The notes under the pieces were generated by a model. That model saw nothing but the letters and a program-made list of their open reading frames with translations, was not told the DNA's origin and made no database searches. Below, piece after piece: positions 1-64,000 of a DNA stretch of 64,000 bases (within the stretch, counting starts at the first letter, position 1; every line of letters begins with the position of its first letter). Both the position numbers and the translations under genes were made by a program. This DNA comes from Branchiostoma belcheri. Taxonomy: Eukaryota. The stretch spans positions 8,155,655-8,219,654 of the forward strand of contig NW_017803490.1 in NCBI RefSeq assembly GCF_001625305.1, given 5' to 3'.

Positions 1-2307
1 GATTCTCAGAACCTCTGCATGCCCACTCCAAGCTGCCCACCACATTGGAGTCCTTCCATCACCATCTTCCTTGTACACGTCAGCCCAAGCATATAGCAAG
101 AAGCTCACGACCTCTGCATGTCCCCTCTCAGCTGCTACCGATAGTGGAGTCCTTCCCATGCGGTCTGTCTCGTCCTTGTTCACCACTGTTATTGGTAAGT
201 GGCTCAACCACTCTACACTTCCAATCTCAGCTGCCAAATGCAGTAAAGTCTTCCCCATACCACTAGCTCTCTCTCTGGATCTTGCAGTGTTTTCCCCTGC
301 TCCAGGGTCTGCCCCTTTCTGCAGCAGGAGTTTGACGATGTTAGAATGCCCGCCCGTCACTGCATCACAGAATGGTGTTTCTCCCTCGGAGTTCTCTGTG
401 TTCACCTGTACACCTGCCTGTAGCAGGGTCTTCACCTTGTCTTCATCACCTGTCCAGGCTGTTATCCTTAACAGCGCATCTCTCCAGGCGTCTCTCAGTT
501 CCTCGTAGGTTTGTGTGGATGTCTCGTTGTCTTCAGGAACATCTGTGTCTGTCTTGTGTCCCTCTCCTAACACTTTATCTGTCTGTGTTGTCTGCTCACA
601 AGTTTCTGACAACACATCTTCTTCAAGCTGTTCCATTGACCGGACATCCCCCTGCGAAGGGCCATGGTACCCAATTTTCTCATATTCTGTAAGTCTGTAA
701 GTTACCTGGCCACTGTCCAGTGCTTTGACACATTCGTCAGTTTCTGAAGTTGGCCACATTTTGGCAATTTTCAGCCCTTTCCTTAGAACTTTGTGTCGTT
801 TGAAAACTTTGATAATAGCGGCCCTGCTCAAGTCTTTGTTAGCGTTGTAGAATTCTGAAAGATCCTCCATTGCCTTCTGTTCTAATTGCTGAGCACCTGA
901 CACAAGCTCCTCCTTAACAGAGTCTTCGATCTTTAGGTAGGAGAACCTCATACGCATTTCTTTAGCAAGCTTTCGGCTTTGTACAGCATTTAGTGCGAAT
1001 TCTAAACGTCTTACACCACGTCTTGCAGAAGATTTCACTTTCCTTACAGTATCAGTTGGTTTCGCACTTTTCTCGTTTTCATCTCTCCAGTCGTCTCTCA
1101 GTTCCTCGTAGGTTTGTGTAGACTCCTCGGAGTCTTCACCTGTTTCCTGCATTTCTGACAACACAAAGACGTCCATAGTTTCCTCCACTATCTCTGACAC
1201 TTCTTCTTCAAGCTCTTCCATTGTCAGAATTTTCACTTCTAAGGGACAGTTGAGCCCAATGTTTTCAAACCCTTTCTTTACGTCAGCAGCCAGCTTGCCA
1301 CTTTCTTGGTCCCTGTTTAATTCTCTGATGCTTTCGTCTGTTTTGGGAAACATCTGTACACAGATTGAAGATGACCAATAGTCACCTAATTCGTTATCTT
1401 TATTATAATGTTTCTCGATAATTTCCACGCACAGGTTGAGACTATCATCGTCAAGTTTGCTCCCATCAGATGTTTCAATGATAATGTAGATGCATTTCTC
1501 ACCCCTTTGATTTGCACGCTGCATGCTTTTAACAGAACATTTTACAAATTTCAAGTCACTTGAATAGTCTTTTCTTTTATGACGCTTTCCTTTTTTTGTT
1601 TTCTTTACCGTTTTCGTCTTGATTTTCTTGCCTTTAGATGATTCAGATGCCTGTGATGAGCCTGCGGCAGATGGAACTTGAACAAAAAATGTCGTATTAT
1701 CCAACGTGCTTTGCTTTGGTTGTGGGCTTAGAGATCTCAAGCTACCAGTTGAAGTACCTGATGATGGTGGGGTCTCAGCAGGCTGACTCTTATCGGTGGT
1801 ATTTTGTGCTAGACCTGAACTAGAGACCTCAATAGATGTACCTTGTAGTGACAGCTCCTTGACATCTACATTTAGACAGTCACTCTCTTCTGTAGAGTCT
1901 TGTTTAGGCGGTGAACTCTGGACTCCTGCAGAAATATTCGATAATGAAGGCGTCACCGTCTCAACAGCTTGACTGTTTTCAGTGATGTCTGTGTTGAGTT
2001 GTGTATCCTGTAGGTCTGGGTACATGGCTCTCAGTCTATCCACGAGGTCTTGCCTTTTTATCCTCTTTAAAGCATGCAGTAGCTCCTGTACTGTCGCCTG
2101 CTTTCCTTCTTGTTGCCTCCATTTTTCCAGCATGGTACGGTTCCGCCATATCAGGTGAGTTGTCGGACTCTTAGTAACCATTTCCTCAACAATATTGTAC
2201 TTCAGTCCTAATTTAAAGCCAAGATCGATCCAGTCATCCCCCAGATTTGACTGTACGATGTCAAAAGCTGTGTCCAACTCTGCTCCTACATCACCTCCAA
2301 CCGCCAT
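1..2307 (-). CDS. Gene A. A death domain (DD) / ankyrin-repeat (ANK) protein. Single exon, 3' end truncated by the window edge. It appears to be a mosaic carrying both subtypes of the middle module. It continues through the acidic tract into ANK repeats.
   Basis: The ATG at 2307 sits in the same 'caagATGGCGG' context as paralogues B, D and E. The reverse-strand translation begins MAVGGDVGAELDTAFDIVQSNLGDDWIDLGFKLGLKYN. Nucleotide similarity to genes B and D (1100-2300) and to gene C (700-1100) is high. The ANK consensus 'TPL..AA..GH..VV..L...GAD' is seen in the reverse translation of 1-500. The ORF track does not list it because no stop lies inside the window. The frame was checked only by eye. 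Confidence 0.55.
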   Translation of the reverse strand, partial: MAVGGDVGAELDTAFDIVQSNLGDDWIDLGFKLGLKYNIVEEMVTKSPTTHLIWRNRTMLEKWRQQEGKQATVQELLHALKRIKRQDLVDRLRAMYPDLQDTQLNTDITENSQAVETVTPSLSNISAGVQSSPPKQDSTEESDCLNVDVKELSLQGTSIEVSSSGLAQNTTDKSQPAETPPSSGTSTGSLRSLSPQPKQSTLDNTTFFVQVPSAAGSSQASESSKGKKIKTKTVKKTKKGKRHKRKDYSSDLKFVKCSVKSMQRANQRGEKCIYIIIETSDGSKLDDDSLNLCVEIIEKHYNKDNELGDYWSSSICVQMFPKTDESIRELNRDQESGKLAADVKKGFENIGLNCPLEVKILTMEELEEEVSEIVEETMDVFVLSEMQETGEDSEESTQTYEELRDDWRDENEKSAKPTDTVRKVKSSARRGVRRLEFALNAVQSRKLAKEMRMRFSYLKIEDSVKEELVSGAQQLEQKAMEDLSEFYNANKDLSRAAIIKVFKRHKVLRKGLKIAKMWPTSETDECVKALDSGQVTYRLTEYEKIGYHGPSQGDVRSMEQLEEDVLSETCEQTTQTDKVLGEGHKTDTDVPEDNETSTQTYEELRDAWRDALLRITAWTGDEDKVKTLLQAGVQVNTENSEGETPFCDAVTGGHSNIVKLLLQKGADPGAGENTARSRERASGMGKTLLHLAAEIGSVEWLSHLPITVVNKDETDRMGRTPLSVAAERGHAEVVSFLLYAWADVYKEDGDGRTPMWWAAWSGHAEVLRI

Positions 2308-3779
2308 CTTGCTGTGGGTTGGTAGTGAAATATATTCCTACTTGTTAGCTCAGTTTAGGTTGTTTGTCCAGTAAAAGCCACCACTGAGAGCCGGCCCTGA
2401 GTTAAAGATTGCCATTTAGCCTTTTCTACGTTCTGAAAAAGCACCTCAATTACAAAAGACCCCTGTCTAATTCGAAACAAATCACTCACACACAGCCAAG
2501 ACTGAATGGTTTAGAAAACATCACACCTGCCACTACTGATAAAGAAAACATTTCTTCAAAGATTTATGTTTTTATAAATATTGTAAGATCTACTTTGAGA
2601 CTCATAATACCGCTACTAACCTCACAACTGACAAATTAAAACACGATAAACTTAAATAGATATATTCATGCAGCATCGATAATTTCTTATGTAGGTACAC
2701 CTTCGATAATCATGTGGGTATTCAAGACTTTCACATGGAGTCTTTGATCACCACACATTCTACAATGATGAAGACAAATGTTTATGGTCTCTTGTTAGGG
2801 CAGGTGAGAGTCTTGTGGGTAGAGCAAATAACCACTGGCCACAAATGATATGGAACAGTGTGTGTCCAGTTTCCCTGTTTTTTTTTGTGTCCTGAGATAT
2901 TTCGGGCCCTCTCAACCATGCAACAGCATGTTGTAAAGAGGTATATATTGACGTTCAAGATTCTTCCCGGCAGCGTTATGTGACCTACTTCCTTGTAGCA
3001 TTTTGACAGTGTCTTAGAAGTATGATAGTCTGTTATAAAAATGCCCAGAAAACATACATCATGAATGGCAATCTACAGTACGGATAGTACGTAACTGGGA
3101 AAATAATGGGTTGCTCTTTTGGCAAAACACGTTTTGCTCTATATGAGTCAAGATCACCAAGAAGTCTTAAAACATTACAAGTGTACGAAATCATTATACA
3201 GAAGCAAAGTTTAACATTTTGATCTACAAATGTAGGTCCTTGGATGCTATGCTTTCTTAGTTACCTTCTTAGTAATCTTAGCATTTATAGAGCAAAAGAG
3301 TCCAAAGCTAGGTTATGCCAATGTTTGAGCCTGTTGGAAGTGGATACAGATGGTTATCTGTTGCCAGGCAAGTGCGCCACTGGTGCTAACAAAGACGTGT
3401 TGAGGTCTGAATGGCAAGCTACATTGGAGACATGTACAAAAGCGCGTGCTACAATGGTGAAGGCTTCCTTAAAGCTGCCCGATTGTATAAGGAAACGTAA
3501 CAAAATGAGAATTTAAGGCTCGAATCCTTTTAAGTAGAAGTTTTTCATTTAAACTAACAGATGAGCTTTTGATAATAAGGGAATGCTTTTGATTGTATCA
3601 AGAGCCCACAACTGACCAGTTTAAATGGTCTGGGCCTTGCTGTTAGTGCGTTGGGTTCGTGAGCTGGTGACCTGGGTTTGAGGATACAAAAACATACGCA
3701 TGTTGGACAAAGGAGCTTTTTAACCTCCTAGGTTGGACTGACATGGTCTTAACTTTGTGTGGAAGTTTTTGCGGACGTC

Positions 3780-4100
3780 TTTGCCATTACATTGGGGCTG
3801 ATTACATTGCCTAACTCGGTAACTCTACTGGTTACAGAGTAAGGCAGCAGGGAGAAGGTTAACCTTTAGCACACTGATGTAGTGATTTGGCTACCATTTC
3901 TCTACTGGTTACAGAGTTAGGCAGAAGGGAGGTTAACCTTTAGCACACTGAAGTTACTACTGCCATTTGGTGACGTCTTTGCCAGTACATTGGGGCTGAT
4001 AACATTGCCTAACTCTGTACTGGTCTCAGAGTTAGGCAGCAGGTAGAAGATTAACCATTATAGCACACTTAAGTAGCCATTTGGGGACAACCAAGGTGCA
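3780..4100 (-). repeat. Tandemly amplified SINE-tail repeat. About 60-bp units ('ctactggttacagagttaggcagcagggagaaggttaacctttagcacactgaagtagccatttgg'), roughly 5 copies.
   Basis: Visible periodicity. Homologous to 7380-7860. Confidence 0.7.
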
Positions 4101-4199
4101 CTAGCCAGTAATTTAACAGTACTTTAATCCTTCTTGTTACATTTGTGTGTTTCTTGTATAAAGATACACACAAGATTATATATCTTTGTCCCTCTTAGT

Positions 4200-4238
<39 letters not shown>

Positions 4239-4943
4239 TGAGTTGTCCCTCTTACATCATATAAACTATAGCTAGGCAAGGAGAAACCAAATATTTGCAC
4301 TAAACAAACTTTGCGGTTAACCGTACCACGTTAGCTTTCACTGAGTGTCTAGATTTACTTCTTTACAAAAGACCGAGGTCACTGACCTGTACATAACAAA
4401 GAAATAAGTCACTAAAGTCTTGAAACTAAATAAGTCAAGGTGTCCCGATACCTTTGTCGCGATAACAGGTGATATGCCCAGGGGTATCGATGCCTTTTAG
4501 TGTTTTTGTGTAGTAAGTGAAAAGTCATTGGAGGCAAGCATTAATTTCCGAAATCAAAATTTAATATTAAGTTTTTCTAGTTGTACATAAAGTGCTTGAT
4601 ATGATTCCTGTAAGACTTTGCTCTTCACTCTGGTCAGGGGCAACAAAAAATTGTCCCCAAATGTATAGCCTCTACCAGACTCCTTTAAAGGCTCAATGAA
4701 TAGTGAAAATTAGCCTAAAAGGGGATATCATTGGCCAGAGGCCTTTTAGGTCAAAGGAGTCTGGTGGAGACTAACAAATGCAAGTCTCTGACATTGTTTC
4801 TCATTGACATGTGCAACAGGACTAAATCTGCCAACTAATATTATCGTTCAGTTGTAGTATTCCATTCTGGAATCCATTTAATGCAGAAATTGAGTAAGTC
4901 TCAAACTCCAGCATAGTTCAAATATCAGAGTGTTAGTACCAGG

Positions 4944-7028
4944 TTATATCTTTTTAACCCGGGCTTCCTCAATCACCTTTGCAACATCACTGTGTTTTGT
5001 TTCTACGGCAGCTTGATATGGAGTCTTGCTACTTTTGTCTGGTATAGATATATCTGCCCCTGCTTCGATAAGTACTTTCACAACTTCCATGTTTCCATAG
5101 AATGCTGCTATCCACAATGGTGTTTTTTTATCCAAGTCTGTCTTGTTCAAGTCTGCCCCCGCTTGGGTCAAGATGCTCACAATCTCTGCATGTCCTCTGT
5201 CAGCAGCAAACCACAGTGGAGTCATTCCCATATCATCTACCTTGTTTAAGTCTGCTCCCGCTTGCACCAAGATGCTCACGACCTCTGCATGTCCTTTCTC
5301 AGCCGCCACTGATAGTGGAGTCGTTCCCTCCTTGTCTGCCTTGTTCAAGTCAGCCCCCGCTTGAATCAAGGTTCTCATGGTCTCTGCGTGTCCTTGCTCA
5401 GCTGCTAAAAACAAGGCAGTTGTTCCCCTGCTGTTCGTCCTGTTTAGATCCGCATCTGCTTCTGTCAGGATGCTCACCATCTCTGCATTACCACTCTGAG
5501 CCGCCAACTGCAGTACAGACTTCCCCATACCACTTTCTGTGTTTGCACTGTCTGTGTTTGCCCCTGCTCCAGGGTCTGCCCCTTTCTGCAGCAGGAGTTT
5601 GACGATGCTAGAATGTCCGCCCCTCATTGCATCCCAGAGTGGTGTTTCTCCCTCAGAGTTCTCTGTGTTCACCTGTACACCTGCCTGTAGCAAGGTCTTC
5701 ACCTTGTCTTCATCACCTGTCCAGGCTGTTATCCTTAACAGCGCATCTCTCCAGGTGTCTCTCAGTTCCTCGTAGGTTTGTGTAGACTCTTCACCTGTTT
5801 CCTGCGTTTGTGTACACTCCTCAGAGTGTTCACCTGTTTCCTTCATTTCTGACAACACAAAGGCATCCATAGCTTCCTCCACTATCTCTGCCACCTCTTC
5901 TTCAAGCTGTTCTGTTGACAGAACGTCCACCTCTAAGGGACAGTTGAGCCCAATGTTCTCAAACTCTGCCTGTAAGTCAGCTGCCAGCTTGCCACTTTCT
6001 TGGTAATCATTTAATTCACTGATGCTTTCATCAGTCTTGGGAAACATCTGTATACAAATTGAAGATGACCACATTTTGCCAATTTCGAAACCTTTACATT
6101 GTTTAATGATGAATTCCTTGCACAAGTCTAGACTACTATCATCAATTTGTAAAATGGTATCGAAAATTTCCTCCCGAGCAGACGATTCTACCACAAGATA
6201 GTAGCATTTCCTAAGCATTTCCCTTGCAAGTTGCATGCTACTAACTGCATTCAGTACGAATTTCGGGTCGCTCGAATGTCTGTCACTTTGTTGACTCTGT
6301 TTTCCTTTAGTGATCTTCTTTGTTTTCTTAACTGTTTTCTTCTTGACTTTCTTGTTTTCTTTGCCTATAGGTGATTCAGATGCCTGCGATGAGCTTGTGG
6401 CAGTAGATGGAACTGATGTGGTGTTTTCCAAAGCGCTTTCCTTTCGCTTCTGGCTTAGGACACCAGTTGAAGTATCTGATAATGGTGGGGTCTCAACAGA
6501 CTGACTGTTATCGGTGGTATTTTGTGCTAGACCTGAACTAGAGACCTCATTAGACATACCTGATAGTGACAGTTTCTTCAAATCTACATTTAGACAGTCA
6601 CTCTCTTCTGCAGAGTCATGTTTAGGCTGTGAACTCTGGACAGAAATATCCGAAAATGGAGGGGCCACTGTCTCAACATCTTGACTTTGTGCAATAGTTT
6701 CTGTGTTGAGCTGTGAAGCATCATCCTGTAGATCTTGGTATAGCTTGTCTTTCAGCCTATCCACAAGGTCTTGTCTTTTTATCTCCTTTAAAGCGGCCAG
6801 TAGTTTCACCACTGTCGCCTGCTTTCCTTCTTGTTGCCTCCACTTTTCCAGCATCGTACGGTTCCGCCATATCAGATGAATTGTCTGACTCTTAGTAACC
6901 ATTTCCTCGACAATGTTGTACTTCAGTCCTAATTTAAAGCCAAGATCGATCCAGTCATCCCCCAGATTTGACTGTACAATGTCAAAAGCTGCGTCCAACT
7001 CTGCTCCTACATCACCTCCAACCGCCAT
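4944..7028 (-). CDS. Gene B. A 694-aa single-exon protein: N-terminal death domain, S/T-rich and lysine-rich linker, conserved unknown module, acidic tract, then about 7-8 C-terminal ankyrin repeats.
   Basis: Uninterrupted ORF in the six-frame track. DD-like N-terminus (…LDAAFDIVQSNLGDDWIDLGFKLGLKYNIVEEMV…IHLIWRNRTMLEKWRQQEGKQATVVKLLAALKEIKRQDLVDRLKDK). ANK repeats (GETPLWDAMRGGHSSIVKLLLQKGADPG…, TPLSVAAEKGHAEVVSILVQAGADLNK…). Confidence 0.85.
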   Translation of the reverse strand: MAVGGDVGAELDAAFDIVQSNLGDDWIDLGFKLGLKYNIVEEMVTKSQTIHLIWRNRTMLEKWRQQEGKQATVVKLLAALKEIKRQDLVDRLKDKLYQDLQDDASQLNTETIAQSQDVETVAPPFSDISVQSSQPKHDSAEESDCLNVDLKKLSLSGMSNEVSSSGLAQNTTDNSQSVETPPLSDTSTGVLSQKRKESALENTTSVPSTATSSSQASESPIGKENKKVKKKTVKKTKKITKGKQSQQSDRHSSDPKFVLNAVSSMQLAREMLRKCYYLVVESSAREEIFDTILQIDDSSLDLCKEFIIKQCKGFEIGKMWSSSICIQMFPKTDESISELNDYQESGKLAADLQAEFENIGLNCPLEVDVLSTEQLEEEVAEIVEEAMDAFVLSEMKETGEHSEECTQTQETGEESTQTYEELRDTWRDALLRITAWTGDEDKVKTLLQAGVQVNTENSEGETPLWDAMRGGHSSIVKLLLQKGADPGAGANTDSANTESGMGKSVLQLAAQSGNAEMVSILTEADADLNRTNSRGTTALFLAAEQGHAETMRTLIQAGADLNKADKEGTTPLSVAAEKGHAEVVSILVQAGADLNKVDDMGMTPLWFAADRGHAEIVSILTQAGADLNKTDLDKKTPLWIAAFYGNMEVVKVLIEAGADISIPDKSSKTPYQAAVETKHSDVAKVIEEARVKKI

Positions 7029-7379
7029 CTTGCTGTAGTGTGGTATAGAAGCGTAAAATGGTAGCTAATAATTGCCCTTTGTCCAGCTGCATGTGACACA
7101 TTCCTTTGGGCAAAAACATGTCAATCATGTGAGTTGAAGTTGTTTGGTTTATAGTTACGGTAAACTGAGTTTACTGTGCCCTTCTTGATGTATTTACACA
7201 AGACTCTTTAAACTTTGCCGACTGCACGTCACTCACATACTTGCACAGATAGCGTTTTCAGAGCACGTCAGCAGAACGTACTGCGTCTGCGCGAAACCCT
7301 GATTTTTGGTTGGATGTTTGGTCAACGTTGCACCAGAATTTCGTCTGTTGCAGACGGGGGTCCCACCAATTCTCCATTG

Positions 7380-7860
7380 GTTTCAGGGTTAGGCAGCAGG
7401 GAGAAGGTTAACCTTTAGCACACTGAAGTAGCCATTTGGGGACCAACTCTCTACTGGTTATAGAGTTAGGCAGCAGGGAGAAGGTTAACCTTTAGTACAC
7501 TAATGTAGCCATTTGGCGACCAATTCTCTATTGGTTACAGGGTTAGGCAGCAGGGAGAAAAGGTTAACTTTTAGCACACTGAAGTAGCCAATTGGGGACC
7601 AACTCTCTACTGGTTACAGAGTTAGGCAGCAGGGACAAGATTAACCATTATAGCACACTGAAGTAGCCATTTGGAGACCAATTCTACTGGTTACAGAGCT
7701 AGGCAGCATCGGGCAGGATTCGAACCCTGAACCTCTGGGGTCTGAATTTGAGCCGAACACTCTACCATTACGCCACACGACCCCACTGATGGGAGAAGGT
7801 TAACCTTAAGCACACTGAAGTAGCCATTTGGGGACAACCAAGGTGCACTAGCCAGTAATT
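7380..7860 (-). mobile_element. tRNA-derived SINE (tRNA-like head at about 7700-7790, minus strand) with a tandemly amplified 60-bp tail repeat, about 6 units.
   Basis: The minus strand reads GGGGTCGTGTGGCGTAATGGTAGAGTG…GGTTCGAATCCTGCCCGATGCTGCC, with tRNA-like D and TΨC regions. The 60-bp repeats flank it. Confidence 0.65.
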
Positions 7861-8585
7861 TAACAGTACGTGAATCCTTCTTGTTAAATTTCTGGTGAAA
7901 TCTTGTGTGTTACTTGTATAAAGATACACACAAGATTTTATATATCTTTGTTCCTCTTACAGTTAGAGAGAGGGAGAGTGAGTTGTCCCTCTTACAGTAT
8001 ATAAACTAGGCAAGGAGAAACCAAATATTTGCACTAAACACACTTTGCGGTTAACCGTGCCATGTCTAAGCTTTTAATGAGTGTCTCAAATTACTTCTTC
8101 ACAAAAAACCGAGGTCATTGGCCTGAACATAACAAACAAATAAGTCATTTAAGTCTTGAAAGTAAAGAAGTCAGGGTATCCCGATACCTTTGTCTCGGTA
8201 ACAGGTGATATGCCCAGGGGTATCGAGGCCTTTTTAGTGTTTTTGTCTAGTAGAGTAAGTGAAAAGTCATTGGAGGCAAGCATTAATTTCTGAAATCAAA
8301 ATTTAATGGTAAGCTTTTCTAGTTGTACATAATGTGCTCAATTTCATGATTTCTGTGACTCGTTTGAGACTTTGCTCTTCGCTCTGAAATTACCCAAAAC
8401 ATTGACAAGCAAGAAGACTAAATGTCCGATTCTGTAGATCATCAAATCGCAATTCATAAGTGAATGGCCTGCCAACTAATTTACCTTACAGATGTAGTAT
8501 TCCATTCCGCAATGCAGATATCAATTAATTTTCAAACTACAGCATTGTCCAATTCTCTGTTAGTATCAGTTTCCTTCATGTCTTT

Positions 8586-11450
8586 TTAACTATGGCCATC
8601 CTCAATTACCTTTGCAACATCACTGTGTCCCATTTCGATGGCAACTTGATACGGAGTCTTTCCAGTTTTGTCTGGTTTAGAAATACCTGCCCCTGCTTCA
8701 ATAAGTACTTTCACAACTTCCATATTTCCATGGTGTGCTGCTCTCCACAATGGCGTCTTTTGATCCCTGTTTGCCTTGTTCAAGTCTGCGCCCGCTTGTG
8801 TCAGGATGCTCACAATCTCAGCATGTCCTTTCTCAGCCGCCACCCACAGTGGCGTTCTCCCCATATCATCTGCCTTGTTCAATTCGGCCCCCGCTTGTAT
8901 CAAGACGCTCGCGACCTCTGCATGTCCACTCCAAGCCACCACTGATAGGGGAGTCGTTCCCTCATCATCTGCCTTGTTCAAGTCAGCCCCTGCATGTGCC
9001 AAGATGCTCACGACCTCTGCATGTCCATTCTCAGCTGCCGCCCACAGTGGAGCCCTTCCCATGCTGTTTGCTTTGTTCAATTCGGCCCCCGCTTGTATCA
9101 AGATGCTCACAATTTCTGCATGTCCATTCAGAGCTGCCACCAATAGTGGAGTCCTCCTCTTATCATCAGCGTTGTTCAAGTCTGCCCCTGCTTGTGTCAA
9201 GATGCTCACAATCTCTGCATGTCCTCTCTTAGCCGCCACCCACAGTGGAGTCACTCCTAAGACATCTGCCTTGTCCAAGTCCGCCCCTGCTTGTACCAAG
9301 ATGCTCACGACCTCTACATGTCCACTCCAAGCTGCCTCCCACAGTGGAGTCACTCCTAAGACATCAGCCTTGTTCAAGTCAGCCCCCTCTTGTGCCAACA
9401 TGCTCACGACCTCCGCATGCCCATTCTCAGCTGCCCACCACAGTGGAGTCCTTTTATCATCATCGGCCTTGTTCAAGTCTGCGCTCGCTTGTATCAAGAT
9501 CCTTACAATCTCGGCATGTCCTTTCTCAGCCGCTGCACACAGTGTAGTCCTTCTCTCATTGTCTGCCTTGTTCACATCAGCCCCTGCCTGTGTCAAGTTC
9601 CTCACAATCTCGACATGTCCCCTCTCAGCCGCCACCCTCAGTGGAGTCTCTCCCCTATCGTCTGCCTTGTTCAAATCTGCCCCTGCTTGTATCAAGATGC
9701 TCACAATCTCTGCACATCCCTTCAAAGCCGCCACCAATAGCGGAGTCCCTACCTCATTATCTGCCTTGTTCAAGTCTGCCCCCGCTTGTATCAAGATGCT
9801 CACGATCTCGGCATTACCACTCTGAGCTGCCAACCACAGTGGAGTTTTCCCCATACGACTTGCCAGATTTGCAACTGCTGGGTCTGCCCCTTTCTGCAGC
9901 AGAAGTCTAACAATGTTAGGATGTCCGCCCCTCACTGCATCCCAGAGTGGAGTTTCTCCCTCGGAGTTCTGTGTGTTCACCTGTAGACCTGCCTGTAGCA
10001 GGGTCTTCACCTTGTCTTCATCACCTGTCCAGGCTGTGATCCTTAACAGCGCATCTCTCCAGGCGTCTCTCAGTTCATCGTAGCTTTGTGACGATTCTTC
10101 ATCTGTTTCCTGCGTTTGTGTAGACTCCACGGAGTCTTCATCTGTTTTCTGCGTTTGTGTAGACTCCACGGAGTCTTCATCTGTTTCCTGCGTTTGTGTA
10201 GACTCCACGGAGTCTTCAGCTGTTTCCTTTGTTTCTGACAACACAAAAACGTCCATAGCTTCCTCCACTATCTCTGCCACCTCTTCTTTGAGCTGTTCCA
10301 TTGACCGGACATCCCCCTGCAAAGGGCCACTGAACCCAATTTTCTCATACTCTGTCTGTAAGTCTGCGGTGAGCTGGCCACTCTCTAGGTATTCAATCAG
10401 TGCTTTGATATATTCGTCAGTTTTTGGGAAGATTTGGACATAGATTGAAGACGGCCACATTTTGGCAATTTTAAGCCCTTTTCGTAAAACTTTGTGTTGT
10501 TTGAACACTTTGATAATAGCGGCTCTGCTCAAGTCTTTGTTAGCATTGTAGAATTGTGAAACGTCTTCCATGGCTTTCTTCTCTAAGTGCTGATGAGCAC
10601 CTGACACAAGTCCCTCCTTGAGACAGCTTTGAATCTTTAGATAGCAACACTTTATACGGATTTCTTTAGCAAGCTGTTGGCTTCGTACAGCATTTAGTGC
10701 GAACTCTAAACGTTTCACATCAAGTCTTGCACTTGACGTATACCTGGAGCTTGATTTTCCTTTCTTTCCTTCCTTCTTACCTGCTTTGGTACTGTTCTTG
10801 CTTTCTTTGTCTTCGTCTCTTGAGGTCGTCTTGACTCCTTTGATAGTACTTTCCTTGTTTTCTCTGTCTCTATCTCTTGAGGTCGTCTTGACTCCTTTGA
10901 TAGTACTTTCCTTGTTTTCCCTGTCTTTATCTCTTGAGGTCGTCTTGACTCCTTTGATAGTACTTTCCTTGTTTTCCCTGTCTTTATCTCTTGAGGTCGT
11001 CTTGACTCCTTTGATAGTACTTTCCTTGTTTTCCCTGTCTTTATCTCTTGAGGTCGTCTTGACTCCTTTGATAGTACTTTCCTTGTTTTCCCTGTCTTTA
11101 TCTCTTGAGGATGTCTTGACTTCTTGCTCTTCGCCCAGCTGTAAAGAAGACAGACCCTTAAGGCAAAGATTCTCTTGTACTCTGTCCACAAGGTCTCGCC
11201 TTCCTGTCCTCTTCAAAGCTGTCAGCAATTTCTCCAGTGTTGCCCTTTTCCCACTTACTCGCCTCCATTTTTCCAGCACAGTACGGCTTCGCCTCACTAG
11301 ATTTACCTCCCTCTCATTTCGGATTTCCTGTATGACGTTGTGCTTCAGTCCTAGCTTTAAGGCAAGCCGTATCCAGTCCTTCCCCAGGTCTGGCTGTAGA
11401 ATGTCAAAAGCTGCGACCAACTCTGTCCCTGTGTCACCTCCAGCCGCCAT
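8586..11450 (-). CDS. Gene C. A DD-ANK paralogue of about 955 aa, with internal coding minisatellites and about 16-17 ankyrin repeats. The track ORF extends upstream to 11645 in frame, but the homologous start is MAAGGDTGTELVAAFD at 11450.
   Basis: Track ORF 8586..11645. In paralogues B, D and E the start aligns with the internal Met 'RGKMAAGGDTG', in the same nucleotide context 'ccgccatcttgc'. The C-terminal half is a long ANK array (…TPLWLAAQSGNAEIVSILIQAGADLNKAD… repeated). Confidence 0.8.
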   Translation of the reverse strand: MAAGGDTGTELVAAFDILQPDLGKDWIRLALKLGLKHNVIQEIRNEREVNLVRRSRTVLEKWRRVSGKRATLEKLLTALKRTGRRDLVDRVQENLCLKGLSSLQLGEEQEVKTSSRDKDRENKESTIKGVKTTSRDKDRENKESTIKGVKTTSRDKDRENKESTIKGVKTTSRDKDRENKESTIKGVKTTSRDRDRENKESTIKGVKTTSRDEDKESKNSTKAGKKEGKKGKSSSRYTSSARLDVKRLEFALNAVRSQQLAKEIRIKCCYLKIQSCLKEGLVSGAHQHLEKKAMEDVSQFYNANKDLSRAAIIKVFKQHKVLRKGLKIAKMWPSSIYVQIFPKTDEYIKALIEYLESGQLTADLQTEYEKIGFSGPLQGDVRSMEQLKEEVAEIVEEAMDVFVLSETKETAEDSVESTQTQETDEDSVESTQTQKTDEDSVESTQTQETDEESSQSYDELRDAWRDALLRITAWTGDEDKVKTLLQAGLQVNTQNSEGETPLWDAVRGGHPNIVRLLLQKGADPAVANLASRMGKTPLWLAAQSGNAEIVSILIQAGADLNKADNEVGTPLLVAALKGCAEIVSILIQAGADLNKADDRGETPLRVAAERGHVEIVRNLTQAGADVNKADNERRTTLCAAAEKGHAEIVRILIQASADLNKADDDKRTPLWWAAENGHAEVVSMLAQEGADLNKADVLGVTPLWEAAWSGHVEVVSILVQAGADLDKADVLGVTPLWVAAKRGHAEIVSILTQAGADLNNADDKRRTPLLVAALNGHAEIVSILIQAGAELNKANSMGRAPLWAAAENGHAEVVSILAHAGADLNKADDEGTTPLSVVAWSGHAEVASVLIQAGAELNKADDMGRTPLWVAAEKGHAEIVSILTQAGADLNKANRDQKTPLWRAAHHGNMEVVKVLIEAGAGISKPDKTGKTPYQVAIEMGHSDVAKVIEDGHS
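10088..10225 (-). repeat. In-frame 36-nt coding repeat x about 3.5 inside gene C, encoding the acidic 'EDSVESTQTQETD' units.
   Basis: 'ctgcgtttgtgtagactccacggagtcttcatctgttt' is repeated. The peptide is ETAEDSVESTQTQETDEDSVESTQTQKTDEDSVESTQTQETDEES. Confidence 0.9.
10790..11110 (-). repeat. In-frame coding minisatellite inside gene C. A 60-nt unit x about 6 encodes (K)TTSRDKDRENKESTIKGV.
   Basis: Exact 60-nt periodicity 'tctcttgaggtcgtcttgactcctttgatagtactttccttgttttccctgtctttatc'. The track ORF shows the peptide repeat. Confidence 0.9.
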
Positions 11451-11556
11451 CTTGCCTCGGTGGGGTAGACTAAGTGAAATATATCCCCTGGTGACGCACT
11501 CGTCTGTTGAGTTGAAGTTGTTTGGCCAGTAAAATAACGCCGCTGTTTTGTTACTG

Positions 11557-11568
11557 TGTATAAATAAG
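11557..11568 (-). promoter_or_regulatory. TATA-like element (TGTATAAATAAG) about 110 bp upstream of the gene C start codon, within the conserved 5' flank.
   Basis: TATAAATA motif. The same motif, with surrounding sequence conserved, lies upstream of gene D. Confidence 0.35.
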
Positions 11569-11962
11569 CACCTCTCAATTACAAAAGACCCTGTGCCCTT
11601 CAAAACAGTAGGGTTGACCCTAAACCTAACCTTATCGCTGACCAAGACTCAGGTAAGGTGAGTAGACGTTCTTTTGTCTTGTCTGTACAGTAGCTATAGA
11701 AGATATAGAAGACTGGTAACCAGACCCATGTGAGCTCAGAGCCTTCGGCGCTGGTAGTGTTTTGGGCCGCAAAACCGTAGTGTTTCGGCCCCGCGCGTCG
11801 GGGGTAGATTTTTATGTTTACCTTAAACAGCATGCATTTGCTTTCAAATGTTATTTTTCTACAACGATGTAGTTGCAGACAGTTTAGGTTTGTTCGCTCA
11901 CAATGCGGTCGGTGCGCAGTAGAAGACTGGGGACATGTCTGTGGGTATAGCTCGCCTGTGCT

Positions 11963-12205
11963 TAGGTCGGGGGTAGGAAAATCGTAGCCTCTACCAGGCA
12001 CCGCGGATCGCTTGAAAAATATTAGAAATTGGCCGAAATAAAGGAATAATACCAGGGGAGTTAGCCGGCCAGAGAAGCTCAACATGCGACAAATTGGAGC
12101 TTCTCTGGCCAGCTAACTCCCCTGGTATTATTCCTTTATTTCGGCCAATTTCTACTATTTTTCCAGCGATCCGCGGTGCCTGGTAGAGGCTAGGAAAGTC
12201 GCCCT
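11963..12205. mobile_element. MITE-like hairpin. A near-perfect inverted repeat with about 95-bp arms (11980-12080 and 12097-12190), only a few mismatches, and a 16-bp loop.
   Basis: The left arm 'cctctaccaggcaccgcggatcgcttgaaaaatattagaaattggccgaaataaaggaataataccaggggagttagccggccagagaagctc' is the reverse complement of the right arm. The 'ggccaatttctactattt' core is shared with the 46660-47080 family. Confidence 0.8.
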
Positions 12206-12833
12206 CCAGCCAACCCTAAGGTAATTGGTACCCAGGCTAAGTGGCTTACACCAGACGTTTAGTGAAATATTTACCGTAAACAAACTTTACGGTTAACCGT
12301 GCCATGTTAGACTTTACTGAGTGTCTAAATTTACAAACTAACAAAAGACCGAGGTCACTGGCCTGTACATAACAGATTAATTAACAAGTCACTTGGAAGT
12401 AAGTACGTCAATGAGTCGCGGTAACAGGTGATATACCCAGGGGTATCGAGTCCTTTTTGGAAATTTGTCTAGTAAGTGAAAAGTCATTCGAGGTAAGCAT
12501 CTAGATGTACATCTAGTTTTTCTAGCTGTACATCATTCGCAGCCCAGTACAAACTGTGCTTAATATCATGATTTCTGTGACTTCGCTCTTCACTCTGGTC
12601 AGGAGCAAGAAAGAATTGACCCCAAATGTAAGTTTCTTACATTATATTTCATTGACATGTGCAAGAAGACTAGGTAAATCTTCAATTCAGTAAATTATCA
12701 ATTACTGCTGCAATTCATAAATGAAACAATTGGCAACTAAATGTTATCCTCTTGTAGTGTGCCATTCTGCAACTCATTTAATGCAGATATCAAGTAATTT
12801 TCTAACTCCAGTATAGTCTCTGTTAGTATCAGG

Positions 12834-15065
12834 TTATGTATTTTTAATTAAGCATTCCTCAATCACCTTAGCAACATCACTGTGTCCCATTTCTATGGCA
12901 GCTTGATAGGGAGTTTTGCCAGTTTTGTCTGGTATAGAAACATCTGCCCCCGCTTCAATAAGTACTTTCACAGCTTCCATGTTCCCACAGTGTGCAGCTG
13001 TCCACAATGGTGTCTGTTCATCCTTGTTTGATTTGTTCAGGTCCGCCCCCGCTTTTATCAAGATGCTCACAATGACTACACCTTCACTTTCAACCACCAC
13101 CCACAGTGGCGTCCTTCCCATAATGTCTGCCTTGTTCAAGTCCGCCCCAGCTCGTATCAAGATGCTCACGATCTCGGCATGTTTACTCCACGCTGCCACC
13201 CAGAGTGGGGTCTCTTCCATGCTGTTTGCCTGGTCCAAGTCCGCCCCCGCTTGTGTCAGGATGCTCACAATCTCTGCACTTCCTCTCTCAGCCGCCACCC
13301 ATAGTGCAGTTCTTCCCTCATCATCTGCATTGTTCAAGTCTGCCCCCGCTTGTATCAAGATGCCAACAACCTCTGCATGTTTCCTCTTAGCCGCCACCCA
13401 CAGCGGAGTCCTTCCCAGAACACCTGCTGTGTCCAAGTCAGCCCCTGCTTGTATCAAGATGCTCACGACCTCTGCATGTCCATTCTCAGCTGCCGCCCAC
13501 AGTGGAGTCCTCCCCATGCTGTTTGCCTTGTTCAAGTCCGCCCCCGCTTGTATCAAGGTGCTCACCATCTCTGCATTTCCACTCTCAGCTGCAACGAAAA
13601 GTGCAGTTCTCCCCTCATCATCTGCTTTGTCCAAGTCCGCCTCTGCTTGTGTCAGCATGCCCACAATCTCTGTATTACCACTCTGAGCTGCCAGCTGCAG
13701 TAGAGTCTGCCCAATAACACTTGCTGTGTTTGCCCCCGCTCCAGGGTCTGCCCATTTCTGCAGCAGGAGTTTGACAATGTTAGGATGTCCTCCCCTCACT
13801 GCATCCCAGAGCGGTGTTTCTCCCTCGGAGTTCTGTGTGTTCACCTGTACACCTGCCTGTAGCAGGGTCTTCACCTTGTCTTCATCACCTGTCCAGGCTG
13901 TGATCCTTAACAGCGCATCTCTCCAGGCGTCTCTCAGGTGCTCGTAGGTTTGTGTAGATTCTTCGCCTGTTTCCTGCGTTTGTGTAGACTCCTCAGAGTC
14001 GTCACATTTTTCCTGCGTTTCTGACAACACAAACATGTCCATAGCTTCCTCCACTATCTCTTCCACTTCTTCTTCAAGCTCCTCCATTGTCAAAACGTCC
14101 ACCTCTAAGGGACAGTTGAGCCCAATGTTCTCAAACTCTGCCTGTAAGTCTGCGGCTAGCTCGCCACTTTCTTGGTACCTGTTTAATTCGCTGATGCTTT
14201 CGTCAGTTTTGGGAAACATCTGTACACAGATTGAAGATGACCACATTTCACCAATTTCGAAATCTTTGCAAAGTTTAAGGATGATTTCCTTGCACAAGTC
14301 TAGTCTACCACCATCGATTTGTGATAGGGCCTCTAACAGTTCTTCCCGAACAGATGATTTTACCACAAGATAGTAGCACTCCTTACGCTTTTGCTTTGCA
14401 AGCTGCATACTACTAACTGCTTTCAGTACAAATTTCGGGTCGCTCGAATGTCTGTGACTTTGTTGACTCTGTTTTCCTTTAGTGGCTTTTTTTGTTTTCT
14501 TACCAGTTTTCTTCTTGACTTTCTTGTTTTCTTTGCCTATCGATGATTCAGATGCCTGCGATGAGCTTGTGGCAGTAGACGGCAGTGTGGTATATTCAAA
14601 CTTGCCTTGCTTTGATCGTGGGCTAGAGACACTCTCTTCTGTGGAGTGTTGTTTAGGCGGTGAACTCGAGAATCCTGTTGAAATATCCGATAATGGTGGG
14701 GACACCGTCTCAACGACTCGACACTTTTCAGTGACGTCTGTGTTGAGCTGTGGATCGGCATCCCGTAGGTCTGGGTACTTGTCTTTCAGTCTGTCCACGA
14801 GGTCTTGTCTTTTTATCTTCTGTAAAGCGTGCAGAAGATCCTGTACTGTCGCCTGCTTTCCTTCTTGTTGCCTCCATTTTTCCAGCATGGTACGGTTCCG
14901 CCATATCAGGTGAATTGTCGGACTCCTATTAACCATTTCCTCGACAACGTTATACTTCAGTCCTAATGCTAAGCCTAGGTCGATCCAGTCATCCCCCAGG
15001 TCTGACTGTATAGTGTCAAAAGCTGCCTTCAACTCTGTCTCTGCGTTAAAACCAACCGCTGCCAT
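12834..15065 (-). CDS. Gene D. A 743-aa DD-ANK paralogue: DD, linker, unknown module, acidic tract, then about 9 ankyrin repeats.
   Basis: Uninterrupted track ORF. N-terminus MAAVGFNAETELKAAFDTIQSDLGDDWIDLGLALGLKYNVVEEMV. ANK repeats (RTPLWAAAENGHAEVVSILIQAGADLD…). Confidence 0.85.
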   Translation of the reverse strand: MAAVGFNAETELKAAFDTIQSDLGDDWIDLGLALGLKYNVVEEMVNRSPTIHLIWRNRTMLEKWRQQEGKQATVQDLLHALQKIKRQDLVDRLKDKYPDLRDADPQLNTDVTEKCRVVETVSPPLSDISTGFSSSPPKQHSTEESVSSPRSKQGKFEYTTLPSTATSSSQASESSIGKENKKVKKKTGKKTKKATKGKQSQQSHRHSSDPKFVLKAVSSMQLAKQKRKECYYLVVKSSVREELLEALSQIDGGRLDLCKEIILKLCKDFEIGEMWSSSICVQMFPKTDESISELNRYQESGELAADLQAEFENIGLNCPLEVDVLTMEELEEEVEEIVEEAMDMFVLSETQEKCDDSEESTQTQETGEESTQTYEHLRDAWRDALLRITAWTGDEDKVKTLLQAGVQVNTQNSEGETPLWDAVRGGHPNIVKLLLQKWADPGAGANTASVIGQTLLQLAAQSGNTEIVGMLTQAEADLDKADDEGRTALFVAAESGNAEMVSTLIQAGADLNKANSMGRTPLWAAAENGHAEVVSILIQAGADLDTAGVLGRTPLWVAAKRKHAEVVGILIQAGADLNNADDEGRTALWVAAERGSAEIVSILTQAGADLDQANSMEETPLWVAAWSKHAEIVSILIRAGADLNKADIMGRTPLWVVVESEGVVIVSILIKAGADLNKSNKDEQTPLWTAAHCGNMEAVKVLIEAGADVSIPDKTGKTPYQAAIEMGHSDVAKVIEECLIKNT

Positions 15066-15164
15066 CTTGCTGTAGTGTGGTGGACGCTGTGAAATATATT
15101 CCTCACTTTTCTGTTGAATTGAAGTTGTTTTCCCAGTAAAATAACACTGCAGCTTTGTTACTGA

Positions 15165-15175
15165 CTATAAATAAG
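15165..15175 (-). promoter_or_regulatory. TATA-like element (CTATAAATAAG) about 100 bp upstream of the gene D start codon, within the conserved 5' flank.
   Basis: TATAAATA motif in a 5' flank that is about 85% identical to gene C's. Confidence 0.35.
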
Positions 15176-15584
15176 CACTTCTCAATCACAAAAACCCCAG
15201 GCCTGAGACCTTCAAAACAATAGGGTTGACCCTAAACCTAACCCTATCGCTCACATGATTGAGATTGAGTTACAACTGCCAATTGAGTACTGTTTTGGCT
15301 TGCAGAGTTCACCCGTGTTGGTACATGTCAGATATAAAATTCATCAAATTGTCAATTACAGCACAATGCATTTACCCAGATCTTCACCTGCACAGTATTC
15401 ATTTATTTAATAGTATGAAGATTCAAGATGTCAAACCTGGGACCAGACTGTAAGGTTTGAACCACTCACAAGTGCACCAGGCAGGACTCCTACTCTTTTC
15501 GATAAGTCTGGTGGGGTGTGGCTCTCCCAAACAGCCGACCAGTTCATTTGACCTCCCATCCCAGGGACCTTCCTAACCGAAGCG

Positions 15585-15735
15585 AGGTACTCATTTACAC
15601 CTGAGTGAAGTGAGGAAAGTCGAGTATCTTTCCCAAGGGGCACAACTATCGGTGACATCGGACAGGATTTAAACGCAGGACCTCTTGGGTCTGAGCCGAA
15701 CACGCTACTGCTACGCCACACGACCCCAGCCTTTG
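15585..15735 (-). mobile_element. tRNA-derived SINE copy (same family as 7700-7790), with the conserved 'cacctg…gtgaggaaagtcg' tail.
   Basis: The minus strand reads ggctggggtcgtgtggcgtagcagtagcgtgttcggctcagacc…gcgtttaaatcctgtccgatg. Tail similarity to 41390-41460 and 38120-38165. Confidence 0.6.
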
Positions 15736-16079
15736 TGAAGGAATGGGCGACCAACCGTCTCTGTGACATCACTTTATGCAAAAGGACACGTAACCCGGTG
15801 AAAACATTTTTTAATTCATAACAATCAAGAAAACTTTACATTAACTAATAATATTAATTAACCATTCATGTCACAACCATTACATTTTGTACAGCTTACA
15901 AATTGTGTCAATGAACTACTAGTAATTGAAAAATCACTTAATATTCGAACATTAAAAAATGAGGTATATACATGTACACATAAAAATATGAAATAATGTG
16001 TTCTAAAGGCTTTTGAAGTTGACTGTATGTAAAGTGAACATTTTGAGCAAGTCGCTGCCACCATCAATTGAAAAGTTGC

Positions 16080-16645
16080 TGGATTTTAATCAAAGCCGGT
16101 GTAATGTAGCCAGTTGCCGCCGCACCGCATGCCTGTGAAGCTGGTGTACATGTTACGCCAAATGGCAGTTATACCGGCTATACAGATACAAAGCCGCACA
16201 GATAAAAAGTACAGTATGAAATGGCATTGATATGAAACCTTTTAAGTTGTAACCCAATATTTTGTGTCAAATTCTCCAGCCACTCTCAGAATTTCTATTT
16301 TTAATGAGAGGTAAGTTTCTTTTACACTATGTTGCCTTTTTTATGACAAGATAACTGCATGTTTATGTAGGAAATTTTTTCCTAGAAGTATCGCAGAGTG
16401 GAACTCGCTGTCACCAAGTACAGTAGGGGCATTGTCATTAGATTGCTTTAAACAATGTCTAGAGCTAGAAGTTCAAGGGTTAGGTGTAACAAGTCGACCG
16501 GTGAAATGTAGCCAGCTGCCGCCACGCCGTGTGCCTGAGAAGCTGGTGTGTTACGCCGAAGGGCGGTTATACCGGCTATACAGATACAGAAGCTGGTGTG
16601 TTACGCCGAAAGGCGGTTATACCGGCTATACAGATACAGAAAATG
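16080..16645. repeat. Dispersed repeat family containing a tandem subunit of about 50 bp ('ttacgccgaa.ggcggttataccggctatacagatacagaagctggtgtg'). Copies lie at 16080-16200 and 16495-16645, inverted copies at 53040-53225, and a fragment at 36490-36545.
   Basis: Seen directly. Confidence 0.65.
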
Positions 16646-16974
16646 TTGTGTCAATGAACTACTAATACCCTGGCAGAACTGAACAGTAAACTTAACAGTA
16701 AACGTAACTTTAATAATAATAATATACTTCACTTTTCATGGAAACTACTGCACCACTTTAACAGAGTGAACATTCGGTGTCCCCAGATGAACTTTACCAG
16801 CTTGACCTGCGACCTTTCTCTGGTAGATCCCAGACTGGGACTGCTGCAAAGGCTGCTGGGACTGGGAAGGCATTCTGGGATACCGCGCAGCTGTGGCATG
16901 CCCAATAGTTTGCTGTGGATGGAAAACAAGATATTACATAAATTTTGCAAAAATTAAAAATACATGTATCACAT

Positions 16975-17087
16975 TCACAATATACACACACCATATCACA
17001 TACACACACACACATATCACACACACACACACACACACATATCACACACACACACACACATATCACACACACACACACACACACACA

Positions 17088-17127
<40 letters not shown>

Positions 17128-17140
17128 ACACAGACAATTT
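16975..17140. repeat. (CA)n / (CACACATAT)n microsatellite
   Basis: Seen directly. Confidence 0.95.
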
Positions 17141-17329
17141 AGAGTTTTAGCACTATACATTCATCAAAAACTGCATCTAAAATTCAAGATGACCCTTTTC
17201 AGGCTTTAGGGGCAATTCAGATCGTGTTGTTCACTCGTTTTGTTGGGACCAATAGTGGAGGTGTGAACAATCCACTGGCAGATAGTTAGAAAACATTATG
17301 AGCGTCTCTGTCCTTGGTGCTGAATGCCT

Positions 17330-17743
17330 TCACTTAACAACAGTTACTTTTTGAGGCTGTAGGGACAGTGGGTTGTTATGCACTGTGTCTGAGGCACAGT
17401 ATTGGAAGGTGGAGCCCATCCCTCTCCTTCCACTGCCTTTTACCTCCCCAACTGAGGTCAGGTAACCATTAATTTTACACAGGCGCAATATATTTTGCCA
17501 AAGTGCTTCCCTATCAACAATACAACATGCAAATTGTTTTGTTTTGACTGTTGCCATGCCAACCACCTGAGTGACAGGATGATGCCTCTCCACCATGACT
17601 GAACTCATGGGCGGGGCCAGTCCCATGGCAACCGGACCCTTCCCAGCATGCCCCAGTCGTGGGCCCTCTTGCTTGGCTGTGACCTTGGCTGTGATTGTCC
17701 TTGACCCCGGCTTCTGGGCTGTGGATGACCTTGAGCTCGGTGC
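17330..17743 (-). CDS. POC5: POC5 terminal coding exon (C-terminal region). It may contain an optional 87-nt intron.
   Basis: The track ORF contains AMGLAPPMSSVMVERHHPVTQVVGMATVKTKQ, matching the conserved POC5 C-terminal motif 'MGVSPPMSSVVVEKHHPVT'. Acceptor 'ctgtttcaag|GCACCG' at 17745/17744. Stop at 17330. Confidence 0.55.
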   Translation of the reverse strand, partial: APSSRSSTAQKPGSRTITAKVTAKQEGPRLGHAGKGPVAMGLAPPMSSVMVERHHPVTQVVGMATVKTKQFACCIVDREALWQNILRLCKINGYLTSVGEVKGSGRRGMGSTFQYCASDTVHNNPLSLQPQKVTVVK

Positions 17744-18146
17744 CTTGAAACAGTGACACAGCAAAATAACATTAACCACAGAAAATTTGGATCTAAACAA
17801 AGTATTAGCTACAAGATATATACACGTATTATGAAAAAACTTACATAAATACTTGTCAAGGTTGAGATGAGAATTTTATGGAATTTTCAAGCAGGCTGTG
17901 AAAGAACCAATTGTGAGTAAAGCCTAAAGACAGAATTTTCTGTAAAAACAATGCTGAATCATATACATGTAATACATGTACATGCATCTATCACCATTCA
18001 ATGAATGCCACCAGTTTCTGATCAAAAAGCAAATGTGATTGAGCACTTTTAATAAATATGACAAATTTTCAAATAATAAGTTATGAATGAGACCAGTGCC
18101 CCACTAACTACAAAAACAAACGTTAATTTCTGTAACTAAGTCTTAC

Positions 18147-18316
18147 AGTTTTGGTAGCAGGTCTGGCAGTACTGAAGCTGACGGTGGGTCTGGGAGGGGG
18201 CTGCTGGCTGGTGACCACGCGGGGAGGGGCTGCATGGGGGGGTCCTGACTGGTACACCTCCTCGTGGGGCACTACTGTACCCCCTTCCTCAGCCTGGGGG
18301 TCTGCTGGCCTACCTC
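18147..18316 (-). CDS. POC5: POC5 exon (proline-rich region)
   Basis: Acceptor 'ttccttttccaccccag|GAGGTAGG'. Donor 'AAAACT|gtaaga'. The phase is compatible with the flanking exons. Encodes a Pro-rich segment (…PHAAPPRVVTSQQPPPRPTV…). Confidence 0.5.
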
Positions 18317-19193
18317 CTGGGGTGGAAAAGGAAAGCAATAAGACTTACATGTAAATAACATCATATTAGACAATAATCAGATTCTGACTAAAGATTTCTC
18401 TAAAGCACTGTACATGTGTACTTACTTGCACTTATTGAGCTCTTTCATGTTGAGTTTCTTCTACTCTACCAACTGTTAATGTATACGTGACTGGTGAACC
18501 TCTTCTACGGTAAATTCTTCTTACTTAAAAAAAAGCATGCATGTCAGGTGAGCGACAACAGCTGGGATTCAACCTCTTGGTCCAGAGGCAGGGTTGCCTC
18601 TAACCCCTTTTTTAGAGGAACAAGAATTTATTGTAGAAGAGGTTCACCAGTCAGGTATAGATTAACAGTTAGTAGAATAGAAGAAACTCAACAGAGAAGA
18701 GCTCAACAAGTGCAATGAAATTATCTGGTGCTTTCCTTTAACTTAAACTAAAGACTTGAAGAACAAACGGAGCAAAACCAAACCCACCCTGTTCTCCCTG
18801 GTGAAACATGGACATGGCCTCCATGTTGAGGGCACAGACACCGCGCATGAACATGTGCAAGTCGGGTGAGTGACAACAGCGGGAATTTGAACTCCCAACC
18901 TTTTGGGTTGCTTAAACCACTGGACTTAGCACACTTTTTTAGAGCAAGAACTTGATATTTGAAGAATAATCAGAGCAAAAATATGTTTAAAGTTAAAATT
19001 TTTGATCCAACACCTCAAGAGCTTTCAACCTGTCAGATACCTTTGACCCAGTTTTGATGTCACACTTCAAAAAAGCTACGTGACAAGCCTCACTGGTACA
19101 GTCTACTGAGGAAGACCTGAGTGACTTTAAACATGTAACTACCAACAGAGACTTTCATGATAGAGCAAAAATATGTTTTCCGTCAATACCGAC

Positions 19194-19344
19194 CCTGTTC
19201 GCCCTGGTGGAACATGGACATGGCCTCCATGTTGAGGGCGCAGACACCACGCATGAACGCTTTTTTCATCGTCTCCTCGTACTGGTCTCGGTCACCGTGG
19301 AGACGGCTTACCTCATTCCGTGCCGCCTCTAGGGCTTCATTCAA
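19194..19344 (-). CDS. POC5: POC5 exon encoding the conserved 'MKKAFMRGVCALNMEAM' motif
   Basis: Acceptor 'ttccctgccctacag|TTGAATGAAGCC'. Encodes LNEALEAARNEVSRLHGDRDQYEETMKKAFMRGVCALNMEAMSMFHQGEQ, which matches the POC5 'DSMKKAFMRGVCALNLEAM' block. The donor is weak (G|gtcggt) and was placed by phase. Confidence 0.55.
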
Positions 19345-19913
19345 CTGTAGGGCAGGGAACAGGGTAAAGAGAATAAATGGCTGCATGTTGTTTAACATGT
19401 CTCTACATTAATTTTACTTAATGGCAAGCTGAAACAATTTGAGTTTGTTAACACTGAAGTCCTTAAAAGAAAGTAAATTGCCCTTTTTCTTGGCAGCATT
19501 TGGTAGACTTTCAGAACTAAATTAATGATTCCACCAAGCTGAACATCAATCTTTGATTTATCATAAAAATTTGATCACGTTCTTATATACCACTAATTCA
19601 TGATCATGATCAGATTCATTGTAAAACTGAAAGAGTTGATTTTAAGTTGTATTTTATTTAATCAAAATTAATATACTGACAAAAAGTGTAGTAGGTCTCT
19701 GGACTACATGTACATACATGAAAGTATAATGTAAGCATGTTGAAACATTGGCTCCCACAGCTGAACAGTAGCCGACCTCACAGAACAACAGCCAAATACA
19801 GCAGACCTTGCTCCCAACCTACTCCTAACCAGGGTTGGGGGGAGTTCGGGGGCCTAATTTGGCTATATGTGACAGGGGCTTGAAGTTGAAGTATAGGTAG
19901 CAGGACTACTTAC

Positions 19914-20093
19914 TGATGATATCCTTGCTTCGTAATCATTAGTCAGTTGCATGCAGACCTCCTGGGCCTTGGCCTGACACGCCCGCTCCACACGTTGCCT
20001 CCACTTGGCCTCGATAACGCCGTGCCAGGCTGACCAGACACGCGCTGAGATCTTCTGTTCATAGTGCTTACGGGCCAGGTTACTCGCAAACGC
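19914..20093 (-). CDS. POC5: POC5 exon
   Basis: Acceptor 'ttttctcccctccccag|GCGTTTGCG'. Donor 'TCATCA|gtaagt'. Encodes AFASNLARKHYEQKISARVWSAWHGVIEAKWRQRVERACQAKAQEVCMQLTNDYEARISS, matching the POC5 '…[30 protein letters not shown]' block. Confidence 0.65.
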
Positions 20094-20169
20094 CTGGGGA
20101 GGGGAGAAAATAGTGCAGTGTTAGAAATACCCATCTGCAGTCTGCATTTTTCAAAGACATTTTCAATAT

Positions 20170-20500
20170 TCAATATATAGAAGTCCAAATACTACGTAAG
20201 TGTTAATGGGCGTAAAATCCCCTCCTAGCTCTGATTGGCGGATGTTCTTCCGGCAATGAGATATAGGAGGTTACCATGTAATCTTATCTTTCAAATAGCT
20301 CTGTTAGCATTTAATTTAACATTTTAATGTCTTGGGGTGGTGGGACTACGGTGCACAGATATGTCAACTTTGTATATTTAAATGTTAATTGTACCTTTTT
20401 TGTTGTGTGGCGCTGTTAATATAAGTTGTTAACTTGAGTGCATCGTCACACTGTCCTTGTTATGTCTTTATGTTTTGATGAATGAAAAAAAAATATATTG
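20170..20500 (+). repeat. Dispersed repeat of about 330 bp. An inverted copy lies at 36600-36930, about 95% identical.
   Basis: 'gtccaaatactacgtaagtgttaatgggcg…ctctgattggcggatgttcttccggcaatgagatataggaggttaccatgtaatcttatctt…' matches the reverse complement of 36600-36930 almost base for base. Confidence 0.8.
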
Positions 20501-21161
20501 CAGGAAGAAACATTAAGCAACCTGCAATTCTGTAAACTGAAAAAATCAGACTATCCAGAACCATTCCTGACCATGATTCTGAAGAAAGCACGATTTTCGA
20601 TATGTGTGAACTAGAGCTGTGTACCTAAACAAATTTTAGGTACAGGTACAGGTACACAGGTTTAGGTACAGGTCCGGACCTGAACCTGTACCTGAACAAT
20701 TCGACCAGTGTATATGCTCTTCTGAACTCCTGTAATAACTAGAAAAACATTGATATAGGTTTAATTTTTGTTTATGGAGAATGTTCAGATAAAATACAGG
20801 TAAAAGTAAAGATGTTTTTGTTTTCATGAACACACAGGGACCCATTGTTAACCAGCTATTTACACATTTGAGGTCACAAATAGGCATAAAATTGGTGTGA
20901 AATTGTTTAGGTACAGTACCGGTACTGAGGGATTAGGTATTTTGGACCTGTACCTAATCAATTTTTCCGGTACAGTATCGGTACTGCGTACCGGTACACA
21001 GCTCTAGTGTGAACCCAGAATATTATCTGAGCATGGTTTCTAAATATACCGGTAACAAATTTTATGGATAAGGATACAACATGCAGCATATGGATACAAA
21101 AGTTGCAACGTATGGCGACAAAAATTGCAACACAATTCTGGATATGCCACAGATTTCTCAC

Positions 21162-21360
21162 CTCCCTCCTCTCGTCAGCGTGTCGCAGCTTCCACTGCAC
21201 CATGGCCCGCAGCATGTCAAACTTTTCCTTCTGTCTCTGCAGCGCCTGTGTGAGGTTAGAGATGACCTGGTCCTTCCGCTGGATGGACTGCTCGTACGTG
21301 TGGAGTAGCTCTTTTAGGCTCTCTATCTCGTTCTGCAGCTGGCTCACCTCTCGGGCATGT
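21162..21360 (-). CDS. POC5: POC5 exon (coiled-coil)
   Basis: Acceptor 'ttttttag|ACATGCC'. Donor 'GGGAG|gtgaga'. Encodes HAREVSQLQNEIESLKELLHTYEQSIQRKDQVISNLTQALQRQKEKFDMLRAMVQWKLRHADERRE, compared with POC5 '[47 protein letters not shown]'. Confidence 0.65.
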
Positions 21361-21753
21361 CTAAAAAATGTTTAACATCGTGACCAATTAACAGTCTCAC
21401 ACACACACACCGCTTCCAAAAGAATGAGATCTCAGTCTACTAACGGAGGGCATGTTCAGCACCAAGGACAGTGCACAGTTGCCACAAGGAAATTCCAGTC
21501 ATGGCACTGCAACATGATTTCATAGGCTGCTACAAATTTCCCAGTGAACAATTACTGTATGGATAAATTGTGTTGACTCATTCTTACATGACAAATTCAA
21601 TTCCCAGTCCGTCTGTCAATGTCCCTTCTCTATCTGCTCAGACTAACACCCACCAATACCCGCAATTGTGAAACCTCACGTTCCTGACAACCATTAATCT
21701 TTGTGCTACAATGTACTTCTATAAGAAAATGTGAATTACACATAATAATTTAC

Positions 21754-21824
21754 CTTTCCTGCTCTGCCCTCATTTCAAGTCGGTGTCTCTCGATCAGAGC
21801 AATCTTGGCCTGCGTAAACTCAGC
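21754..21824 (-). CDS. POC5: POC5 exon
   Basis: Acceptor 'ctgccaccag|GCTGAG'. Donor 'GGAAAG|gtaaat'. Encodes AEFTQAKIALIERHRLEMRAEQE, compared with POC5 '…WHRMEMRKEKEK'. The phase links exactly to the next exon. Confidence 0.55.
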
Positions 21825-22018
21825 CTGGTGGCAGAATGAAGTATGATAAGACATAAAATATTAAAACAATTGTTTAATTCATGCAGGTCAGAAATTACTG
21901 CGCAAATCTGTTGCAGTGTACTGTTCTTCAGTTTGTTGAATTTCTCTTGAGGAATCTGCACTATATTTCAAACATGGCTAAAACAAACTGACATCCAGGC
22001 TGCAGGGGCATGCGAAGC

Positions 22019-22153
22019 TGAGTGAGTTAGTGAGTGAGTGAGTGAGTGAGTGAGTGAGTGAGTGAGTGAGGGAGTGAGTGGGTGAGAGTGATTGAGTGAG
22101 TGTGAGTGAGTGAGTGAGTGAGTGAGTGAGTGAGTGAGTGAGTGAGTGAGTGA
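22019..22153. repeat. (GAGT)n microsatellite
   Basis: Seen directly. Confidence 0.95.
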
Positions 22154-22384
22154 GTGAGCAACTGCGATAGACTTGACACCAGGTTAGAGTCCCTTACCAG
22201 TATACCCCTCTTGAGGTCCAGTGCCCAGTTGTCCAGATGTGCCTCTATCCTGGCCACAATATTGTGGTACATCAAGGCTTAAACTCCTGTCATTAAAGAC
22301 CTACTGGGAAACCTAGCTGTATTCGGCAGGGAAGAGAACCCATCCCAACTACAATAGACTGGACACCAGGTTAGAGTCCCTTAC

Positions 22385-22581
22385 CAGAACGCCCCTCTTG
22401 AGGTCCAGTGCCCAGTTGTCCAGATGTGCCTCTATCCTGGCCACATCCTGGTCCACAGCCGGCGACGCCGCTGACCGCTCGCTGTACGGAGAACATTCGC
22501 TGACCGTCGACGATTCTTCGCTCTGTGGCGTCTCGGGCGGAGCCACATCAGTGGAGCGTATGGAGAGGCCTGGGGTGATAG
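22385..22581 (-). CDS. POC5: POC5 exon
   Basis: Acceptor 'atttccccaactgcag|CTATCACC'. Donor 'GTTCTG|gtaagg'. Encodes a Ser/Pro-rich segment ending …DVARIEAHLDNWALDLKRGVL. Confidence 0.55.
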
Positions 22582-23408
22582 CTGCAGTTGGGGAAATAAT
22601 GCAGAAATAATACAGAATGTGAGTTAGTATAGAGGCTCCACCTAGCAACTTTGAATTGAACTGAACCATCAGTACTTGTCTTCCTTTTAATGCCCACGAT
22701 CATCATTCATACTGATCATTCTGGCATGCCAATTCTTGGCAAGACTCGGGATTGTAGAACAGCCCATGGACAGGTCAGGGGTTAACAGAGCAACTTGCCA
22801 TTGGGATGGCATACATGTACATACATGTATGTACGACTAATAAGCACCTAATAAAAGGAAAACACACCTGCTAAAGCAAAGCAAACAATGTATAAGGCTA
22901 AGGCATTGAAGATCCTATATGTAAATACTACCGTAACGAACCTGAATGGGTTTATTTTAAGACAGTGTCGAAATGGGACTTTCCGTACACGTCAGTCACC
23001 TGATATGCAAACTATTCTGAGTATTCAACAACTTCAATGCCAAGGTATGTCATGTTTCAAGGCTTGCAATATGACAACACTGGAAAAGCTGGTTTGCCCC
23101 ATTAGCATGTGTTTGTTATGCAATGGCACTGCATGGGTGACCTGTTAGCTATGCAACAAAGCCAGGGTCTTTTATCATTCCTTGACTGAGGCGGTAAACC
23201 GTTATCTTACACACGTCCGTGACGCTTATATGGTTCCGAAGTTTGCTTACTTTGCTTTGCTCAATGTTTAACTGAATTCTTGTCTTGGACAACTTCTGGC
23301 CAAACAACTTCTGTTCGCACCTGTAGGAACTGCAAATATAATTAGATTCACCCCTGCCACTGGACTGAGTAACAAAGTTAACGCAGAAGGAAGTAAGCAG
23401 AAAACAAA

Positions 23409-23585
23409 ATGGATGCAGCTTTCAAGAACTCACAAAACCACCTTGGTGAGGACTGGTTACACTTGGCTTTATATCTGGAACTGGGCTTTGTGAACATACA
23501 GCAAATCCGGAGAGAGAAAACCTTGACATGGCAAGTGGTGTCATTTTACTGGGCAAACAACTTCAACCCAACAGAGGAGTGAGTC
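23409..23585 (+). other. Upstream ORF (58 codons) in the gene E leader. It encodes a degenerate death-domain N-terminal fragment (MDAAFKNSQNHLGEDWLHLALYLELGFVNIQQIRREKT…), then the conserved 'FYWANNFNPTEE' leader, then TGA.
   Basis: Read directly from the sequence. It resembles the DD start 'ELDAAFDILQSELGEEWTQLALELGLKYN' of the main ORF, 43 nt downstream. Confidence 0.4.
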
Positions 23586-23627
23586 AGCAGGGAATATATT
23601 TCACTTAGTCTACAAGACTACGGCAAG

Positions 23628-25856
23628 ATGGCGACCGGAGGTAACACAGAGCCAGAGTTGGACGCAGCTTTTGACATTCTACAGTCAGAGCTGGGGGAGG
23701 AATGGACACAGCTTGCCTTAGAATTAGGGCTGAAGTACAACATTGTCGAGGAAATGGTTACTAAGAGTCCGACAATTCACCTGATATGGCGGAACCGTAC
23801 CATGCTGGAAAAATGGAGGCAACAAGAAGGAAAGCAGGCGACAGTACAGGAACTACTGCTTGCTTTGAAGAAGATAAAAAGACAAGACCTCGTGGATAGA
23901 CTGAAAGACAAGTACACATATCTACAGGATGCTGATCCACAACTCAACACAGACGTCACTGAAAAGTGTCGAGTTGTTGAGACGGTGACGCCTCCGTTAT
24001 CGGATATTTCTACAGGATTCTCGAGTTCACCGCCTAAACAATACTCCACAGAAGAGAGGGTCTTAAAATCTAGCCCACGATCAAAGCAAAGCGTGATTGA
24101 AAATACCCCATCAGTTCCATCTACTGCCACAAGCTCATCGCATTCGTCTGAATCATCTAAAGGCACAAAAAACTTGAGAGTCAAGAAGAAAACTGGTAAG
24201 AAAACAAAAAAGGGCACTAAAGGAAAACAGAGTCAACAAAGTGACAGACATTCGAGCGACCCGAAATTCGTACTGAATGCAGTTAGTAGCATGCAGCTTG
24301 CAAGGGAAAGGCTTAGGAAATGCTACTATCTTGTGGTAGAATCGTCTGCTCGGGAAGAAATTTTGGATACGATTTTACAAATTGATGATAGTAGTCTAGA
24401 CTTGTGCAAGGAATTCATCAGTAAACAATGTAAAGATTTCGATACTGGTAAAACATGGAAATCTTCAATCTATGTACAGATGTTTCCCAAAACTGCCGAA
24501 AGCATCAGCGAATTAAACAGGTACCAAGAAAGTGGCAAGCTGACTGCTGACTTACAGGCAGAGTTTAAAAACATTGGGCTCAAGTGTCCCTTAGACTTAG
24601 AGGTGAAAATTCTGACAATGGAAGAGCTTGAAGAAGAAGTGTCAGAGATAGTGGAGGAAGCTATGGACGTCTTTGTGTTGTCAGTAACCCAGGAAACAGA
24701 TGAAGACTCAGAGGAGTGTACACAAACGCAGGAAACAGATGAAGAATCGTCACAAACCTACGAGGAACTGAGAGACACCTGGAGAGATGCGCTGTTAAGG
24801 ATAACAGCCTGGACAGGTGATGAAGACAAGGTGAAGACCCTGCTACAGGCAGGTGTACAGGTGAACACAGAGAACTCCGAGGGAGAAACACCGCTCTGGG
24901 ATGCAGTGAAGGGCGGACATGCTAACATCGTTACACTTCTGTTGCAGGCTGGAGCAAATCCAGACATGGTTGACGCGAATGGCTCTACTCCACTTCTCCA
25001 TGCTACTTCTCTTGGGTACCTGGAAGTGTGCAGGACACTTGTGTGTGGCGGTGCGGATGTCAACATGGCAGATACAAAACTAACACAAACACCCCTTCGG
25101 ATAGCTATAGAGAAGTCTGACTGGCTGATGCTGACTACGCTTATCCGCCCAGCCAAACACTCATGCGCCAATGACAATGTAAATAAACCTCTGGGTACGT
25201 TTGGTGGCAGCCCGCTCTCTTTGTCTGTTAAAAAGCTCACAGACTTTGAAAAAGGCATTGACACTGAGTCTTCCATGGTAGAGTGCAGGCGTGAGTGGTA
25301 CGAGGAATGGTGTGATCACGTCAGAATTTTCGAGATTTTGTGCAGAGCTGGAGCTAAGAATAAGATTGACTCTACCGACAGACTTGGCCACACATTACTG
25401 CAGTCTGCCTGCAAAGAAGGTTGTGCGATGACAGCAAAACTACTGCTAGACAACGGGGCAGACCGTGACAAACAGGACGACAAAGGTAGAACTCCGATTT
25501 GGGTGGCAGCTTGGCAGGGACACGCAGAGATTGTTAGCGCTTTGATACAAGAAGGTGCTGATTTAAACAAAGCGGACACAGAAAAAAAGACACCGTTGTG
25601 GATAGCTGCAAGAAAAGGGCATGCAAAAGTTGTTAAGACACTTATTGAAGCAGGGGCAGACATTTCTTTACGGGACAACACTGGTATGACCCCACTCCGT
25701 GCTGCTACTAAAAGTAGGCAGATGAATCGGCATGCTGTTGTCTCAATGCTTGTGAAAGCTGCTAGAAGAAAACCATGTGTAGAGAGAGTTAGAAAGACAA
25801 GTTCCAGGGAAAAGTCACCTGGTTATCATACTACTGAGGACTTTGAATATGGCTGA
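23628..25856 (+). CDS. Gene E. A 742-aa DD-ANK paralogue on the opposite strand. Same DD, linker, module and acidic architecture, but a diverged C-terminal ankyrin region that is interrupted.
   Basis: Track ORF MATGGNTEPELDAAFDILQSELGEEWTQLALELGLKYNIVEEMVTKSPTIHLIWRNRTMLEKWRQQEGKQATV… The module (FVLNAVSSMQLARERLRKCYYLVVESSAREEILDTILQIDDSSLDLCKEF…) and the YEELRDTWRDALLRITAWTGDEDKVKTLLQAGVQVN motif are nearly identical to gene B. ANK repeats (GRTPIWVAAWQGHAEIVSALIQEGADLNKAD…). Confidence 0.85.
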   Translation: MATGGNTEPELDAAFDILQSELGEEWTQLALELGLKYNIVEEMVTKSPTIHLIWRNRTMLEKWRQQEGKQATVQELLLALKKIKRQDLVDRLKDKYTYLQDADPQLNTDVTEKCRVVETVTPPLSDISTGFSSSPPKQYSTEERVLKSSPRSKQSVIENTPSVPSTATSSSHSSESSKGTKNLRVKKKTGKKTKKGTKGKQSQQSDRHSSDPKFVLNAVSSMQLARERLRKCYYLVVESSAREEILDTILQIDDSSLDLCKEFISKQCKDFDTGKTWKSSIYVQMFPKTAESISELNRYQESGKLTADLQAEFKNIGLKCPLDLEVKILTMEELEEEVSEIVEEAMDVFVLSVTQETDEDSEECTQTQETDEESSQTYEELRDTWRDALLRITAWTGDEDKVKTLLQAGVQVNTENSEGETPLWDAVKGGHANIVTLLLQAGANPDMVDANGSTPLLHATSLGYLEVCRTLVCGGADVNMADTKLTQTPLRIAIEKSDWLMLTTLIRPAKHSCANDNVNKPLGTFGGSPLSLSVKKLTDFEKGIDTESSMVECRREWYEEWCDHVRIFEILCRAGAKNKIDSTDRLGHTLLQSACKEGCAMTAKLLLDNGADRDKQDDKGRTPIWVAAWQGHAEIVSALIQEGADLNKADTEKKTPLWIAARKGHAKVVKTLIEAGADISLRDNTGMTPLRAATKSRQMNRHAVVSMLVKAARRKPCVERVRKTSSREKSPGYHTTEDFEYG

Positions 25857-26348
25857 TAATCTTGATATCTGGGCTGGAAATACTGGGTTCATTTTATGTA
25901 TATTTTATATATATATATTTTATGTACTTTTGTGCACCGGGTTCTGAAATTGCCACAGAGTGCAAATACCAGTAATTTGCCTGTGGGTGCATCCTACACC
26001 ATGTAGATATTTGCGTACTTGTAGTAGTAGTAGGGTTATATATGTATTACACTGAATAATTGTGAAATTAAACATTGTGTTTTGCAGCCATTTTGAAGAT
26101 AGTTTCCCTTATTATGACGTCTTACTACATTTTGTAATTGTAGTATTAATATTCGTAAGAATGGTAGAAACATTAGTGAGTGGTTTAGAATCTAAGATAA
26201 AGATGAAATAAAACTCCTACAATAAGATTATAACTTAAGGTAATAATTAAAAAAGGTACACATGTACTAGATACACAGCCTTACAACAAGTTACATGCAC
26301 TACTACTACTACGTATGTCAAAGAATCTTGGCCATCTATGTAGCTCAC

Positions 26349-26513
26349 CTGACACCCGAGGTTGCCCAGGGGTTGCCCCGGGTGAAGTGAGGAATGCTGG
26401 GAGACTGGTGGGGCGCTGGGGCTGGGGTGCGCCGGGCTGCGGCAGGGTCAGGTCTTCCCTCCGCAGGGCCTTCATCTCTTCCACCCTTCTCGCTGTGGCT
26501 CCTTCTGAACTCT
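26349..26513 (-). CDS. POC5: POC5 exon
   Basis: Donor 'GTGTCAG|gtgagc'. Acceptor 'gtgactacag|AGAGTTC'. The frame matches track ORF 26281..26523 (…SSEGATARRVEEMKALRREDLTLPQPGAPQP…). Phase is consistent with its neighbours. Confidence 0.5.
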
Positions 26514-26978
26514 CTGTAGTCACTATACATACATTTCACAATGAACAATGATTAATTAACTTTTTATTAAGTTGTTAAATCTTGACACTTTTGCAGTGGT
26601 TTTAATTTTGTAATGAAAAGTACTGAAAGTTTATTCATTAATGGAGCATTTTTGAAGTGTAATCTCCCACATAACAATTCGCACTGACCCCTTCACCATG
26701 AATTCAAATTATTTCTTAATTTGGATTCAAAGGAAACAGAATTTGAGGACTAGCCAAAATTGTAAAATGTAAAATGATATCTGGGTAGAGACTACAATCT
26801 GCTTTAGTAAAATCAGTGATTCTTCTGGTCTTTGTCGACAGAAACTGTCTGTTTATATGCTGTTAATGCGAACTACAAATCCTAAATTTCAAGTCAATCC
26901 TATGATCTATTTAGTGACATGAATCAATGAGATATTTACCAAGTCTCTATCAGTCAGTATCAGTACAGGTAAGCTCAC

Positions 26979-27076
26979 CTGATGACTCATCATACAGCCT
27001 GGCCTGGGTGCCTGTGTTGACCTCTGACCTCTCATCTTCTATGCCACTGATTTCCTCAATGGGTCTGGGAAGAAGG
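26979..27076 (-). CDS. POC5: POC5 exon
   Basis: Acceptor 'ttgtccacctcag|CCTTCTTCC'. Donor 'TCATCAG|gtgagc'. Phase 2 to phase 1, consistent with exons 1 and 3. Confidence 0.5.
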
Positions 27077-27568
27077 CTGAGGTGGACAAAGGGTGGGGGA
27101 GAGAAGATACATGTCAGAAAATAATTTTATCAGGTTGGTAGACTGTAGAGCATGATATTGATAGGATATACATTGCCACTGCCATTATATTGGGGCAGTT
27201 TTTCCTTTACTAAACCAGTAATGTCTCTCACCTGCTTGTGTTTTCTACCTACAATACATCAGCTACATGTACTATGATATAGCAGGTCATTTCCACACGA
27301 CTGTCAAGATGGAAGGATGCCTACTTCTATATCATACCCAAATTGTGTACCTGTGAGACTGGACCGCCAAACATGTACACTAGGTTACAGTAAAGGCAAA
27401 CCTGGGGCCAATATTATTCTTACTAGGAGTGACCACGGCAAGTATCAGTGCTCAGCTCCTTGTACTCTGGTGAGCTGTGCTACACAAACAAGTCAAAAGT
27501 TCAAGAAAGTAAAAAAATCTATAGATTTTTACAATTTTTTTTAGACACAGATTACAGTAGAGACAAAC

Positions 27569-27705
27569 CTTGGATCAATCTTAGGCGTGACCACGGCATA
27601 TCTAAGCAGCTCTTCATACTCCTCCTGCATGCCTGTAGACACGGAGCTACCGGGAGAGTCTGACGGCACCGACGGGACGTTACTGTCGTTGGAACTACTG
27701 GACAT
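27569..27705 (-). CDS. POC5: POC5 first coding exon (start codon at 27705)
   Basis: Encodes [45 protein letters not shown], which strongly matches the POC5 N-terminal '[20 protein letters not shown]' motif. Donor 'CCAAG|gtttgt'. A 3' splice site 'ccctcctacag|TGTCCGCGATG' lies 8 nt upstream of the ATG, implying an upstream non-coding exon. Confidence 0.65.
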
Positions 27706-28366
27706 CGCGGACACTGTAGGAGGGCCTGTGTAATATTATTATTACTAATAGTAGATATAGTAGATCACTTAAACAACTTAGGAGCAGTCACAGTACCCTA
27801 GGGGTGGGGGTACCTGCCAACTGATTTATCATAATTTATATAAATGGTGAGGCTTGAGTTATGTTGATTTGGGCGGCTGCCTTCGTACTACGAATAATTT
27901 TCTGATTCGAAAACTTGAAGTCCTGAAAATGCATATGGCATGCCGGGCCTTGCAGCTTTGATACAAGATATTAAAAACCAATAATTCGTACATTAGTACT
28001 AGACTCTAGAGTACGAACTACTAGTATAGTACAATCTTTGGTCGGGTAAATAAGGACTGACATTTAGTTTTGACGTTTGTAGCTGCTATATTTGTACACT
28101 GCCAAACGTTAACAATGACAGCATGTTAACTTGGTCAACTGGCATATAGTATTTTCAGTTGAATGCTTTAGCATCAGTATTACATGATATTGAATGTCAT
28201 AACAATTTTACCGAGCCAAAACAACAAAAATTTACCCACCTGCTAAACGTAGCCCCCCTCCCCCTTACAGTTACTAACAGTTTGCTTCTATTTTCTCCTT
28301 TGTGCGAACACATTACAAACCCAAACATCCATGAAAGAACTACTAAAAACATATAACGTCTCCTAC

Positions 28367-28445
28367 CTTCACTTTTTCCTCAGAAATCGCGTTTAAAAGA
28401 GAGAAAATGTCGCAAAAAGTGAAGAAAACAAACGCTTCCGCGTTT
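28367..28445 (-). other. POC5: Putative non-coding first exon (5'UTR) of POC5. It ends at donor 'GTGAAG|gtagga' and would splice to the acceptor at 27713. The TSS position is not determined.
   Basis: A donor-like GTAGGA lies immediately downstream (minus strand) of a CCAAT-box promoter. A matching acceptor lies immediately upstream of the ATG. This is inference. Confidence 0.3.
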
Positions 28446-28560
28446 TGGCGACTTCAAAATTATCTTCCGGTGTCCGGAGGCTCCTGATTGGCTGCTGAGC
28501 CGATCTGCGCGTCTGATTGGTCAGACTAAGGTCTCGCGATATGTCACTTTGGCGAGACTT
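28440..28560 (-). promoter_or_regulatory. TATA-less promoter with two inverted CCAAT boxes (CTGATTGG at 28484-28491 and 28513-28520) in a CpG-rich patch. Probably the POC5 promoter.
   Basis: Two ATTGG/CCAAT motifs (NF-Y type) spaced about 29 bp apart. CpG-rich 'cgcgtttt…ccggtgtccggagg…cgatctgcgcg…ctcgcgat'. Located 0.7-0.8 kb upstream of the POC5 ATG. Confidence 0.4.
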
Positions 28561-28989
28561 GGCGAGAGTCAAACCTTTTCACATTCCCATGATGCATAGC
28601 GACAAGGGGTAGAATCTCCCAGGTTGCATAGCGCAAGGATGACGGAACAAAAACAAACTTTTGGCGTTTACAGTTTGATTTTCTGTGTGTTTTGGCGTCT
28701 TGGGGCATTTTGTGTTCAAAAATACAATCCAACAACAATTAGTGTGTAAAATTCTTGTGGTTTATAGACTTCTATAGACGTTTACAAACCACAAGAAGTT
28801 CACACCATATTTTTTAGACAGGTAGACGTTACAGGTGTTTATCGTTGAAGAGGTTCATCAGTCACGTAGAATTAACAGTTAGTAGAAATTCACTGATCGA
28901 AGAATTTCTACGAACTACAGGTGTTTAATGTTTTTATACCATACTTTTCGTTCCCGGGACTTATATGTCTCCAACGGGCATGAGACGAC

Positions 28990-30250
28990 AGTTCCAGGAA
29001 ACGACAGTTCCAGGAAACTGTTTTTACAGGATTTCAGAGGCGTCTAGCTGCAGGAGTTGGCAATTATTTTATGGGCCGGCGGAGGTACTGTTTCTGACAG
29101 GAATACCTAATCTTGGTAATAATATCTTATGGTATAGATTTTATTTGGTGCAATTCTTCTGAAGTTTCTCAGGCCTTCGAAACTGTTTTTAAAAGATTTC
29201 AGAGGCTTCTAGCTGCAGGAATTGGATCTTATGGACCGAGGAGATAGTGTTACTGTCCCTCACAGGAATACATATTCTCCGTAATGATGATTCACTTTTG
29301 CTTTATTGGGTTCAATTTTACCAAGGACATGTGATGAAAGCTTCTTGATTTTACTGAACTCTTCCGCAAGCCTTGGAAAACTGTTTTTATAAGATTTCAG
29401 AGGCTTTTAGCTGCAGGAGTTGGCAATTATCTTAAGGGCCGGGGGAGGTATACTGTCCTCGACACTTACAGGAATACCTAATATCTGGTAATTTTATTTT
29501 ATAGATTTTATTTGGTGCAATTCTGCTGAAGTTTCGCAGGCCTTAAGCTTGGGAAACTGTTTTTAGAAGATTTTAGAGGCAGGAGTTAGCAATTATCTTA
29601 TGGTCCACGGGAGGTAGTGTTACTGTCCCTGGCCGGAATACCTAATATGCGGTAATGATATTTATGATATAGATTGTATTTGGTGCTATTCTACTGAAGT
29701 TTCTTAGGCCTTGGGAAACTGTTTTTAGTAGATTTCAAAGGCTCCTAGCTGCAGGAGTTGGCAATTATCTTAAGGGCCGGGGGAGATAGGGTTGCCGTCC
29801 CTCACAGGAATACATATTCTCGATAATGATGTTTCACTTTTGCTTGATTGGGTTCAATTTTACCAAGGACATGTGATCATAAGCTTCTTGATTTTACTGA
29901 ACTCTTCCTCATGCCTTGGGAAACTGTTTTAGAAGATTTCTGAGGGTTCTAGCTGCAGGACTTGGTAATTTATCTTATGGTACAGGGGAGATACTGTCCC
30001 CGCCAGGAATATTAGTATCTAAACTCGGTACTGATACTTTCAAATGGTGCAATTTTACTGAACTCTTCCTCATGCCTTGGGAAACTATTTTAGTAGATTT
30101 CAGAGGCTCCAAGCTGCAGGAGTTAGCAATTATCTTGTGGGCCGAGGGACCGTAGGAACATTTCCTACTTGGTAATGATATTTTATGGTACAGATTTTAT
30201 TAGGTGCAATTTTGCTGCATTCTTTCTCAGGCCCCGGGCACTGTAGGTAG
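28990..30250. repeat. Satellite-like tandem array, about 180-bp unit x about 7 ('gaaactgtttttacaggatttcagaggc.tctagctgcaggagttggcaattatc…')
   Basis: Period of about 170-190 bp seen directly at 29017, 29185, 29385, 29560, 29725, 29910 and 30080. Confidence 0.8.
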
Positions 30251-31375
30251 TATAAAATAGCGCGATGGCTAATCGGTGCAATTATGAGGATGGCGGAGGC
30301 TTGGAGCGTGTAGCGTATGATACGGGGGTATTTTATTTGCAGGCGTATCTATATAATAAGGACGACAGGCAAGTGAAGGAATATGGCTGCCTATTAGCGC
30401 ACTCAACTGCACAGTTAAACCACTCGGAGGGAGGAGGACTATGGACGACGAGCTGTAATGTTCTACTTAAAAATTCAAGAGTTCTAATGTTCGAATCGAA
30501 AATTCGAGGAGTTCTAATGTTCGACTTCACAATTCGTGGAGATCTAATGTTCGAATTGACAATTCCAAGAGTTCGAATATTCGAATGGACAATTCCAAGA
30601 CTTCGAATGTTCGAAGAGTTCGAATTGCCCAATTGCTCATTCCTATCATGTACAATGTATACCTAAAGCTACTATGGCAGTTTGATTCATCGCCACATCT
30701 CATATATAAAGAGATATATGTATACCTAAAGATGGAAATGCATTGTTGTGGTCAACAGTATAGTGGTTTACCGGGCACAATACTTGTGTGCCATGAAAAA
30801 TTGCCCTGATAACTGTGAAGACTTTTGGCATTGCTCGAGCGACGATTCCGCTGAGATAGAGGCTCAGTAACAATTCAACATGCCTGCATCAGTACAATGT
30901 ACGCCGCTTTCAGATGTCTACAACTGATCTTTCTTAGTAAGGATCCATCATAAATGCTTTAGCAGAAGATTATGTAATCCATCAACTTCTGTGTCCTCTG
31001 AAGCCTGTATAACCACTGTCCATTCAGACCATGGACAGATCAACAGTGCTTATCTTCTCAACCACAACACGGGGCTACCAATGATGCCTCACTTGCCACG
31101 GAATAATCTTTAGAAAAGTAGAAAAAAATGTATACGTACTGTGTACTTTTGCTTTTAGTATTTCGCTGCTCAGAAATCCACATTTGGTACTAGTATTTGT
31201 GTAAGTACTGTTCATAAATCATAATGGAGAGAGATGCCCTAGTTACGTTTCTTGTGCATAATTCATCTAACTGTGCCTTTGACGTTTTATGTCTGAAAAA
31301 AAGTTAGCACTGTCCAGTTTTGCAATAGCGAAAGTAGGTCAATGTATAATTTTCGCAAGAGGATGGTGCAGTGCA

Positions 31376-31600
31376 TTCATTCATTGATTCATTGATTCAT
31401 TCATTCGTTCGTTCATTCATTCATTCGTTCGTTCGTTCGTTCATTCATTCGTTCGTTCATTCATTCATTCATTCATTCATTCATTCATTCATTCATTCAT
31501 TCATTCATTCATTCATTCATTCATTCATTCATTCATTCATTCATTCATTCATTCATTCATTCATTCATTCATTCATTCATTCATTCATTCATTCATTCAT
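31376..31600. repeat. (CATT)n microsatellite. There is also a short (CATT)n at 35521-35556.
   Basis: Seen directly. Confidence 0.95.
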
Positions 31601-33740
31601 TAATAAAATGGGTGCAAGCAATGACCATTTACCATAACCGCTTCATCTGGTGTTGCCGTATCCACTCACTATTCACCAAGCTCAATCATCATAACATCTT
31701 CCATATCTTTACAACCTAATACAAATACACTTCCAGATGATAATGCCTCAGTTGCCACTGAATGGTTCAAAAGTAGAGATACATTCCGAAGCACCCTTGC
31801 CTTTTATATTTTACCCTTGAAGAAGAAATCCACAGGACTGCTCTCCGCACTGAAAAGCTCTTAATCTAGTCAACATTAATACTAACTTGCTCACACCGCT
31901 CAAAAGGATCTGCTAGAATGACTTTAACCTTTTGATAAAAGCTCCGTATTTGATTCTTCTCTCTTAACAAGCTAGTTATCTTTCAGAAGACGCCTTGGCG
32001 GCTTTCTTGAGATAACGTTTAAGAAGGTAATCAGAAGAAATCATGCCACACCAGGGACAGGAGATCTGCGGCAGGCACTTTATTAGTTCCGGGACTTGGC
32101 GCGCTGATGTGATGGGATCTGATAGACGTGAGAGTATTCCATGTTGGAGCTTGCTCCTGATCTATGTCTGAATGGGTGTTAGGCCACACCGCCTTTATTT
32201 TATGGATGACATCCGCGCGCGCATTGATTTTCGCCTGTTCTCAAAAAAAAAAGAGAGAAGGAACAAGGAGAAACTGTACAATTGTTACTCCGTGAAGGAG
32301 GTCAGGACCTCCGGACGGAGTGTTGTAATCGGCTGATTTTTCATGTTCGCAGTCAAAACACTGGGTTCTCTTTGTGTAATCGGCACGCAATTTTATACGC
32401 CGTCTGCGGGCATGCCCGTGTTGATGCACGAATGTGTATTTTTGCCGTTGCTGCTTTCGCGGTCAATGTAATATCGCAGACGCACCCCTACAATTACGAG
32501 GCGAATTGGAATGGTCCAGAAAAACGCGTTGTTTGGAATAGCAGTGGGGTTCAAAAAAGTTCATGCAGATACGGGGTGGTTTTTATAAGTGGTTCCAGAT
32601 GTTTTTGCCCATGGTTAAGAGATGCCAAGTTTTTTGGAAGATGTTCGCAGCCAAAACGCATTCTTCCGTACGTCGCATTTCTGTGTAATTTCGCATGTGG
32701 TGTTGCATTATGTCCGGGATGATGCACGTCTTTTTATTTTACCGTAGCTGTTTTGATATTGGAGTAAATGCTTATTTTCGAAACATCCCCATTTCTTTGA
32801 AATGGTTTCGTCCGTTTATGCAACTGTTATACTGCGCTAATGACGACCAGTCGCGCTGTCCTGATACACCGCGAATGTGCGAGTGTTCCCTGTAGACAGT
32901 CCCGGGAGTCATTTTTTTGCACATTCCAGGAGCCAAACCAAAATACGTTCATGAACCGAGTCCAAAAAACCGAAACGTGAAAATCGGATGATCGGACTTG
33001 ATGTACATTTCTCTTTCTATAGATTGTACACACAATACACACATCTTTTAGATAATCTGGCCATGGCAGGTTAAAAAAAAGTAACCCTGAATCATACTAG
33101 ATTAGCGTAAATGCATGTTAATGCGTTCAAAACAAGAAAAAAATTGTTTCCGGGTATTAATCTCTTGAATCACGGCGCTGAATATTGACGCAAAAATATT
33201 TCGGGCATCGCGCGCCCTTCCCGCGTCACGTGTAGGCATCTCGCATCTCTGATTGGTTGTTGCGTCGATTTATCACACTTCACAGAGAATTGTCGCCAAT
33301 GGCTACTTCTTTTTGTTGCAATATATAATACTTCACGGAGAATTGTCACCTATGGCTTCTTGTTTTTCATTCATCAAAGTTTCCTAAATTTTCGATTAGT
33401 CTTCAATAAGGGAATTCTCAAGACCTGGATATATTTTAAAAACTGTCAGACGTTTCAAGTAGCATCCCCCCACTACCGTTCGCCAGTGCCTGTGTATCTC
33501 ATTACCTGGATATCTACCATTCAGGCGACGTAAAGATTGGATAAATCGTTCCAGGATTCATACACGTTGGCGAAATATTTGTTTCTTTCGCATTGAGTTA
33601 TGTATGTATTACTGGACATAAATAATGATTACAACAAGAGCACACAATACAAAAATATCAAATATGTATTCTCCGATGTACAGGAACATAATTAAACAAT
33701 TAAGTTGATGGCTTGATGCTATGTATTTGTGTAAGCACTA

Positions 33741-33851
<111 letters not shown>

Positions 33852-35929
33852 GTTCATTAATCACACGATGGAAAGCGAATTTCTGTACCGAAAACTGTAC
33901 ATCTGTCATAGATCACCTTAACCGGCACTTGAAGTCTTATGGTAAAACCTATAGCTGACGGTCAAGACGATTTGGTCTGAAAGTGGCCGGAAGGTCCACC
34001 TGTGTGTCGACGATTGTCAAAGTCCAGTCGTTTGAACGTTAGTAAAATGTCAAAACGTGCAGGTCAAGTACATCCCAGGAGCGAAAATTCGGTCATTTGA
34101 CTCCAGACGTGATTTTGGAAATACTCTGCAAAAGCAGCCATCCGTCAAAACGACACCTTCAATGGCTGTTTGCAGCGCTCCGAACGCTTTTAAAGTTGTC
34201 TCAAGTAGGTCTGTATCTTTGGAAGGGTGCATTTTCCTTAGGGGGGCACTTGTAAGTAACCCCGTTATACACCCATGTCTTCACAATTTCTTTTACTGCA
34301 TCTGTGGAGATATTTGTCATATCAAGTTCTTTTCACCCGATGTTTTTATATTATGTAGAGACTCCGATCACCTATAGAGAATCACCTATAGAAATCCTGA
34401 TAGGAGTCTTTATTCATAGAAACTCCTATCAGGATGTTGTCAAAAGTGTTTGGGTGGTTTTCAAATTACAAATCCTTAATTTCAAGTCAATCTATTGATC
34501 TTATGTGAAGTGACATGAATCAAAGTTTAAAAGTTCTGACTGTCTTCTAAGCGAGAATCGAAAAAAAAAACATATTCCAATCGCGATTCTAGTACTGGTA
34601 GAATCGCCGGCACTACCAGCAAACTAAGTTTTGCCCATTCTTTTTTATTTCTTCATAAATCGCTACGTGGGGAAGCAATTAAGCTTACAGGAATTCCTTT
34701 TCGCTCTACTTTACGTACCAAAACCTGACTCATGGGCCTTCTTTGTGTGGAAATATCCCCGTTGCATAATATGCTAAACCTCTTCCACATTCTTATCTTT
34801 ACTGACCAGCTTGCAGTAGAGCGAACGCGTGGCTTTTTAGCCTGCGAAGAAAATTTCCCACTTTTCTCAAATGTTCTTTCCTATAGCACGTTCATGGTGT
34901 CATGTGGCAAGTTTATAGACAGCAAAATAGATACATATGTGTCAAATACTAGAAGAGTACTTCAGAAATTACATAACACCTGACCACATCACGCTTCTAG
35001 CAGCCCCTCCCCAGGCCAGCCCATAGTGGTATAGTCCGATCCGGATCGAACGCACCGAACCCCATGTCCTATTTCGAACAGGGGGGTGTTCGAAATGGAA
35101 CGCCATAGAACAGGGGGCGGGGCTTATTGTGTTCGATCCGGAGGGTTTATTTTGCCTGTAGAGATCAGGATTTTTACATACGGAAGTATTGCTTTGAGTC
35201 TCTGAGCTGTGGGTTTGTGTGTCTGTGTATCTGGATGGAGTAATTGTACGTAGGCTAAGGAAAGATTGACAGGCAGAATTGCGGAACGTCGACGTTAAAA
35301 GGTCGGACACAGGAAACGGGGTGCACTTCAAAGTCTCGAAAACTCAAAATATACTTGTAACGTTACTTTCAGGAATTTTGAAATATCCGATTTCTTAACT
35401 CTTTATTTTTGGATTCGTGATCTGAACTCCAAACCTTCGGAAATCCTTCAGCAAGCTGAATTGATTACTCCCACACTGACCTAATTAACGTTATAAATGA
35501 TTACATCCGTAACGTTATATACATTCATTCATTCATTCATTCATTCATTCATTCATCTTCCCATTGTAATTACACATAACGAGCGTTACATGAGCCTTAG
35601 TCACGCTTTCAATAAGTCATCCCCTGTTTTTAATTAACCACCTACTACTGTCGGAATGTATGCACGATCAGGGGCAACGTGTACATCGCAAATGTTGCCA
35701 GGTCGTCATTCTGGCGAGTAATTTGCATCAAAGTTTCCTACTTCAGTGCATGGAATACAAAGTACCTGATATTGTCTTCCCGTTTCCTATTATCATGCAT
35801 GATACGTTAAAACGGGAAGACAGTAACGTTACCAGGTCTATCCACCTTCTTAAATTTGGAACTTGAAACGGTAACATGTTGTGGGGTCATACTAGTGTGT
35901 CTAAGAAGGTATATTGTATCCAGTACCGT

Positions 35930-36560
35930 GCCCCTCAGTTAGGGTTAGAATAAGGATCAGGCACGGTTCTGGATATTCTCTGCGTGTCCAAAAACGTAGA
36001 TTCGCCCCAGGCGCGGTTGTGGATAGTCTCTATCCGTTGGCACCGCGAGGGCCACAGGTAATGCGGGCGTGGTCGTGTTGTATACAGAACCGATGTTTCA
36101 GCACCAGGGACAGGGGAACTTTTCCATACTTTCCGTTAAACTCAGAACTGTGCCTATGTAGTTCTATGCCTGAATGGGATAGGATAGGGATTAAGATACG
36201 GTTCTGGATAGGGCCACAGGTAAGCTATAAGGTAAGACTGTGGTCATGGTTTATCAACAACCGATATTTCAGCACTAGGGACAGGGGCAGTTTTCCATTC
36301 TTTCCGCTTGATACTATCTATTGTATTCAGAACCGTGCCTCTCTAGACCCAATTCTGAATGGGTCAGGGTTAAAATCAGGCATGGTTCTGGATAATCTCC
36401 GCGTATACAAGAACGTAAGTTTGCACCAGGAACCGTTCTTGATAAGCGTGGACTATCCAGAACCATGCATGAGAATGGTTCTCGATAGAGCACGGTTCTG
36501 TATCTGTATAGCCGATATAACTGCCCTTCTGCGTAACCCACCAGTTTCCGGATACAAAAA
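35930..36560. repeat. Tandem array of about 190 bp, roughly 3 copies, of the 'ggcacggttctggata…' repeat family. Dispersed copies lie at 47270-47320, 47570-47640, 50570-50900 and 42740-42800.
   Basis: Repeated 'aggcacggttctggata…cgtag.tt.gccccagg…' blocks. Confidence 0.6.
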
Positions 36561-36599
36561 GGTAAAAACACAGAAAATTAGATATCGTCATCTTTCATT

Positions 36600-36930
36600 C
36601 GTTAATCTTTTATGTCTGTTGAAGTTTTTTTTTTTATTCATCAAAACATAAAGACATAACAAGGACAGTGTGACGCTGCACTCAAGTTAACAACTTATAT
36701 TAACAGCGCCACACACAAAAAGGTACAATTAACGTTTAAATATACAAAGTTGACATGTGCGCCGTAGTCCCACCACCCGAAGACATTAAAATATTAAATT
36801 AATGCTAACAGAGCTATTTGTAAGATAAGATTACATGGTAACCTCCTATATCTCATTGGCGGAAAAACATCCGCCAATCAGAGCTAGGAGGAGAATTTAG
36901 GCCCATTAACACTTACGTAGTATTTGGACT
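36600..36930 (-). repeat. Inverted copy of the dispersed repeat at 20170-20500
   Basis: See the feature at 20170-20500. Confidence 0.8.
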
Positions 36931-38084
36931 TCTATATCTAATTGACTGTTAGAAACAGTCAAGCAGAGCTATAGCAGCGCTTGGTATCTCCAATGTAAAC
37001 CTGAGTGAGTTGCATCGTTTTAAAGTTGTACATAGAGGGTAACATTGAGGAGCCTCTAAGAATAAAGTGCAGTTTAGCATTATCTGACATATTATTAAGG
37101 TTGACAAGATGACCAAGTAAATCTGCAAGATTGCCAAAAAGTTCCGATCTGTCATTTGAAGTTCCAGGAGGCATCTCTGTGAAATCAGCTGCATGTAAAA
37201 TCGCGACCACGCTCTATTAAGTTCGCGTCCTAAAACCCGATATGCCTAATTACAGGCGATGCCACGGAAAGATCTTACACGACCTGGGGGTGATGCGCTC
37301 CCAAACGTAACGGTTTAAAAGCTCTCCTGTCAGCACCTGTGTGCTTGTATGACGCAAATATCGTCCTATGGGACAACCCACCTCACTGAGCTTAAAATTT
37401 ACACATCAGGGCTAGAAATTCATTTTGGGGATAGGTACAAGGTACAAGGTACACTGGTCCACCCAGCCTCAAACATTGGGTGCACAAAAATTTGGGGTGC
37501 ACCATATAAGATAAGTAGAATATCAGCAAAAATTAATTATGTTTCACTTCTAAGGAAAAGTAGTACAAGATGATTTTATCATTTGTCTAACACTTAGATG
37601 TTATAAGAATATGCTGTATAAAACTATACATTTGGCATCTTTACATACGTAAACTTACGAAAATATTTGGGTGCACTAGAACAAAAATTAGGTGAACTGC
37701 TCCAAATTTGGGTACTAAGGTGCACTTGCAACCAGTATTTCGAGCCCTGACTATAGTATCTCACTACTTCTCAAACATAGGCGAATTGTGCACGCGCTGT
37801 AGTGCAGAAATCACTTATTTACTGTGAAATGGGGGATCCGTTAAAACTGGAGATACTCAGAGATAACCGGGTATATCAGTCGTGTGTTGTTACTCGCTAG
37901 AAGAAAGCTCGAGTTGTCGTAGAAAAGAGGTTATCGCTAAATCCTTCCTTGACGTAATCGCGAGGACAGACGTCATCCGTTTTCGTCAGACGTATTTCGT
38001 GGATGTATGAACGTGCGTCACGGAAGTCATGGCGCTTTTTTTTCTGCCATGTCGACTCCTTAAGGCAGAGGGACGTGTGACGTA

Positions 38085-38215
38085 GCGGCACAGTGCTCAA
38101 TTCGGAACCAGGAGTTCGAGTCCTGACATGCCACCGATTTTATGTCAATGGGGCTAAAACTTTACACGACTCTCCTCACTTAGCTCAGGTGAAAATGAGT
38201 ATTGTATTGTATTGT
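38085..38215 (-). mobile_element. SINE copy (tRNA-like head plus a conserved tail)
   Basis: The reverse complement gives 'ctcattttcacctgagctaagtgaggagagtcgtgtaaag…ggtggcatgtcaggactcgaactcctggttccgaattgagcactgtgccgc'. This matches the tail and tRNA-like head of the SINEs at 15585 and 41390. Confidence 0.5.
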
Positions 38216-39639
38216 CCCCTGTGTTGGTGGCATTAGTATAAGTTGAAAAAACTTGAGTGTGCCGTCACCACGTCTTGTGATTATATGTTGGAATATACAA
38301 AAAGGGCAGAGGAGGACTCATCTATGTTGGACCAAAAGGTTTGACTTTCAACAAATAACCATTTTCTTTTAAGAGAGCTGAAATTTGCATGACCGTGACC
38401 TGCAAAATAATCCTAGAATATCCTCAATCTAGTAAGCTGTCACATGTACCTGTGTCTTAGGCGTAGAATACTAAGTAGAAGGGTTCTTTACTTCTTAGGA
38501 GGATCAAGTTGCAGGATAAGAACGCGTTCCTAATTAAACCACAGATAACACGCAGCTGCCTCTCTCTGATAGGAGCTAGGTTTCTCAGAAGGCCCGTTTC
38601 AGAAACAGTACAGCTACCAAATTTGGAATTTTATGACCCCTGATTTTACAATTGGAAAATGATGCAAGAAAACAAAACACTAACAAAACGTACTATATAT
38701 TTTAATATATAGTATATAATATATATATAATATATAGTATATAATATATTTCCGAAGCATAAGCAAGGTGATAATCTTTACTTGTTATGTAAAAAAAATC
38801 CTTATATTGCACGAAATATATTTCTTTATAACGTTCAGCTATATATGAAATTCTTATAGCGATTTTCTTGTAAAAAGCAAAATGTTAGGCAAGAAAATCA
38901 TCAAGCAACAGTTGAACCTAAAACAGCCGATTTGATGCGTCCTTATGGTTTTTGCAAGAAAGCCTCGGGTGCCCTTATTAGGAAATGCCCTAGACGTTGC
39001 CTTGAAAGAAGGAAGACGAATAAGAACACGTGTTCTGTTCTAATTACGTCATATGGAACAGGATTCGGATTCGAAAGAACGTTCATTTAGGGCGCAAATT
39101 TGACCACTGTCGAAAGTAAGACTATGTAATCCAGAACCCCCAGCTTCTTATACAACCTAAGGATTTTCTTATTTAGGAAAAGGGATGAGATGTCTTAGAC
39201 GTTGTGAGGAAAGCCAAGTTTCACTTCCTCCCGTCTTCTAGAGAGAGGATCAAGCAATTGAAGCATTGATGGAAAAGGCTTCTAGCGAGGATCATGATCT
39301 TCTATGTGGAAATGGAGAAGACTGTCTCGGAATACGTAATTGAGAGACGGTTATGTCAAGGTTGGAATAAGGTCAGAGTTTGACCAGATGCCAAACAGAA
39401 ACTTGAAGAACAAATTACCTGGAAATAGCCTACAAAACATCACACAATCCACTTCACAGTTCCAATATACATTCACAAAAACACGTAACAACTTAATACT
39501 TTTCGAAATCTGATATGTCTGATTTCATGTTTGTTGCAGGTTAATTGCTCTAAGCATTTTTCATCTTCGTCCTTCTTTTAAAAAGCTCACACTGGGATTA
39601 ACAGTAAATGTTAGGGAGAAACCTTTTAGAGTAATGCTA

Positions 39640-40900
39640 GATTCTCCTATTTAGTATATTACACTGGCCTAAAAGAGTTCCATGTACTCCATTTTAAATC
39701 GAGTTGTGGCAGTATTTCCTTTGAGATTCCAGCTCCCACTCTTTCAGAATCAGACAAACCACGATTGAAGCGAGATGTGAGGGAAAATGTTGACACAAAG
39801 TAGTGTCGGAGTCATGTATGTGGCATGTATTTCTCCTATTTAGTATTACACTGGCCTAAAAGAGTTCCATGTACTAGACTTGTGGCAGCATTTCCACTGA
39901 GATTTCAACCCACACTCTTTCAGAATCAGACAAACCACGATTGAAGCGAGATGTGAAGGAAATAGTTGACACAAAGTAGTGTCGGAGTCATGTATTTGGC
40001 ATGTATTTCTCCTATTTAGTATTACACTGGCCTAAAAGACTTCTACGTCCTCGATTTTAAATGGATTTGTGGCAGCATTTCCTCTGAGATTCCAGCCCAC
40101 ACTCTCCCAGAATCAGACAAACCACGACTGAAACGAGATGTGAGGGAAACTGTTGACACAAAGTAGTGTCGGAGGCATGTATTTGGCATGTATTTCTCCT
40201 ATTTAGTATTGCACCGGCCTAAAAGGGTTCCATGTACTAGATTTTAAAAGGAGTTGTGGCAGCATTTCCTTTGAGATTTTAGCTCCCACTCTTTCAAAAT
40301 CAAACAACGATTGAAACGAGATGTGAGGGAAAATGTTGACACAAAGTAGTGTCGGAGGCATGTATTTGGAATGTATTTCTCCTATTTAGTATTACACTGG
40401 CCTAAAAGAGTTCCATGTACTAGATTTTAAATGGAGTTGTGGCAGCATTTCCACTGAGATTCACAGCTCGCACACTTTCAGAATCAGACAAACCACGACT
40501 GAAACGAGATGTGAGGGAAAATGTTGACACAAAGTAGTGTCGGAGTCATTTATTTGGCATGTATTTCTCCTATTTATTATTACACTGGCCTAAAAGGGTT
40601 TCATGTACTAGAGTTGTGGCAGCATTTCCTCTGAGATTTCAGTTCCCACACTTTCAGAATCAGACTAACCACGATTGAAACGAGATGTGAGGAAAACTGT
40701 TGACACAAAGTAGTGTCGGAGGCATGTATTTGGCATGTATTTGGCATGTTTTTCTCCTATTTAGTATTACACTGGCCTAAAAGGGTTCCATGTACTAGAG
40801 TTGTGGCAGCATTTCCTTTGAGATTCCAGCTCCCCCACACTCTTTCAGAATCAGGCAGCCCACGATTGAAACGAGATGTGAGGAAAATTTTGACACTCGG
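39640..40900. repeat. Satellite-like tandem array, about 180-bp unit x about 7 ('tttctcctatttagtattacactggcctaaaagagttccatgtactag…cacgattgaa.cgagatgtgagggaaa.tgttgacacaaagtagtgtcggag.catgtatttggcatgta')
   Basis: Period seen directly. Confidence 0.85.
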
Positions 40901-41384
40901 CACTCCGGATTGTCTGGAACAGAAGCGGTTGTCATTTGTTTCCAACTATCTTGGATTTTGATCTGACAAGAAGGTGGCGAAATTCCCTCGGTGTTAAAAG
41001 ATAAGCTACAAGCAATCAGTAAAATGTCCGCTGGCGGCTTGTGATGTGTGGAAAACTACAAACAAGTAACAGACATGTGCCTTGAATCAACATACTTAGA
41101 AGTCGCAGGAAATTATTTGTCTACAGCTTGATTTCATTTATGAGGGGTTTGTGCGTAAAAGTGCATCTCTCAGTTAGGAATCTGCTCAGTGCTACTGCAA
41201 TCTTAGAGAGAGGGGGAGACATTCATACAATAATAATAATAATTGGTTTTTATTGTCCAAACAGTACCCGTGCAGTCGTAGCCTTTATACGGCTGAATTG
41301 ATGCAGGGTATCACATCATAATCAATACAAATCACAACTGCCATTCGGCGCCAAAAGGTGACCTTAATACGACTTTCCCCAACC

Positions 41385-41480
41385 GAAGTTAGGTACCCAT
41401 TCACACCTGGGTGGAGTGAGGAAAGTCGTGTAAAGTGCCTTTCCCAAGGGCACAACGTCGGGGCGCATGTCCGGACATGC
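41385..41480 (-). mobile_element. SINE fragment (tail region 'tacccattcacacctgggtggagtgaggaaagtcgtgtaaagtgcctttcccaagggcacaac')
   Basis: Near-identical to the tail of the SINE at 15585-15650. Confidence 0.5.
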
Positions 41481-42049
41481 TGTAGTCACCAGTTCCCCAA
41501 ATGACGTCCTATGTAAGACGTGATCGTTCCAGCTTGTTCACAGCCATTAGACGTCTGTGGCTTGAGACCACGTTTCCTGCTTCCCAGCTAACTCCAACTG
41601 ACACTGGCCCTATATGGACGCTGTGAAATGGGTTCGCTGTACGTCTGAGTTTTAAAGTTATCTTGCGTAGACTTTCTAGTTGCAGTCTTTGGAGACTTGT
41701 ACTGGCATCACATAATTATCAAGACAATACGTGACATTTTAGCCCAGTTTGTGGAGCAGTCTCTAGATACTATAGAGAGAAAGCTATTGGGTCGTTGCTG
41801 TAGAAGTTCTACTTGAAAGTAAGTATATGCGTGGTCCAGATTACCAAATACACCCAGGCAACTTGTACACTTACGATCTTGATTGCTTTCCATATATTCT
41901 AAAACCCTTCATTGCATAGAATATACACCTATCATCGGTACGATCACAGCAACAGGTAATTATTTTCTTCGCAGCAAATTGGAGATCAGACCTCATTTGA
42001 CAGGTTGGCAAGATTCGAACCCCGGACCTCTGATCCAGAGGCCAGATTG

Positions 42050-42245
42050 CTCCTGAGCTGTAATCTCCAAGCAGATCCCTCTCGGTGGCAAAAAGACAGT
42101 ATCAAATTGGCCAGGCAGTATCCATTAGCCAGAGAAGGTCGCCGGCCACCGACGGGTGGGGGTCAGAACAAAAAAAAACGGCCATATATAAAAATGTAAC
42201 GATCATTCCCCCACAACCTCTGCTTGGAGAGTACCTGAGCTGGCC
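42050..42245. mobile_element. MITE-like element with terminal inverted repeats 'ctccaagcagat … tctgcttggagag' and a tRNA-like internal region
   Basis: The same TIR ('ctccaagcagatg … ctctgcttggagagt') bounds a perfect hairpin at 61060-61250. Confidence 0.45.
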
Positions 42246-43129
42246 ACACGCTATCGGCATATCTGTGATTAATGTGTTCCCTTGTACAGAACTGGGGTAA
42301 ACTGTCAGGCTTATATTAGCACATTCGATCTGTAGAGAGAGTGGTGTACAGAATTAGAGGGATGGAAGTTAATTTCGAATTTCCGATAAGAGGTGACCAG
42401 GTCAAAATTCTGCATATCAGATCTGATAGCTTTGGTTATTTATCCCATTTATTTGCTACCAAAAAGAAATTGTCCTGGAAAATCGTGCTAACTGCATTGA
42501 AATGGACTAAAGGTTGCAAAATAGGTACTTTTTCCTAAAAAAAAACTAATGGTACAAAATAACGTTCAACACCATTTTTCGGCTTAACAGGTTTTTTTAC
42601 GTATACCTCAAATAATTAAAAGTACTAAATAAATGTACTAATTAATCAAGTCTGATCTGATCCCTCCGCCCCCCTCTCCCTGTTTCTGTTTTCTCTCACT
42701 TTCGATACCAGTTGACCAGGTCAACAAATTCTGCATATCAACACTGGATAGAGTCCGCGTATCCAAGAACGTAGATCCATAGCCAATCCAGGCATGGAAT
42801 AAGATACGCCCCCCCAAAAAAACAGTTACTCAAGCAACTTGATATGATTTTGGAAACGGTCTGACCTTTCAGGTAGTATCCATGGCCACTAACTTTCGTC
42901 GATGACACTAAGAGACTGCAGGACAATTGCAGGTTTATAAGAATAAGATAGTTGCGGTTCTGAGTACAACAGCAGTCAACTTTGCTGATCGCCTGCTAAA
43001 ATGTAAGGTCTGTACCTCAGAGTGCATTTACTGCGCTTTCCTACATTACGACCGGCTTTTGGTGGTCAAGAGTGCACCATTACACCTGTACTGGAACTAA
43101 TCTTTAGAGTGAGTCTGTCTGAACCCATT

Positions 43130-43850
43130 CTTTACATGGTTAAAGGCAACTACAGATTGCACTCACTATTTTATTAACGAATCTTCCCTTAATACATCGA
43201 GGAGCCATCACCCCTCCTAAACCATCTAACGCACCGTCCCCAGGTAGCAAATTTCCAGACCTAACACTCCTCTTTGGAAGATGTTTCCGGAAGCGAGTTT
43301 TGTATCTCTAACGTTACATGCGTGTCCCTTGTACGGTAGTTGTACCCATGCCATTTTTCATTAACGAATCTTCCCTTAATATACTATAGGGACATGATAG
43401 GACATTCTCCCTAAATCATCTAACGTACCATCCCCAGGTACCAAATTTCCAGACCTAATACTCCTCTAGGTAAGATTTTTCCGGAAGCGAGTTTTGTAAT
43501 TCTAAAGTTTAAGAAGCATGTCCCGATGCCATTTTTCATTAACGAATCCTCCCTTAATATATTATAGGGACATGCATCCAAAGCATCTAACGTACCATCC
43601 CCAGGTAGCAAATTTCCAGACCTAATACTCCTCTCGGTAAGATGTTTCCGGAAGCGAGTTTTGTAATTCTGAAGTTTAACATGCATGTCCCTTGCACCAA
43701 AGCAATTTTTGATTAACGAATCCTCCCTTGATATATTATAGGGAAATCCCCCCTAAATCATCTAACGTACCGTCCCCTGGTACCAAATTTCCAGACCTAA
43801 TACTCCTCTCGGTAAGATGTTTCCGGAAGCGAGTTTTCCGTGCAATCAGC
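43130..43850. repeat. Tandem array, about 175-bp unit x about 4 ('ttattaacgaatcttcccttaata…catctaacg.accgtccccaggtagcaaatttccagacctaa.actcctct…gatgtttccggaagcgagttttgta')
   Basis: Period seen directly. Confidence 0.85.
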
Positions 43851-43965
43851 TCAAATAAACGCCTAAAGGCGGCAACAGTGCGCGCGGTGCGGACATCCCC
43901 GAATAGCGGACGCTGAGGCGAAGGTACTAATATTAAACCCAAGAGAAGGCAGCCTGTAGAGCGGT

Positions 43966-44139
43966 ATGGGCGGGCTGCAGAGCCGGGTAACGTCTGTGTT
44001 TGAGAAGAGAAGGAGTAGCGGGGAGACGGACGGGATGGGTTGTTTCGGCAGCCGGATGCAGACGTGTAAGACCCACCTCAGGAGGACCTACAACGGGAAA
44101 AGGCCGCTCAGAGAACAGTCCAAGAGGATGCTGACTCAG
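43966..44139 (+). CDS. First coding exon of an NCS/KChIP-like EF-hand calcium-sensor gene. It has an N-myristoylation motif (MGGLQS).
   Basis: Track ORF MGGLQSRVTSVFEKRRSSGETDGMGCFGSRMQTCKTHLRRTYNGKRPLREQSKRMLTQ, ending exactly at donor 'CTGACTCAG|gtaaga' in phase 0. MGxxxS fits the N-myristoylation consensus typical of recoverin/NCS proteins. It joins in frame to the next exon. Confidence 0.5.
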
Positions 44140-45889
44140 GTAAGATTGATACTCTTGATAGAGTAGTCTTCTCTAACATCATTTCAACAACTAAAAACGC
44201 TCAGAGAACGTAATGGTCGAAGAGAATGCTCACTCAGGTAAGATTAATATGGAAAAATTCTAAGATTTGTCTTTTACTTAATTTAGTATTTGACATAGAA
44301 GTCTTCTATACTGTCATGCCAACAACACAGTCCAAGAGAATGCTGACTTAGGTGAGACTTATAGGGAGAAACTCCAAGATCAAAGGTACAGCTCCGAATG
44401 TTCATACATCTACAACTGCCTTAAGAAGCGAGAAGAAGTTGAACTTTAAAATATAGATCGCATTAGCATGTACAGTTTTAGTAAGATATTGCTGTAACTT
44501 TTTGTTTATTTAGCTTAGCTTGTGTATTTAGCTTGCAAGAGCATAAATGTACAATTTCAGTCATTCTAATATCATGCGTCAACAAAAATCGCCCAGAAAC
44601 ATACACAGAGGAAGCTGACACGGCAATGGCGCGTAGGTCTTCGAACGTACGATTTTTTTGCCGTAGAATTTTCAGGCAATGACAGAAGCAACAGCTGACC
44701 AGCATTTAGTCAGAATTTTCCCTAAGAAGACAGCAAAATTTTGCAAGACACGTTGAACTATCTCAAGAATGCCCGCAGTTTACGATCGCGCGACGATCGC
44801 ACACAAGGAATATGATCAAACGTTATGATAAAAAAAGAAAAGACAAGATTCTAGCATTTCGAGTCTCTGAGTACGTTAAAGCGCTGCCTTCTATATCTAC
44901 GACTGAAAAATGCCATGTCAACTACAAAAGACAAGCCTCAAGCCTAGGTCCATACGCGCAATGTATTTGTTAAGATGAAGACTTTTTGCTAATTTTACTG
45001 TGTCCAAATGGATACTAACTGATGTAACTTAGTGTTGAAATTGCCTCATCATCCTTTTTACCCTGAATAAAGCCTTGTATCTTCTTATACGACGTACGAA
45101 AACTTGTTGCCAAACACCTTTGCAAATCGCACAAAGTTAAATTTAAAGATGTTTGCAAATTGTACGTTTTGTCGGGTATAAGACCACCTTTTATGCTTAC
45201 TGTACATAGCTTCAGAATGCTGCATTTCCAAGTATAAAACGAGTAGATGTCACTTCCAGATCTTGGTTTTATCTTAATATTCATATGGCGAAGTCTTAGA
45301 ACGTCAGGATTTACAGCGTACACCGTTAAGTACCAACCGCAGAATGTTTATTGCCTCTGGGAGTCGCACAGGATCAACACCGGAATAATAAAACACACAC
45401 GTGCCTTTATATAAGATAAACTCGGATTAACGTTCAGGTTATCTACCTTGAAAAACGCCAAAAGGCAGTTACTCTAGCAACTGGATATAATTTTGGAAGC
45501 GGTCAGACGTTTCAGCTAGTATCCACTAGCTTTTGTCAGTGACTTGAGAGACCAGAGGAGAAATGCAGGTTTATAAGCACAACCTATTGACCTGCATTTC
45601 CCCTCTGGTCTCTCAGTCACTGACGAAAGGTAGTGGATACTACCTGAAACGTCTGACGTTTTCGAAATCATATCCAGTTGCTTGAGTAACTGTTTTTGGC
45701 GTATCGTATTACCTGGATGTCTAACCTTCATCCAAAACAACCTTGTTCTTTAGTCGTGCATGGTTGAAGACGATCGTTCGATTTTCTTGTGACTTTGAAC
45801 CAACAGAGCTTATGCCTAGGTCACATTTACAGAAATAGTGCCCATGATTATTATCGAAAACTTTTCTGTGTTTTCTTGTCTTTTATATC

Positions 45890-46395
45890 GTACTTTTCGT
45901 TCCGTAAGACTGCTCAGCCGGGCCCCGGTTTGGGAATGTGATCCTCAGCATAACGGTCTGGGCGATGTTTCTAAGACGAACAAGCTATTTTCGTTCTGCC
46001 TACTGTTCCGTATCAGTACTGTTCAAAAACTGAGAGACACCTGTTACGAAGAGTGCTGATGTAATATAATGTCGGGACGTTTAAAGTAGTATCTAGACAA
46101 ACAATTGTGACTGATTATGTGGGTTTTAAAAATCTTCGGTCAGTTCGACCAGGCTTTACGTTTCATCCGAGAAAACGTTCCTAAAGGCGCGGTCACATTT
46201 CCCAACCCGGGGCCCGACCGGGCAGTCGTTTGGAACGAAAATTATGATATAAGACAGCGAAACACAAAAAAATTTTTTAGAAAATTAACCATGAGCACTA
46301 TTTTTGTGTACTCTTAATACAAATTGTCTATTTTTCGTTCACGCAAACAACCCGGTCGGGCCCCGGCTTGGAAATGTGACCATGCCCTAACCGAA
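45890..46395. mobile_element. Transposon-like element bounded by inverted terminal repeats 'ggccccggtttggGaatgtgatc' and 'ggtcacatttcccaacccggggccc', with an internal duplicate end at 46340-46390.
   Basis: The same terminal motif ('cccggccgggccccggtttggaaatgtgac') recurs at 58880-58930 and at the unit boundaries of the 48290-49230 tandem array. Confidence 0.45.
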
Positions 46396-46659
46396 GCCAG
46401 TTACTTATTTTCACATCAGTCGAGGGAGGACATAAATGTTAAATCGCTTGTCTAAACCACCAGATATCTGAACCTAGAGCCTTGGCTAGCAACACTAACC
46501 ACAAGAACACCTCGCCACCCGTATACTAGAAACACTTCTATAATATAAACCAATGTCAGAAAACATACGGGAATCCATAACCTCTCATTACCAGATGCCA
46601 TGTATGTTGCCATTTCCTCGATCTGCAGTTATAAGGTCGACTCGCTTCTACGACCGATT

Positions 46660-47080
46660 TTCTAGTCTCCACCAGACTCCTTTGCAGGCTGAATAAATAG
46701 TAGAAATCTGCTTAAAAAGGGGGTTTAATTTAGTTTCCACTAGACTCCTTTTGCCATTGCAAGCTGATAAATAGTAGAAATTGGCCTAAAAAGGGAATAT
46801 GGCAAGCTGGAGATTCTATGGCGGCCATCTCCTCTGCCCATGATATTCCCTTTTTAGGCCAATTTCTACTATTTATCAGCCTACAAAAGGAGTCTGGTGG
46901 AGACTAGATTTAATTGGCCAGAGGAGTTGACCGGCAAGAAAGGGTCAATTTGCCTGCACGGATAATGGGCCCTCTATCGCCGGCCAACTCCTCTGGCCAA
47001 TTAAGTCCCCTTTTAAGCCTGATTTCTACTATTAATTCAGCCTGCAAAGGAGTCTGGTGGAGACTACAGATTGCCATTGA
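46660..47080. mobile_element. Composite of nested inverted repeats, the same MITE family ('ccagactcctttgcaggctgaataaatagtagaaat…cctaaaaaggg'). A related copy lies at 4640-4780.
   Basis: Multiple inverted copies of the 'tagtctccaccagactcctttgc…gccaatttctactatttatcagcc' motif. Inverted-repeat structure read directly. Confidence 0.6.
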
Positions 47081-48289
47081 CGCACAAGATCGGGTGCACG
47101 CCAATCATCCGGTCGTTACCGGTTCCTATTTTCGTAACATCATGACCTGAACGTCTGATCATAACCTGACCTTTAAGTCCTGCTCTGTTGTTAGTAGCGT
47201 GTGTAACGATGTTCAGGGCAATGCTCTGCGTAGGCCTGAATTTTCCGAATATACGTGGGCTATCAGGAACCGAGCTTGGTCCATGAGCATGGTTCTGGAT
47301 AAATTACGGTTCTAGGAACAAGAAGAAACATCTATAATGATTTTATCCCAGGAAACTTTCATCAAAACAAATAATAATTTCATTTCAAGAAACTTTTGCC
47401 AAAACCCAGAGAATGCAAGTTACGGCACTGTTAACTTAGAGTAACTACCTTTCCCTGCAAATTGCGCAAAGGCACAGAAACTGAGCGCCTTTAGGTCAAC
47501 TTTATGACTCTAGTGAATGACACAGCACTTAAGGTCTATGGAAAAAAAGTATCCAAAACATAGATTTTACCCCAGGCACAGTTCTGGCTATCAGGAACCG
47601 AACCTGAGCATGGTTCTGGATAAAGCACGGTTCAAGAAACAACAACAAACCATCTATATTCTATAGTTATTTTACCTCAAGAAACTTTCACCAAAACAAT
47701 AATTCTAGCCGAAGTAACTTTCGCCAAAACACAGAGAAGGCATTGCCAAGTTTACGGCGCTGTTAGATATAGAGTAACTACCTTTCCCTGCAAATTGCGC
47801 AAAGGCACGGAAACTGAGACATTCCTCAAGTAACTTTATTGAGCGCCTTGAGGTCAACTTTACGACTCTAGCGAATGACACAGCACTTAAGGTCTAGGAG
47901 AAAGCGGGAAACTCCCCCCGGTGAGCGCAGCAGCCCGGTTATCGGACTCCTGCAGGCGCGCGGTAACATTCTTAACCAGCCGGGCTGACAGAAAGGTTTA
48001 CTGCCGCACACGTGAACTATATAACCCCTATAAAGCATCGCGCGGTGTTTGAAACAGCTTCAGAATGCGGGGAAAGTATTCCAGACATGCACGCTCCCCG
48101 TGGATGACGTGTGATAGACATATCTGAACGGAAAACGCCAGAAACCTGGTTATAAATATCCCGACAGTAACAGTCGGAGGCAGCGGATGTGAGTTGAGGT
48201 TTACTGCTTGTGATGGCTCTGCCGGTCATTTGACAACCGTAAATATCATTCCTCGTGCCGTAAAAGCGACGGAAGACAACCGGGAGTGA

Positions 48290-49230
48290 CCATGGCATTT
48301 ACACTAACGCGACGTGAGACCGACTCTAAATCAAAACTAGACAAGTTCCCGAGTACATTTTCCTTATCCACTCTCTCCCTATTACACTGCACTACATAGA
48401 TGTAAAATTATGCTATTAAGTCACATTTCCAAACTGGAGCCCGGCCGGGCATGGCATTTACACTAACGCGACGTGAGACCGTCGCAAAATCAAAACTAGA
48501 CAAGTTCCCGACTACATTTTCCTTATCCACTCTCTCCCTATTACACTGCACTATATAGATGTAAAATTATGCTATTAAGTCACATTTCCAAACGGGGGCC
48601 CGGCCGGGCATGGCATTTATACTAAGGCGACGTGAGACCGATGCTAAATCACAACTAGACAAGTTCCCGAATATATTATCCTTTATCCATTGCCCGCCAC
48701 ATAGGCATGTACGTGTACTTAATGTGCTATTAGGTCCCATTTCCAAACCGCAGCCCGGCCAGGCTGTTCAAATCAGCAATATACACAAATGATTTATTTT
48801 CTGTGATGTACGTGATATGGCAAGTCAAGATTTATGAAAGAAGAAGAAAGCGAGGGAAGACGGCCAGGAGTGACCATGGCATTTATACTAACGCAACGTG
48901 AGACCGGTGCTAAATAAAAACTAGGCAAGTTCCCGAATATATTTTGAGCCACTCCTGCCTAATACATAGATATGTAGTTATCCTATTTGCAAACCAGGAC
49001 CCGGCCGGACGAAAAATAAATTCATATCAAGAATATACGCAAACATGATTAGTTTTTAAAAATTTTTTTGTGTTTTCCTGTCTTTTATAAGTAATGTTTT
49101 TCGTCAAGTACCTGAGTATATTCTCCTTATTCACTCCCTGCCTATTACACTGAACTACCACATAGATGTAAAATTATGCTATTAAGTCACATTTCCAAAC
49201 GGCCCGGTCGGCCTGTTAAGTTTGCACGAA
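48290..49230. repeat. Tandem array, about 160-bp unit x about 6, whose unit ends carry the MITE terminal motif '…tttccaaac.g.gcccggccgggc'
   Basis: Repeated 'catggcatttacactaacgcgacgtgagaccg…ctagacaagttcccga.tacatttt…'. Confidence 0.8.
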
Positions 49231-50267
49231 CGAAGATTAAACAATTCACATCAAAAATATACACAAATTCTTTTTTTCTTAAGCGATGCACGTGATCTGG
49301 CAAATAAAGATTTATGAAAGAAGGTGACAAGATATGGAAGAAATCCTGCATGTTAAAAATTTGAATATCAACTGTGCATCCAGAAACAAGTCAGGGGATG
49401 GCCATTCAGAAAAATGACTCTCTTGATCTAAAGAGACCAATAATGCAAAAATTGGGGCGTTCTAGTTTGTTCATGTTTACTTCCTGTGACCATTTTGCAA
49501 CCCTAAATCAGAACATTGATTCCCGTGGAAGCGCTCCAAGCTTGTTTACGATCGATGTCCACAAGGCGACCACAGTGCTAACGGGATTTACTTCAATTAG
49601 ACCTGAGGGACTTCAAAGTAGCTCTAGATGTGTCCGGTTCGACACTTAACAAACATGACATGCCGAAGCCAATTTCCTATCTGTTCCATTAGATCCTCTG
49701 AAGTGACGAAGGCCATAGAAAGAGGTTGTTGGAACGAATTGTAACAAGCGTGATATCTGATCAATATCTATAGCGTTACAAATCTCATTATTCTGTAGGA
49801 GAATGAGAGACGGAAATCGAGAATTAAATGCGGGAACAGAACATGAAAACACGTGTAAAAATAAAGAATAGAAAATCCAGACGTCAGTCACCATGGTAAC
49901 TGGTGCTGTAGGAGACACCCTGTGGTGTTAGGTTACATGATGTAGCAAGTTGCAGGGCAGAGTTGTAGGGGCTGGGCACCATATTATAAACAGATTAACA
50001 TTATGCATCTGCACGCAAATGTTACCTCACTAGTTCTCTGTTCATCTCTCTGTTTCCTTGTCTTGTTGGCGAGGTACTAGTTTTTCTTCATCTCTATATT
50101 TTGATTGTCTTCCCTTCTCTATGTCTCTACTACTGGATAAATTACGAATATTAATTTCGGACGTTTCGAGTAACTAACCATCCTCAATGTATGTTTTATT
50201 CTTCAGTTAGCGAGGGTGACACACTTCACAGTGGCGGAGGTGAAGCAGTGGTACCGGATGTTCCTGC

Positions 50268-50300
<33 letters not shown>

Positions 50301-50376
50301 GAATCCCTCCTCTTTCTCTCACTCACTCACTCACCCACTCTCTCTCTCACTCACTCTCCCTCTCTCTCCCCTCCAG

Positions 50377-50526
50377 TTGGCGAGGGTGACGCACTTCACA
50401 GTGGCTGAAGTAAAGCAGTGGTACCGGCTGTTCCTGACGGACTGTCCGGACGGTCAGCTGTCCGAGCGCCAGTTCGTCGGCTTCTACTGCAACCACTTCG
50501 AGCACGGCAACGCCGAGATTAAAGCG
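50377..50526 (+). CDS. NCS-like gene exon (EF-hand 1 region)
   Basis: Acceptor 'ctcccctccag|TTGGCG'. Donor 'AAAGCG|gtgagt'. Encodes LARVTHFTVAEVKQWYRLFLTDCPDGQLSERQFVGFYCNHFEHGNAEIKA. This aligns with NCS-1/hippocalcin '[33 protein letters not shown]…FFPYGDASKFA'. Confidence 0.75.
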
Positions 50527-51039
50527 GTGAGTACTGCCGTTTCCAGAACTGTGCCTATCTACTTTTGTGTTTGAATTGGTTAGGGTTAGGATCAGGTACG
50601 GTGCAGGATTGATAGTCTCTATCATATCCAGACTCGTGCCTATCTAGTTCTGTGTCTGAATGGTTTAAGGTTCTTGATAGTCTCCGCCACGTATTCCTTA
50701 ATGTGAATTGCCACAGAAACGTTTCTAGAAACGTACGGACTATCCAGAACTGCGTCTGGGGTTAGGATCAGGCACGGATCTGGATAGTCTCTATCGTATC
50801 GAACAAACGTAGGTTTGCCCCAGGCACTGTTCTAGATATGGACTATCCATATTCGTGCCTGATCTTGTTTCTGGATAACAACATGGTTCTGGATATAAAT
50901 TAAAGGAATTAAAGGAAACAGCCTTGTTAAAGTTATTGTGATATCGTTAGGTCAATAATCGGAAACAAACCATAGGGAAATAGACCTTTTTCTTATACTA
51001 AATTTTTCCTAAATTATCCTTAGAAAAAAGTCCCCTGGT

Positions 51040-52190
51040 AAGTTTGTCGAGATGAGAACCGACTGTTGCAGGCAACGTTCTTGTGGGCTGCTGCGGTTAG
51101 GGACTAAAGGCTCTCCATGTGGTATCCATCATCAGACTATTGCAGGCAACTTGAGAATTAGAATTTCAATTAACCAACCACAATAAACACAATTAATTTA
51201 AAAAAAAATCTAATTGCACAACGAGCATTTCGAGCAGACCGTTCTTGACGGACCTTATTTTAACTACGTGGATTGCAAAAGAAGTGGTAGATCATTCCAT
51301 GATTAACGTTTCACAGCTCTATACGTGAAACACTTCGATCTTCAAAGAGTTGGTTCCGGATCCGTCTAACATTCTCGTAGGCTGCTGCGGTTAGGGACTG
51401 AAAGCTCTCCATGTGGCATCCATCATCACTGTTTAATAAAGCAGAACGGTCCAGAGATTTAACTCCCTGGGAATATGGCGGCCTTCCAGTGCCGCTTTCA
51501 TGGAGGTAATAGCTCACGGAGATCGTTCGTCACCGCCAGAACGTTTTACAGCACCCCGCTCCCACTAGACAGCGGAATGGTCGTGATTTCTCCATCGTTA
51601 GAAACCTTAGCATTCATAACGACTGTGCATATTTCTGAGGAACAGAAATACTCAACATAAACTTCCACTCAGTAGGTCTGACCGGCATAAAAAAACTTTC
51701 ATTGTGACAACCACGCAAGCATTGTGCACGTGCAATTGTATTGCAAACCCATGCGTTTTGTGTTGTAATTTCTAATTATGCAAATCTTTTTATCTATCTG
51801 TAACATTTCAACGCTTTCATTTCACGAGCTAACCACTCGTGGAGATCATTCGTCACCGACAGAACGTTTTACAGTAGCGCGTTCCCGCTAGACAGCGGAA
51901 TGGTCGTAATTTCTCCAATGCAGACGTTAGAGAACTTAGCGTTCATGACAAATGTTTATCACTAACGGAACAGTCTAATATAACATACACTTCGGATAGT
52001 CTGGTATCATTGCCGTTAAAAGGATGATGTCTCACATAGCTTTCAGCGTTCTACAAAGTTTTAGTGAACTTGACATTGGAATGGCCATTATTTGTCCATT
52101 GCAGCCGTTAGAGAACTTAGCGTTCATCGCATGACGAATGTTTATTACTAACAGAACTTTGTAATGTAACGTTAACCCAGAACACAGCGG
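51040..52190. repeat. Cluster of local duplications. 51040-51130 aligns with 51355-51440. A block of about 150 bp ('ctcacggagatcgttcgtcaccgccagaacgttttacag…gacagcggaatggtcgt.atttctcca…') appears three times, at 51510, 51830 and 52080.
   Basis: Seen directly. Confidence 0.6.
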
Positions 52191-52364
52191 GTAGTCTAAA
52201 ATCATTGCCGTCTCCCTGACATAGCTTTGAGCGTTCGGTAAATTTTGAGTAGAAATTTACATATATCAAGCGATATCTGTACTGTAAGGAGGGCAAGTAG
52301 TATACATTGCATAAAGAAGAGTTTATCTGGTAAAGGCAAATGCACACTAGAAATGTAACACACA

Positions 52365-52365
<1 letters not shown>

Positions 52366-52437
<72 letters not shown>

Positions 52438-52465
52438 TGTGTGTGTGTGTGTGTAGTGTGTGTAG

Positions 52466-52532
<67 letters not shown>
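52366..52532. repeat. Compound (AT)n-(GT)n microsatellite
   Basis: Seen directly. Confidence 0.95.
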
Positions 52533-52533
<1 letters not shown>

Positions 52534-54289
52534 AATGTATATATCCGCCTGGTTCTGTTCATTGACATGACTTGTCTGAGGAATAGAAGAAGATGATACA
52601 GAGCGAAAGCAATATGTCTACCTTCCGTAAAGGTAAACATAAAAAGCCAATATCCAAAGTCTGTAGAATCTACGACCGGCTTCCTCTATGCCCCTCCGGA
52701 CTTTTCGTCTCGGTTCTTGGTAAAAAATATAAACCAAACTTGTGATCATGGATTCTCTCGAGGCCTGAACAGCGCGCAGTTCGGAGATTTAAGACCCTCT
52801 CCTGTTCACCTGTTGCACGCCGAGGGAGTCAGTAATGGACATGTATGAGTGATGGGCCTAAAACGTACCCCTGGGGTACCCACATTTGTCCTCCCATAAA
52901 TCATTGAGTATCAAAGTTCGTTGTTCACCACGACTTTTACGGGCCCCAAACATCAGGTCCATGCCACTTTGAGTCTGTGATGTACTGTGAACATCAATGG
53001 TCAAGGCTAAGCTATTTCTCCCATTGAATAATTTTGCTGGTGCTGTATCTGTATCAGTATAGGCGGTTTAACTGCCCTTCGGTAGCACACCAGCTTCTGT
53101 ATCTGTATAGCCGGTATAATTGCCCTTCGGCGTAACACACCAGCTTCTGTATCTGTATAGCCGGTATAATTGCCCTTCGGTGTAACACACCAGCTTCGCA
53201 GGCACGCGGCGTGGCGGCAGCTAGCTATATCACACTAAACGACTTCTGACACTCAGTTTTTGTACATGTAATTGAAAGAGTTGTTTCAAGCTTTCTAGTG
53301 ATGATGCCCCAACTGACTGTGCTGGTGGCAACGAGTTCCAGTCTACGATAGTTCTGGGGAGTTTTTGAGCACCTCAATTCTTGGTTGATAACTCTAATAT
53401 TTGAAGGCATGACTGTTTCTTGTTCTGTTACAATAATACTAGAAGACAAAAGACGTACAGTATTCCATACCACACCAAGTCTAACTAAGTACCATTACGA
53501 AACCGATGTCACATCAATCAATAGTTCGTGCTTATAGGCCTGCTTTTCTGACAACTCTCCAGTGTCACTGACAAAATGTAGTGGATGCTACCTGAAACGT
53601 CTGACCGTTTCCAAAATCATATCCAGTTGCTTGAGTAACTGCTTTTTATAGCTTAGTGCTGATTTTCTGTTTCTATTAAAGTTAACCAATTAACTGTATA
53701 GGACGATTTACAACTAAGGCCTTTCCATGCTTATCAGTATATCCGATCGTGCCTTTTCTTCCAGCGACCTGAAATAACCCTTAACTATCAATCTCATATA
53801 AGATGGATTATAGTTACAATTGTCTATATCTGCCGCCGACATAATGCCACAGGATTAGGCCAGTAATTTTACGTCCGCGCGCGCATTGATTTTGGCCTGT
53901 TTCCAGAAAAAAAGACTCTTCCGCTTCCTATCTATGACCAAAGAGTCACGACAGTGGGATAAGGGAAGATAAAAGGAAAGATACAGGGCAGGACGACAAC
54001 TGCTGTTCCACTGATTTATTGCTGTTTTCATTACGAATAAAAGACTTGTTGGATGTTTGATTTGATTTATTAGACTGTATAAACAGATATATATATACAG
54101 CCAGGACTGCCCAACTAGCCGGAGGCTATTATAGGTTCGTTGGTTGTTACACTGTGTTCCCTCATTCAATTTGTGTCCTAACATTTGTCGTCCCTTAGTA
54201 TATTTCAAATCTAGGCATCTTGCTTCTTTCGACCCTTCATGTTTTTATTTCGCGCTCTCGCATTAGAATTAGGGTCTCCAGAGAACGTC

Positions 54290-55190
54290 ATCCATACAAA
54301 TTACTTGGTGTGGCCTTACAGTTATGTAAGAATGTTGATAATCCCTCAGCTGAGATCAGCCACTGATGAAAACCTCAGGCGATTACCACAGTAATCCTTA
54401 AGGTATTAGGACTGGTGGATATATATTGCTGCTTCATATTTCATATCTTATATCTAGACGATATAGACAGCTATGATGTCTACCAGGGTGTCTTTACGGA
54501 ATATAAGGCCGAGGGATTTTGACTGCAAAGTGGTCTTATCTTGCATAGCAGCCAAACTATATTAAAAGCGAGCTAATTAAGATAGTTATCAGTTTTAGTT
54601 TAGATTATCTATTATGAAGAAGTACTGAGAATGCTTGTGTATGTATGTAATTGAGCATGTGATATGGGCTTTATCTACGTTGTGTAACAGGGGATATATT
54701 GTAATATATTGCTGTATATCTCATCTAGACGATTCTACCAGGGTGCCATAACGGAATATCATGGTGTCTACCAGGGTGCCTTAACGGAATATCAGGCCGA
54801 GGGATTTTGACTGCAACGTGGTCTTATCTTGCATAGCAGCCAAACTATATTAAAAATGAACTGATCATGATAGATTATCAGTTTTAGTGAAGATTATTAA
54901 TTATGAAGAAGTACTGAGAATGCTTGTGTATGTATGTAATTGAGCATGTGATATGGGCTTTCTCTACGTTGTTGTGTAACTGGGGATATATATTGCTTTA
55001 TATCTGATCTAGACGACATGGACAGTTACGATGTTTGCCAGGGTGACTGTCTTGTACAGCAGTCAGACTGTATTAAAAGCAAGATGATTATGGTAGATTA
55101 TCAGCTTTAGTTCTAAATTATTTTTAGCAGACTATGCTTGGGTATGTGGGGATCTGACATGGGTTGTCAGTACGTTGTGTAGATACGTTA
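54290..55190. repeat. Tandem repeat, about 290-bp unit x about 3
   Basis: 54400-54720 aligns with 54720-55000 and partially with 55000-55180 ('…gatgtctaccagggtg.c.ttaacggaatat.aggccgagggattttgactgcaa.gtggtcttatcttgcatagcagccaaactatattaaaa…'). Confidence 0.75.
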
Positions 55191-56507
55191 TTACGTGCAG
55201 AGACACTGTGCTGGAAGCAATTATTTTTAAGAGCTACAGTGTTGCATAATTTGTATGAAAATCGTACAAAGTAATACCACTTAATACTTCACCTACGTGT
55301 ATATAAAACGTATTCATGAATTTTCCTAATCTTAGGGCTTGGTTGCAAAGCCAGAGTTCCGCAGAAGTATTATCTTCTTTCGTGGGATTTAAGGGTTTGA
55401 CATTTTTATCGATCCATAAAACAGGCACGAAGCGCCATTAGGAGAACAAGAAAAGATTGGATGGAGTTTTTCGTTTTTCCGTCTCAAAGTTTAACATAAC
55501 ATAAATTACTATGAAACCCTGGTGTTTTAGGTAAGAAGAAACGCTTATCTACAGTTGTATAAATTGAAAAGACTTTGAATTATGTCTTTCACTAGAATAT
55601 GCCAATTGATACGACAGTTCTGTCTACTGATGTCTTTCTTTCTCTCTGTCAAAACCTTGTACACATTCCCTTCTGAATTTGTGCACGTAGACTAGAATGC
55701 TCTCCCCAGAATGTGCAGACATGTACATAAGCATAGAACCTTGGAATGAAAGATGCTTCAACAAAGGCTAACGAAGCAGCACACACAAGGTCAGTTGGTG
55801 GTTGTGAAAACAGACGTTGAGTGATTTTCAGCTAACAACAGTAAAAAAAACAACTAATTTTGACCTAATTGTCTCATGTATCCAACCGCCCTGGGCAGGC
55901 CGGCAAGACCTCATCACTCAGGTCTCTCATTATGCCCACTAAACTGGTGGAATGAACACCAAAGTATTTGACCATTTGGCCAAAGTAGGAACGTTTAGAC
56001 CCTACCTGTTCATTCTAGCACTAAAGTCTCCAAACTGGACTAAACTTTTCATGGGAAAAAGGATTTTCAAAGATATTAATTTTTAAAGGCATTCTCCGTC
56101 AGAATTTTTGCTTTATGACGGTCAATATACATTGGGATAGTGAGGTTTCATCTCAGCATGTAGATAAATGACTACAATATTGACTTAGAAAAATCAGGTT
56201 TCCAAGCCCTAAAAAGTGCATTGGATGCCTTTAACTAGGGACTACAATCGCAACGTTTTCCCTTCATGCGTGGTTAGTCCGGGCACGGATTGTTGATGGA
56301 TGTGTGCGCTGCCGTCCAGGCTTGGGGATTACAACCTCACTGATGAAAGACGTCCCATAGCGGAGCGCCTGCCAAACGCAATACTTTATGAGCAAACTGC
56401 TTCCTCTTGGCGTTTGGCAGCATTCGACTTTAATTCCAAGAAAACCCGATAGTATGCAAATAGTGAGCGAGTGAGCGAAGTTATAATTTATACATTCTGT
56501 TCCCCAG

Positions 56508-56699
56508 ATCCTGGCCAGACGTATTTTCCACACGTTTGACCGTGACGCCAGCGGGTGCGTGGACTTCCGGGAGTTCCTGTGCGGGATGTCCGCCATGCTG
56601 AGGGGAACCCCCATGGAGAGACTGAAGTGGGCCTTCTGTATCTTCGACCTGAACAGCGACGGGACTGTCAGCAAGAAGGAACTCATCAACGTGCTCACG
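56508..56699 (+). CDS. NCS-like gene exon (EF-hands 2-3)
   Basis: Acceptor 'tgttccccag|ATCCTG'. Donor 'CTCACG|gtgggg'. Encodes ILARRIFHTFDRDASGCVDFREFLCGMSAMLRGTPMERLKWAFCIFDLNSDGTVSKKELINVLT. It has two canonical EF loops (DRDASGCVDFRE and DLNSDGTVSKKE) and the NCS hallmark 'KL.WAF..YD'. Confidence 0.8.
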
Positions 56700-59600
56700 G
56701 TGGGGTATATTTGTTGTCCCTTTGTAACAGTGTTACAGTTGTAAAGCCTGGTTGTATATACCAGGGTTTTTTTTTTTCTAGAAAAAAATTCAGAAAGACT
56801 TAATGCTGTGTATGTAGCCACGTAGGGTTTAATCTGAAAATTGACATGAAGGTGCTGGCTGGTTACATGAGGGAGCAGCGCCCTTATTCCCTGGTTTAGA
56901 ATAACTCCTGTATATACAATATCGGTCACATGGACACAAGTGATTTGTTTCTTTGTTCACTTCGCTCACTCGGTAGTTTATTCAGTTGTCAGCAAGAAGG
57001 AACTCATCAACGTGCTCACGGTGGGGAAATTTATTGTGCCTTTCACTGCACGACAAATTGGGTTTACTAGTTGTAGTAAACAGTTACTTTTGTAAACAGT
57101 ACCGTGCTTTAGAATTGTAGTAAATAAACTGGTAACGAGGTCCACAAGTAGAAAGTTTACTAAGGTCTTGTCCGTAGGCTAATTGCAAGTACATGTAACA
57201 TAACAATAAAGGATGGACAATGGATGTAACTTCATGTAACTTCTTCTTCTACTTCTTCTTCTCGGAACTAAATACTAACTTATTGGGTTCTACTTCTTTT
57301 TCCGAGACAGTAGAAGACGAATGATCCCACTTTTTCTACAATGTGCGGGTTTTGTGATATTGGACAGCAATATCCTTTATGATATATAATGCATGTTGCA
57401 TTCCTAGCTTACAGTCATAAGTTAGGACATGTATTCTATTACCATGTGTATGCTTGTGAGTCCTTATTTAGTTTGTGTGTGCGATGGATGGTGTATATTT
57501 GATTTTTGAACAGAAGCGAAGGACGGTAAATAGACTTTTTAAAACTCTTCTTATTGTGTTATATCCATTTACAAATCGCTACCGTATATTTTCCTGTCAA
57601 AATGGGATGACAAAAACCATTAACAGGTTTACTAAGAATACTCAAATAAAATAGTTTGCCAACGACAAGATTCCTCAACAAGTTCCCAGCAAGCGGTAGA
57701 TTCCACGTCTTTTCTTCTGAAAATACTCCTATAAAATAGTTTGCAAAGACCAGCTTTCTACACAATAACGCAGTAAGGGGTAGATTTTACTTCTTTTCTT
57801 TGCAACTCAAAACCAGCCGCATGTGGTAAATGGTCCGCATTTTCTCGTAAAAGCCAACCAACACTTCATAGGAACATGACACATGCACCAGTACGATACG
57901 CACACATCTAAACCGCCTCGGCTTACTTAGATGCGTAGTCTCAAATCCCCTTCTGCTATTACATTAGAATAAGTGATATTATACGCTGCGTTCTTCCTAC
58001 GCTCTCGACAATGTTTGGTAAGCCGAAGACGTAATGATAGGGGTTAGACACACAAAAATCGGCCATCAAAGGATTATCCTACCCATAAGAAGGATTGGAC
58101 AGGCAGTAATGTTGATGGTCTGACCGATGTTTAAATCTAGATAAATGCGTAAGCACGAAGGCCGTATAAAACATTCGAGACCTCACCAAAAACTAGGAAA
58201 ATAAATCACATTTTGGAGGTAAACTATAAACTAGAAAGCATTTTATAAATGCCCACCAAGTCTCACTGTGACCCGTTTCTTTGCAATCAAAGCTTTGTTT
58301 CAATCAGCACTGAGGAAAAAGCCGAGAAAACTAGAAAGGTAACATTTGCAAAGCAAATTCATAATGTAACCCAACACCACAGGGAGTCTGCTACAGCACC
58401 AGTTACCAAGGTTATTGACCTTATGTGTTCGAAGAAGAAGAGGAAGAAACAGAACAAAAATTATGTTTTCCTTCCGCGAAGGAAGGGGCTAGAACTATGC
58501 TTGTCGTTACAGGACCTCCCCATGACATCTTCGTTATATAGTCAAATCTTTGTTGCTAATTCGCCTGCATTTCGACCATTAAGAAGTGGGTCGCTGACTT
58601 TAAGCACACCAGGGAGGGCCCTAAAAGTTTACCTGGACACCTGAGGCCGCAGCTCCCTAAGACTTGCTGATCTCATCATTGTATAATGATATCAACCAGG
58701 CTAGAGAGACATTCACGTCTTTGTATTTCGGTTAGGCTGAGGTCTCATTTCCAAGCCCAATCCTGACCGGGTTGTTTACGTAAACGAAAAATAAAACAAT
58801 TGATATCAAGAATATCTACAGGTAGTGCTCATAATTAATTGTTGCCTATCTTTAGTGTTTGGGACTGGATATCATACTTCTCGTTTCATAAGACTGCCCG
58901 GCCGGGCCCCGGTTTGGAAATGTGACCTCAGCATTAAGGATTGAAACATTTCTCTCCATTAACGTGACTTTGTCTGAACCCACAAAAGCATGAACGTGTC
59001 AGGATCTGAGATTACCAGGTGGTTTACACCGAGGGGGTGCTGTCAGGATGAGGAATGTTGTTATTTTGATGTACTGGTAACGAGATCCCCCAGGCACCCT
59101 GGTAACGAGAGGGCATGGCTGACTCAGCAAACCTCGAGTGTCTACAAAATTCCCTTTAGACTATTCGCGCCGAGTGCCTCCAGCGAGCCAATATAGCGAG
59201 AAATCAAAGATCTCCTATCTCTTTGTGAAGTATAAAGAGTTTTATAATGAGAATTAAACTGTTCTCCAACTCAATAAAATTGACTCAACGGAATTTTAGA
59301 CCGACTCACTCGGTCTTCATCAGCTTTCTGATCCCTTTCTTTTCTCAAGTTTCTTGAGTTGGAGAACAGTTTAATTCCCATTATGGTTTTTACTAACTCA
59401 GATTTCATGCTAGTATTAAGAGTTTTTGTTTCTTTATTTCTTTCTTTCTAAAACGAAACCTCTATACACTGAGGTAATAACCCTAAGGAAACCCATACAA
59501 CCCAATCGAACACCAAATCGAACACACTATTCGAAATAGAACAGGGGGTTCGACGTGTTCGACTCTCAATGGTCTATTCTATGCAGCACAAGTGTGAAAC

Positions 59601-61059
59601 TTTCAAGTACTTGTGATCAAGATTGCCATGCTGCTTAACATTCATTTTAAAAACTCGTTACATGCAATATAAGTAAACAAGAGACGGTGCAAGGGGATCA
59701 TTTACTGTCTATTTTGATGATTATGATCAGATGAGCTTGACATGTTTGTAATTATAGATTCATTAGTTGATGACATATTTGATAATGATCGGTGATCTTA
59801 ATTGTGATAAATGAGCTTTACGATGATATATAAATGTATACAGTCTATAACGAAGATATGATCCTTCAAGTTTAATCAACTTTACATGTCAAGTGTATTT
59901 CGTACTTTAATCTGTTGGATGGAAAGACGGATGGAAACGTTACCTGGTTGGTCTAATTTTTCCTATGATCTCAAACTTCATCTAAACTTGTGAATAGCAA
60001 AGTTCTTTGATCACAACCATTTATTTTTTTACGAGCCGACGTTTCGATGACTGTCTGTAATCTTCATCAGGGCAATTCTGACTGGTTTGCTGTGCACTGA
60101 CGCTAGATGTTACATAGTTCACAGCGCACAGTTACTTCATCTAAACTTGTCTGTGTCTGCTTAGTCTTGTTACACTCCTACGCTACTGTTTTGGAAAGAA
60201 TTTACGAACCAAGTTTTTACCATTCCCCAGAGACAGTATTTTGTACAGCTGCACAAAATCTGACTGAAATGCCAGATGTCCTTGAAGCGACCTTGCTGAG
60301 TTTATGAAAGCACAAGATGTCGTCCCTGCTGAGTTGAGATGTATCGGAGGTTGCAAACAGGGTCCTTCCCAGAAGGACTACATATTGATTTGTGAAGTTT
60401 CTTTTCTTCTTGTTCTTCACCAAGCAAAGTCGATGACCTAGAACAGGCGTCTGTCACCATGATAAATAGTGCTGTAGCAGACACCCTGTGGCGTTGGGTT
60501 ACATTTTCTAGCAAGGCAGAGTTGGGGGGGGGGGTCACCATATATCATATATTAATATGTTTGAGGAACAATAATGTGAACAATCATGTGAAGGTAAACA
60601 TTACGCATTTGCTTTCAAAATGTTGCCTTTCTAGTTTTAATTTCTACATGTGTCTTTGAGTTTTTTCACGACTTTGCTTAGTGCAAGGCGAGAGATTGAT
60701 TGGCAATTGCACTGAAATTGGGTTGCTGAAACAGCACCTCTTTTCCCTGAGTCAGAAACATTTCACAAAAGCCCTGACGGGTACATAAAGTAGAGTAATA
60801 GGTCCCCCTGGTATCAGTTGATTGCACAAGTGTGCGGTTTGACACTTCGAGACGTTTTCCTTAATGAGTAAAGCTGTCGGAGTTCTTCTAACGTCGTTGT
60901 TAGATGAATTAGCTTGTTACGCAAGCGGTTATGCTTCATTGCAACTCTCAATGGTATAAACTTAACCAACAGTCATTTATCTTTGCGACATATATTGAAC
61001 GTCATTAACAGAGCACTGCGTTAGAGACATTTAAGACAACCGAAGTTAAACTTACTCTC

Positions 61060-61250
61060 CAAGCAGATGTTTGGGGTTTGGGGTTATTTTTGGCGTGTTT
61101 TAGGCTTTTGTTTATCGGGGTTTCTCTTTTGGACTGGAATTTGGTGAGAAAAAAAATTCAGTGCAAAAGAGAAACCCCGATAGAAAAGCCTAAAAACACG
61201 CCAAAAATAACCCCAAATCCAAACCTCTGCTTGGAGAGTAGTTAAACTAT
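61060..61250. mobile_element. MITE hairpin ('ggggtttggggttatttttggcgtgttttaggcttttgtttatcggggtttctcttttg' and its reverse complement), flanked by the TIR 'ctccaagcag/ctgcttggag'.
   Basis: The inverted repeat is visible directly in the sequence. Confidence 0.7.
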
Positions 61251-63239
61251 GAGCCCGATTCAAATCCTGCGATGCGCCTCAATTCAGTAGGGACGACACG
61301 TTTTCGATTCCATAATTTTATCAAGGTCAATGTATGAACCTCCGGCTTACTCCTCAGGTTTTATGTAGCCCTGTCTTGCCTTGGGCATGGTAAAAAAAGG
61401 TACTTGGTGTATACTCGAAATCACATTTCAGAACTTATTTTGTTGTTAAGTGCACTTCACAGCGTAGCCTGGCTATCTACGGGCTCTAAAGGCTCACGTT
61501 TGAAGTTAGCTCTAAAGGCTCACGTTTGAAGTTAGCTCTAAAGGCTCACGTTTGAAGTTAGCTCTAAAGGCTCACGTTTGAAGTTAGCGTGAAAGTGTAT
61601 CTCCATTTGTTGACACATACCAAACACCCACTCGGGTCAAAAGATGTTAAACTGTATTCTATGAGAGATAAAACGACTGAAGCTCAAAATGACAAATTGT
61701 GAGTGTTAGCGAGCCTAACAGAATTTACGCAAGCACTTAACGTGATCCATGTTTGTATTACATCATAGTTGATCATGGGCAGGATTGCAGACCAAATACT
61801 TAAAACTTAGGTTCATTGATGGATGACATAACACAAAGATAACATCCGGACAGATGACTACACATGCACAGAGCAATCCCTGTGTGTGTTGTTGTGGAAG
61901 GCTTCATCACTCACTGTCAGATAAAGTGAGAACTGAAGATTGGAAGGATGTTTTTGCTGTCGGTTACACTTTGTAAGCAGCAGTTATGTAGAAACGCTGT
62001 TAGTCAGAAATGGCGGCTCACTAGGAAGTGCTGAGTACAAATATAATCAGCATCTCGTGCTTAGGCTTTTTAAGCCACTCTTTTTGATTTTATGGATGAC
62101 ATACACGAACACATCAATTTTCGCCCCCTCACATGCACACTAAAAGCAACCAGGCGTTTTTTTAGGTACTTCAAGTATGCCAGGAGTAGAAAAGAAAACA
62201 CGAAAATACCAGTGGAAGGGAGGCAGGGTTTGAATTAACGTACACTTGCTTTCACCATTAAGTCTTCCAAAGTCAAAGAAGGTACGCAAAATAATTTATT
62301 GTTTGGTACACCATGCTAAGTGTTTTCAGCCATTTTGTGAACCCTTCCAAATACTTTTCGCACGCAACCATGTATGATCCGCAGTGCCAAGGGGATGCCA
62401 TACACTTTCCCATAACTGCTGAGTGCTAGGCGGACAAAAAAAAAACGTTATGTACCATGCATAAAGCCGGTGATAAGCGACCATTCTGCCCTCTAGGATG
62501 TTGCACCGATTCAAGTAGTCGACATTTATTATCCTTCGACTGCTACTTTCTCCAGAGAGGTTCACAGTACATTACACATTTACTCCAGGCATAACATTCG
62601 CGAAAAACTAGACGAACCCTAAAAGCACCTACTGGGTATGCGTACGTAATGGAGCTATTAAGAGTGTCGTGCAGGTCTTCCGAGTAAGAACTTTTGGACC
62701 CACTCAAAATGGCAAACGGACAGACATGAGGTTGTAAAATGTCTAACTACACTCTTCAAACGGTCACTAGAACTTTAATCGTGTTTCAACGGCCATAAAC
62801 CTCATTGCTGCTACAGTCATACCTGCCTCTAGTGAGTTGGACTTGGTCTCAACTCTCTGACTTCTATATCCAGTCACTTCGGTCTGTAGTCACAGGGCTA
62901 CCACCTCTAAAGACTATTCGAACACCAATCTGAACACCGGTTCTATGTACAGTATGTCAGCATGCATAGAACTGTACTAAGACTAACACTAAAACTAACA
63001 TGTTCTGCAGTTACTTGAGGACCTCTTAGGAAGGTTCAGTGTCTCTGGTAGCCTTGGTCATTGGTCTCCTGTATTTTGAGTGTTAACATTTGCAATGTTT
63101 ATGTACAGATATCTACGTAAACACGATTCCAATGGCAATGTTATTCTTTGTGACTTTATGTGAAACACCACGAACATTACACAATTCAGGAAAGGATTAC
63201 CATGACTCACCCTGCCAATGTATATTTGTCCATTGACAT

Positions 63240-63960
63240 CGATGGACAGCCTCAAGCAAGTAAGCATGTTTGGAATCGTAAGAAGCCATACATCGACAAA
63301 CAACTAATCTAACTAACTTATGATGTACTGTGTTTTTTTTTTAGTTTCTCCAAGACATCAGACTTCCCCAAGAGGAAACCAACATAGGCGACCTGCTGAT
63401 GGTCAAGGAACACCGCAAACATTACACATTTTAGGAAAGAATTACTTTTCCGGTCAATGTATGTTTAAAATCGTAGGAAACAATAAAGTTATACATCGAT
63501 GAGTCCAACTAATATATTCATCTTATTCTGCAGTTTCTCCAAGACATCAGACTTCCTCAAGAGGAAACCAACATAGACGACTTTCTGTTGGCCCAGGAAC
63601 ACCGCAAACATTACACATTTCAGGAAAGAATTACTTTAATGACCAATGTATGTTTGAAATCGTAAAAACAAGTTATACATCGACGAACCCAACTAATATA
63701 TTCATCTTATTCTGCAGTTTCTCCAAGACATCAGACTTCCTCAAGAGGAAACCAACATAGACGACCTGCTGTTGTCTTAAAATGCCATTGTGCATTTGAA
63801 ATCGTAAGAAGCAGCAAACTCGTTCATTGACAAACAGCTAACCTAACTATGATGTACTGATATTTTGCAGTTTCTCCAAGACATCAGACTTCCTCAGGAG
63901 GAAACCAACATAGACGACCTCCTGTTGGCCCAGGAACGGCGGGAGCGGGAACACCACATC
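63240..63960 (+). repeat. Tandem array of 153-189 bp x 4. Each unit is an intron tail, a strong 3' splice site (ttattctgcag) and the first 60 nt or so of the NCS-like exon. Only the last unit continues as an intact exon.
   Basis: Units start at 63345, 63534, 63717 and 63870, each with 'cagTTTCTCCAAGACATCAGACTTCCTCAAGAGGAAACCAACATAGACGAC…'. Units 1-3 diverge into intron-like sequence and reach stop codons. Confidence 0.8.
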
Positions 63961-64000
63961 CAGGAGGTGACTGAGAAGATATTCGAGGAGTTAGACAGCG
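63870..64000 (+). CDS. NCS-like gene exon (partial, runs off the window)
   Basis: Acceptor 'gatattttgcag|TTTCTCC'. Encodes FLQDIRLPQEETNIDDLLLAQERREREHHIQEVTEKIFEELDS. Compared with NCS-1 '[24 protein letters not shown]'. Phase 0 continuation from the exon at 56508. Confidence 0.6.

What the first reader, a model, noticed from the sequence alone, without database searches (positions are those of the whole stretch)
43966..64000. In an NCS/KChIP-like calcium-sensor gene, every splice junction in the window has a nearby partial tandem copy (decoy splice site)
(i) The exon 1 donor '…KRMLTQ|gtaaga' at 44139 is followed by two degenerate copies of 'caagag.atgct.ac..agGTaaga' at about 44205-44235 and 44335-44360. 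(ii) The exon 2 acceptor and first 60 nt (50377) are duplicated at 50209-50270 as 'ttcttcag|TTAGCGAGGGTGACACACTTCACAGTGGCGGAGGTGAAGCAGTGGTACCGGATGTTCCTG', followed by a (CT)n tract. (iii) The exon 3 donor end (…AAGAAGGAACTCATCAACGTGCTCACG|gtgggg, 56699) is duplicated at 56985-57030. (iv) The acceptor and start of the last exon are triplicated upstream (63345, 63534, 63717). Four out of four junctions duplicated is beyond coincidence. The copies may be poison or decoy exons for splicing regulation, or the signature of a local template-switching duplication mechanism.
Basis: seen in the sequence. Interest (0 to 1): 0.7.

Follow-up and report, generated by a model that had tools for sequence, protein, structure and literature searches.

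The report
Amphioxus "mirage" splice-junction tandem duplications
The duplicated splice junctions are real, but they are a new example of a phenomenon already described in amphioxus, unstable minisatellite-like tandem copies of exon-intron boundaries called "mirages", and nothing here shows that they regulate splicing.

Summary
The window is Branchiostoma (closest to B. belcheri). The gene is an EF-hand neuronal-calcium-sensor gene annotated "neurocalcin homolog". All four duplications exist at the stated places (blastn E = 1e-7 to 1e-30). However, the window holds six junctions, not four. The exon 2 donor and the exon 3 acceptor have no copy.

Tandem copies of exon-intron boundaries are a published amphioxus feature called "mirages" (Adh3, globin, PGBD5, troponin C). 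This locus fits that description:
- The copies lie in tandem with units of about 100-320 bp.
- Copy number differs between two B. belcheri assemblies and between species (nine copies of the exon 2 acceptor in B. lanceolatum).
- A paralogue and the unrelated POC5 gene in the same window carry the same kind of copy.

Local direct repeats are common here: 10-26% of random intronic 80-mers have a nearby copy. Four of six junctions is therefore only modest, post-hoc enrichment (P about 0.01).

One result goes beyond the literature I could read. Decoys next to the real exon differ from it almost only at synonymous sites (45 synonymous : 8 nonsynonymous), while distal decoys decay (14:14). This suggests ongoing exchange with real-exon alleles.

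Using a decoy site would give a premature stop in all simulated cases except one hypothetical in-frame 57-nt cassette. No transcript data could be consulted.

The parts
43966..44139 (+). Exon 1 (coding part) of the EF-hand/NCS gene 'neurocalcin homolog'; donor CAG|GTAAGA after 44139
   Evidence: Spliced translation is 100% identical to B. belcheri P0002 over the aligned part; junction context
44198..44266 (+). Exon 1 donor decoy 1: about 35 nt of the exon 3' end (with an indel), an intact CAG|GTAAGA after 44237, and the start of the intron
   Evidence: blastn 81% over 52 nt, E = 1.6e-8; the repeat finder family D3; 3 synonymous and 0 nonsynonymous codon changes
44327..44380 (+). Exon 1 donor decoy 2 (distal): TAG|GTGAGA after 44351; CAG has become TAG
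   Evidence: blastn 86% over 37 nt, E = 7e-7
50201..50266 (+). Exon 2 acceptor decoy: ttcttcag| followed by the first 60 nt of exon 2
   Evidence: blastn 89% over 66 nt, E = 6e-20; 5 of 6 differences at third codon positions; positional orthologue in L001 at 12144-12229
50267..50368 (+). CT/CACT-rich microsatellite spacer between the decoy and the real exon 2 acceptor
   Evidence: Tandem Repeats Finder; sequence; a longer (CACT)n(CT)n tract at the same place in L001
50377..50526 (+). Exon 2; its donor (50526|50527) has no exon-containing copy
56508..56699 (+). Exon 3; its acceptor has no copy; donor ACG|GTGGGG after 56699
56944..57043 (+). Exon 3 donor decoy unit: an intron-derived leader, the last 34 nt of exon 3 (100% identical) and an intact ACG|GTGGGG after 57020
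   Evidence: blastn 93% over 58 nt, E = 8e-19; matches the roughly 131-bp unit that occurs four times in L001
63335..63523 (+). Exon 4 acceptor decoy unit c1 (distal, alpha-type flank); the acceptor precedes 63345
   Evidence: 3 synonymous and 4 nonsynonymous changes; near-identical orthologue in L001 at 26775
63524..63707 (+). Exon 4 acceptor decoy unit c2 (beta-type flank); the acceptor precedes 63534
63708..63860 (+). Exon 4 acceptor decoy unit c3 (proximal); the acceptor precedes 63718; it aligns to the real exon 4 unit of L001
63871..64000 (+). Exon 4 (cut off by the window end). RefSeq P0002 uses an internal acceptor at 63897|63898 that reads CAA in all three decoys
22159..22445 (-). Control gene POC5: exon 3' end plus donor (22445 to 22346, donor after 22385) and its tandem copy (22258 to 22159), followed by (CACT)n
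   Evidence: self-blast pair, 94% over 100 nt; sequence; frames
18782..19258 (-). Control gene POC5: conserved exon 3' end plus donor (19258 to 19188, donor after 19194) and its copy (18852 to 18782)
   Evidence: self-blast pair, 93% over 71 nt; sequence and frames; four differences, all at synonymous third positions (read); exon identity confirmed by 120 homologues, several named POC5

Best explanation
These are amphioxus 'mirages': minisatellite-like tandem duplications whose unit spans an exon-intron boundary. Each unit carries a partial exon end plus its splice site.

How they arise and persist (inferred): a local duplication by replication slippage, template switching or unequal exchange copies a stretch of about 100-320 bp that straddles a junction. 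Such an event leaves one complete exon intact, so selection tolerates it. A duplication wholly inside the exon would not be tolerated. The array then expands and contracts by unequal crossing-over or gene conversion, in register with the real exon.

In a very polymorphic species this places sequence from other real-exon alleles into decoy positions. Proximal decoys therefore differ from the neighbouring exon almost only at synonymous sites. Units at the far end escape homogenisation and decay.

The decoys are most likely by-products with no function of their own. The normal sites are used, and rare use of a decoy would give a transcript with a premature stop.

Shown here: the tandem structure, the polymorphism, presence in several genes and species, the synonymous bias and the proximal-to-distal gradient. 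Inferred: the duplication mechanism, exchange with exon alleles, and splicing neutrality.

The confidence of 0.78 applies to the identification as neutral mirage arrays. For the sub-claim that proximal decoys are refreshed from real-exon alleles I would give about 0.55.
For: 1. Source and gene. The spliced protein matches Branchiostoma 'neurocalcin homolog' proteins, 100% to B. belcheri P0002 over the aligned part, and has EF-hand domains.

2. Published precedent. Tandem repeats spanning exon-intron boundaries are called 'mirages' in amphioxus Adh3, globin Gb6 and Gb9 (units 150-160 bp), PGBD5 and troponin C. They show length instability and concerted evolution, and RT-PCR showed normal splicing (PMC3087553, PMC3902484).

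3. Tandem arrays with variable copy number:
- Exon 3 donor: 1 copy in the window, 4 in L001.
- Exon 4 acceptor: 3 copies in the window, 2 in L001.
- Exon 1 donor: 2 in the window, 0 in L001, 3 in B. floridae.
- Exon 2 acceptor: 1 in both B. belcheri assemblies, 0 in B. floridae, 9 in B. lanceolatum (units of 115 or 119 bp).

4. The real exon 4 unit has an alpha-type upstream flank in the window and a beta-type flank in L001. This is expected if unequal exchange includes the real unit.

5. Not gene-specific. The paralogue carries a donor mirage in L004 and L005. POC5 in the same window has two.

6. Sequence signature.
- Decoy-versus-exon differences fall 16, 8 and 57 at codon positions 1, 2 and 3 (chi-square P = 8e-12, copies not independent).
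- A single duplication followed by neutral decay predicts about 30 differences at positions 1 and 2 in the three long proximal decoys. Five are observed (P = 1.6e-8).
- Proximal decoys show 45 synonymous and 8 nonsynonymous changes; distal decoys show 14 and 14 (Fisher P = 0.0014).
- Decoy variants recur as real-exon states in other haplotypes or species. The window's real exon 2 is closer to L001's decoy (3 differences in 60 nt) than to L001's real exon (6 in 60).

7. An old, decayed exon 2 donor array in B. lanceolatum shows that arrays eventually degrade.
Against: - Junctions are hit 2-4 times more often than matched intronic controls, which a purely uniform neutral process does not predict. 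Slower decay of the selected partner and post-hoc selection of this gene may explain part of the excess.
- Third-position divergence between decoy and exon (about 28%) is roughly twice the real-to-real divergence between the two B. belcheri assemblies (about 13%). The 'borrowed allele' explanation therefore needs deep allelic lineages.
- The synonymous bias is also what selection on the decoys, or stacking of two haplotypes by an assembler, would produce.
- The excess of allelic differences in mirage-covered exon parts is only marginal (7.2% against 3.5%, P = 0.051).
- Splicing neutrality is taken from other genes in the literature. It was not tested here.
Confidence: 0.78

Rival explanations
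1. The copies are functional poison or decoy splice sites. Selection maintains them to tune expression of the calcium-sensor gene through unproductive splicing and nonsense-mediated decay, or by sequestering spliceosome components.
For: - All seven decoy GT/AG dinucleotides in the window are intact, with good consensus. Decoy 1 of exon 1 and the exon 3 decoy reproduce the real donor exactly.
- Every simulated use gives a premature stop, apart from one hypothetical in-frame 57-nt cassette.
- The exon-derived parts of proximal decoys show constraint-like, synonymous-only divergence.
Against: - There is no conservation of presence, position or copy number. The range is 0-9 copies at the same junction across species and haplotypes.
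- Distal units decay, and one B. floridae decoy has lost its GT.
- The same structures occur in unrelated genes: POC5, the paralogue, and the published Adh3, globin, PGBD5 and TnC cases.
- Synonymous-only divergence reflects protein-coding constraint, which a never-translated decoy would not need.
- Published RT-PCR for other mirage genes found regular splicing (PMC3087553, PMC3902484).
Confidence: 0.06
2. The copies are assembly artefacts. In a highly heterozygous genome the assembler placed the two alleles of a short stretch one after the other, so the 'decoy' is the other allele of the exon end.
For: - Decoy-versus-exon differences are allele-like, almost all synonymous.
- Some decoys exist as a single copy (exon 2 and exon 3 in the window; both POC5 cases).
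- Ebner et al. noted that one globin mirage was wrongly assembled in the draft genome.
- Microsatellites flank some copies.
Against: - Arrays of 3-9 units cannot come from two alleles.
- The exon 2, 3 and 4 decoys are positional orthologues in an independent assembly with megabase contigs. They carry decoy-specific variants: exon 4 c1 is nearly identical in the window and L001, and the paralogue decoys in L004 and L005 share CTTCTCAACGTC.
- Distal units carry indels, stops and nonsynonymous changes that alleles of a conserved exon would not have.
- Mirages were validated by cloning, PCR and resequencing in the literature (PMC3087553, PMC3902484).
Confidence: 0.05
3. A duplication mechanism targeted at splice junctions creates the copies preferentially at exon-intron boundaries. 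Candidates are polypyrimidine or CT tracts at acceptors that stall replication forks, R-loops or breaks linked to co-transcriptional splicing, or nucleosome-positioned exon edges (unit sizes of about 115-190 bp). The junctions would then be hotspots rather than survivors.
For: - Junctions are hit more often than matched intronic positions (window 4 of 6 against 17%, P = 0.009; three species 6 of 16 against 2.5 expected, P = 0.027).
- The same junctions carry arrays with different unit boundaries in different lineages. The exon 2 decoys hold 60, 86 and 75 nt of exon in the window, L001 and B. lanceolatum respectively.
- Microsatellites adjoin the exon 2 decoy and one POC5 decoy.
Against: - The enrichment is modest and post hoc.
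- Exon-containing copies stay detectable longer, because one partner is under selection and proximal units are refreshed.
- Donor-type arrays have no adjoining pyrimidine tract.
- Two of six junctions, and most junctions in the other species, have no copy.
- The fibrinogen-domain gene nested in intron 3 has no local repeats.
Confidence: 0.12

Closest known systems
Amphioxus 'mirages' (Canestro, Gonzalez-Duarte and Albalat 2002, Nucleic Acids Res 30:2871, Adh3; Ebner et al. 2010, globin Gb6 and Gb9, PMC3087553; Pavelitz et al. 2013, PGBD5, PMC3902484; also reported for troponin C, Rdh and presenilin)
   Same: The units are tandem and minisatellite-like, and they span an exon-intron boundary with its AG or GT. 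Both donor-side and acceptor-side arrays occur. Units are of order 100-190 bp. Copy number differs between haplotypes. There is concerted evolution within arrays, with divergent boundary units. They occur in Branchiostoma.
   Different: This is a gene not reported before, as far as the searchable literature shows. It has four clusters in one gene, and a paralogue and a neighbouring gene are also affected. The synonymous-only divergence of proximal decoys is not mentioned in the two papers I could read. I could not read the 2002 paper.
Tandem exon duplication giving mutually exclusive or alternative exons (Kondrashov and Koonin 2001; Letunic, Copley and Bork 2002); cited from my own knowledge
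   Same: Local tandem duplication of exon sequence together with its splice signals, inside a gene.
   Different: Here only part of an exon is copied, with one splice site. Simulated inclusion gives a premature stop in all cases but one hypothetical 57-nt cassette. The copies are not conserved between species.
Poison exons and splicing decoy exons (for example the conserved poison cassettes of SR protein genes, and the decoy exons proposed to promote intron retention, Parra et al. 2018); cited from my own knowledge
   Same: Intronic elements with intact splice sites near real exons. Their use would yield NMD substrates.
   Different: Known poison exons are single-copy and deeply conserved. These copies are polymorphic in number, absent in sister species and decay distally. 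No evidence of use was obtained.
Intron gain by tandem duplication of an AGGT-containing exon segment (Rogers 1989; Gao and Lynch 2009; Hellsten et al. 2011); cited from my own knowledge and as discussed in PMC3087553
   Same: A short tandem duplication involving exon sequence and splice signals. Ebner et al. proposed mirages as raw material for new introns.
   Different: No new intron has formed here. Exon-intron positions are the same in all four loci.

Membership tests
Amphioxus mirages | Copies are arranged head to tail (minisatellite-like tandem repeats) next to the gene segment they copy | tested here: met
   Same-strand copies lie 93-321 bp from the original. TRF reports a 189-bp period at exon 4. 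There are four units of about 131 bp at the exon 3 donor in L001 and nine units of 115 or 119 bp in L003.
Amphioxus mirages | The repeat unit spans an exon-intron boundary and includes the splice signal | tested here: met
   Alignments span the junction for the exon 1, exon 3 and exon 4 copies in the window, and for exon 2 in L001 and L003. All seven decoy AG/GT dinucleotides in the window are intact.
Amphioxus mirages | Occurs in cephalochordate (Branchiostoma) genes | tested here: met
   The best protein hits are from B. belcheri, B. floridae and B. lanceolatum. The loci come from the corresponding genome assemblies.
Amphioxus mirages | Length instability: copy number differs between haplotypes or individuals | tested here: met
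   Window against L001: exon 1 copies 2 against 0, exon 3 copies 1 against 4, exon 4 copies 3 against 2. Paralogue: L004 against L005. Somatic instability could not be tested.
Amphioxus mirages | Concerted evolution inside the array, with boundary units escaping homogenisation | tested here: met
   The B. lanceolatum units are 95% identical with mosaic shared variants. Proximal decoys show 45 synonymous and 8 nonsynonymous changes; distal decoys show 14 and 14 (P = 0.0014).
Amphioxus mirages | Regular splicing of the host gene is not disturbed (RT-PCR in the published cases) | not testable with these tools
   No transcript data could be consulted. RefSeq model P0002 contains no decoy-derived sequence, whereas P0001, P0004 and P0005 include decoy-derived sequence.
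Regulated poison or decoy exons | Element conserved in position and sequence across related species | tested here: not met
   Exon 2 and exon 3 copies are absent in B. floridae. Exon 3 and exon 4 copies are absent in B. lanceolatum. Exon 1 copies are absent in L001.
Regulated poison or decoy exons | Element is spliced into a fraction of transcripts, giving NMD substrates | not testable with these tools
   Only the consequence could be simulated. The result is a premature stop in every case but one hypothetical 57-nt cassette.
Tandem exon duplication (alternative or mutually exclusive exons) | A whole exon with both splice sites is duplicated and remains in frame | tested here: not met
   Copies hold 21-130 nt of one exon end and a single splice site. 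The spacers contain stops.

The most novel reading that the evidence does not exclude
The exon-derived part of mirage decoys is itself under effective purifying selection, or junctions are true duplication hotspots. Decoys act as gene-conversion donors to the adjacent real exon. In a species with a very large effective population size, a decoy carrying a damaging change would be selected against because it 'mutates' the exon. This would explain why never-translated copies about 28% diverged at third positions are only about 3% diverged at positions 1 and 2. It would also make mirages a reservoir that raises synonymous diversity in the covered exon parts (7.2% against 3.5%, P = 0.051).
Probability: 0.12. 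Interest if true: 0.6.

Novelty: new member of a known kind. Interest (0 to 1): 0.3.

Why it matters
There is a practical consequence and a conceptual one.

Practical: mirage arrays corrupt gene models. Three of the six Branchiostoma protein models retrieved for this gene family contain decoy-derived peptides: P0001 and P0005 carry duplicated segments, and the N-terminus of P0004 is a translation of the array. Annotation pipelines for cephalochordate genomes should mask or flag these arrays.

Conceptual: the origin of mirages is described as unclear in the literature I read. Whether junctions are hotspots or merely the places where duplications survive has not been settled in any paper I could find. 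This locus has four arrays, comparable loci from three species plus a second B. belcheri assembly, and a clear synonymous-only signature with a proximal-to-distal gradient. That makes it a compact test case for array turnover and for exchange between decoys and real exons.

It does not reveal a new kind of splicing regulation.

Tried and rejected
- The locus of RefSeq protein P0002 is not on record, so I could not tell which assembly the window comes from.
- The primary mirage paper (PMC117041) is not held. Its content is cited only through PMC3087553 and PMC3902484.
- Literature searches for a genome-wide survey of junction duplications in amphioxus found none.
- The other ORFs in the window are intronless death-domain/ankyrin genes and give no control junctions.
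- No full-length POC5 homologue was retrieved. The number of POC5 junctions in the window is therefore unknown, and its 2 duplicated donors cannot be turned into a rate.
- The repeat just downstream of the exon 2 donor (50542-50800) starts 16 nt into the intron and holds no exon sequence. I did not count it as a junction copy.
- Sensitive protein-level searches found no degenerate copies at the exon 2 donor or exon 3 acceptor in the window.
- Translation of the decoys was rejected. The spacers contain stops, the B. lanceolatum units are 115 or 119 bp (not multiples of three), and the exon 3 decoy would be a 35-nt frameshifting cassette.
- The excess of allelic differences in mirage-covered exon parts is only marginal (P = 0.051).
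- I looked by eye for microhomology at unit boundaries in the cleanest array. The result was not informative.

Full report
**What is in the sequence**

The region encodes, on the + strand, four exons of an EF-hand protein:
- exon 1 CDS 43966-44139
- exon 2 50377-50526
- exon 3 56508-56699
- exon 4 from 63871, cut off by the window end

All have canonical AG/GT borders. The spliced 215-aa product hits EF-hand Pfam families. It matches Branchiostoma proteins annotated 'neurocalcin homolog', and is 100% identical to B. belcheri P0002 over the aligned part. The window is therefore amphioxus, closest to B. belcheri.

**Check of the observation**

I ran blastn of each exon with 60-nt flanks against the whole window.
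- Exon 1 donor: 44198-44249 and 44327-44363 (E = 1.6e-8 and 7e-7).
- Exon 2 acceptor: 50201-50266 (E = 6e-20), followed by a CT/CACT tract.
- Exon 3 donor: 56987-57043 (E = 8e-19).
- Exon 4 acceptor: 63291-63411, 63524-63600 and 63708-63774 (E = 1e-26 to 1e-30). TRF sees a 189-bp period here.

The claim 'every junction' is wrong. The window contains six junctions. The exon 2 donor and the exon 3 acceptor have no exon-containing copy, by nucleotide or by protein-level search.

**Is it more than chance?**

The window is full of local direct repeats. They cover 11.7% of its bases, and 4-15% in the orthologous loci.

I applied the same test to junctions and to 250 random intronic positions per locus: an 80-mer, a same-strand copy of at least 40 bits, within 1.5 kb.

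| Locus | Random positions with a copy | Junctions hit |
|---|---|---|
| window | 16.8% | 4 of 6 |
| L001 | 25.6% | 3 of 6 |
| L002 | 19.6% | 1 of 5 |
| L003 | 10.0% | 1 of 5 |

For the window this gives P = 0.009. Pooling the three species gives 6 of 16 against 2.5 expected, P = 0.027. This is a modest enrichment in a gene that was chosen because of the feature. It is not 'beyond coincidence'.

**Independent assemblies and species**

I fetched three orthologous loci:
- L001: a second B. belcheri assembly (GCA_025402995.1).
- L002: B. floridae.
- L003: B. lanceolatum.

The window and L001 are collinear, at 82-94% identity in introns.

The exon 2, 3 and 4 decoys are present at the same places in L001, but with different copy numbers. 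The exon 3 donor has four copies of a unit of about 131 bp, against one in the window. The exon 4 acceptor has two copies against three. The exon 1 copies are absent.

B. floridae has three exon 1 donor copies and none at exons 2 and 3. Its exon 4 lies outside the fetched locus.

B. lanceolatum has nine tandem copies of the exon 2 acceptor, each with 75 nt of exon, in units of 115 or 119 bp at 95% column identity. It also has four degenerate remnants of an exon 2 donor array.

The real exon 4 unit has a different type of upstream flank in the window and in L001. This is expected if unequal exchange includes the real unit.

The copies are real, but they are highly unstable.

**What it is**

The literature names this phenomenon. 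[quoted passage not shown] They were first described at Adh3 and later in globin genes (units 150-160 bp, 3 against 6 units in two haplotypes, concerted evolution, regular splicing by RT-PCR). They were also reported in PGBD5, troponin C and other genes (PMC3087553, PMC3902484). The generating mechanism is described there as unclear.

Every defining feature that can be tested with sequence alone is met here (see the membership test).

**It is not specific to this gene**

The paralogous NCS gene has exons 1-3 fused and a single intron. It carries a donor-type mirage in two B. belcheri-type haplotypes (L004, L005).

POC5 is the only other recognisable multi-exon gene in the window. It lies on the minus strand and was identified. 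It has two donor-type junction duplications:
- 22445 to 22346, copied at 22258 to 22159.
- 19258 to 19188, copied at 18852 to 18782.
These are shown.

A fibrinogen-domain gene nested in intron 3 of L002 and L003 has none.

**An unexpected signature**

Differences between the exon-derived part of decoys and the adjacent real exon fall 16, 8 and 57 at codon positions 1, 2 and 3. In codon terms that is 58 synonymous and 19 nonsynonymous changes, over 25 decoys that are not independent. The clearest cases:
- The L001 exon 2 decoy has 9 differences in 86 nt, all synonymous.
- The L004 paralogue decoy has 13 synonymous and 2 nonsynonymous changes.
- The second POC5 pair has four differences, all synonymous (read).

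For the three long proximal decoys, third-position divergence is 28% but divergence at positions 1 and 2 is 2.7%. A single duplication followed by neutral decay predicts about 30 differences at positions 1 and 2. Five are seen (P = 1.6e-8).

Within the B. lanceolatum array, nonsynonymous sites vary at 1 of 56, against 10 of 63 for spacer plus synonymous sites (P = 0.0096).

The decoys cannot be translated. The spacers contain stops and the unit lengths are not multiples of three.

Three further observations point to exchange with real-exon alleles:
- Decoy variants recur as real-exon states in other haplotypes or species. The window's real exon 2 is closer to L001's decoy than to L001's real exon.
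- Proximal decoys are synonymous-biased (45:8), while distal ones look much more neutral (14:14, P = 0.0014).
- Allelic differences between the two B. belcheri real exons are about twice as dense in the mirage-covered parts (7.2% against 3.5%), though only marginally significant (P = 0.051).

My reading is inferred, not shown. The arrays turn over by unequal crossing-over or gene conversion in register with the real exon. In this hyper-polymorphic species, real exons differ by about 13% at third positions between the two assemblies. Proximal decoys are therefore recent copies of other real-exon alleles.

Two alternatives remain open. One is selection on the decoys as conversion donors. The other is stacking of haplotypes by the assembler. 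Multi-copy arrays, orthologous decoys with decoy-specific variants in independent assemblies, and decayed distal units all argue against the assembly artefact.

**Function**

All seven decoy splice dinucleotides in the window are intact. Simulated use gives a premature stop in every case, at amino acids 67-216. The one exception is a hypothetical in-frame 57-nt cassette from unit c1, the one that the P0001 annotation includes.

So the copies could in principle act as poison sites. Several things argue against a maintained regulatory role: the lack of conservation, the variable copy number, the distal decay, the occurrence in unrelated genes, and the published RT-PCR results. No RNA data could be consulted here, so actual usage is untested.

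**Verdict**

The 'local duplication' reading is right. The 'splicing regulation' reading is unsupported. This is a new instance of a known amphioxus phenomenon. Its added value is a multi-assembly view of array turnover and the synonymous-only divergence of proximal decoys.

Noticed in passing
L001 3001-27562 (P0001); L003 4036-5279 (P0004); L004 3436-3607 (P0005): Three deposited protein models include mirage-derived sequence. P0001 contains the duplicated peptides 'AEVKQWYRLFLTDL' and 'FLQDIRLPQEETNIGDLLM'. The N-terminus of P0004 is an out-of-frame translation of the nine-unit array. P0005 contains the 47-aa decoy joined through an implausible intron of about 35 nt.
   Followed up: partly
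window 63871-63910: RefSeq model P0002 starts exon 4 at an internal acceptor (cttcctCAG|GAGGAA, 63897|63898) and so omits 'FLQDIRLPQ'. The other models use 63870|63871. The internal AG reads CAA in all three decoys and in L001's real exon. It may be an alternative acceptor 27 nt downstream, in frame, and specific to this haplotype.
   Followed up: partly
window 43154-43866: Four tandem units of about 167-194 bp end roughly 100 bp upstream of the start codon. L001 has a single unit (2565-2874). The unit contains 'CTCGGTAAGATG'. It could be a further mirage of a 5' UTR exon donor or of the promoter, but there is no transcript evidence.
   Followed up: partly
window 4944-7028 (-), 8586-11645 (-), 12834-15065 (-), 23628-25856 (+): Four long uninterrupted ORFs (694-1019 aa) appear to be paralogous intronless genes. 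Their N-terminal regions are similar to one another and look death-domain-like by eye. Their C-terminal halves are ankyrin-type 33-aa (99-bp) repeats. No domain search was run on them. The second gene also contains coding minisatellites: 57 bp x 5.9 at 10789-11125 and 39 bp x 3.4 at 10096-10228.
   Followed up: no
window 39701-40896: A tandem array of 187 bp x 6.5 units (84% matches) of unknown nature lies in the intergenic region upstream of the NCS gene.
   Followed up: no
L004 and L005, about 2610-2645 and 2777-2817: Degenerate copies of the paralogue's start-codon region ('MNCVSFKNTWPE' against the real 'MGCVPAKHLWPD') lie about 190 and 360 bp upstream of the real ATG. The nearer copy is in both haplotypes (tblastn E = 2-9, not significant on its own). 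A sequence resembling a tRNA-derived SINE sits directly upstream of the ATG.
   Followed up: no
window 48263-48966 and 53034-53197 (also 16498-16641): Other intronic tandem arrays (159-bp units, and 50-bp units shared with a site near POC5) share sequence with dispersed copies elsewhere in the window. They are probably derived from transposable elements. They contribute to the high background of local repeats.
   Followed up: no
window vs L001, whole gene: The two 'B. belcheri' assemblies differ by about 5% in exons (29 of 31 differences at third codon positions) and by 6-18% in introns. This is either extreme heterozygosity or two different taxa deposited under one species name.
   Followed up: partly

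What the first reader, a model, noticed from the sequence alone, without database searches (positions are those of the whole stretch)
63240..63960. Four-unit tandem array of '3' splice site plus exon start' in front of the last NCS exon
Each unit of about 185 bp has a strong polypyrimidine/AG acceptor followed by TTTCTCCAAGACATCAGACTTCCTCAAGAGGAAACCAACATAGACGAC (FLQDIRLPQEETNIDD). Units 1-3 then run into stop codons within 10-30 codons. They also contain a GTATGT donor-like site ('AATgtatgttt'). Only unit 4 continues as an EF-hand coding exon. If used, they would act as alternative or poison 3' exons, giving truncated C-termini.
Basis: seen in the sequence. Interest (0 to 1): 0.55.

Follow-up and report, generated by a model that had tools for sequence, protein, structure and literature searches.

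The report
Amphioxus "mirage" repeat of a splice junction
The four-unit array is real, but it is a "mirage": a known kind of unstable amphioxus tandem repeat that copies an intron/exon boundary, here in front of the last exon of a Branchiostoma belcheri neurocalcin-like gene, and nothing indicates that the extra copies are used.

Summary
The 48-mer occurs at 63345, 63534, 63718 and 63871, with spacing 189, 184 and 153 bp. Each copy follows a pyrimidine-rich AG acceptor. Only the last copy continues into exon 4 (EF-hand 4) of a neuronal-calcium-sensor-like gene.

The window is Branchiostoma belcheri; RefSeq XP_019622306.1 matches its exons at 100%. The array is a local tandem duplication of about 120 nt of intron tail plus the first 67 nt of exon 4. 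It has no dispersed copies.

Four results argue against a conserved function:
- It is absent from the B. lanceolatum ortholog, which has one copy.
- Copy number differs between B. belcheri haplotypes: four exon-start copies here, two in a second assembly, which lacks exactly units 1 and 2 (373 nt).
- The extra copies change in a neutral way: about 2 synonymous against 6-7 non-synonymous changes, plus stops.
- Both RefSeq models skip them.

This matches the published amphioxus "mirages", minisatellite-like duplications of intron-exon boundaries in Adh3, globin, troponin C and PGBD5. Those do not disturb splicing.

Four of this gene's six visible junctions carry such copies, and all four differ between haplotypes. 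Use as alternative or poison exons is untested and unlikely. It is a new member of a known kind, of low to moderate interest.

The parts
63147..63344 (+). Partial unit 0: intronic part only (segment T0 from about 63162, segment I0 with a 44-nt extra stretch). It ends in acceptor 1, (T)10AG at 63343-63344.
   Evidence: nhmmer with a unit profile hits 63162-63228 (E=4e-8) and 63264-63325 (E=9e-7). Alignments A1 and A3. It is homologous to the B. lanceolatum intron 3 tail. The 10-nt match at 63147-63156 may be chance.
63345..63533 (+). Unit 1 (189 bp): copy of the exon 4 start (63345-63411), then the GGAAC|ACC junction into an intron-tail copy. TAG at codon 30; AAT|GTATGT at 63459.
63534..63717 (+). 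Unit 2 (184 bp): copy of the exon start. It is open for 38 codons up to AAT|GTATGT at 63648, giving a potential in-frame 114-nt cassette. Otherwise TAA at codon 44.
63718..63870 (+). Unit 3 (153 bp): copy of the exon start cut at nt 57 (about 49 nt deleted). TAA at codon 21. Followed by the intron tail that precedes the real acceptor.
   Evidence: It is the only extra copy also present in the second B. belcheri haplotype (L009 20921-21074).
63871..64000 (+). Real exon 4 start, phase 0: FLQDIRLPQEETNIDDLLLAQERREREHHIQEVTEKIFEELDS. It runs off the window.
   Evidence: Matches XP_078667274.1 (P0169) and the B. lanceolatum exon 4. Aligns to the paralog's last exon.
63896..63898 (+). Internal AG (CTTCCTCAG|GAGGAA), made by the only base in the 48-mer that sets unit 4 apart from units 2 and 3. 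XP_019622306.1 uses it as the acceptor, which removes 9 aa.
   Evidence: P0020 reads ...LINVLT|EETNIDD. Units 1-3, the L009 real exon and B. lanceolatum all have CAA here.
56508..56699 (+). Exon 3 (EF-hands 2-3), donor ACG|GTGGGG. This is the upstream partner of whichever acceptor is used.
56666..57043 (+). Second junction repeat: exon 3 end plus donor, duplicated 320 nt downstream (56987-57026 is 40/40 identical). Absent from haplotype L009.
50201..50436 (+). Third junction repeat: acceptor plus the first 60 nt of exon 2, twice (copy at 50207-50266, real exon from 50377), with a CT-rich stretch between.
   Evidence: The upstream copy is allelic to the real exon 2 of L009.
44106..44363 (+). 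Fourth junction repeat: exon 1 end plus GT donor, three times (real ...CAG|GTAAGA at 44139/44140; copies ending about 44236 and 44351).

Best explanation
The array is a 'mirage' minisatellite: a local tandem duplication, of variable copy number, of the intron 3/exon 4 boundary of the Branchiostoma belcheri neurocalcin-homolog gene.

Shown:
- The repeated unit is the last ~120 nt of the intron (segments T and I) plus the first 67 nt of exon 4.
- The exon end joins the intron start at GGAAC|ACC, where the two partners share the microhomology G(A/G)AAC.
- Only the last copy is contiguous with the exon body. The three upstream copies lie inside intron 3.

Inferred:
- The array arose by replication slippage or unequal exchange after the split from B. 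lanceolatum.
- It then expanded to at least four units, and unit 3 lost about 49 nt.
- One haplotype later lost units 1 and 2 by unequal exchange between the near-identical exon-start copies.
- The extra copies are removed with the intron, have no conserved role and drift neutrally.
For: - Tandem structure and uniqueness. An nhmmer unit profile finds no other copy in the window or in four related loci.
- Host gene and reading frame.
- Segment T is intron-derived. It aligns to the B. lanceolatum intron about 145 nt upstream of that species' single acceptor.
- B. lanceolatum has one copy. All four window units map to one place, there is no tandem repeat there, and there is no local copy.
- The second B. 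belcheri haplotype, L009, has two copies and lacks exactly 373 nt, which is units 1 plus 2.
- Relative to the inferred ancestral exon start, the extra copies carry about 2 synonymous and 6-7 non-synonymous changes, plus stops.
- Two RefSeq models skip all extra copies.
- Three more junction repeats occur in the same gene, and all differ between haplotypes.
- The same kind of repeat occurs in the B. floridae and B. lanceolatum orthologs and in a paralog.
- Literature: mirages spanning exon-intron boundaries have units of 10-160 bp and haplotype differences in copy number (3 against 6). Central units evolve in concert and edge units do not. Regular splicing is undisturbed (PMC3087553; PMC3902484).
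Against: - No RNA data for this locus were available, so low-level or tissue-specific use of the extra acceptors is not excluded.
- By sequence, the extra acceptors have better pyrimidine tracts than the real one, and units 1 and 2 have a donor 114 nt downstream.
- The exon-start copies are much more alike (94-100% over 48 nt) than the adjacent 75 nt of intron between edge and central units (52-68%; Fisher p from 1e-6 to 1e-9 with gaps, 0.0004-0.014 for substitutions only). A simple whole-unit duplication history does not predict this.
- Junction repeats are over-represented in this gene: 4 of 6 junctions against 8.5% repeat coverage, binomial P about 7e-4, computed post hoc.
Confidence: 0.85

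Rival explanations
1. The extra units are functional alternative or poison 3' exons. Splicing into acceptors 1-3 would give EF-hand-4-less proteins or unstable mRNAs. Unit 2 could instead act as an in-frame 38-aa cassette.
For: The acceptors are strong by sequence, and CTAAC/CTAAT branch-point-like motifs lie upstream. GTATGT donors sit 114 nt downstream in units 1 and 2, and unit 2 is open and in frame. The B. floridae RefSeq model of the ortholog ends by read-through just after exon 3, so it lacks EF-hand 4.
Against: The array is not conserved in B. lanceolatum. Units 1 and 2 are missing from another B. belcheri haplotype. The substitution pattern is neutral and includes stops. No database protein carries a unit-derived tail. 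Other mirages give no aberrant mRNA.
Confidence: 0.07
2. The copies are kept by selection as splice-site decoys or helpers, for example to recruit U2AF or U1 at the ends of long introns or to tune splicing efficiency, without ever entering mRNA.
For: Junction repeats are enriched in this gene family: 7 of 18 junctions against 0 of 20 in four neighbouring fibrinogen-domain genes (Fisher p = 0.0025, junctions not independent). The exon-derived parts are more alike than the intron parts in this array. Copies occur at the same junctions in different species.
Against: All four repeats in this gene vary in presence or number between two haplotypes. The exon 4 array is absent from B. lanceolatum. In the B. 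lanceolatum exon 2 array, the exon part is no better conserved than the intron part.
Confidence: 0.05
3. The array is an assembly artefact: a falsely expanded repeat.
For: Published accounts note mis-assembled mirage regions in early drafts (PMC3087553; PMC3902484).
Against: The units differ from each other by 5-13% and by indels. An independent assembly shows the same unit 0, unit 3 and real unit in the same order.
Confidence: 0.03

Closest known systems
[quoted passage not shown] Cited via PMC3087553: Adh3 (Canestro et al. 2002, NAR 30:2871). Globin BflGb6 and BflGb9 (Ebner et al. 2010, PMC3087553). Troponin C and PGBD5 (PMC3902484).
   Same: - A head-to-tail array whose unit is an intron end plus an exon edge with its splice signal.
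- The authentic copy sits at the edge of the array, next to the exon body.
- Unit size of 150-190 bp, like BflGb6 (150-160 bp).
- Copy number differs between haplotypes (4 against 2 here; 6 against 3 in BflGb6).
- Central units resemble each other, and the edge units differ from them.
- The host is a Branchiostoma gene.
   Different: - A new host gene (neurocalcin homolog) and species (B. belcheri).
- Four such repeats in one gene.
- Units here are less alike (87-89%) than many published ones.
- Usage in mRNA was not tested here, whereas RT-PCR was done for Adh3 and globin.
Intron gain by tandem duplication across an AGGT site (Rogers model; Hellsten et al. 2011, PMC3265369)
   Same: A short intragenic tandem duplication multiplies splice signals, and the spliceosome can still restore the original mRNA.
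   Different: No new intron is created here. Intron 3 is shared with the orthologs and the paralog. The duplicated segment spans an existing intron-exon boundary rather than an exonic AGGT.
Poison exons and alternative last exons; mutually exclusive exons that arose by tandem exon duplication (own knowledge: Kondrashov & Koonin 2001; Letunic et al. 2002)
   Same: Duplicated exon-like pieces carry splice sites and in-frame stops, or an open cassette, upstream of the constitutive exon.
   Different: Those elements are conserved and have transcript support. These copies are partial exons, vary between haplotypes, are absent from a sister species and are skipped by the gene models.

Membership tests
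Amphioxus 'mirage' minisatellite | Head-to-tail tandem repeat | tested here: met
   TRF period 189, 89% matches. Four in-register copies.
Amphioxus 'mirage' minisatellite | The unit spans an exon-intron boundary and includes the splice signal | tested here: met
   Each unit is an intron tail, an AG and the first 57-67 nt of exon 4.
Amphioxus 'mirage' minisatellite | Lies in a cephalochordate gene, with the authentic copy at the array edge | tested here: met
   B. belcheri neurocalcin homolog. Only unit 4 continues into the exon.
Amphioxus 'mirage' minisatellite | Length instability: copy number differs between haplotypes | tested here: met
   Four exon-start copies in the window against two in L009; the difference is exactly units 1 plus 2, 373 nt.
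Amphioxus 'mirage' minisatellite | Central units evolve in concert and edge units are excluded | tested here: met
   The intron segments before copies 2 and 3 are 87% alike. Those before copies 1 and 4 are 68% alike. Across the two classes identity is 52-63%.
Amphioxus 'mirage' minisatellite | Copies do not enter mature mRNA | not testable with these tools
   Indirect only: two RefSeq models skip them.
Functional alternative or poison 3' exon | Conserved across species | tested here: not met
   Single copy in B. lanceolatum. In B. floridae, exon 4 was not found within 15.8 kb, so no test was possible there.
Functional alternative or poison 3' exon | Transcript evidence of use | not testable with these tools
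   No RNA data. No protein with a unit-derived tail in the searches.
Neuronal calcium sensor (NCS) family (host gene) | N-terminal MGxxxS motif, CPxG in a degenerate EF-hand 1, four EF-hands, and closest similarity to NCS proteins | tested here: met
   MGGLQS and DCPDG are present. Pfam EF-hand hits. Best solved relatives are neurocalcin delta, hippocalcin and NCS-1, with E from 1e-28 to 1e-26. The EF-hand 4 loop DSDQDGFLILRE is in P0020 and P0169.

The most novel reading that the evidence does not exclude
The extra acceptors are used at a low or tissue-specific level. They would then yield neurocalcin-like proteins without EF-hand 4, unstable transcripts, or a 38-aa insertion from unit 2. Because copy number varies between haplotypes (4 against 2), output of the full-length protein would be a trait that depends on the haplotype.

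More broadly, junction repeats may not be inert. At exon 2, the upstream 'pseudo' copy in this haplotype is the real exon start in another haplotype. Twelve of 13 variable sites among eight copies from three species are synonymous. This suggests that units alternate between pseudo and real states and so remain under selection.
Probability: 0.1. Interest if true: 0.55.

Novelty: new member of a known kind. Interest (0 to 1): 0.3.

Why it matters
In itself it matters little. It is one more example of a repeat class described in amphioxus since 2002, and it warns that such arrays can mislead gene prediction. A B. belcheri GenBank model of the paralog (P0002) translates a junction copy as coding sequence, and two RefSeq models of this gene differ by 9 aa at this boundary.

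The locus could still serve as a small natural experiment:
- One gene carries four junction repeats.
- All four differ between two haplotypes.
- One repeat is shared with B. lanceolatum, and one with B. floridae.

That makes three questions testable with existing assemblies and RNA-seq: how the spliceosome ignores apparently better upstream acceptors, why junctions seem to be favoured, and whether such repeats feed intron sliding or gain.

Tried and rejected
- Dispersed element or transposon carrying an acceptor: the nhmmer unit profile found nothing elsewhere.
- Non-coding RNA: no Rfam hit in 43000-64000.
- Minus-strand gene: only short chance ORFs.
- Older units further upstream (63003 'ttctgcagTTACTTGAGG' and 63060-63158): not better than shuffled sequence (612/1000 and 389/2000).
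- Segment T as a diverged continuation of exon 4: only 11 nt match. T instead aligns to the B. lanceolatum intron.
- Test in B. floridae: exon 4 was not found within 15.8 kb downstream of exon 3, where a fibrinogen-domain gene lies. The B. floridae model ends by read-through into the intron.
- Species identification from an ankyrin/death-domain ORF failed, with a best hit of 62%. It was solved through P0020.
- Look-up of P0020's own contig: not on record.
- Canestro 2002 and Gao & Lynch 2009 are not held in the library. Both are cited only through papers that cite them.
- Selection on the exon-derived parts as a general rule: not seen in the B. lanceolatum exon 2 array.

Full report
**Observation.**
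The region was read directly. The positions are 63345, 63534, 63718 and 63871, with 2, 0, 0 and 1 mismatches. TRF reports a 189-bp period with 89% matches. The repeat finder shows four in-register copies with spacing 189/184/153.

Each copy follows a pyrimidine-rich AG. The tract is 13-14 of 18 pyrimidines for the three upstream copies and only 10 of 18 for the last. Reading from each AG, stops fall at codons 30, 44 and 21 in units 1-3, and unit 4 stays open. AAT|GTATGT sites lie at 63459 and 63648, in units 1 and 2 only. With that donor, unit 2 would be an open, in-frame cassette of 114 nt. A partial unit 0, holding only the intron part, extends the array back to about 63162.

**Host gene and species.**
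tblastn with NCS proteins and database hits define a + strand gene:
- exon 1: 43966-44139
- exon 2: 50377-50526
- exon 3: 56508-56699
- exon 4: from 63871

All junctions are in phase 0. The assembled protein has the MGGLQS and DCPDG motifs and Pfam EF-hands. Its best solved relatives are neurocalcin delta, hippocalcin and NCS-1.

An exhaustive HMMER search returned P0020, which is 100% identical to the window exons. It is XP_019622306.1, 'neurocalcin homolog [Branchiostoma belcheri]', 299 aa. Its cluster mate P0169 is XP_078667274.1, 308 aa, from a B. floridae x B. belcheri hybrid assembly. The window is therefore B. belcheri. Both proteins continue DSDQDGFLILREF after ...EELDS, which confirms EF-hand 4.

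P0169 joins ...LINVLT to FLQDIRLPQEE, using the acceptor at 63870/63871. P0020 joins it to EETNIDD, using CAG|GAG at 63897/63898. That AG is made by the single base in the 48-mer that sets unit 4 apart from units 2 and 3. Neither model contains sequence from units 1-3.

**What the unit is.**
A profile of the unit finds no copy elsewhere in the window or in related loci. It is therefore a local duplication and not a mobile element.

The B. lanceolatum ortholog was reached by synteny through a neighbouring fibrinogen-domain gene. There, exon 4 (ttttgcag|TTTCTTCAGGACATCCGACTCCCTCAAGAAACC...) is single. All four window units map to that one place. No tandem repeat lies upstream of it, and no local copy of the junction exists.

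The window's segment T follows each exon-start copy. It aligns to the B. lanceolatum intron about 145 nt upstream of that acceptor, not to the continuation of the exon. The unit is therefore the last ~120 nt of intron 3 plus the first 67 nt of exon 4. The join is GGAAC|ACC, with the microhomology G(A/G)AAC. Unit 3 lacks about 49 nt across that join.

**Polymorphism.**
A second B. belcheri haplotype, L009 from the hybrid assembly, has unit 0, one extra copy that matches the window's unit 3, and the real exon. It lacks exactly units 1 plus 2, which is 373 nt.

Relative to the shared ancestral exon start, the extra copies carry about 2 synonymous and 6-7 non-synonymous changes, plus stops. This is what neutral drift would give.

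**Wider pattern.**
Four of the six junctions of this gene visible in the window carry intron-side copies of 'exon edge plus splice site':
- exon 1 donor: 3 copies
- exon 2 acceptor: 2 copies
- exon 3 donor: 2 copies
- exon 4 acceptor: 4 copies

Local direct repeats cover 8.5% of the window. The post hoc binomial P for at least 4 of 6 is about 7e-4. In L009 the corresponding copy numbers are 2, 1, 1 and 2.

Related genes show the same kind of repeat:
- The B. floridae ortholog has an array of exon 1 donor copies, one real and about three extra, the more degenerate ones seen only by eye and in the alignment.
- The B. lanceolatum ortholog has a 119-bp, 4.3-copy array at the exon 2 acceptor.
- A B. 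belcheri paralog has donor-side copies that differ between two assemblies, including 20-nt units.

By the same test, 0 of 20 junctions in four fibrinogen-domain genes carry copies, against 7 of 18 in the NCS-like genes (Fisher p = 0.0025; the junctions are not independent).

**Comparison with what is known.**
This is the phenomenon published as 'mirages'. [quoted passage not shown] They were later found in globin genes (units of 150-160 bp, 3 against 6 units in two haplotypes, central units evolving in concert), in troponin C and in PGBD5. RT-PCR indicated that regular splicing is not disturbed (PMC3087553; PMC3902484).

Every structural feature of that class is met here. Only the absence of the copies from mRNA could not be tested.

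**Unexplained residue.**
Between edge and central units, the exon-derived 57 nt are far more alike than the adjacent 75 nt of intron. A simple whole-unit history does not predict this. Exchange or conversion confined to the most similar core is the likeliest cause, but that is inference.

The exon 2 repeat behaves differently from the exon 4 repeat. The window's upstream 'pseudo' copy is allelic to the real exon 2 of L009, with 3 differences in 60 nt and the same upstream intron. Its GCG-GAG type recurs in the B. lanceolatum copies. Twelve of 13 variable sites among eight copies are synonymous. Unequal exchange that swaps which copy is attached to the exon body would explain this.

**Verdict.**
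The finding is real, correctly described and ordinary for amphioxus. It is a new member of a known kind. A conserved role as alternative or poison exons is not supported, though direct RNA evidence is still lacking.

Noticed in passing
window 50201-50436; L009 6993-7058; L008 19179-19686: The exon 2 acceptor repeat. The window's upstream 'pseudo' copy matches the real exon 2 start of a second B. belcheri haplotype (3/60 differences, same upstream intron). B. lanceolatum has 4.3 units of 119 bp. Twelve of 13 variable sites among eight copies from three species are synonymous, which suggests that units alternate between pseudo and real states.
   Followed up: partly
window 63896-63898: An A-to-G change specific to this haplotype creates an AG 27 nt inside exon 4. 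RefSeq XP_019622306.1 uses it, giving a protein 9 aa shorter. XP_078667274.1 and the B. lanceolatum model use the upstream acceptor.
   Followed up: partly
window 56666-57043: The exon 3 end plus donor is duplicated 320 nt downstream, 40/40 identical. Haplotype L009 has only the downstream context, so the real donor in the window is followed by about 280 nt that L009 lacks.
   Followed up: partly
L001 27359-27380; L004; L008 5138-12617: The B. floridae RefSeq model of the ortholog (179 aa) ends by read-through into intron 3 (TVGKAIN*), and exon 4 was not found within 15.8 kb. In B. lanceolatum, intron 3 is 12 kb and hosts two fibrinogen-domain genes on the other strand. The B. belcheri intron (7.2 kb) has none.
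   Followed up: partly
L002/L003 10001-10750: A B. belcheri paralog encodes residues 1-145 in one exon, so it lacks introns 1 and 2. Its donor-side junction copies differ between two assemblies. The GenBank protein P0002 translates one copy as coding sequence, which is probably an annotation artefact.
   Followed up: partly
window 4944-7028 (-), 8586-11645 (-), 12834-15065 (-), 23628-25856 (+): A cluster of four long intronless ORFs encoding death-domain plus ankyrin-repeat proteins. The best database hits are only 62-81% identical, and the ORFs contain internal 39-, 57- and 99-nt coding repeats.
   Followed up: partly
window 39701-40896, 43409-43837, 48291-48689: Other tandem arrays with periods of 159-187 bp, the same size range as the junction repeat, lie upstream of the gene and in intron 1.
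   Followed up: no
window 61483-61588: A perfect 26-nt repeat of 4.1 copies inside intron 3.
   Followed up: no
window 62976-63010: An (ACTAAC)n branch-point-like repeat directly upstream of a ttctgcag acceptor-like site. Its similarity to the array units is not above chance.
   Followed up: yes
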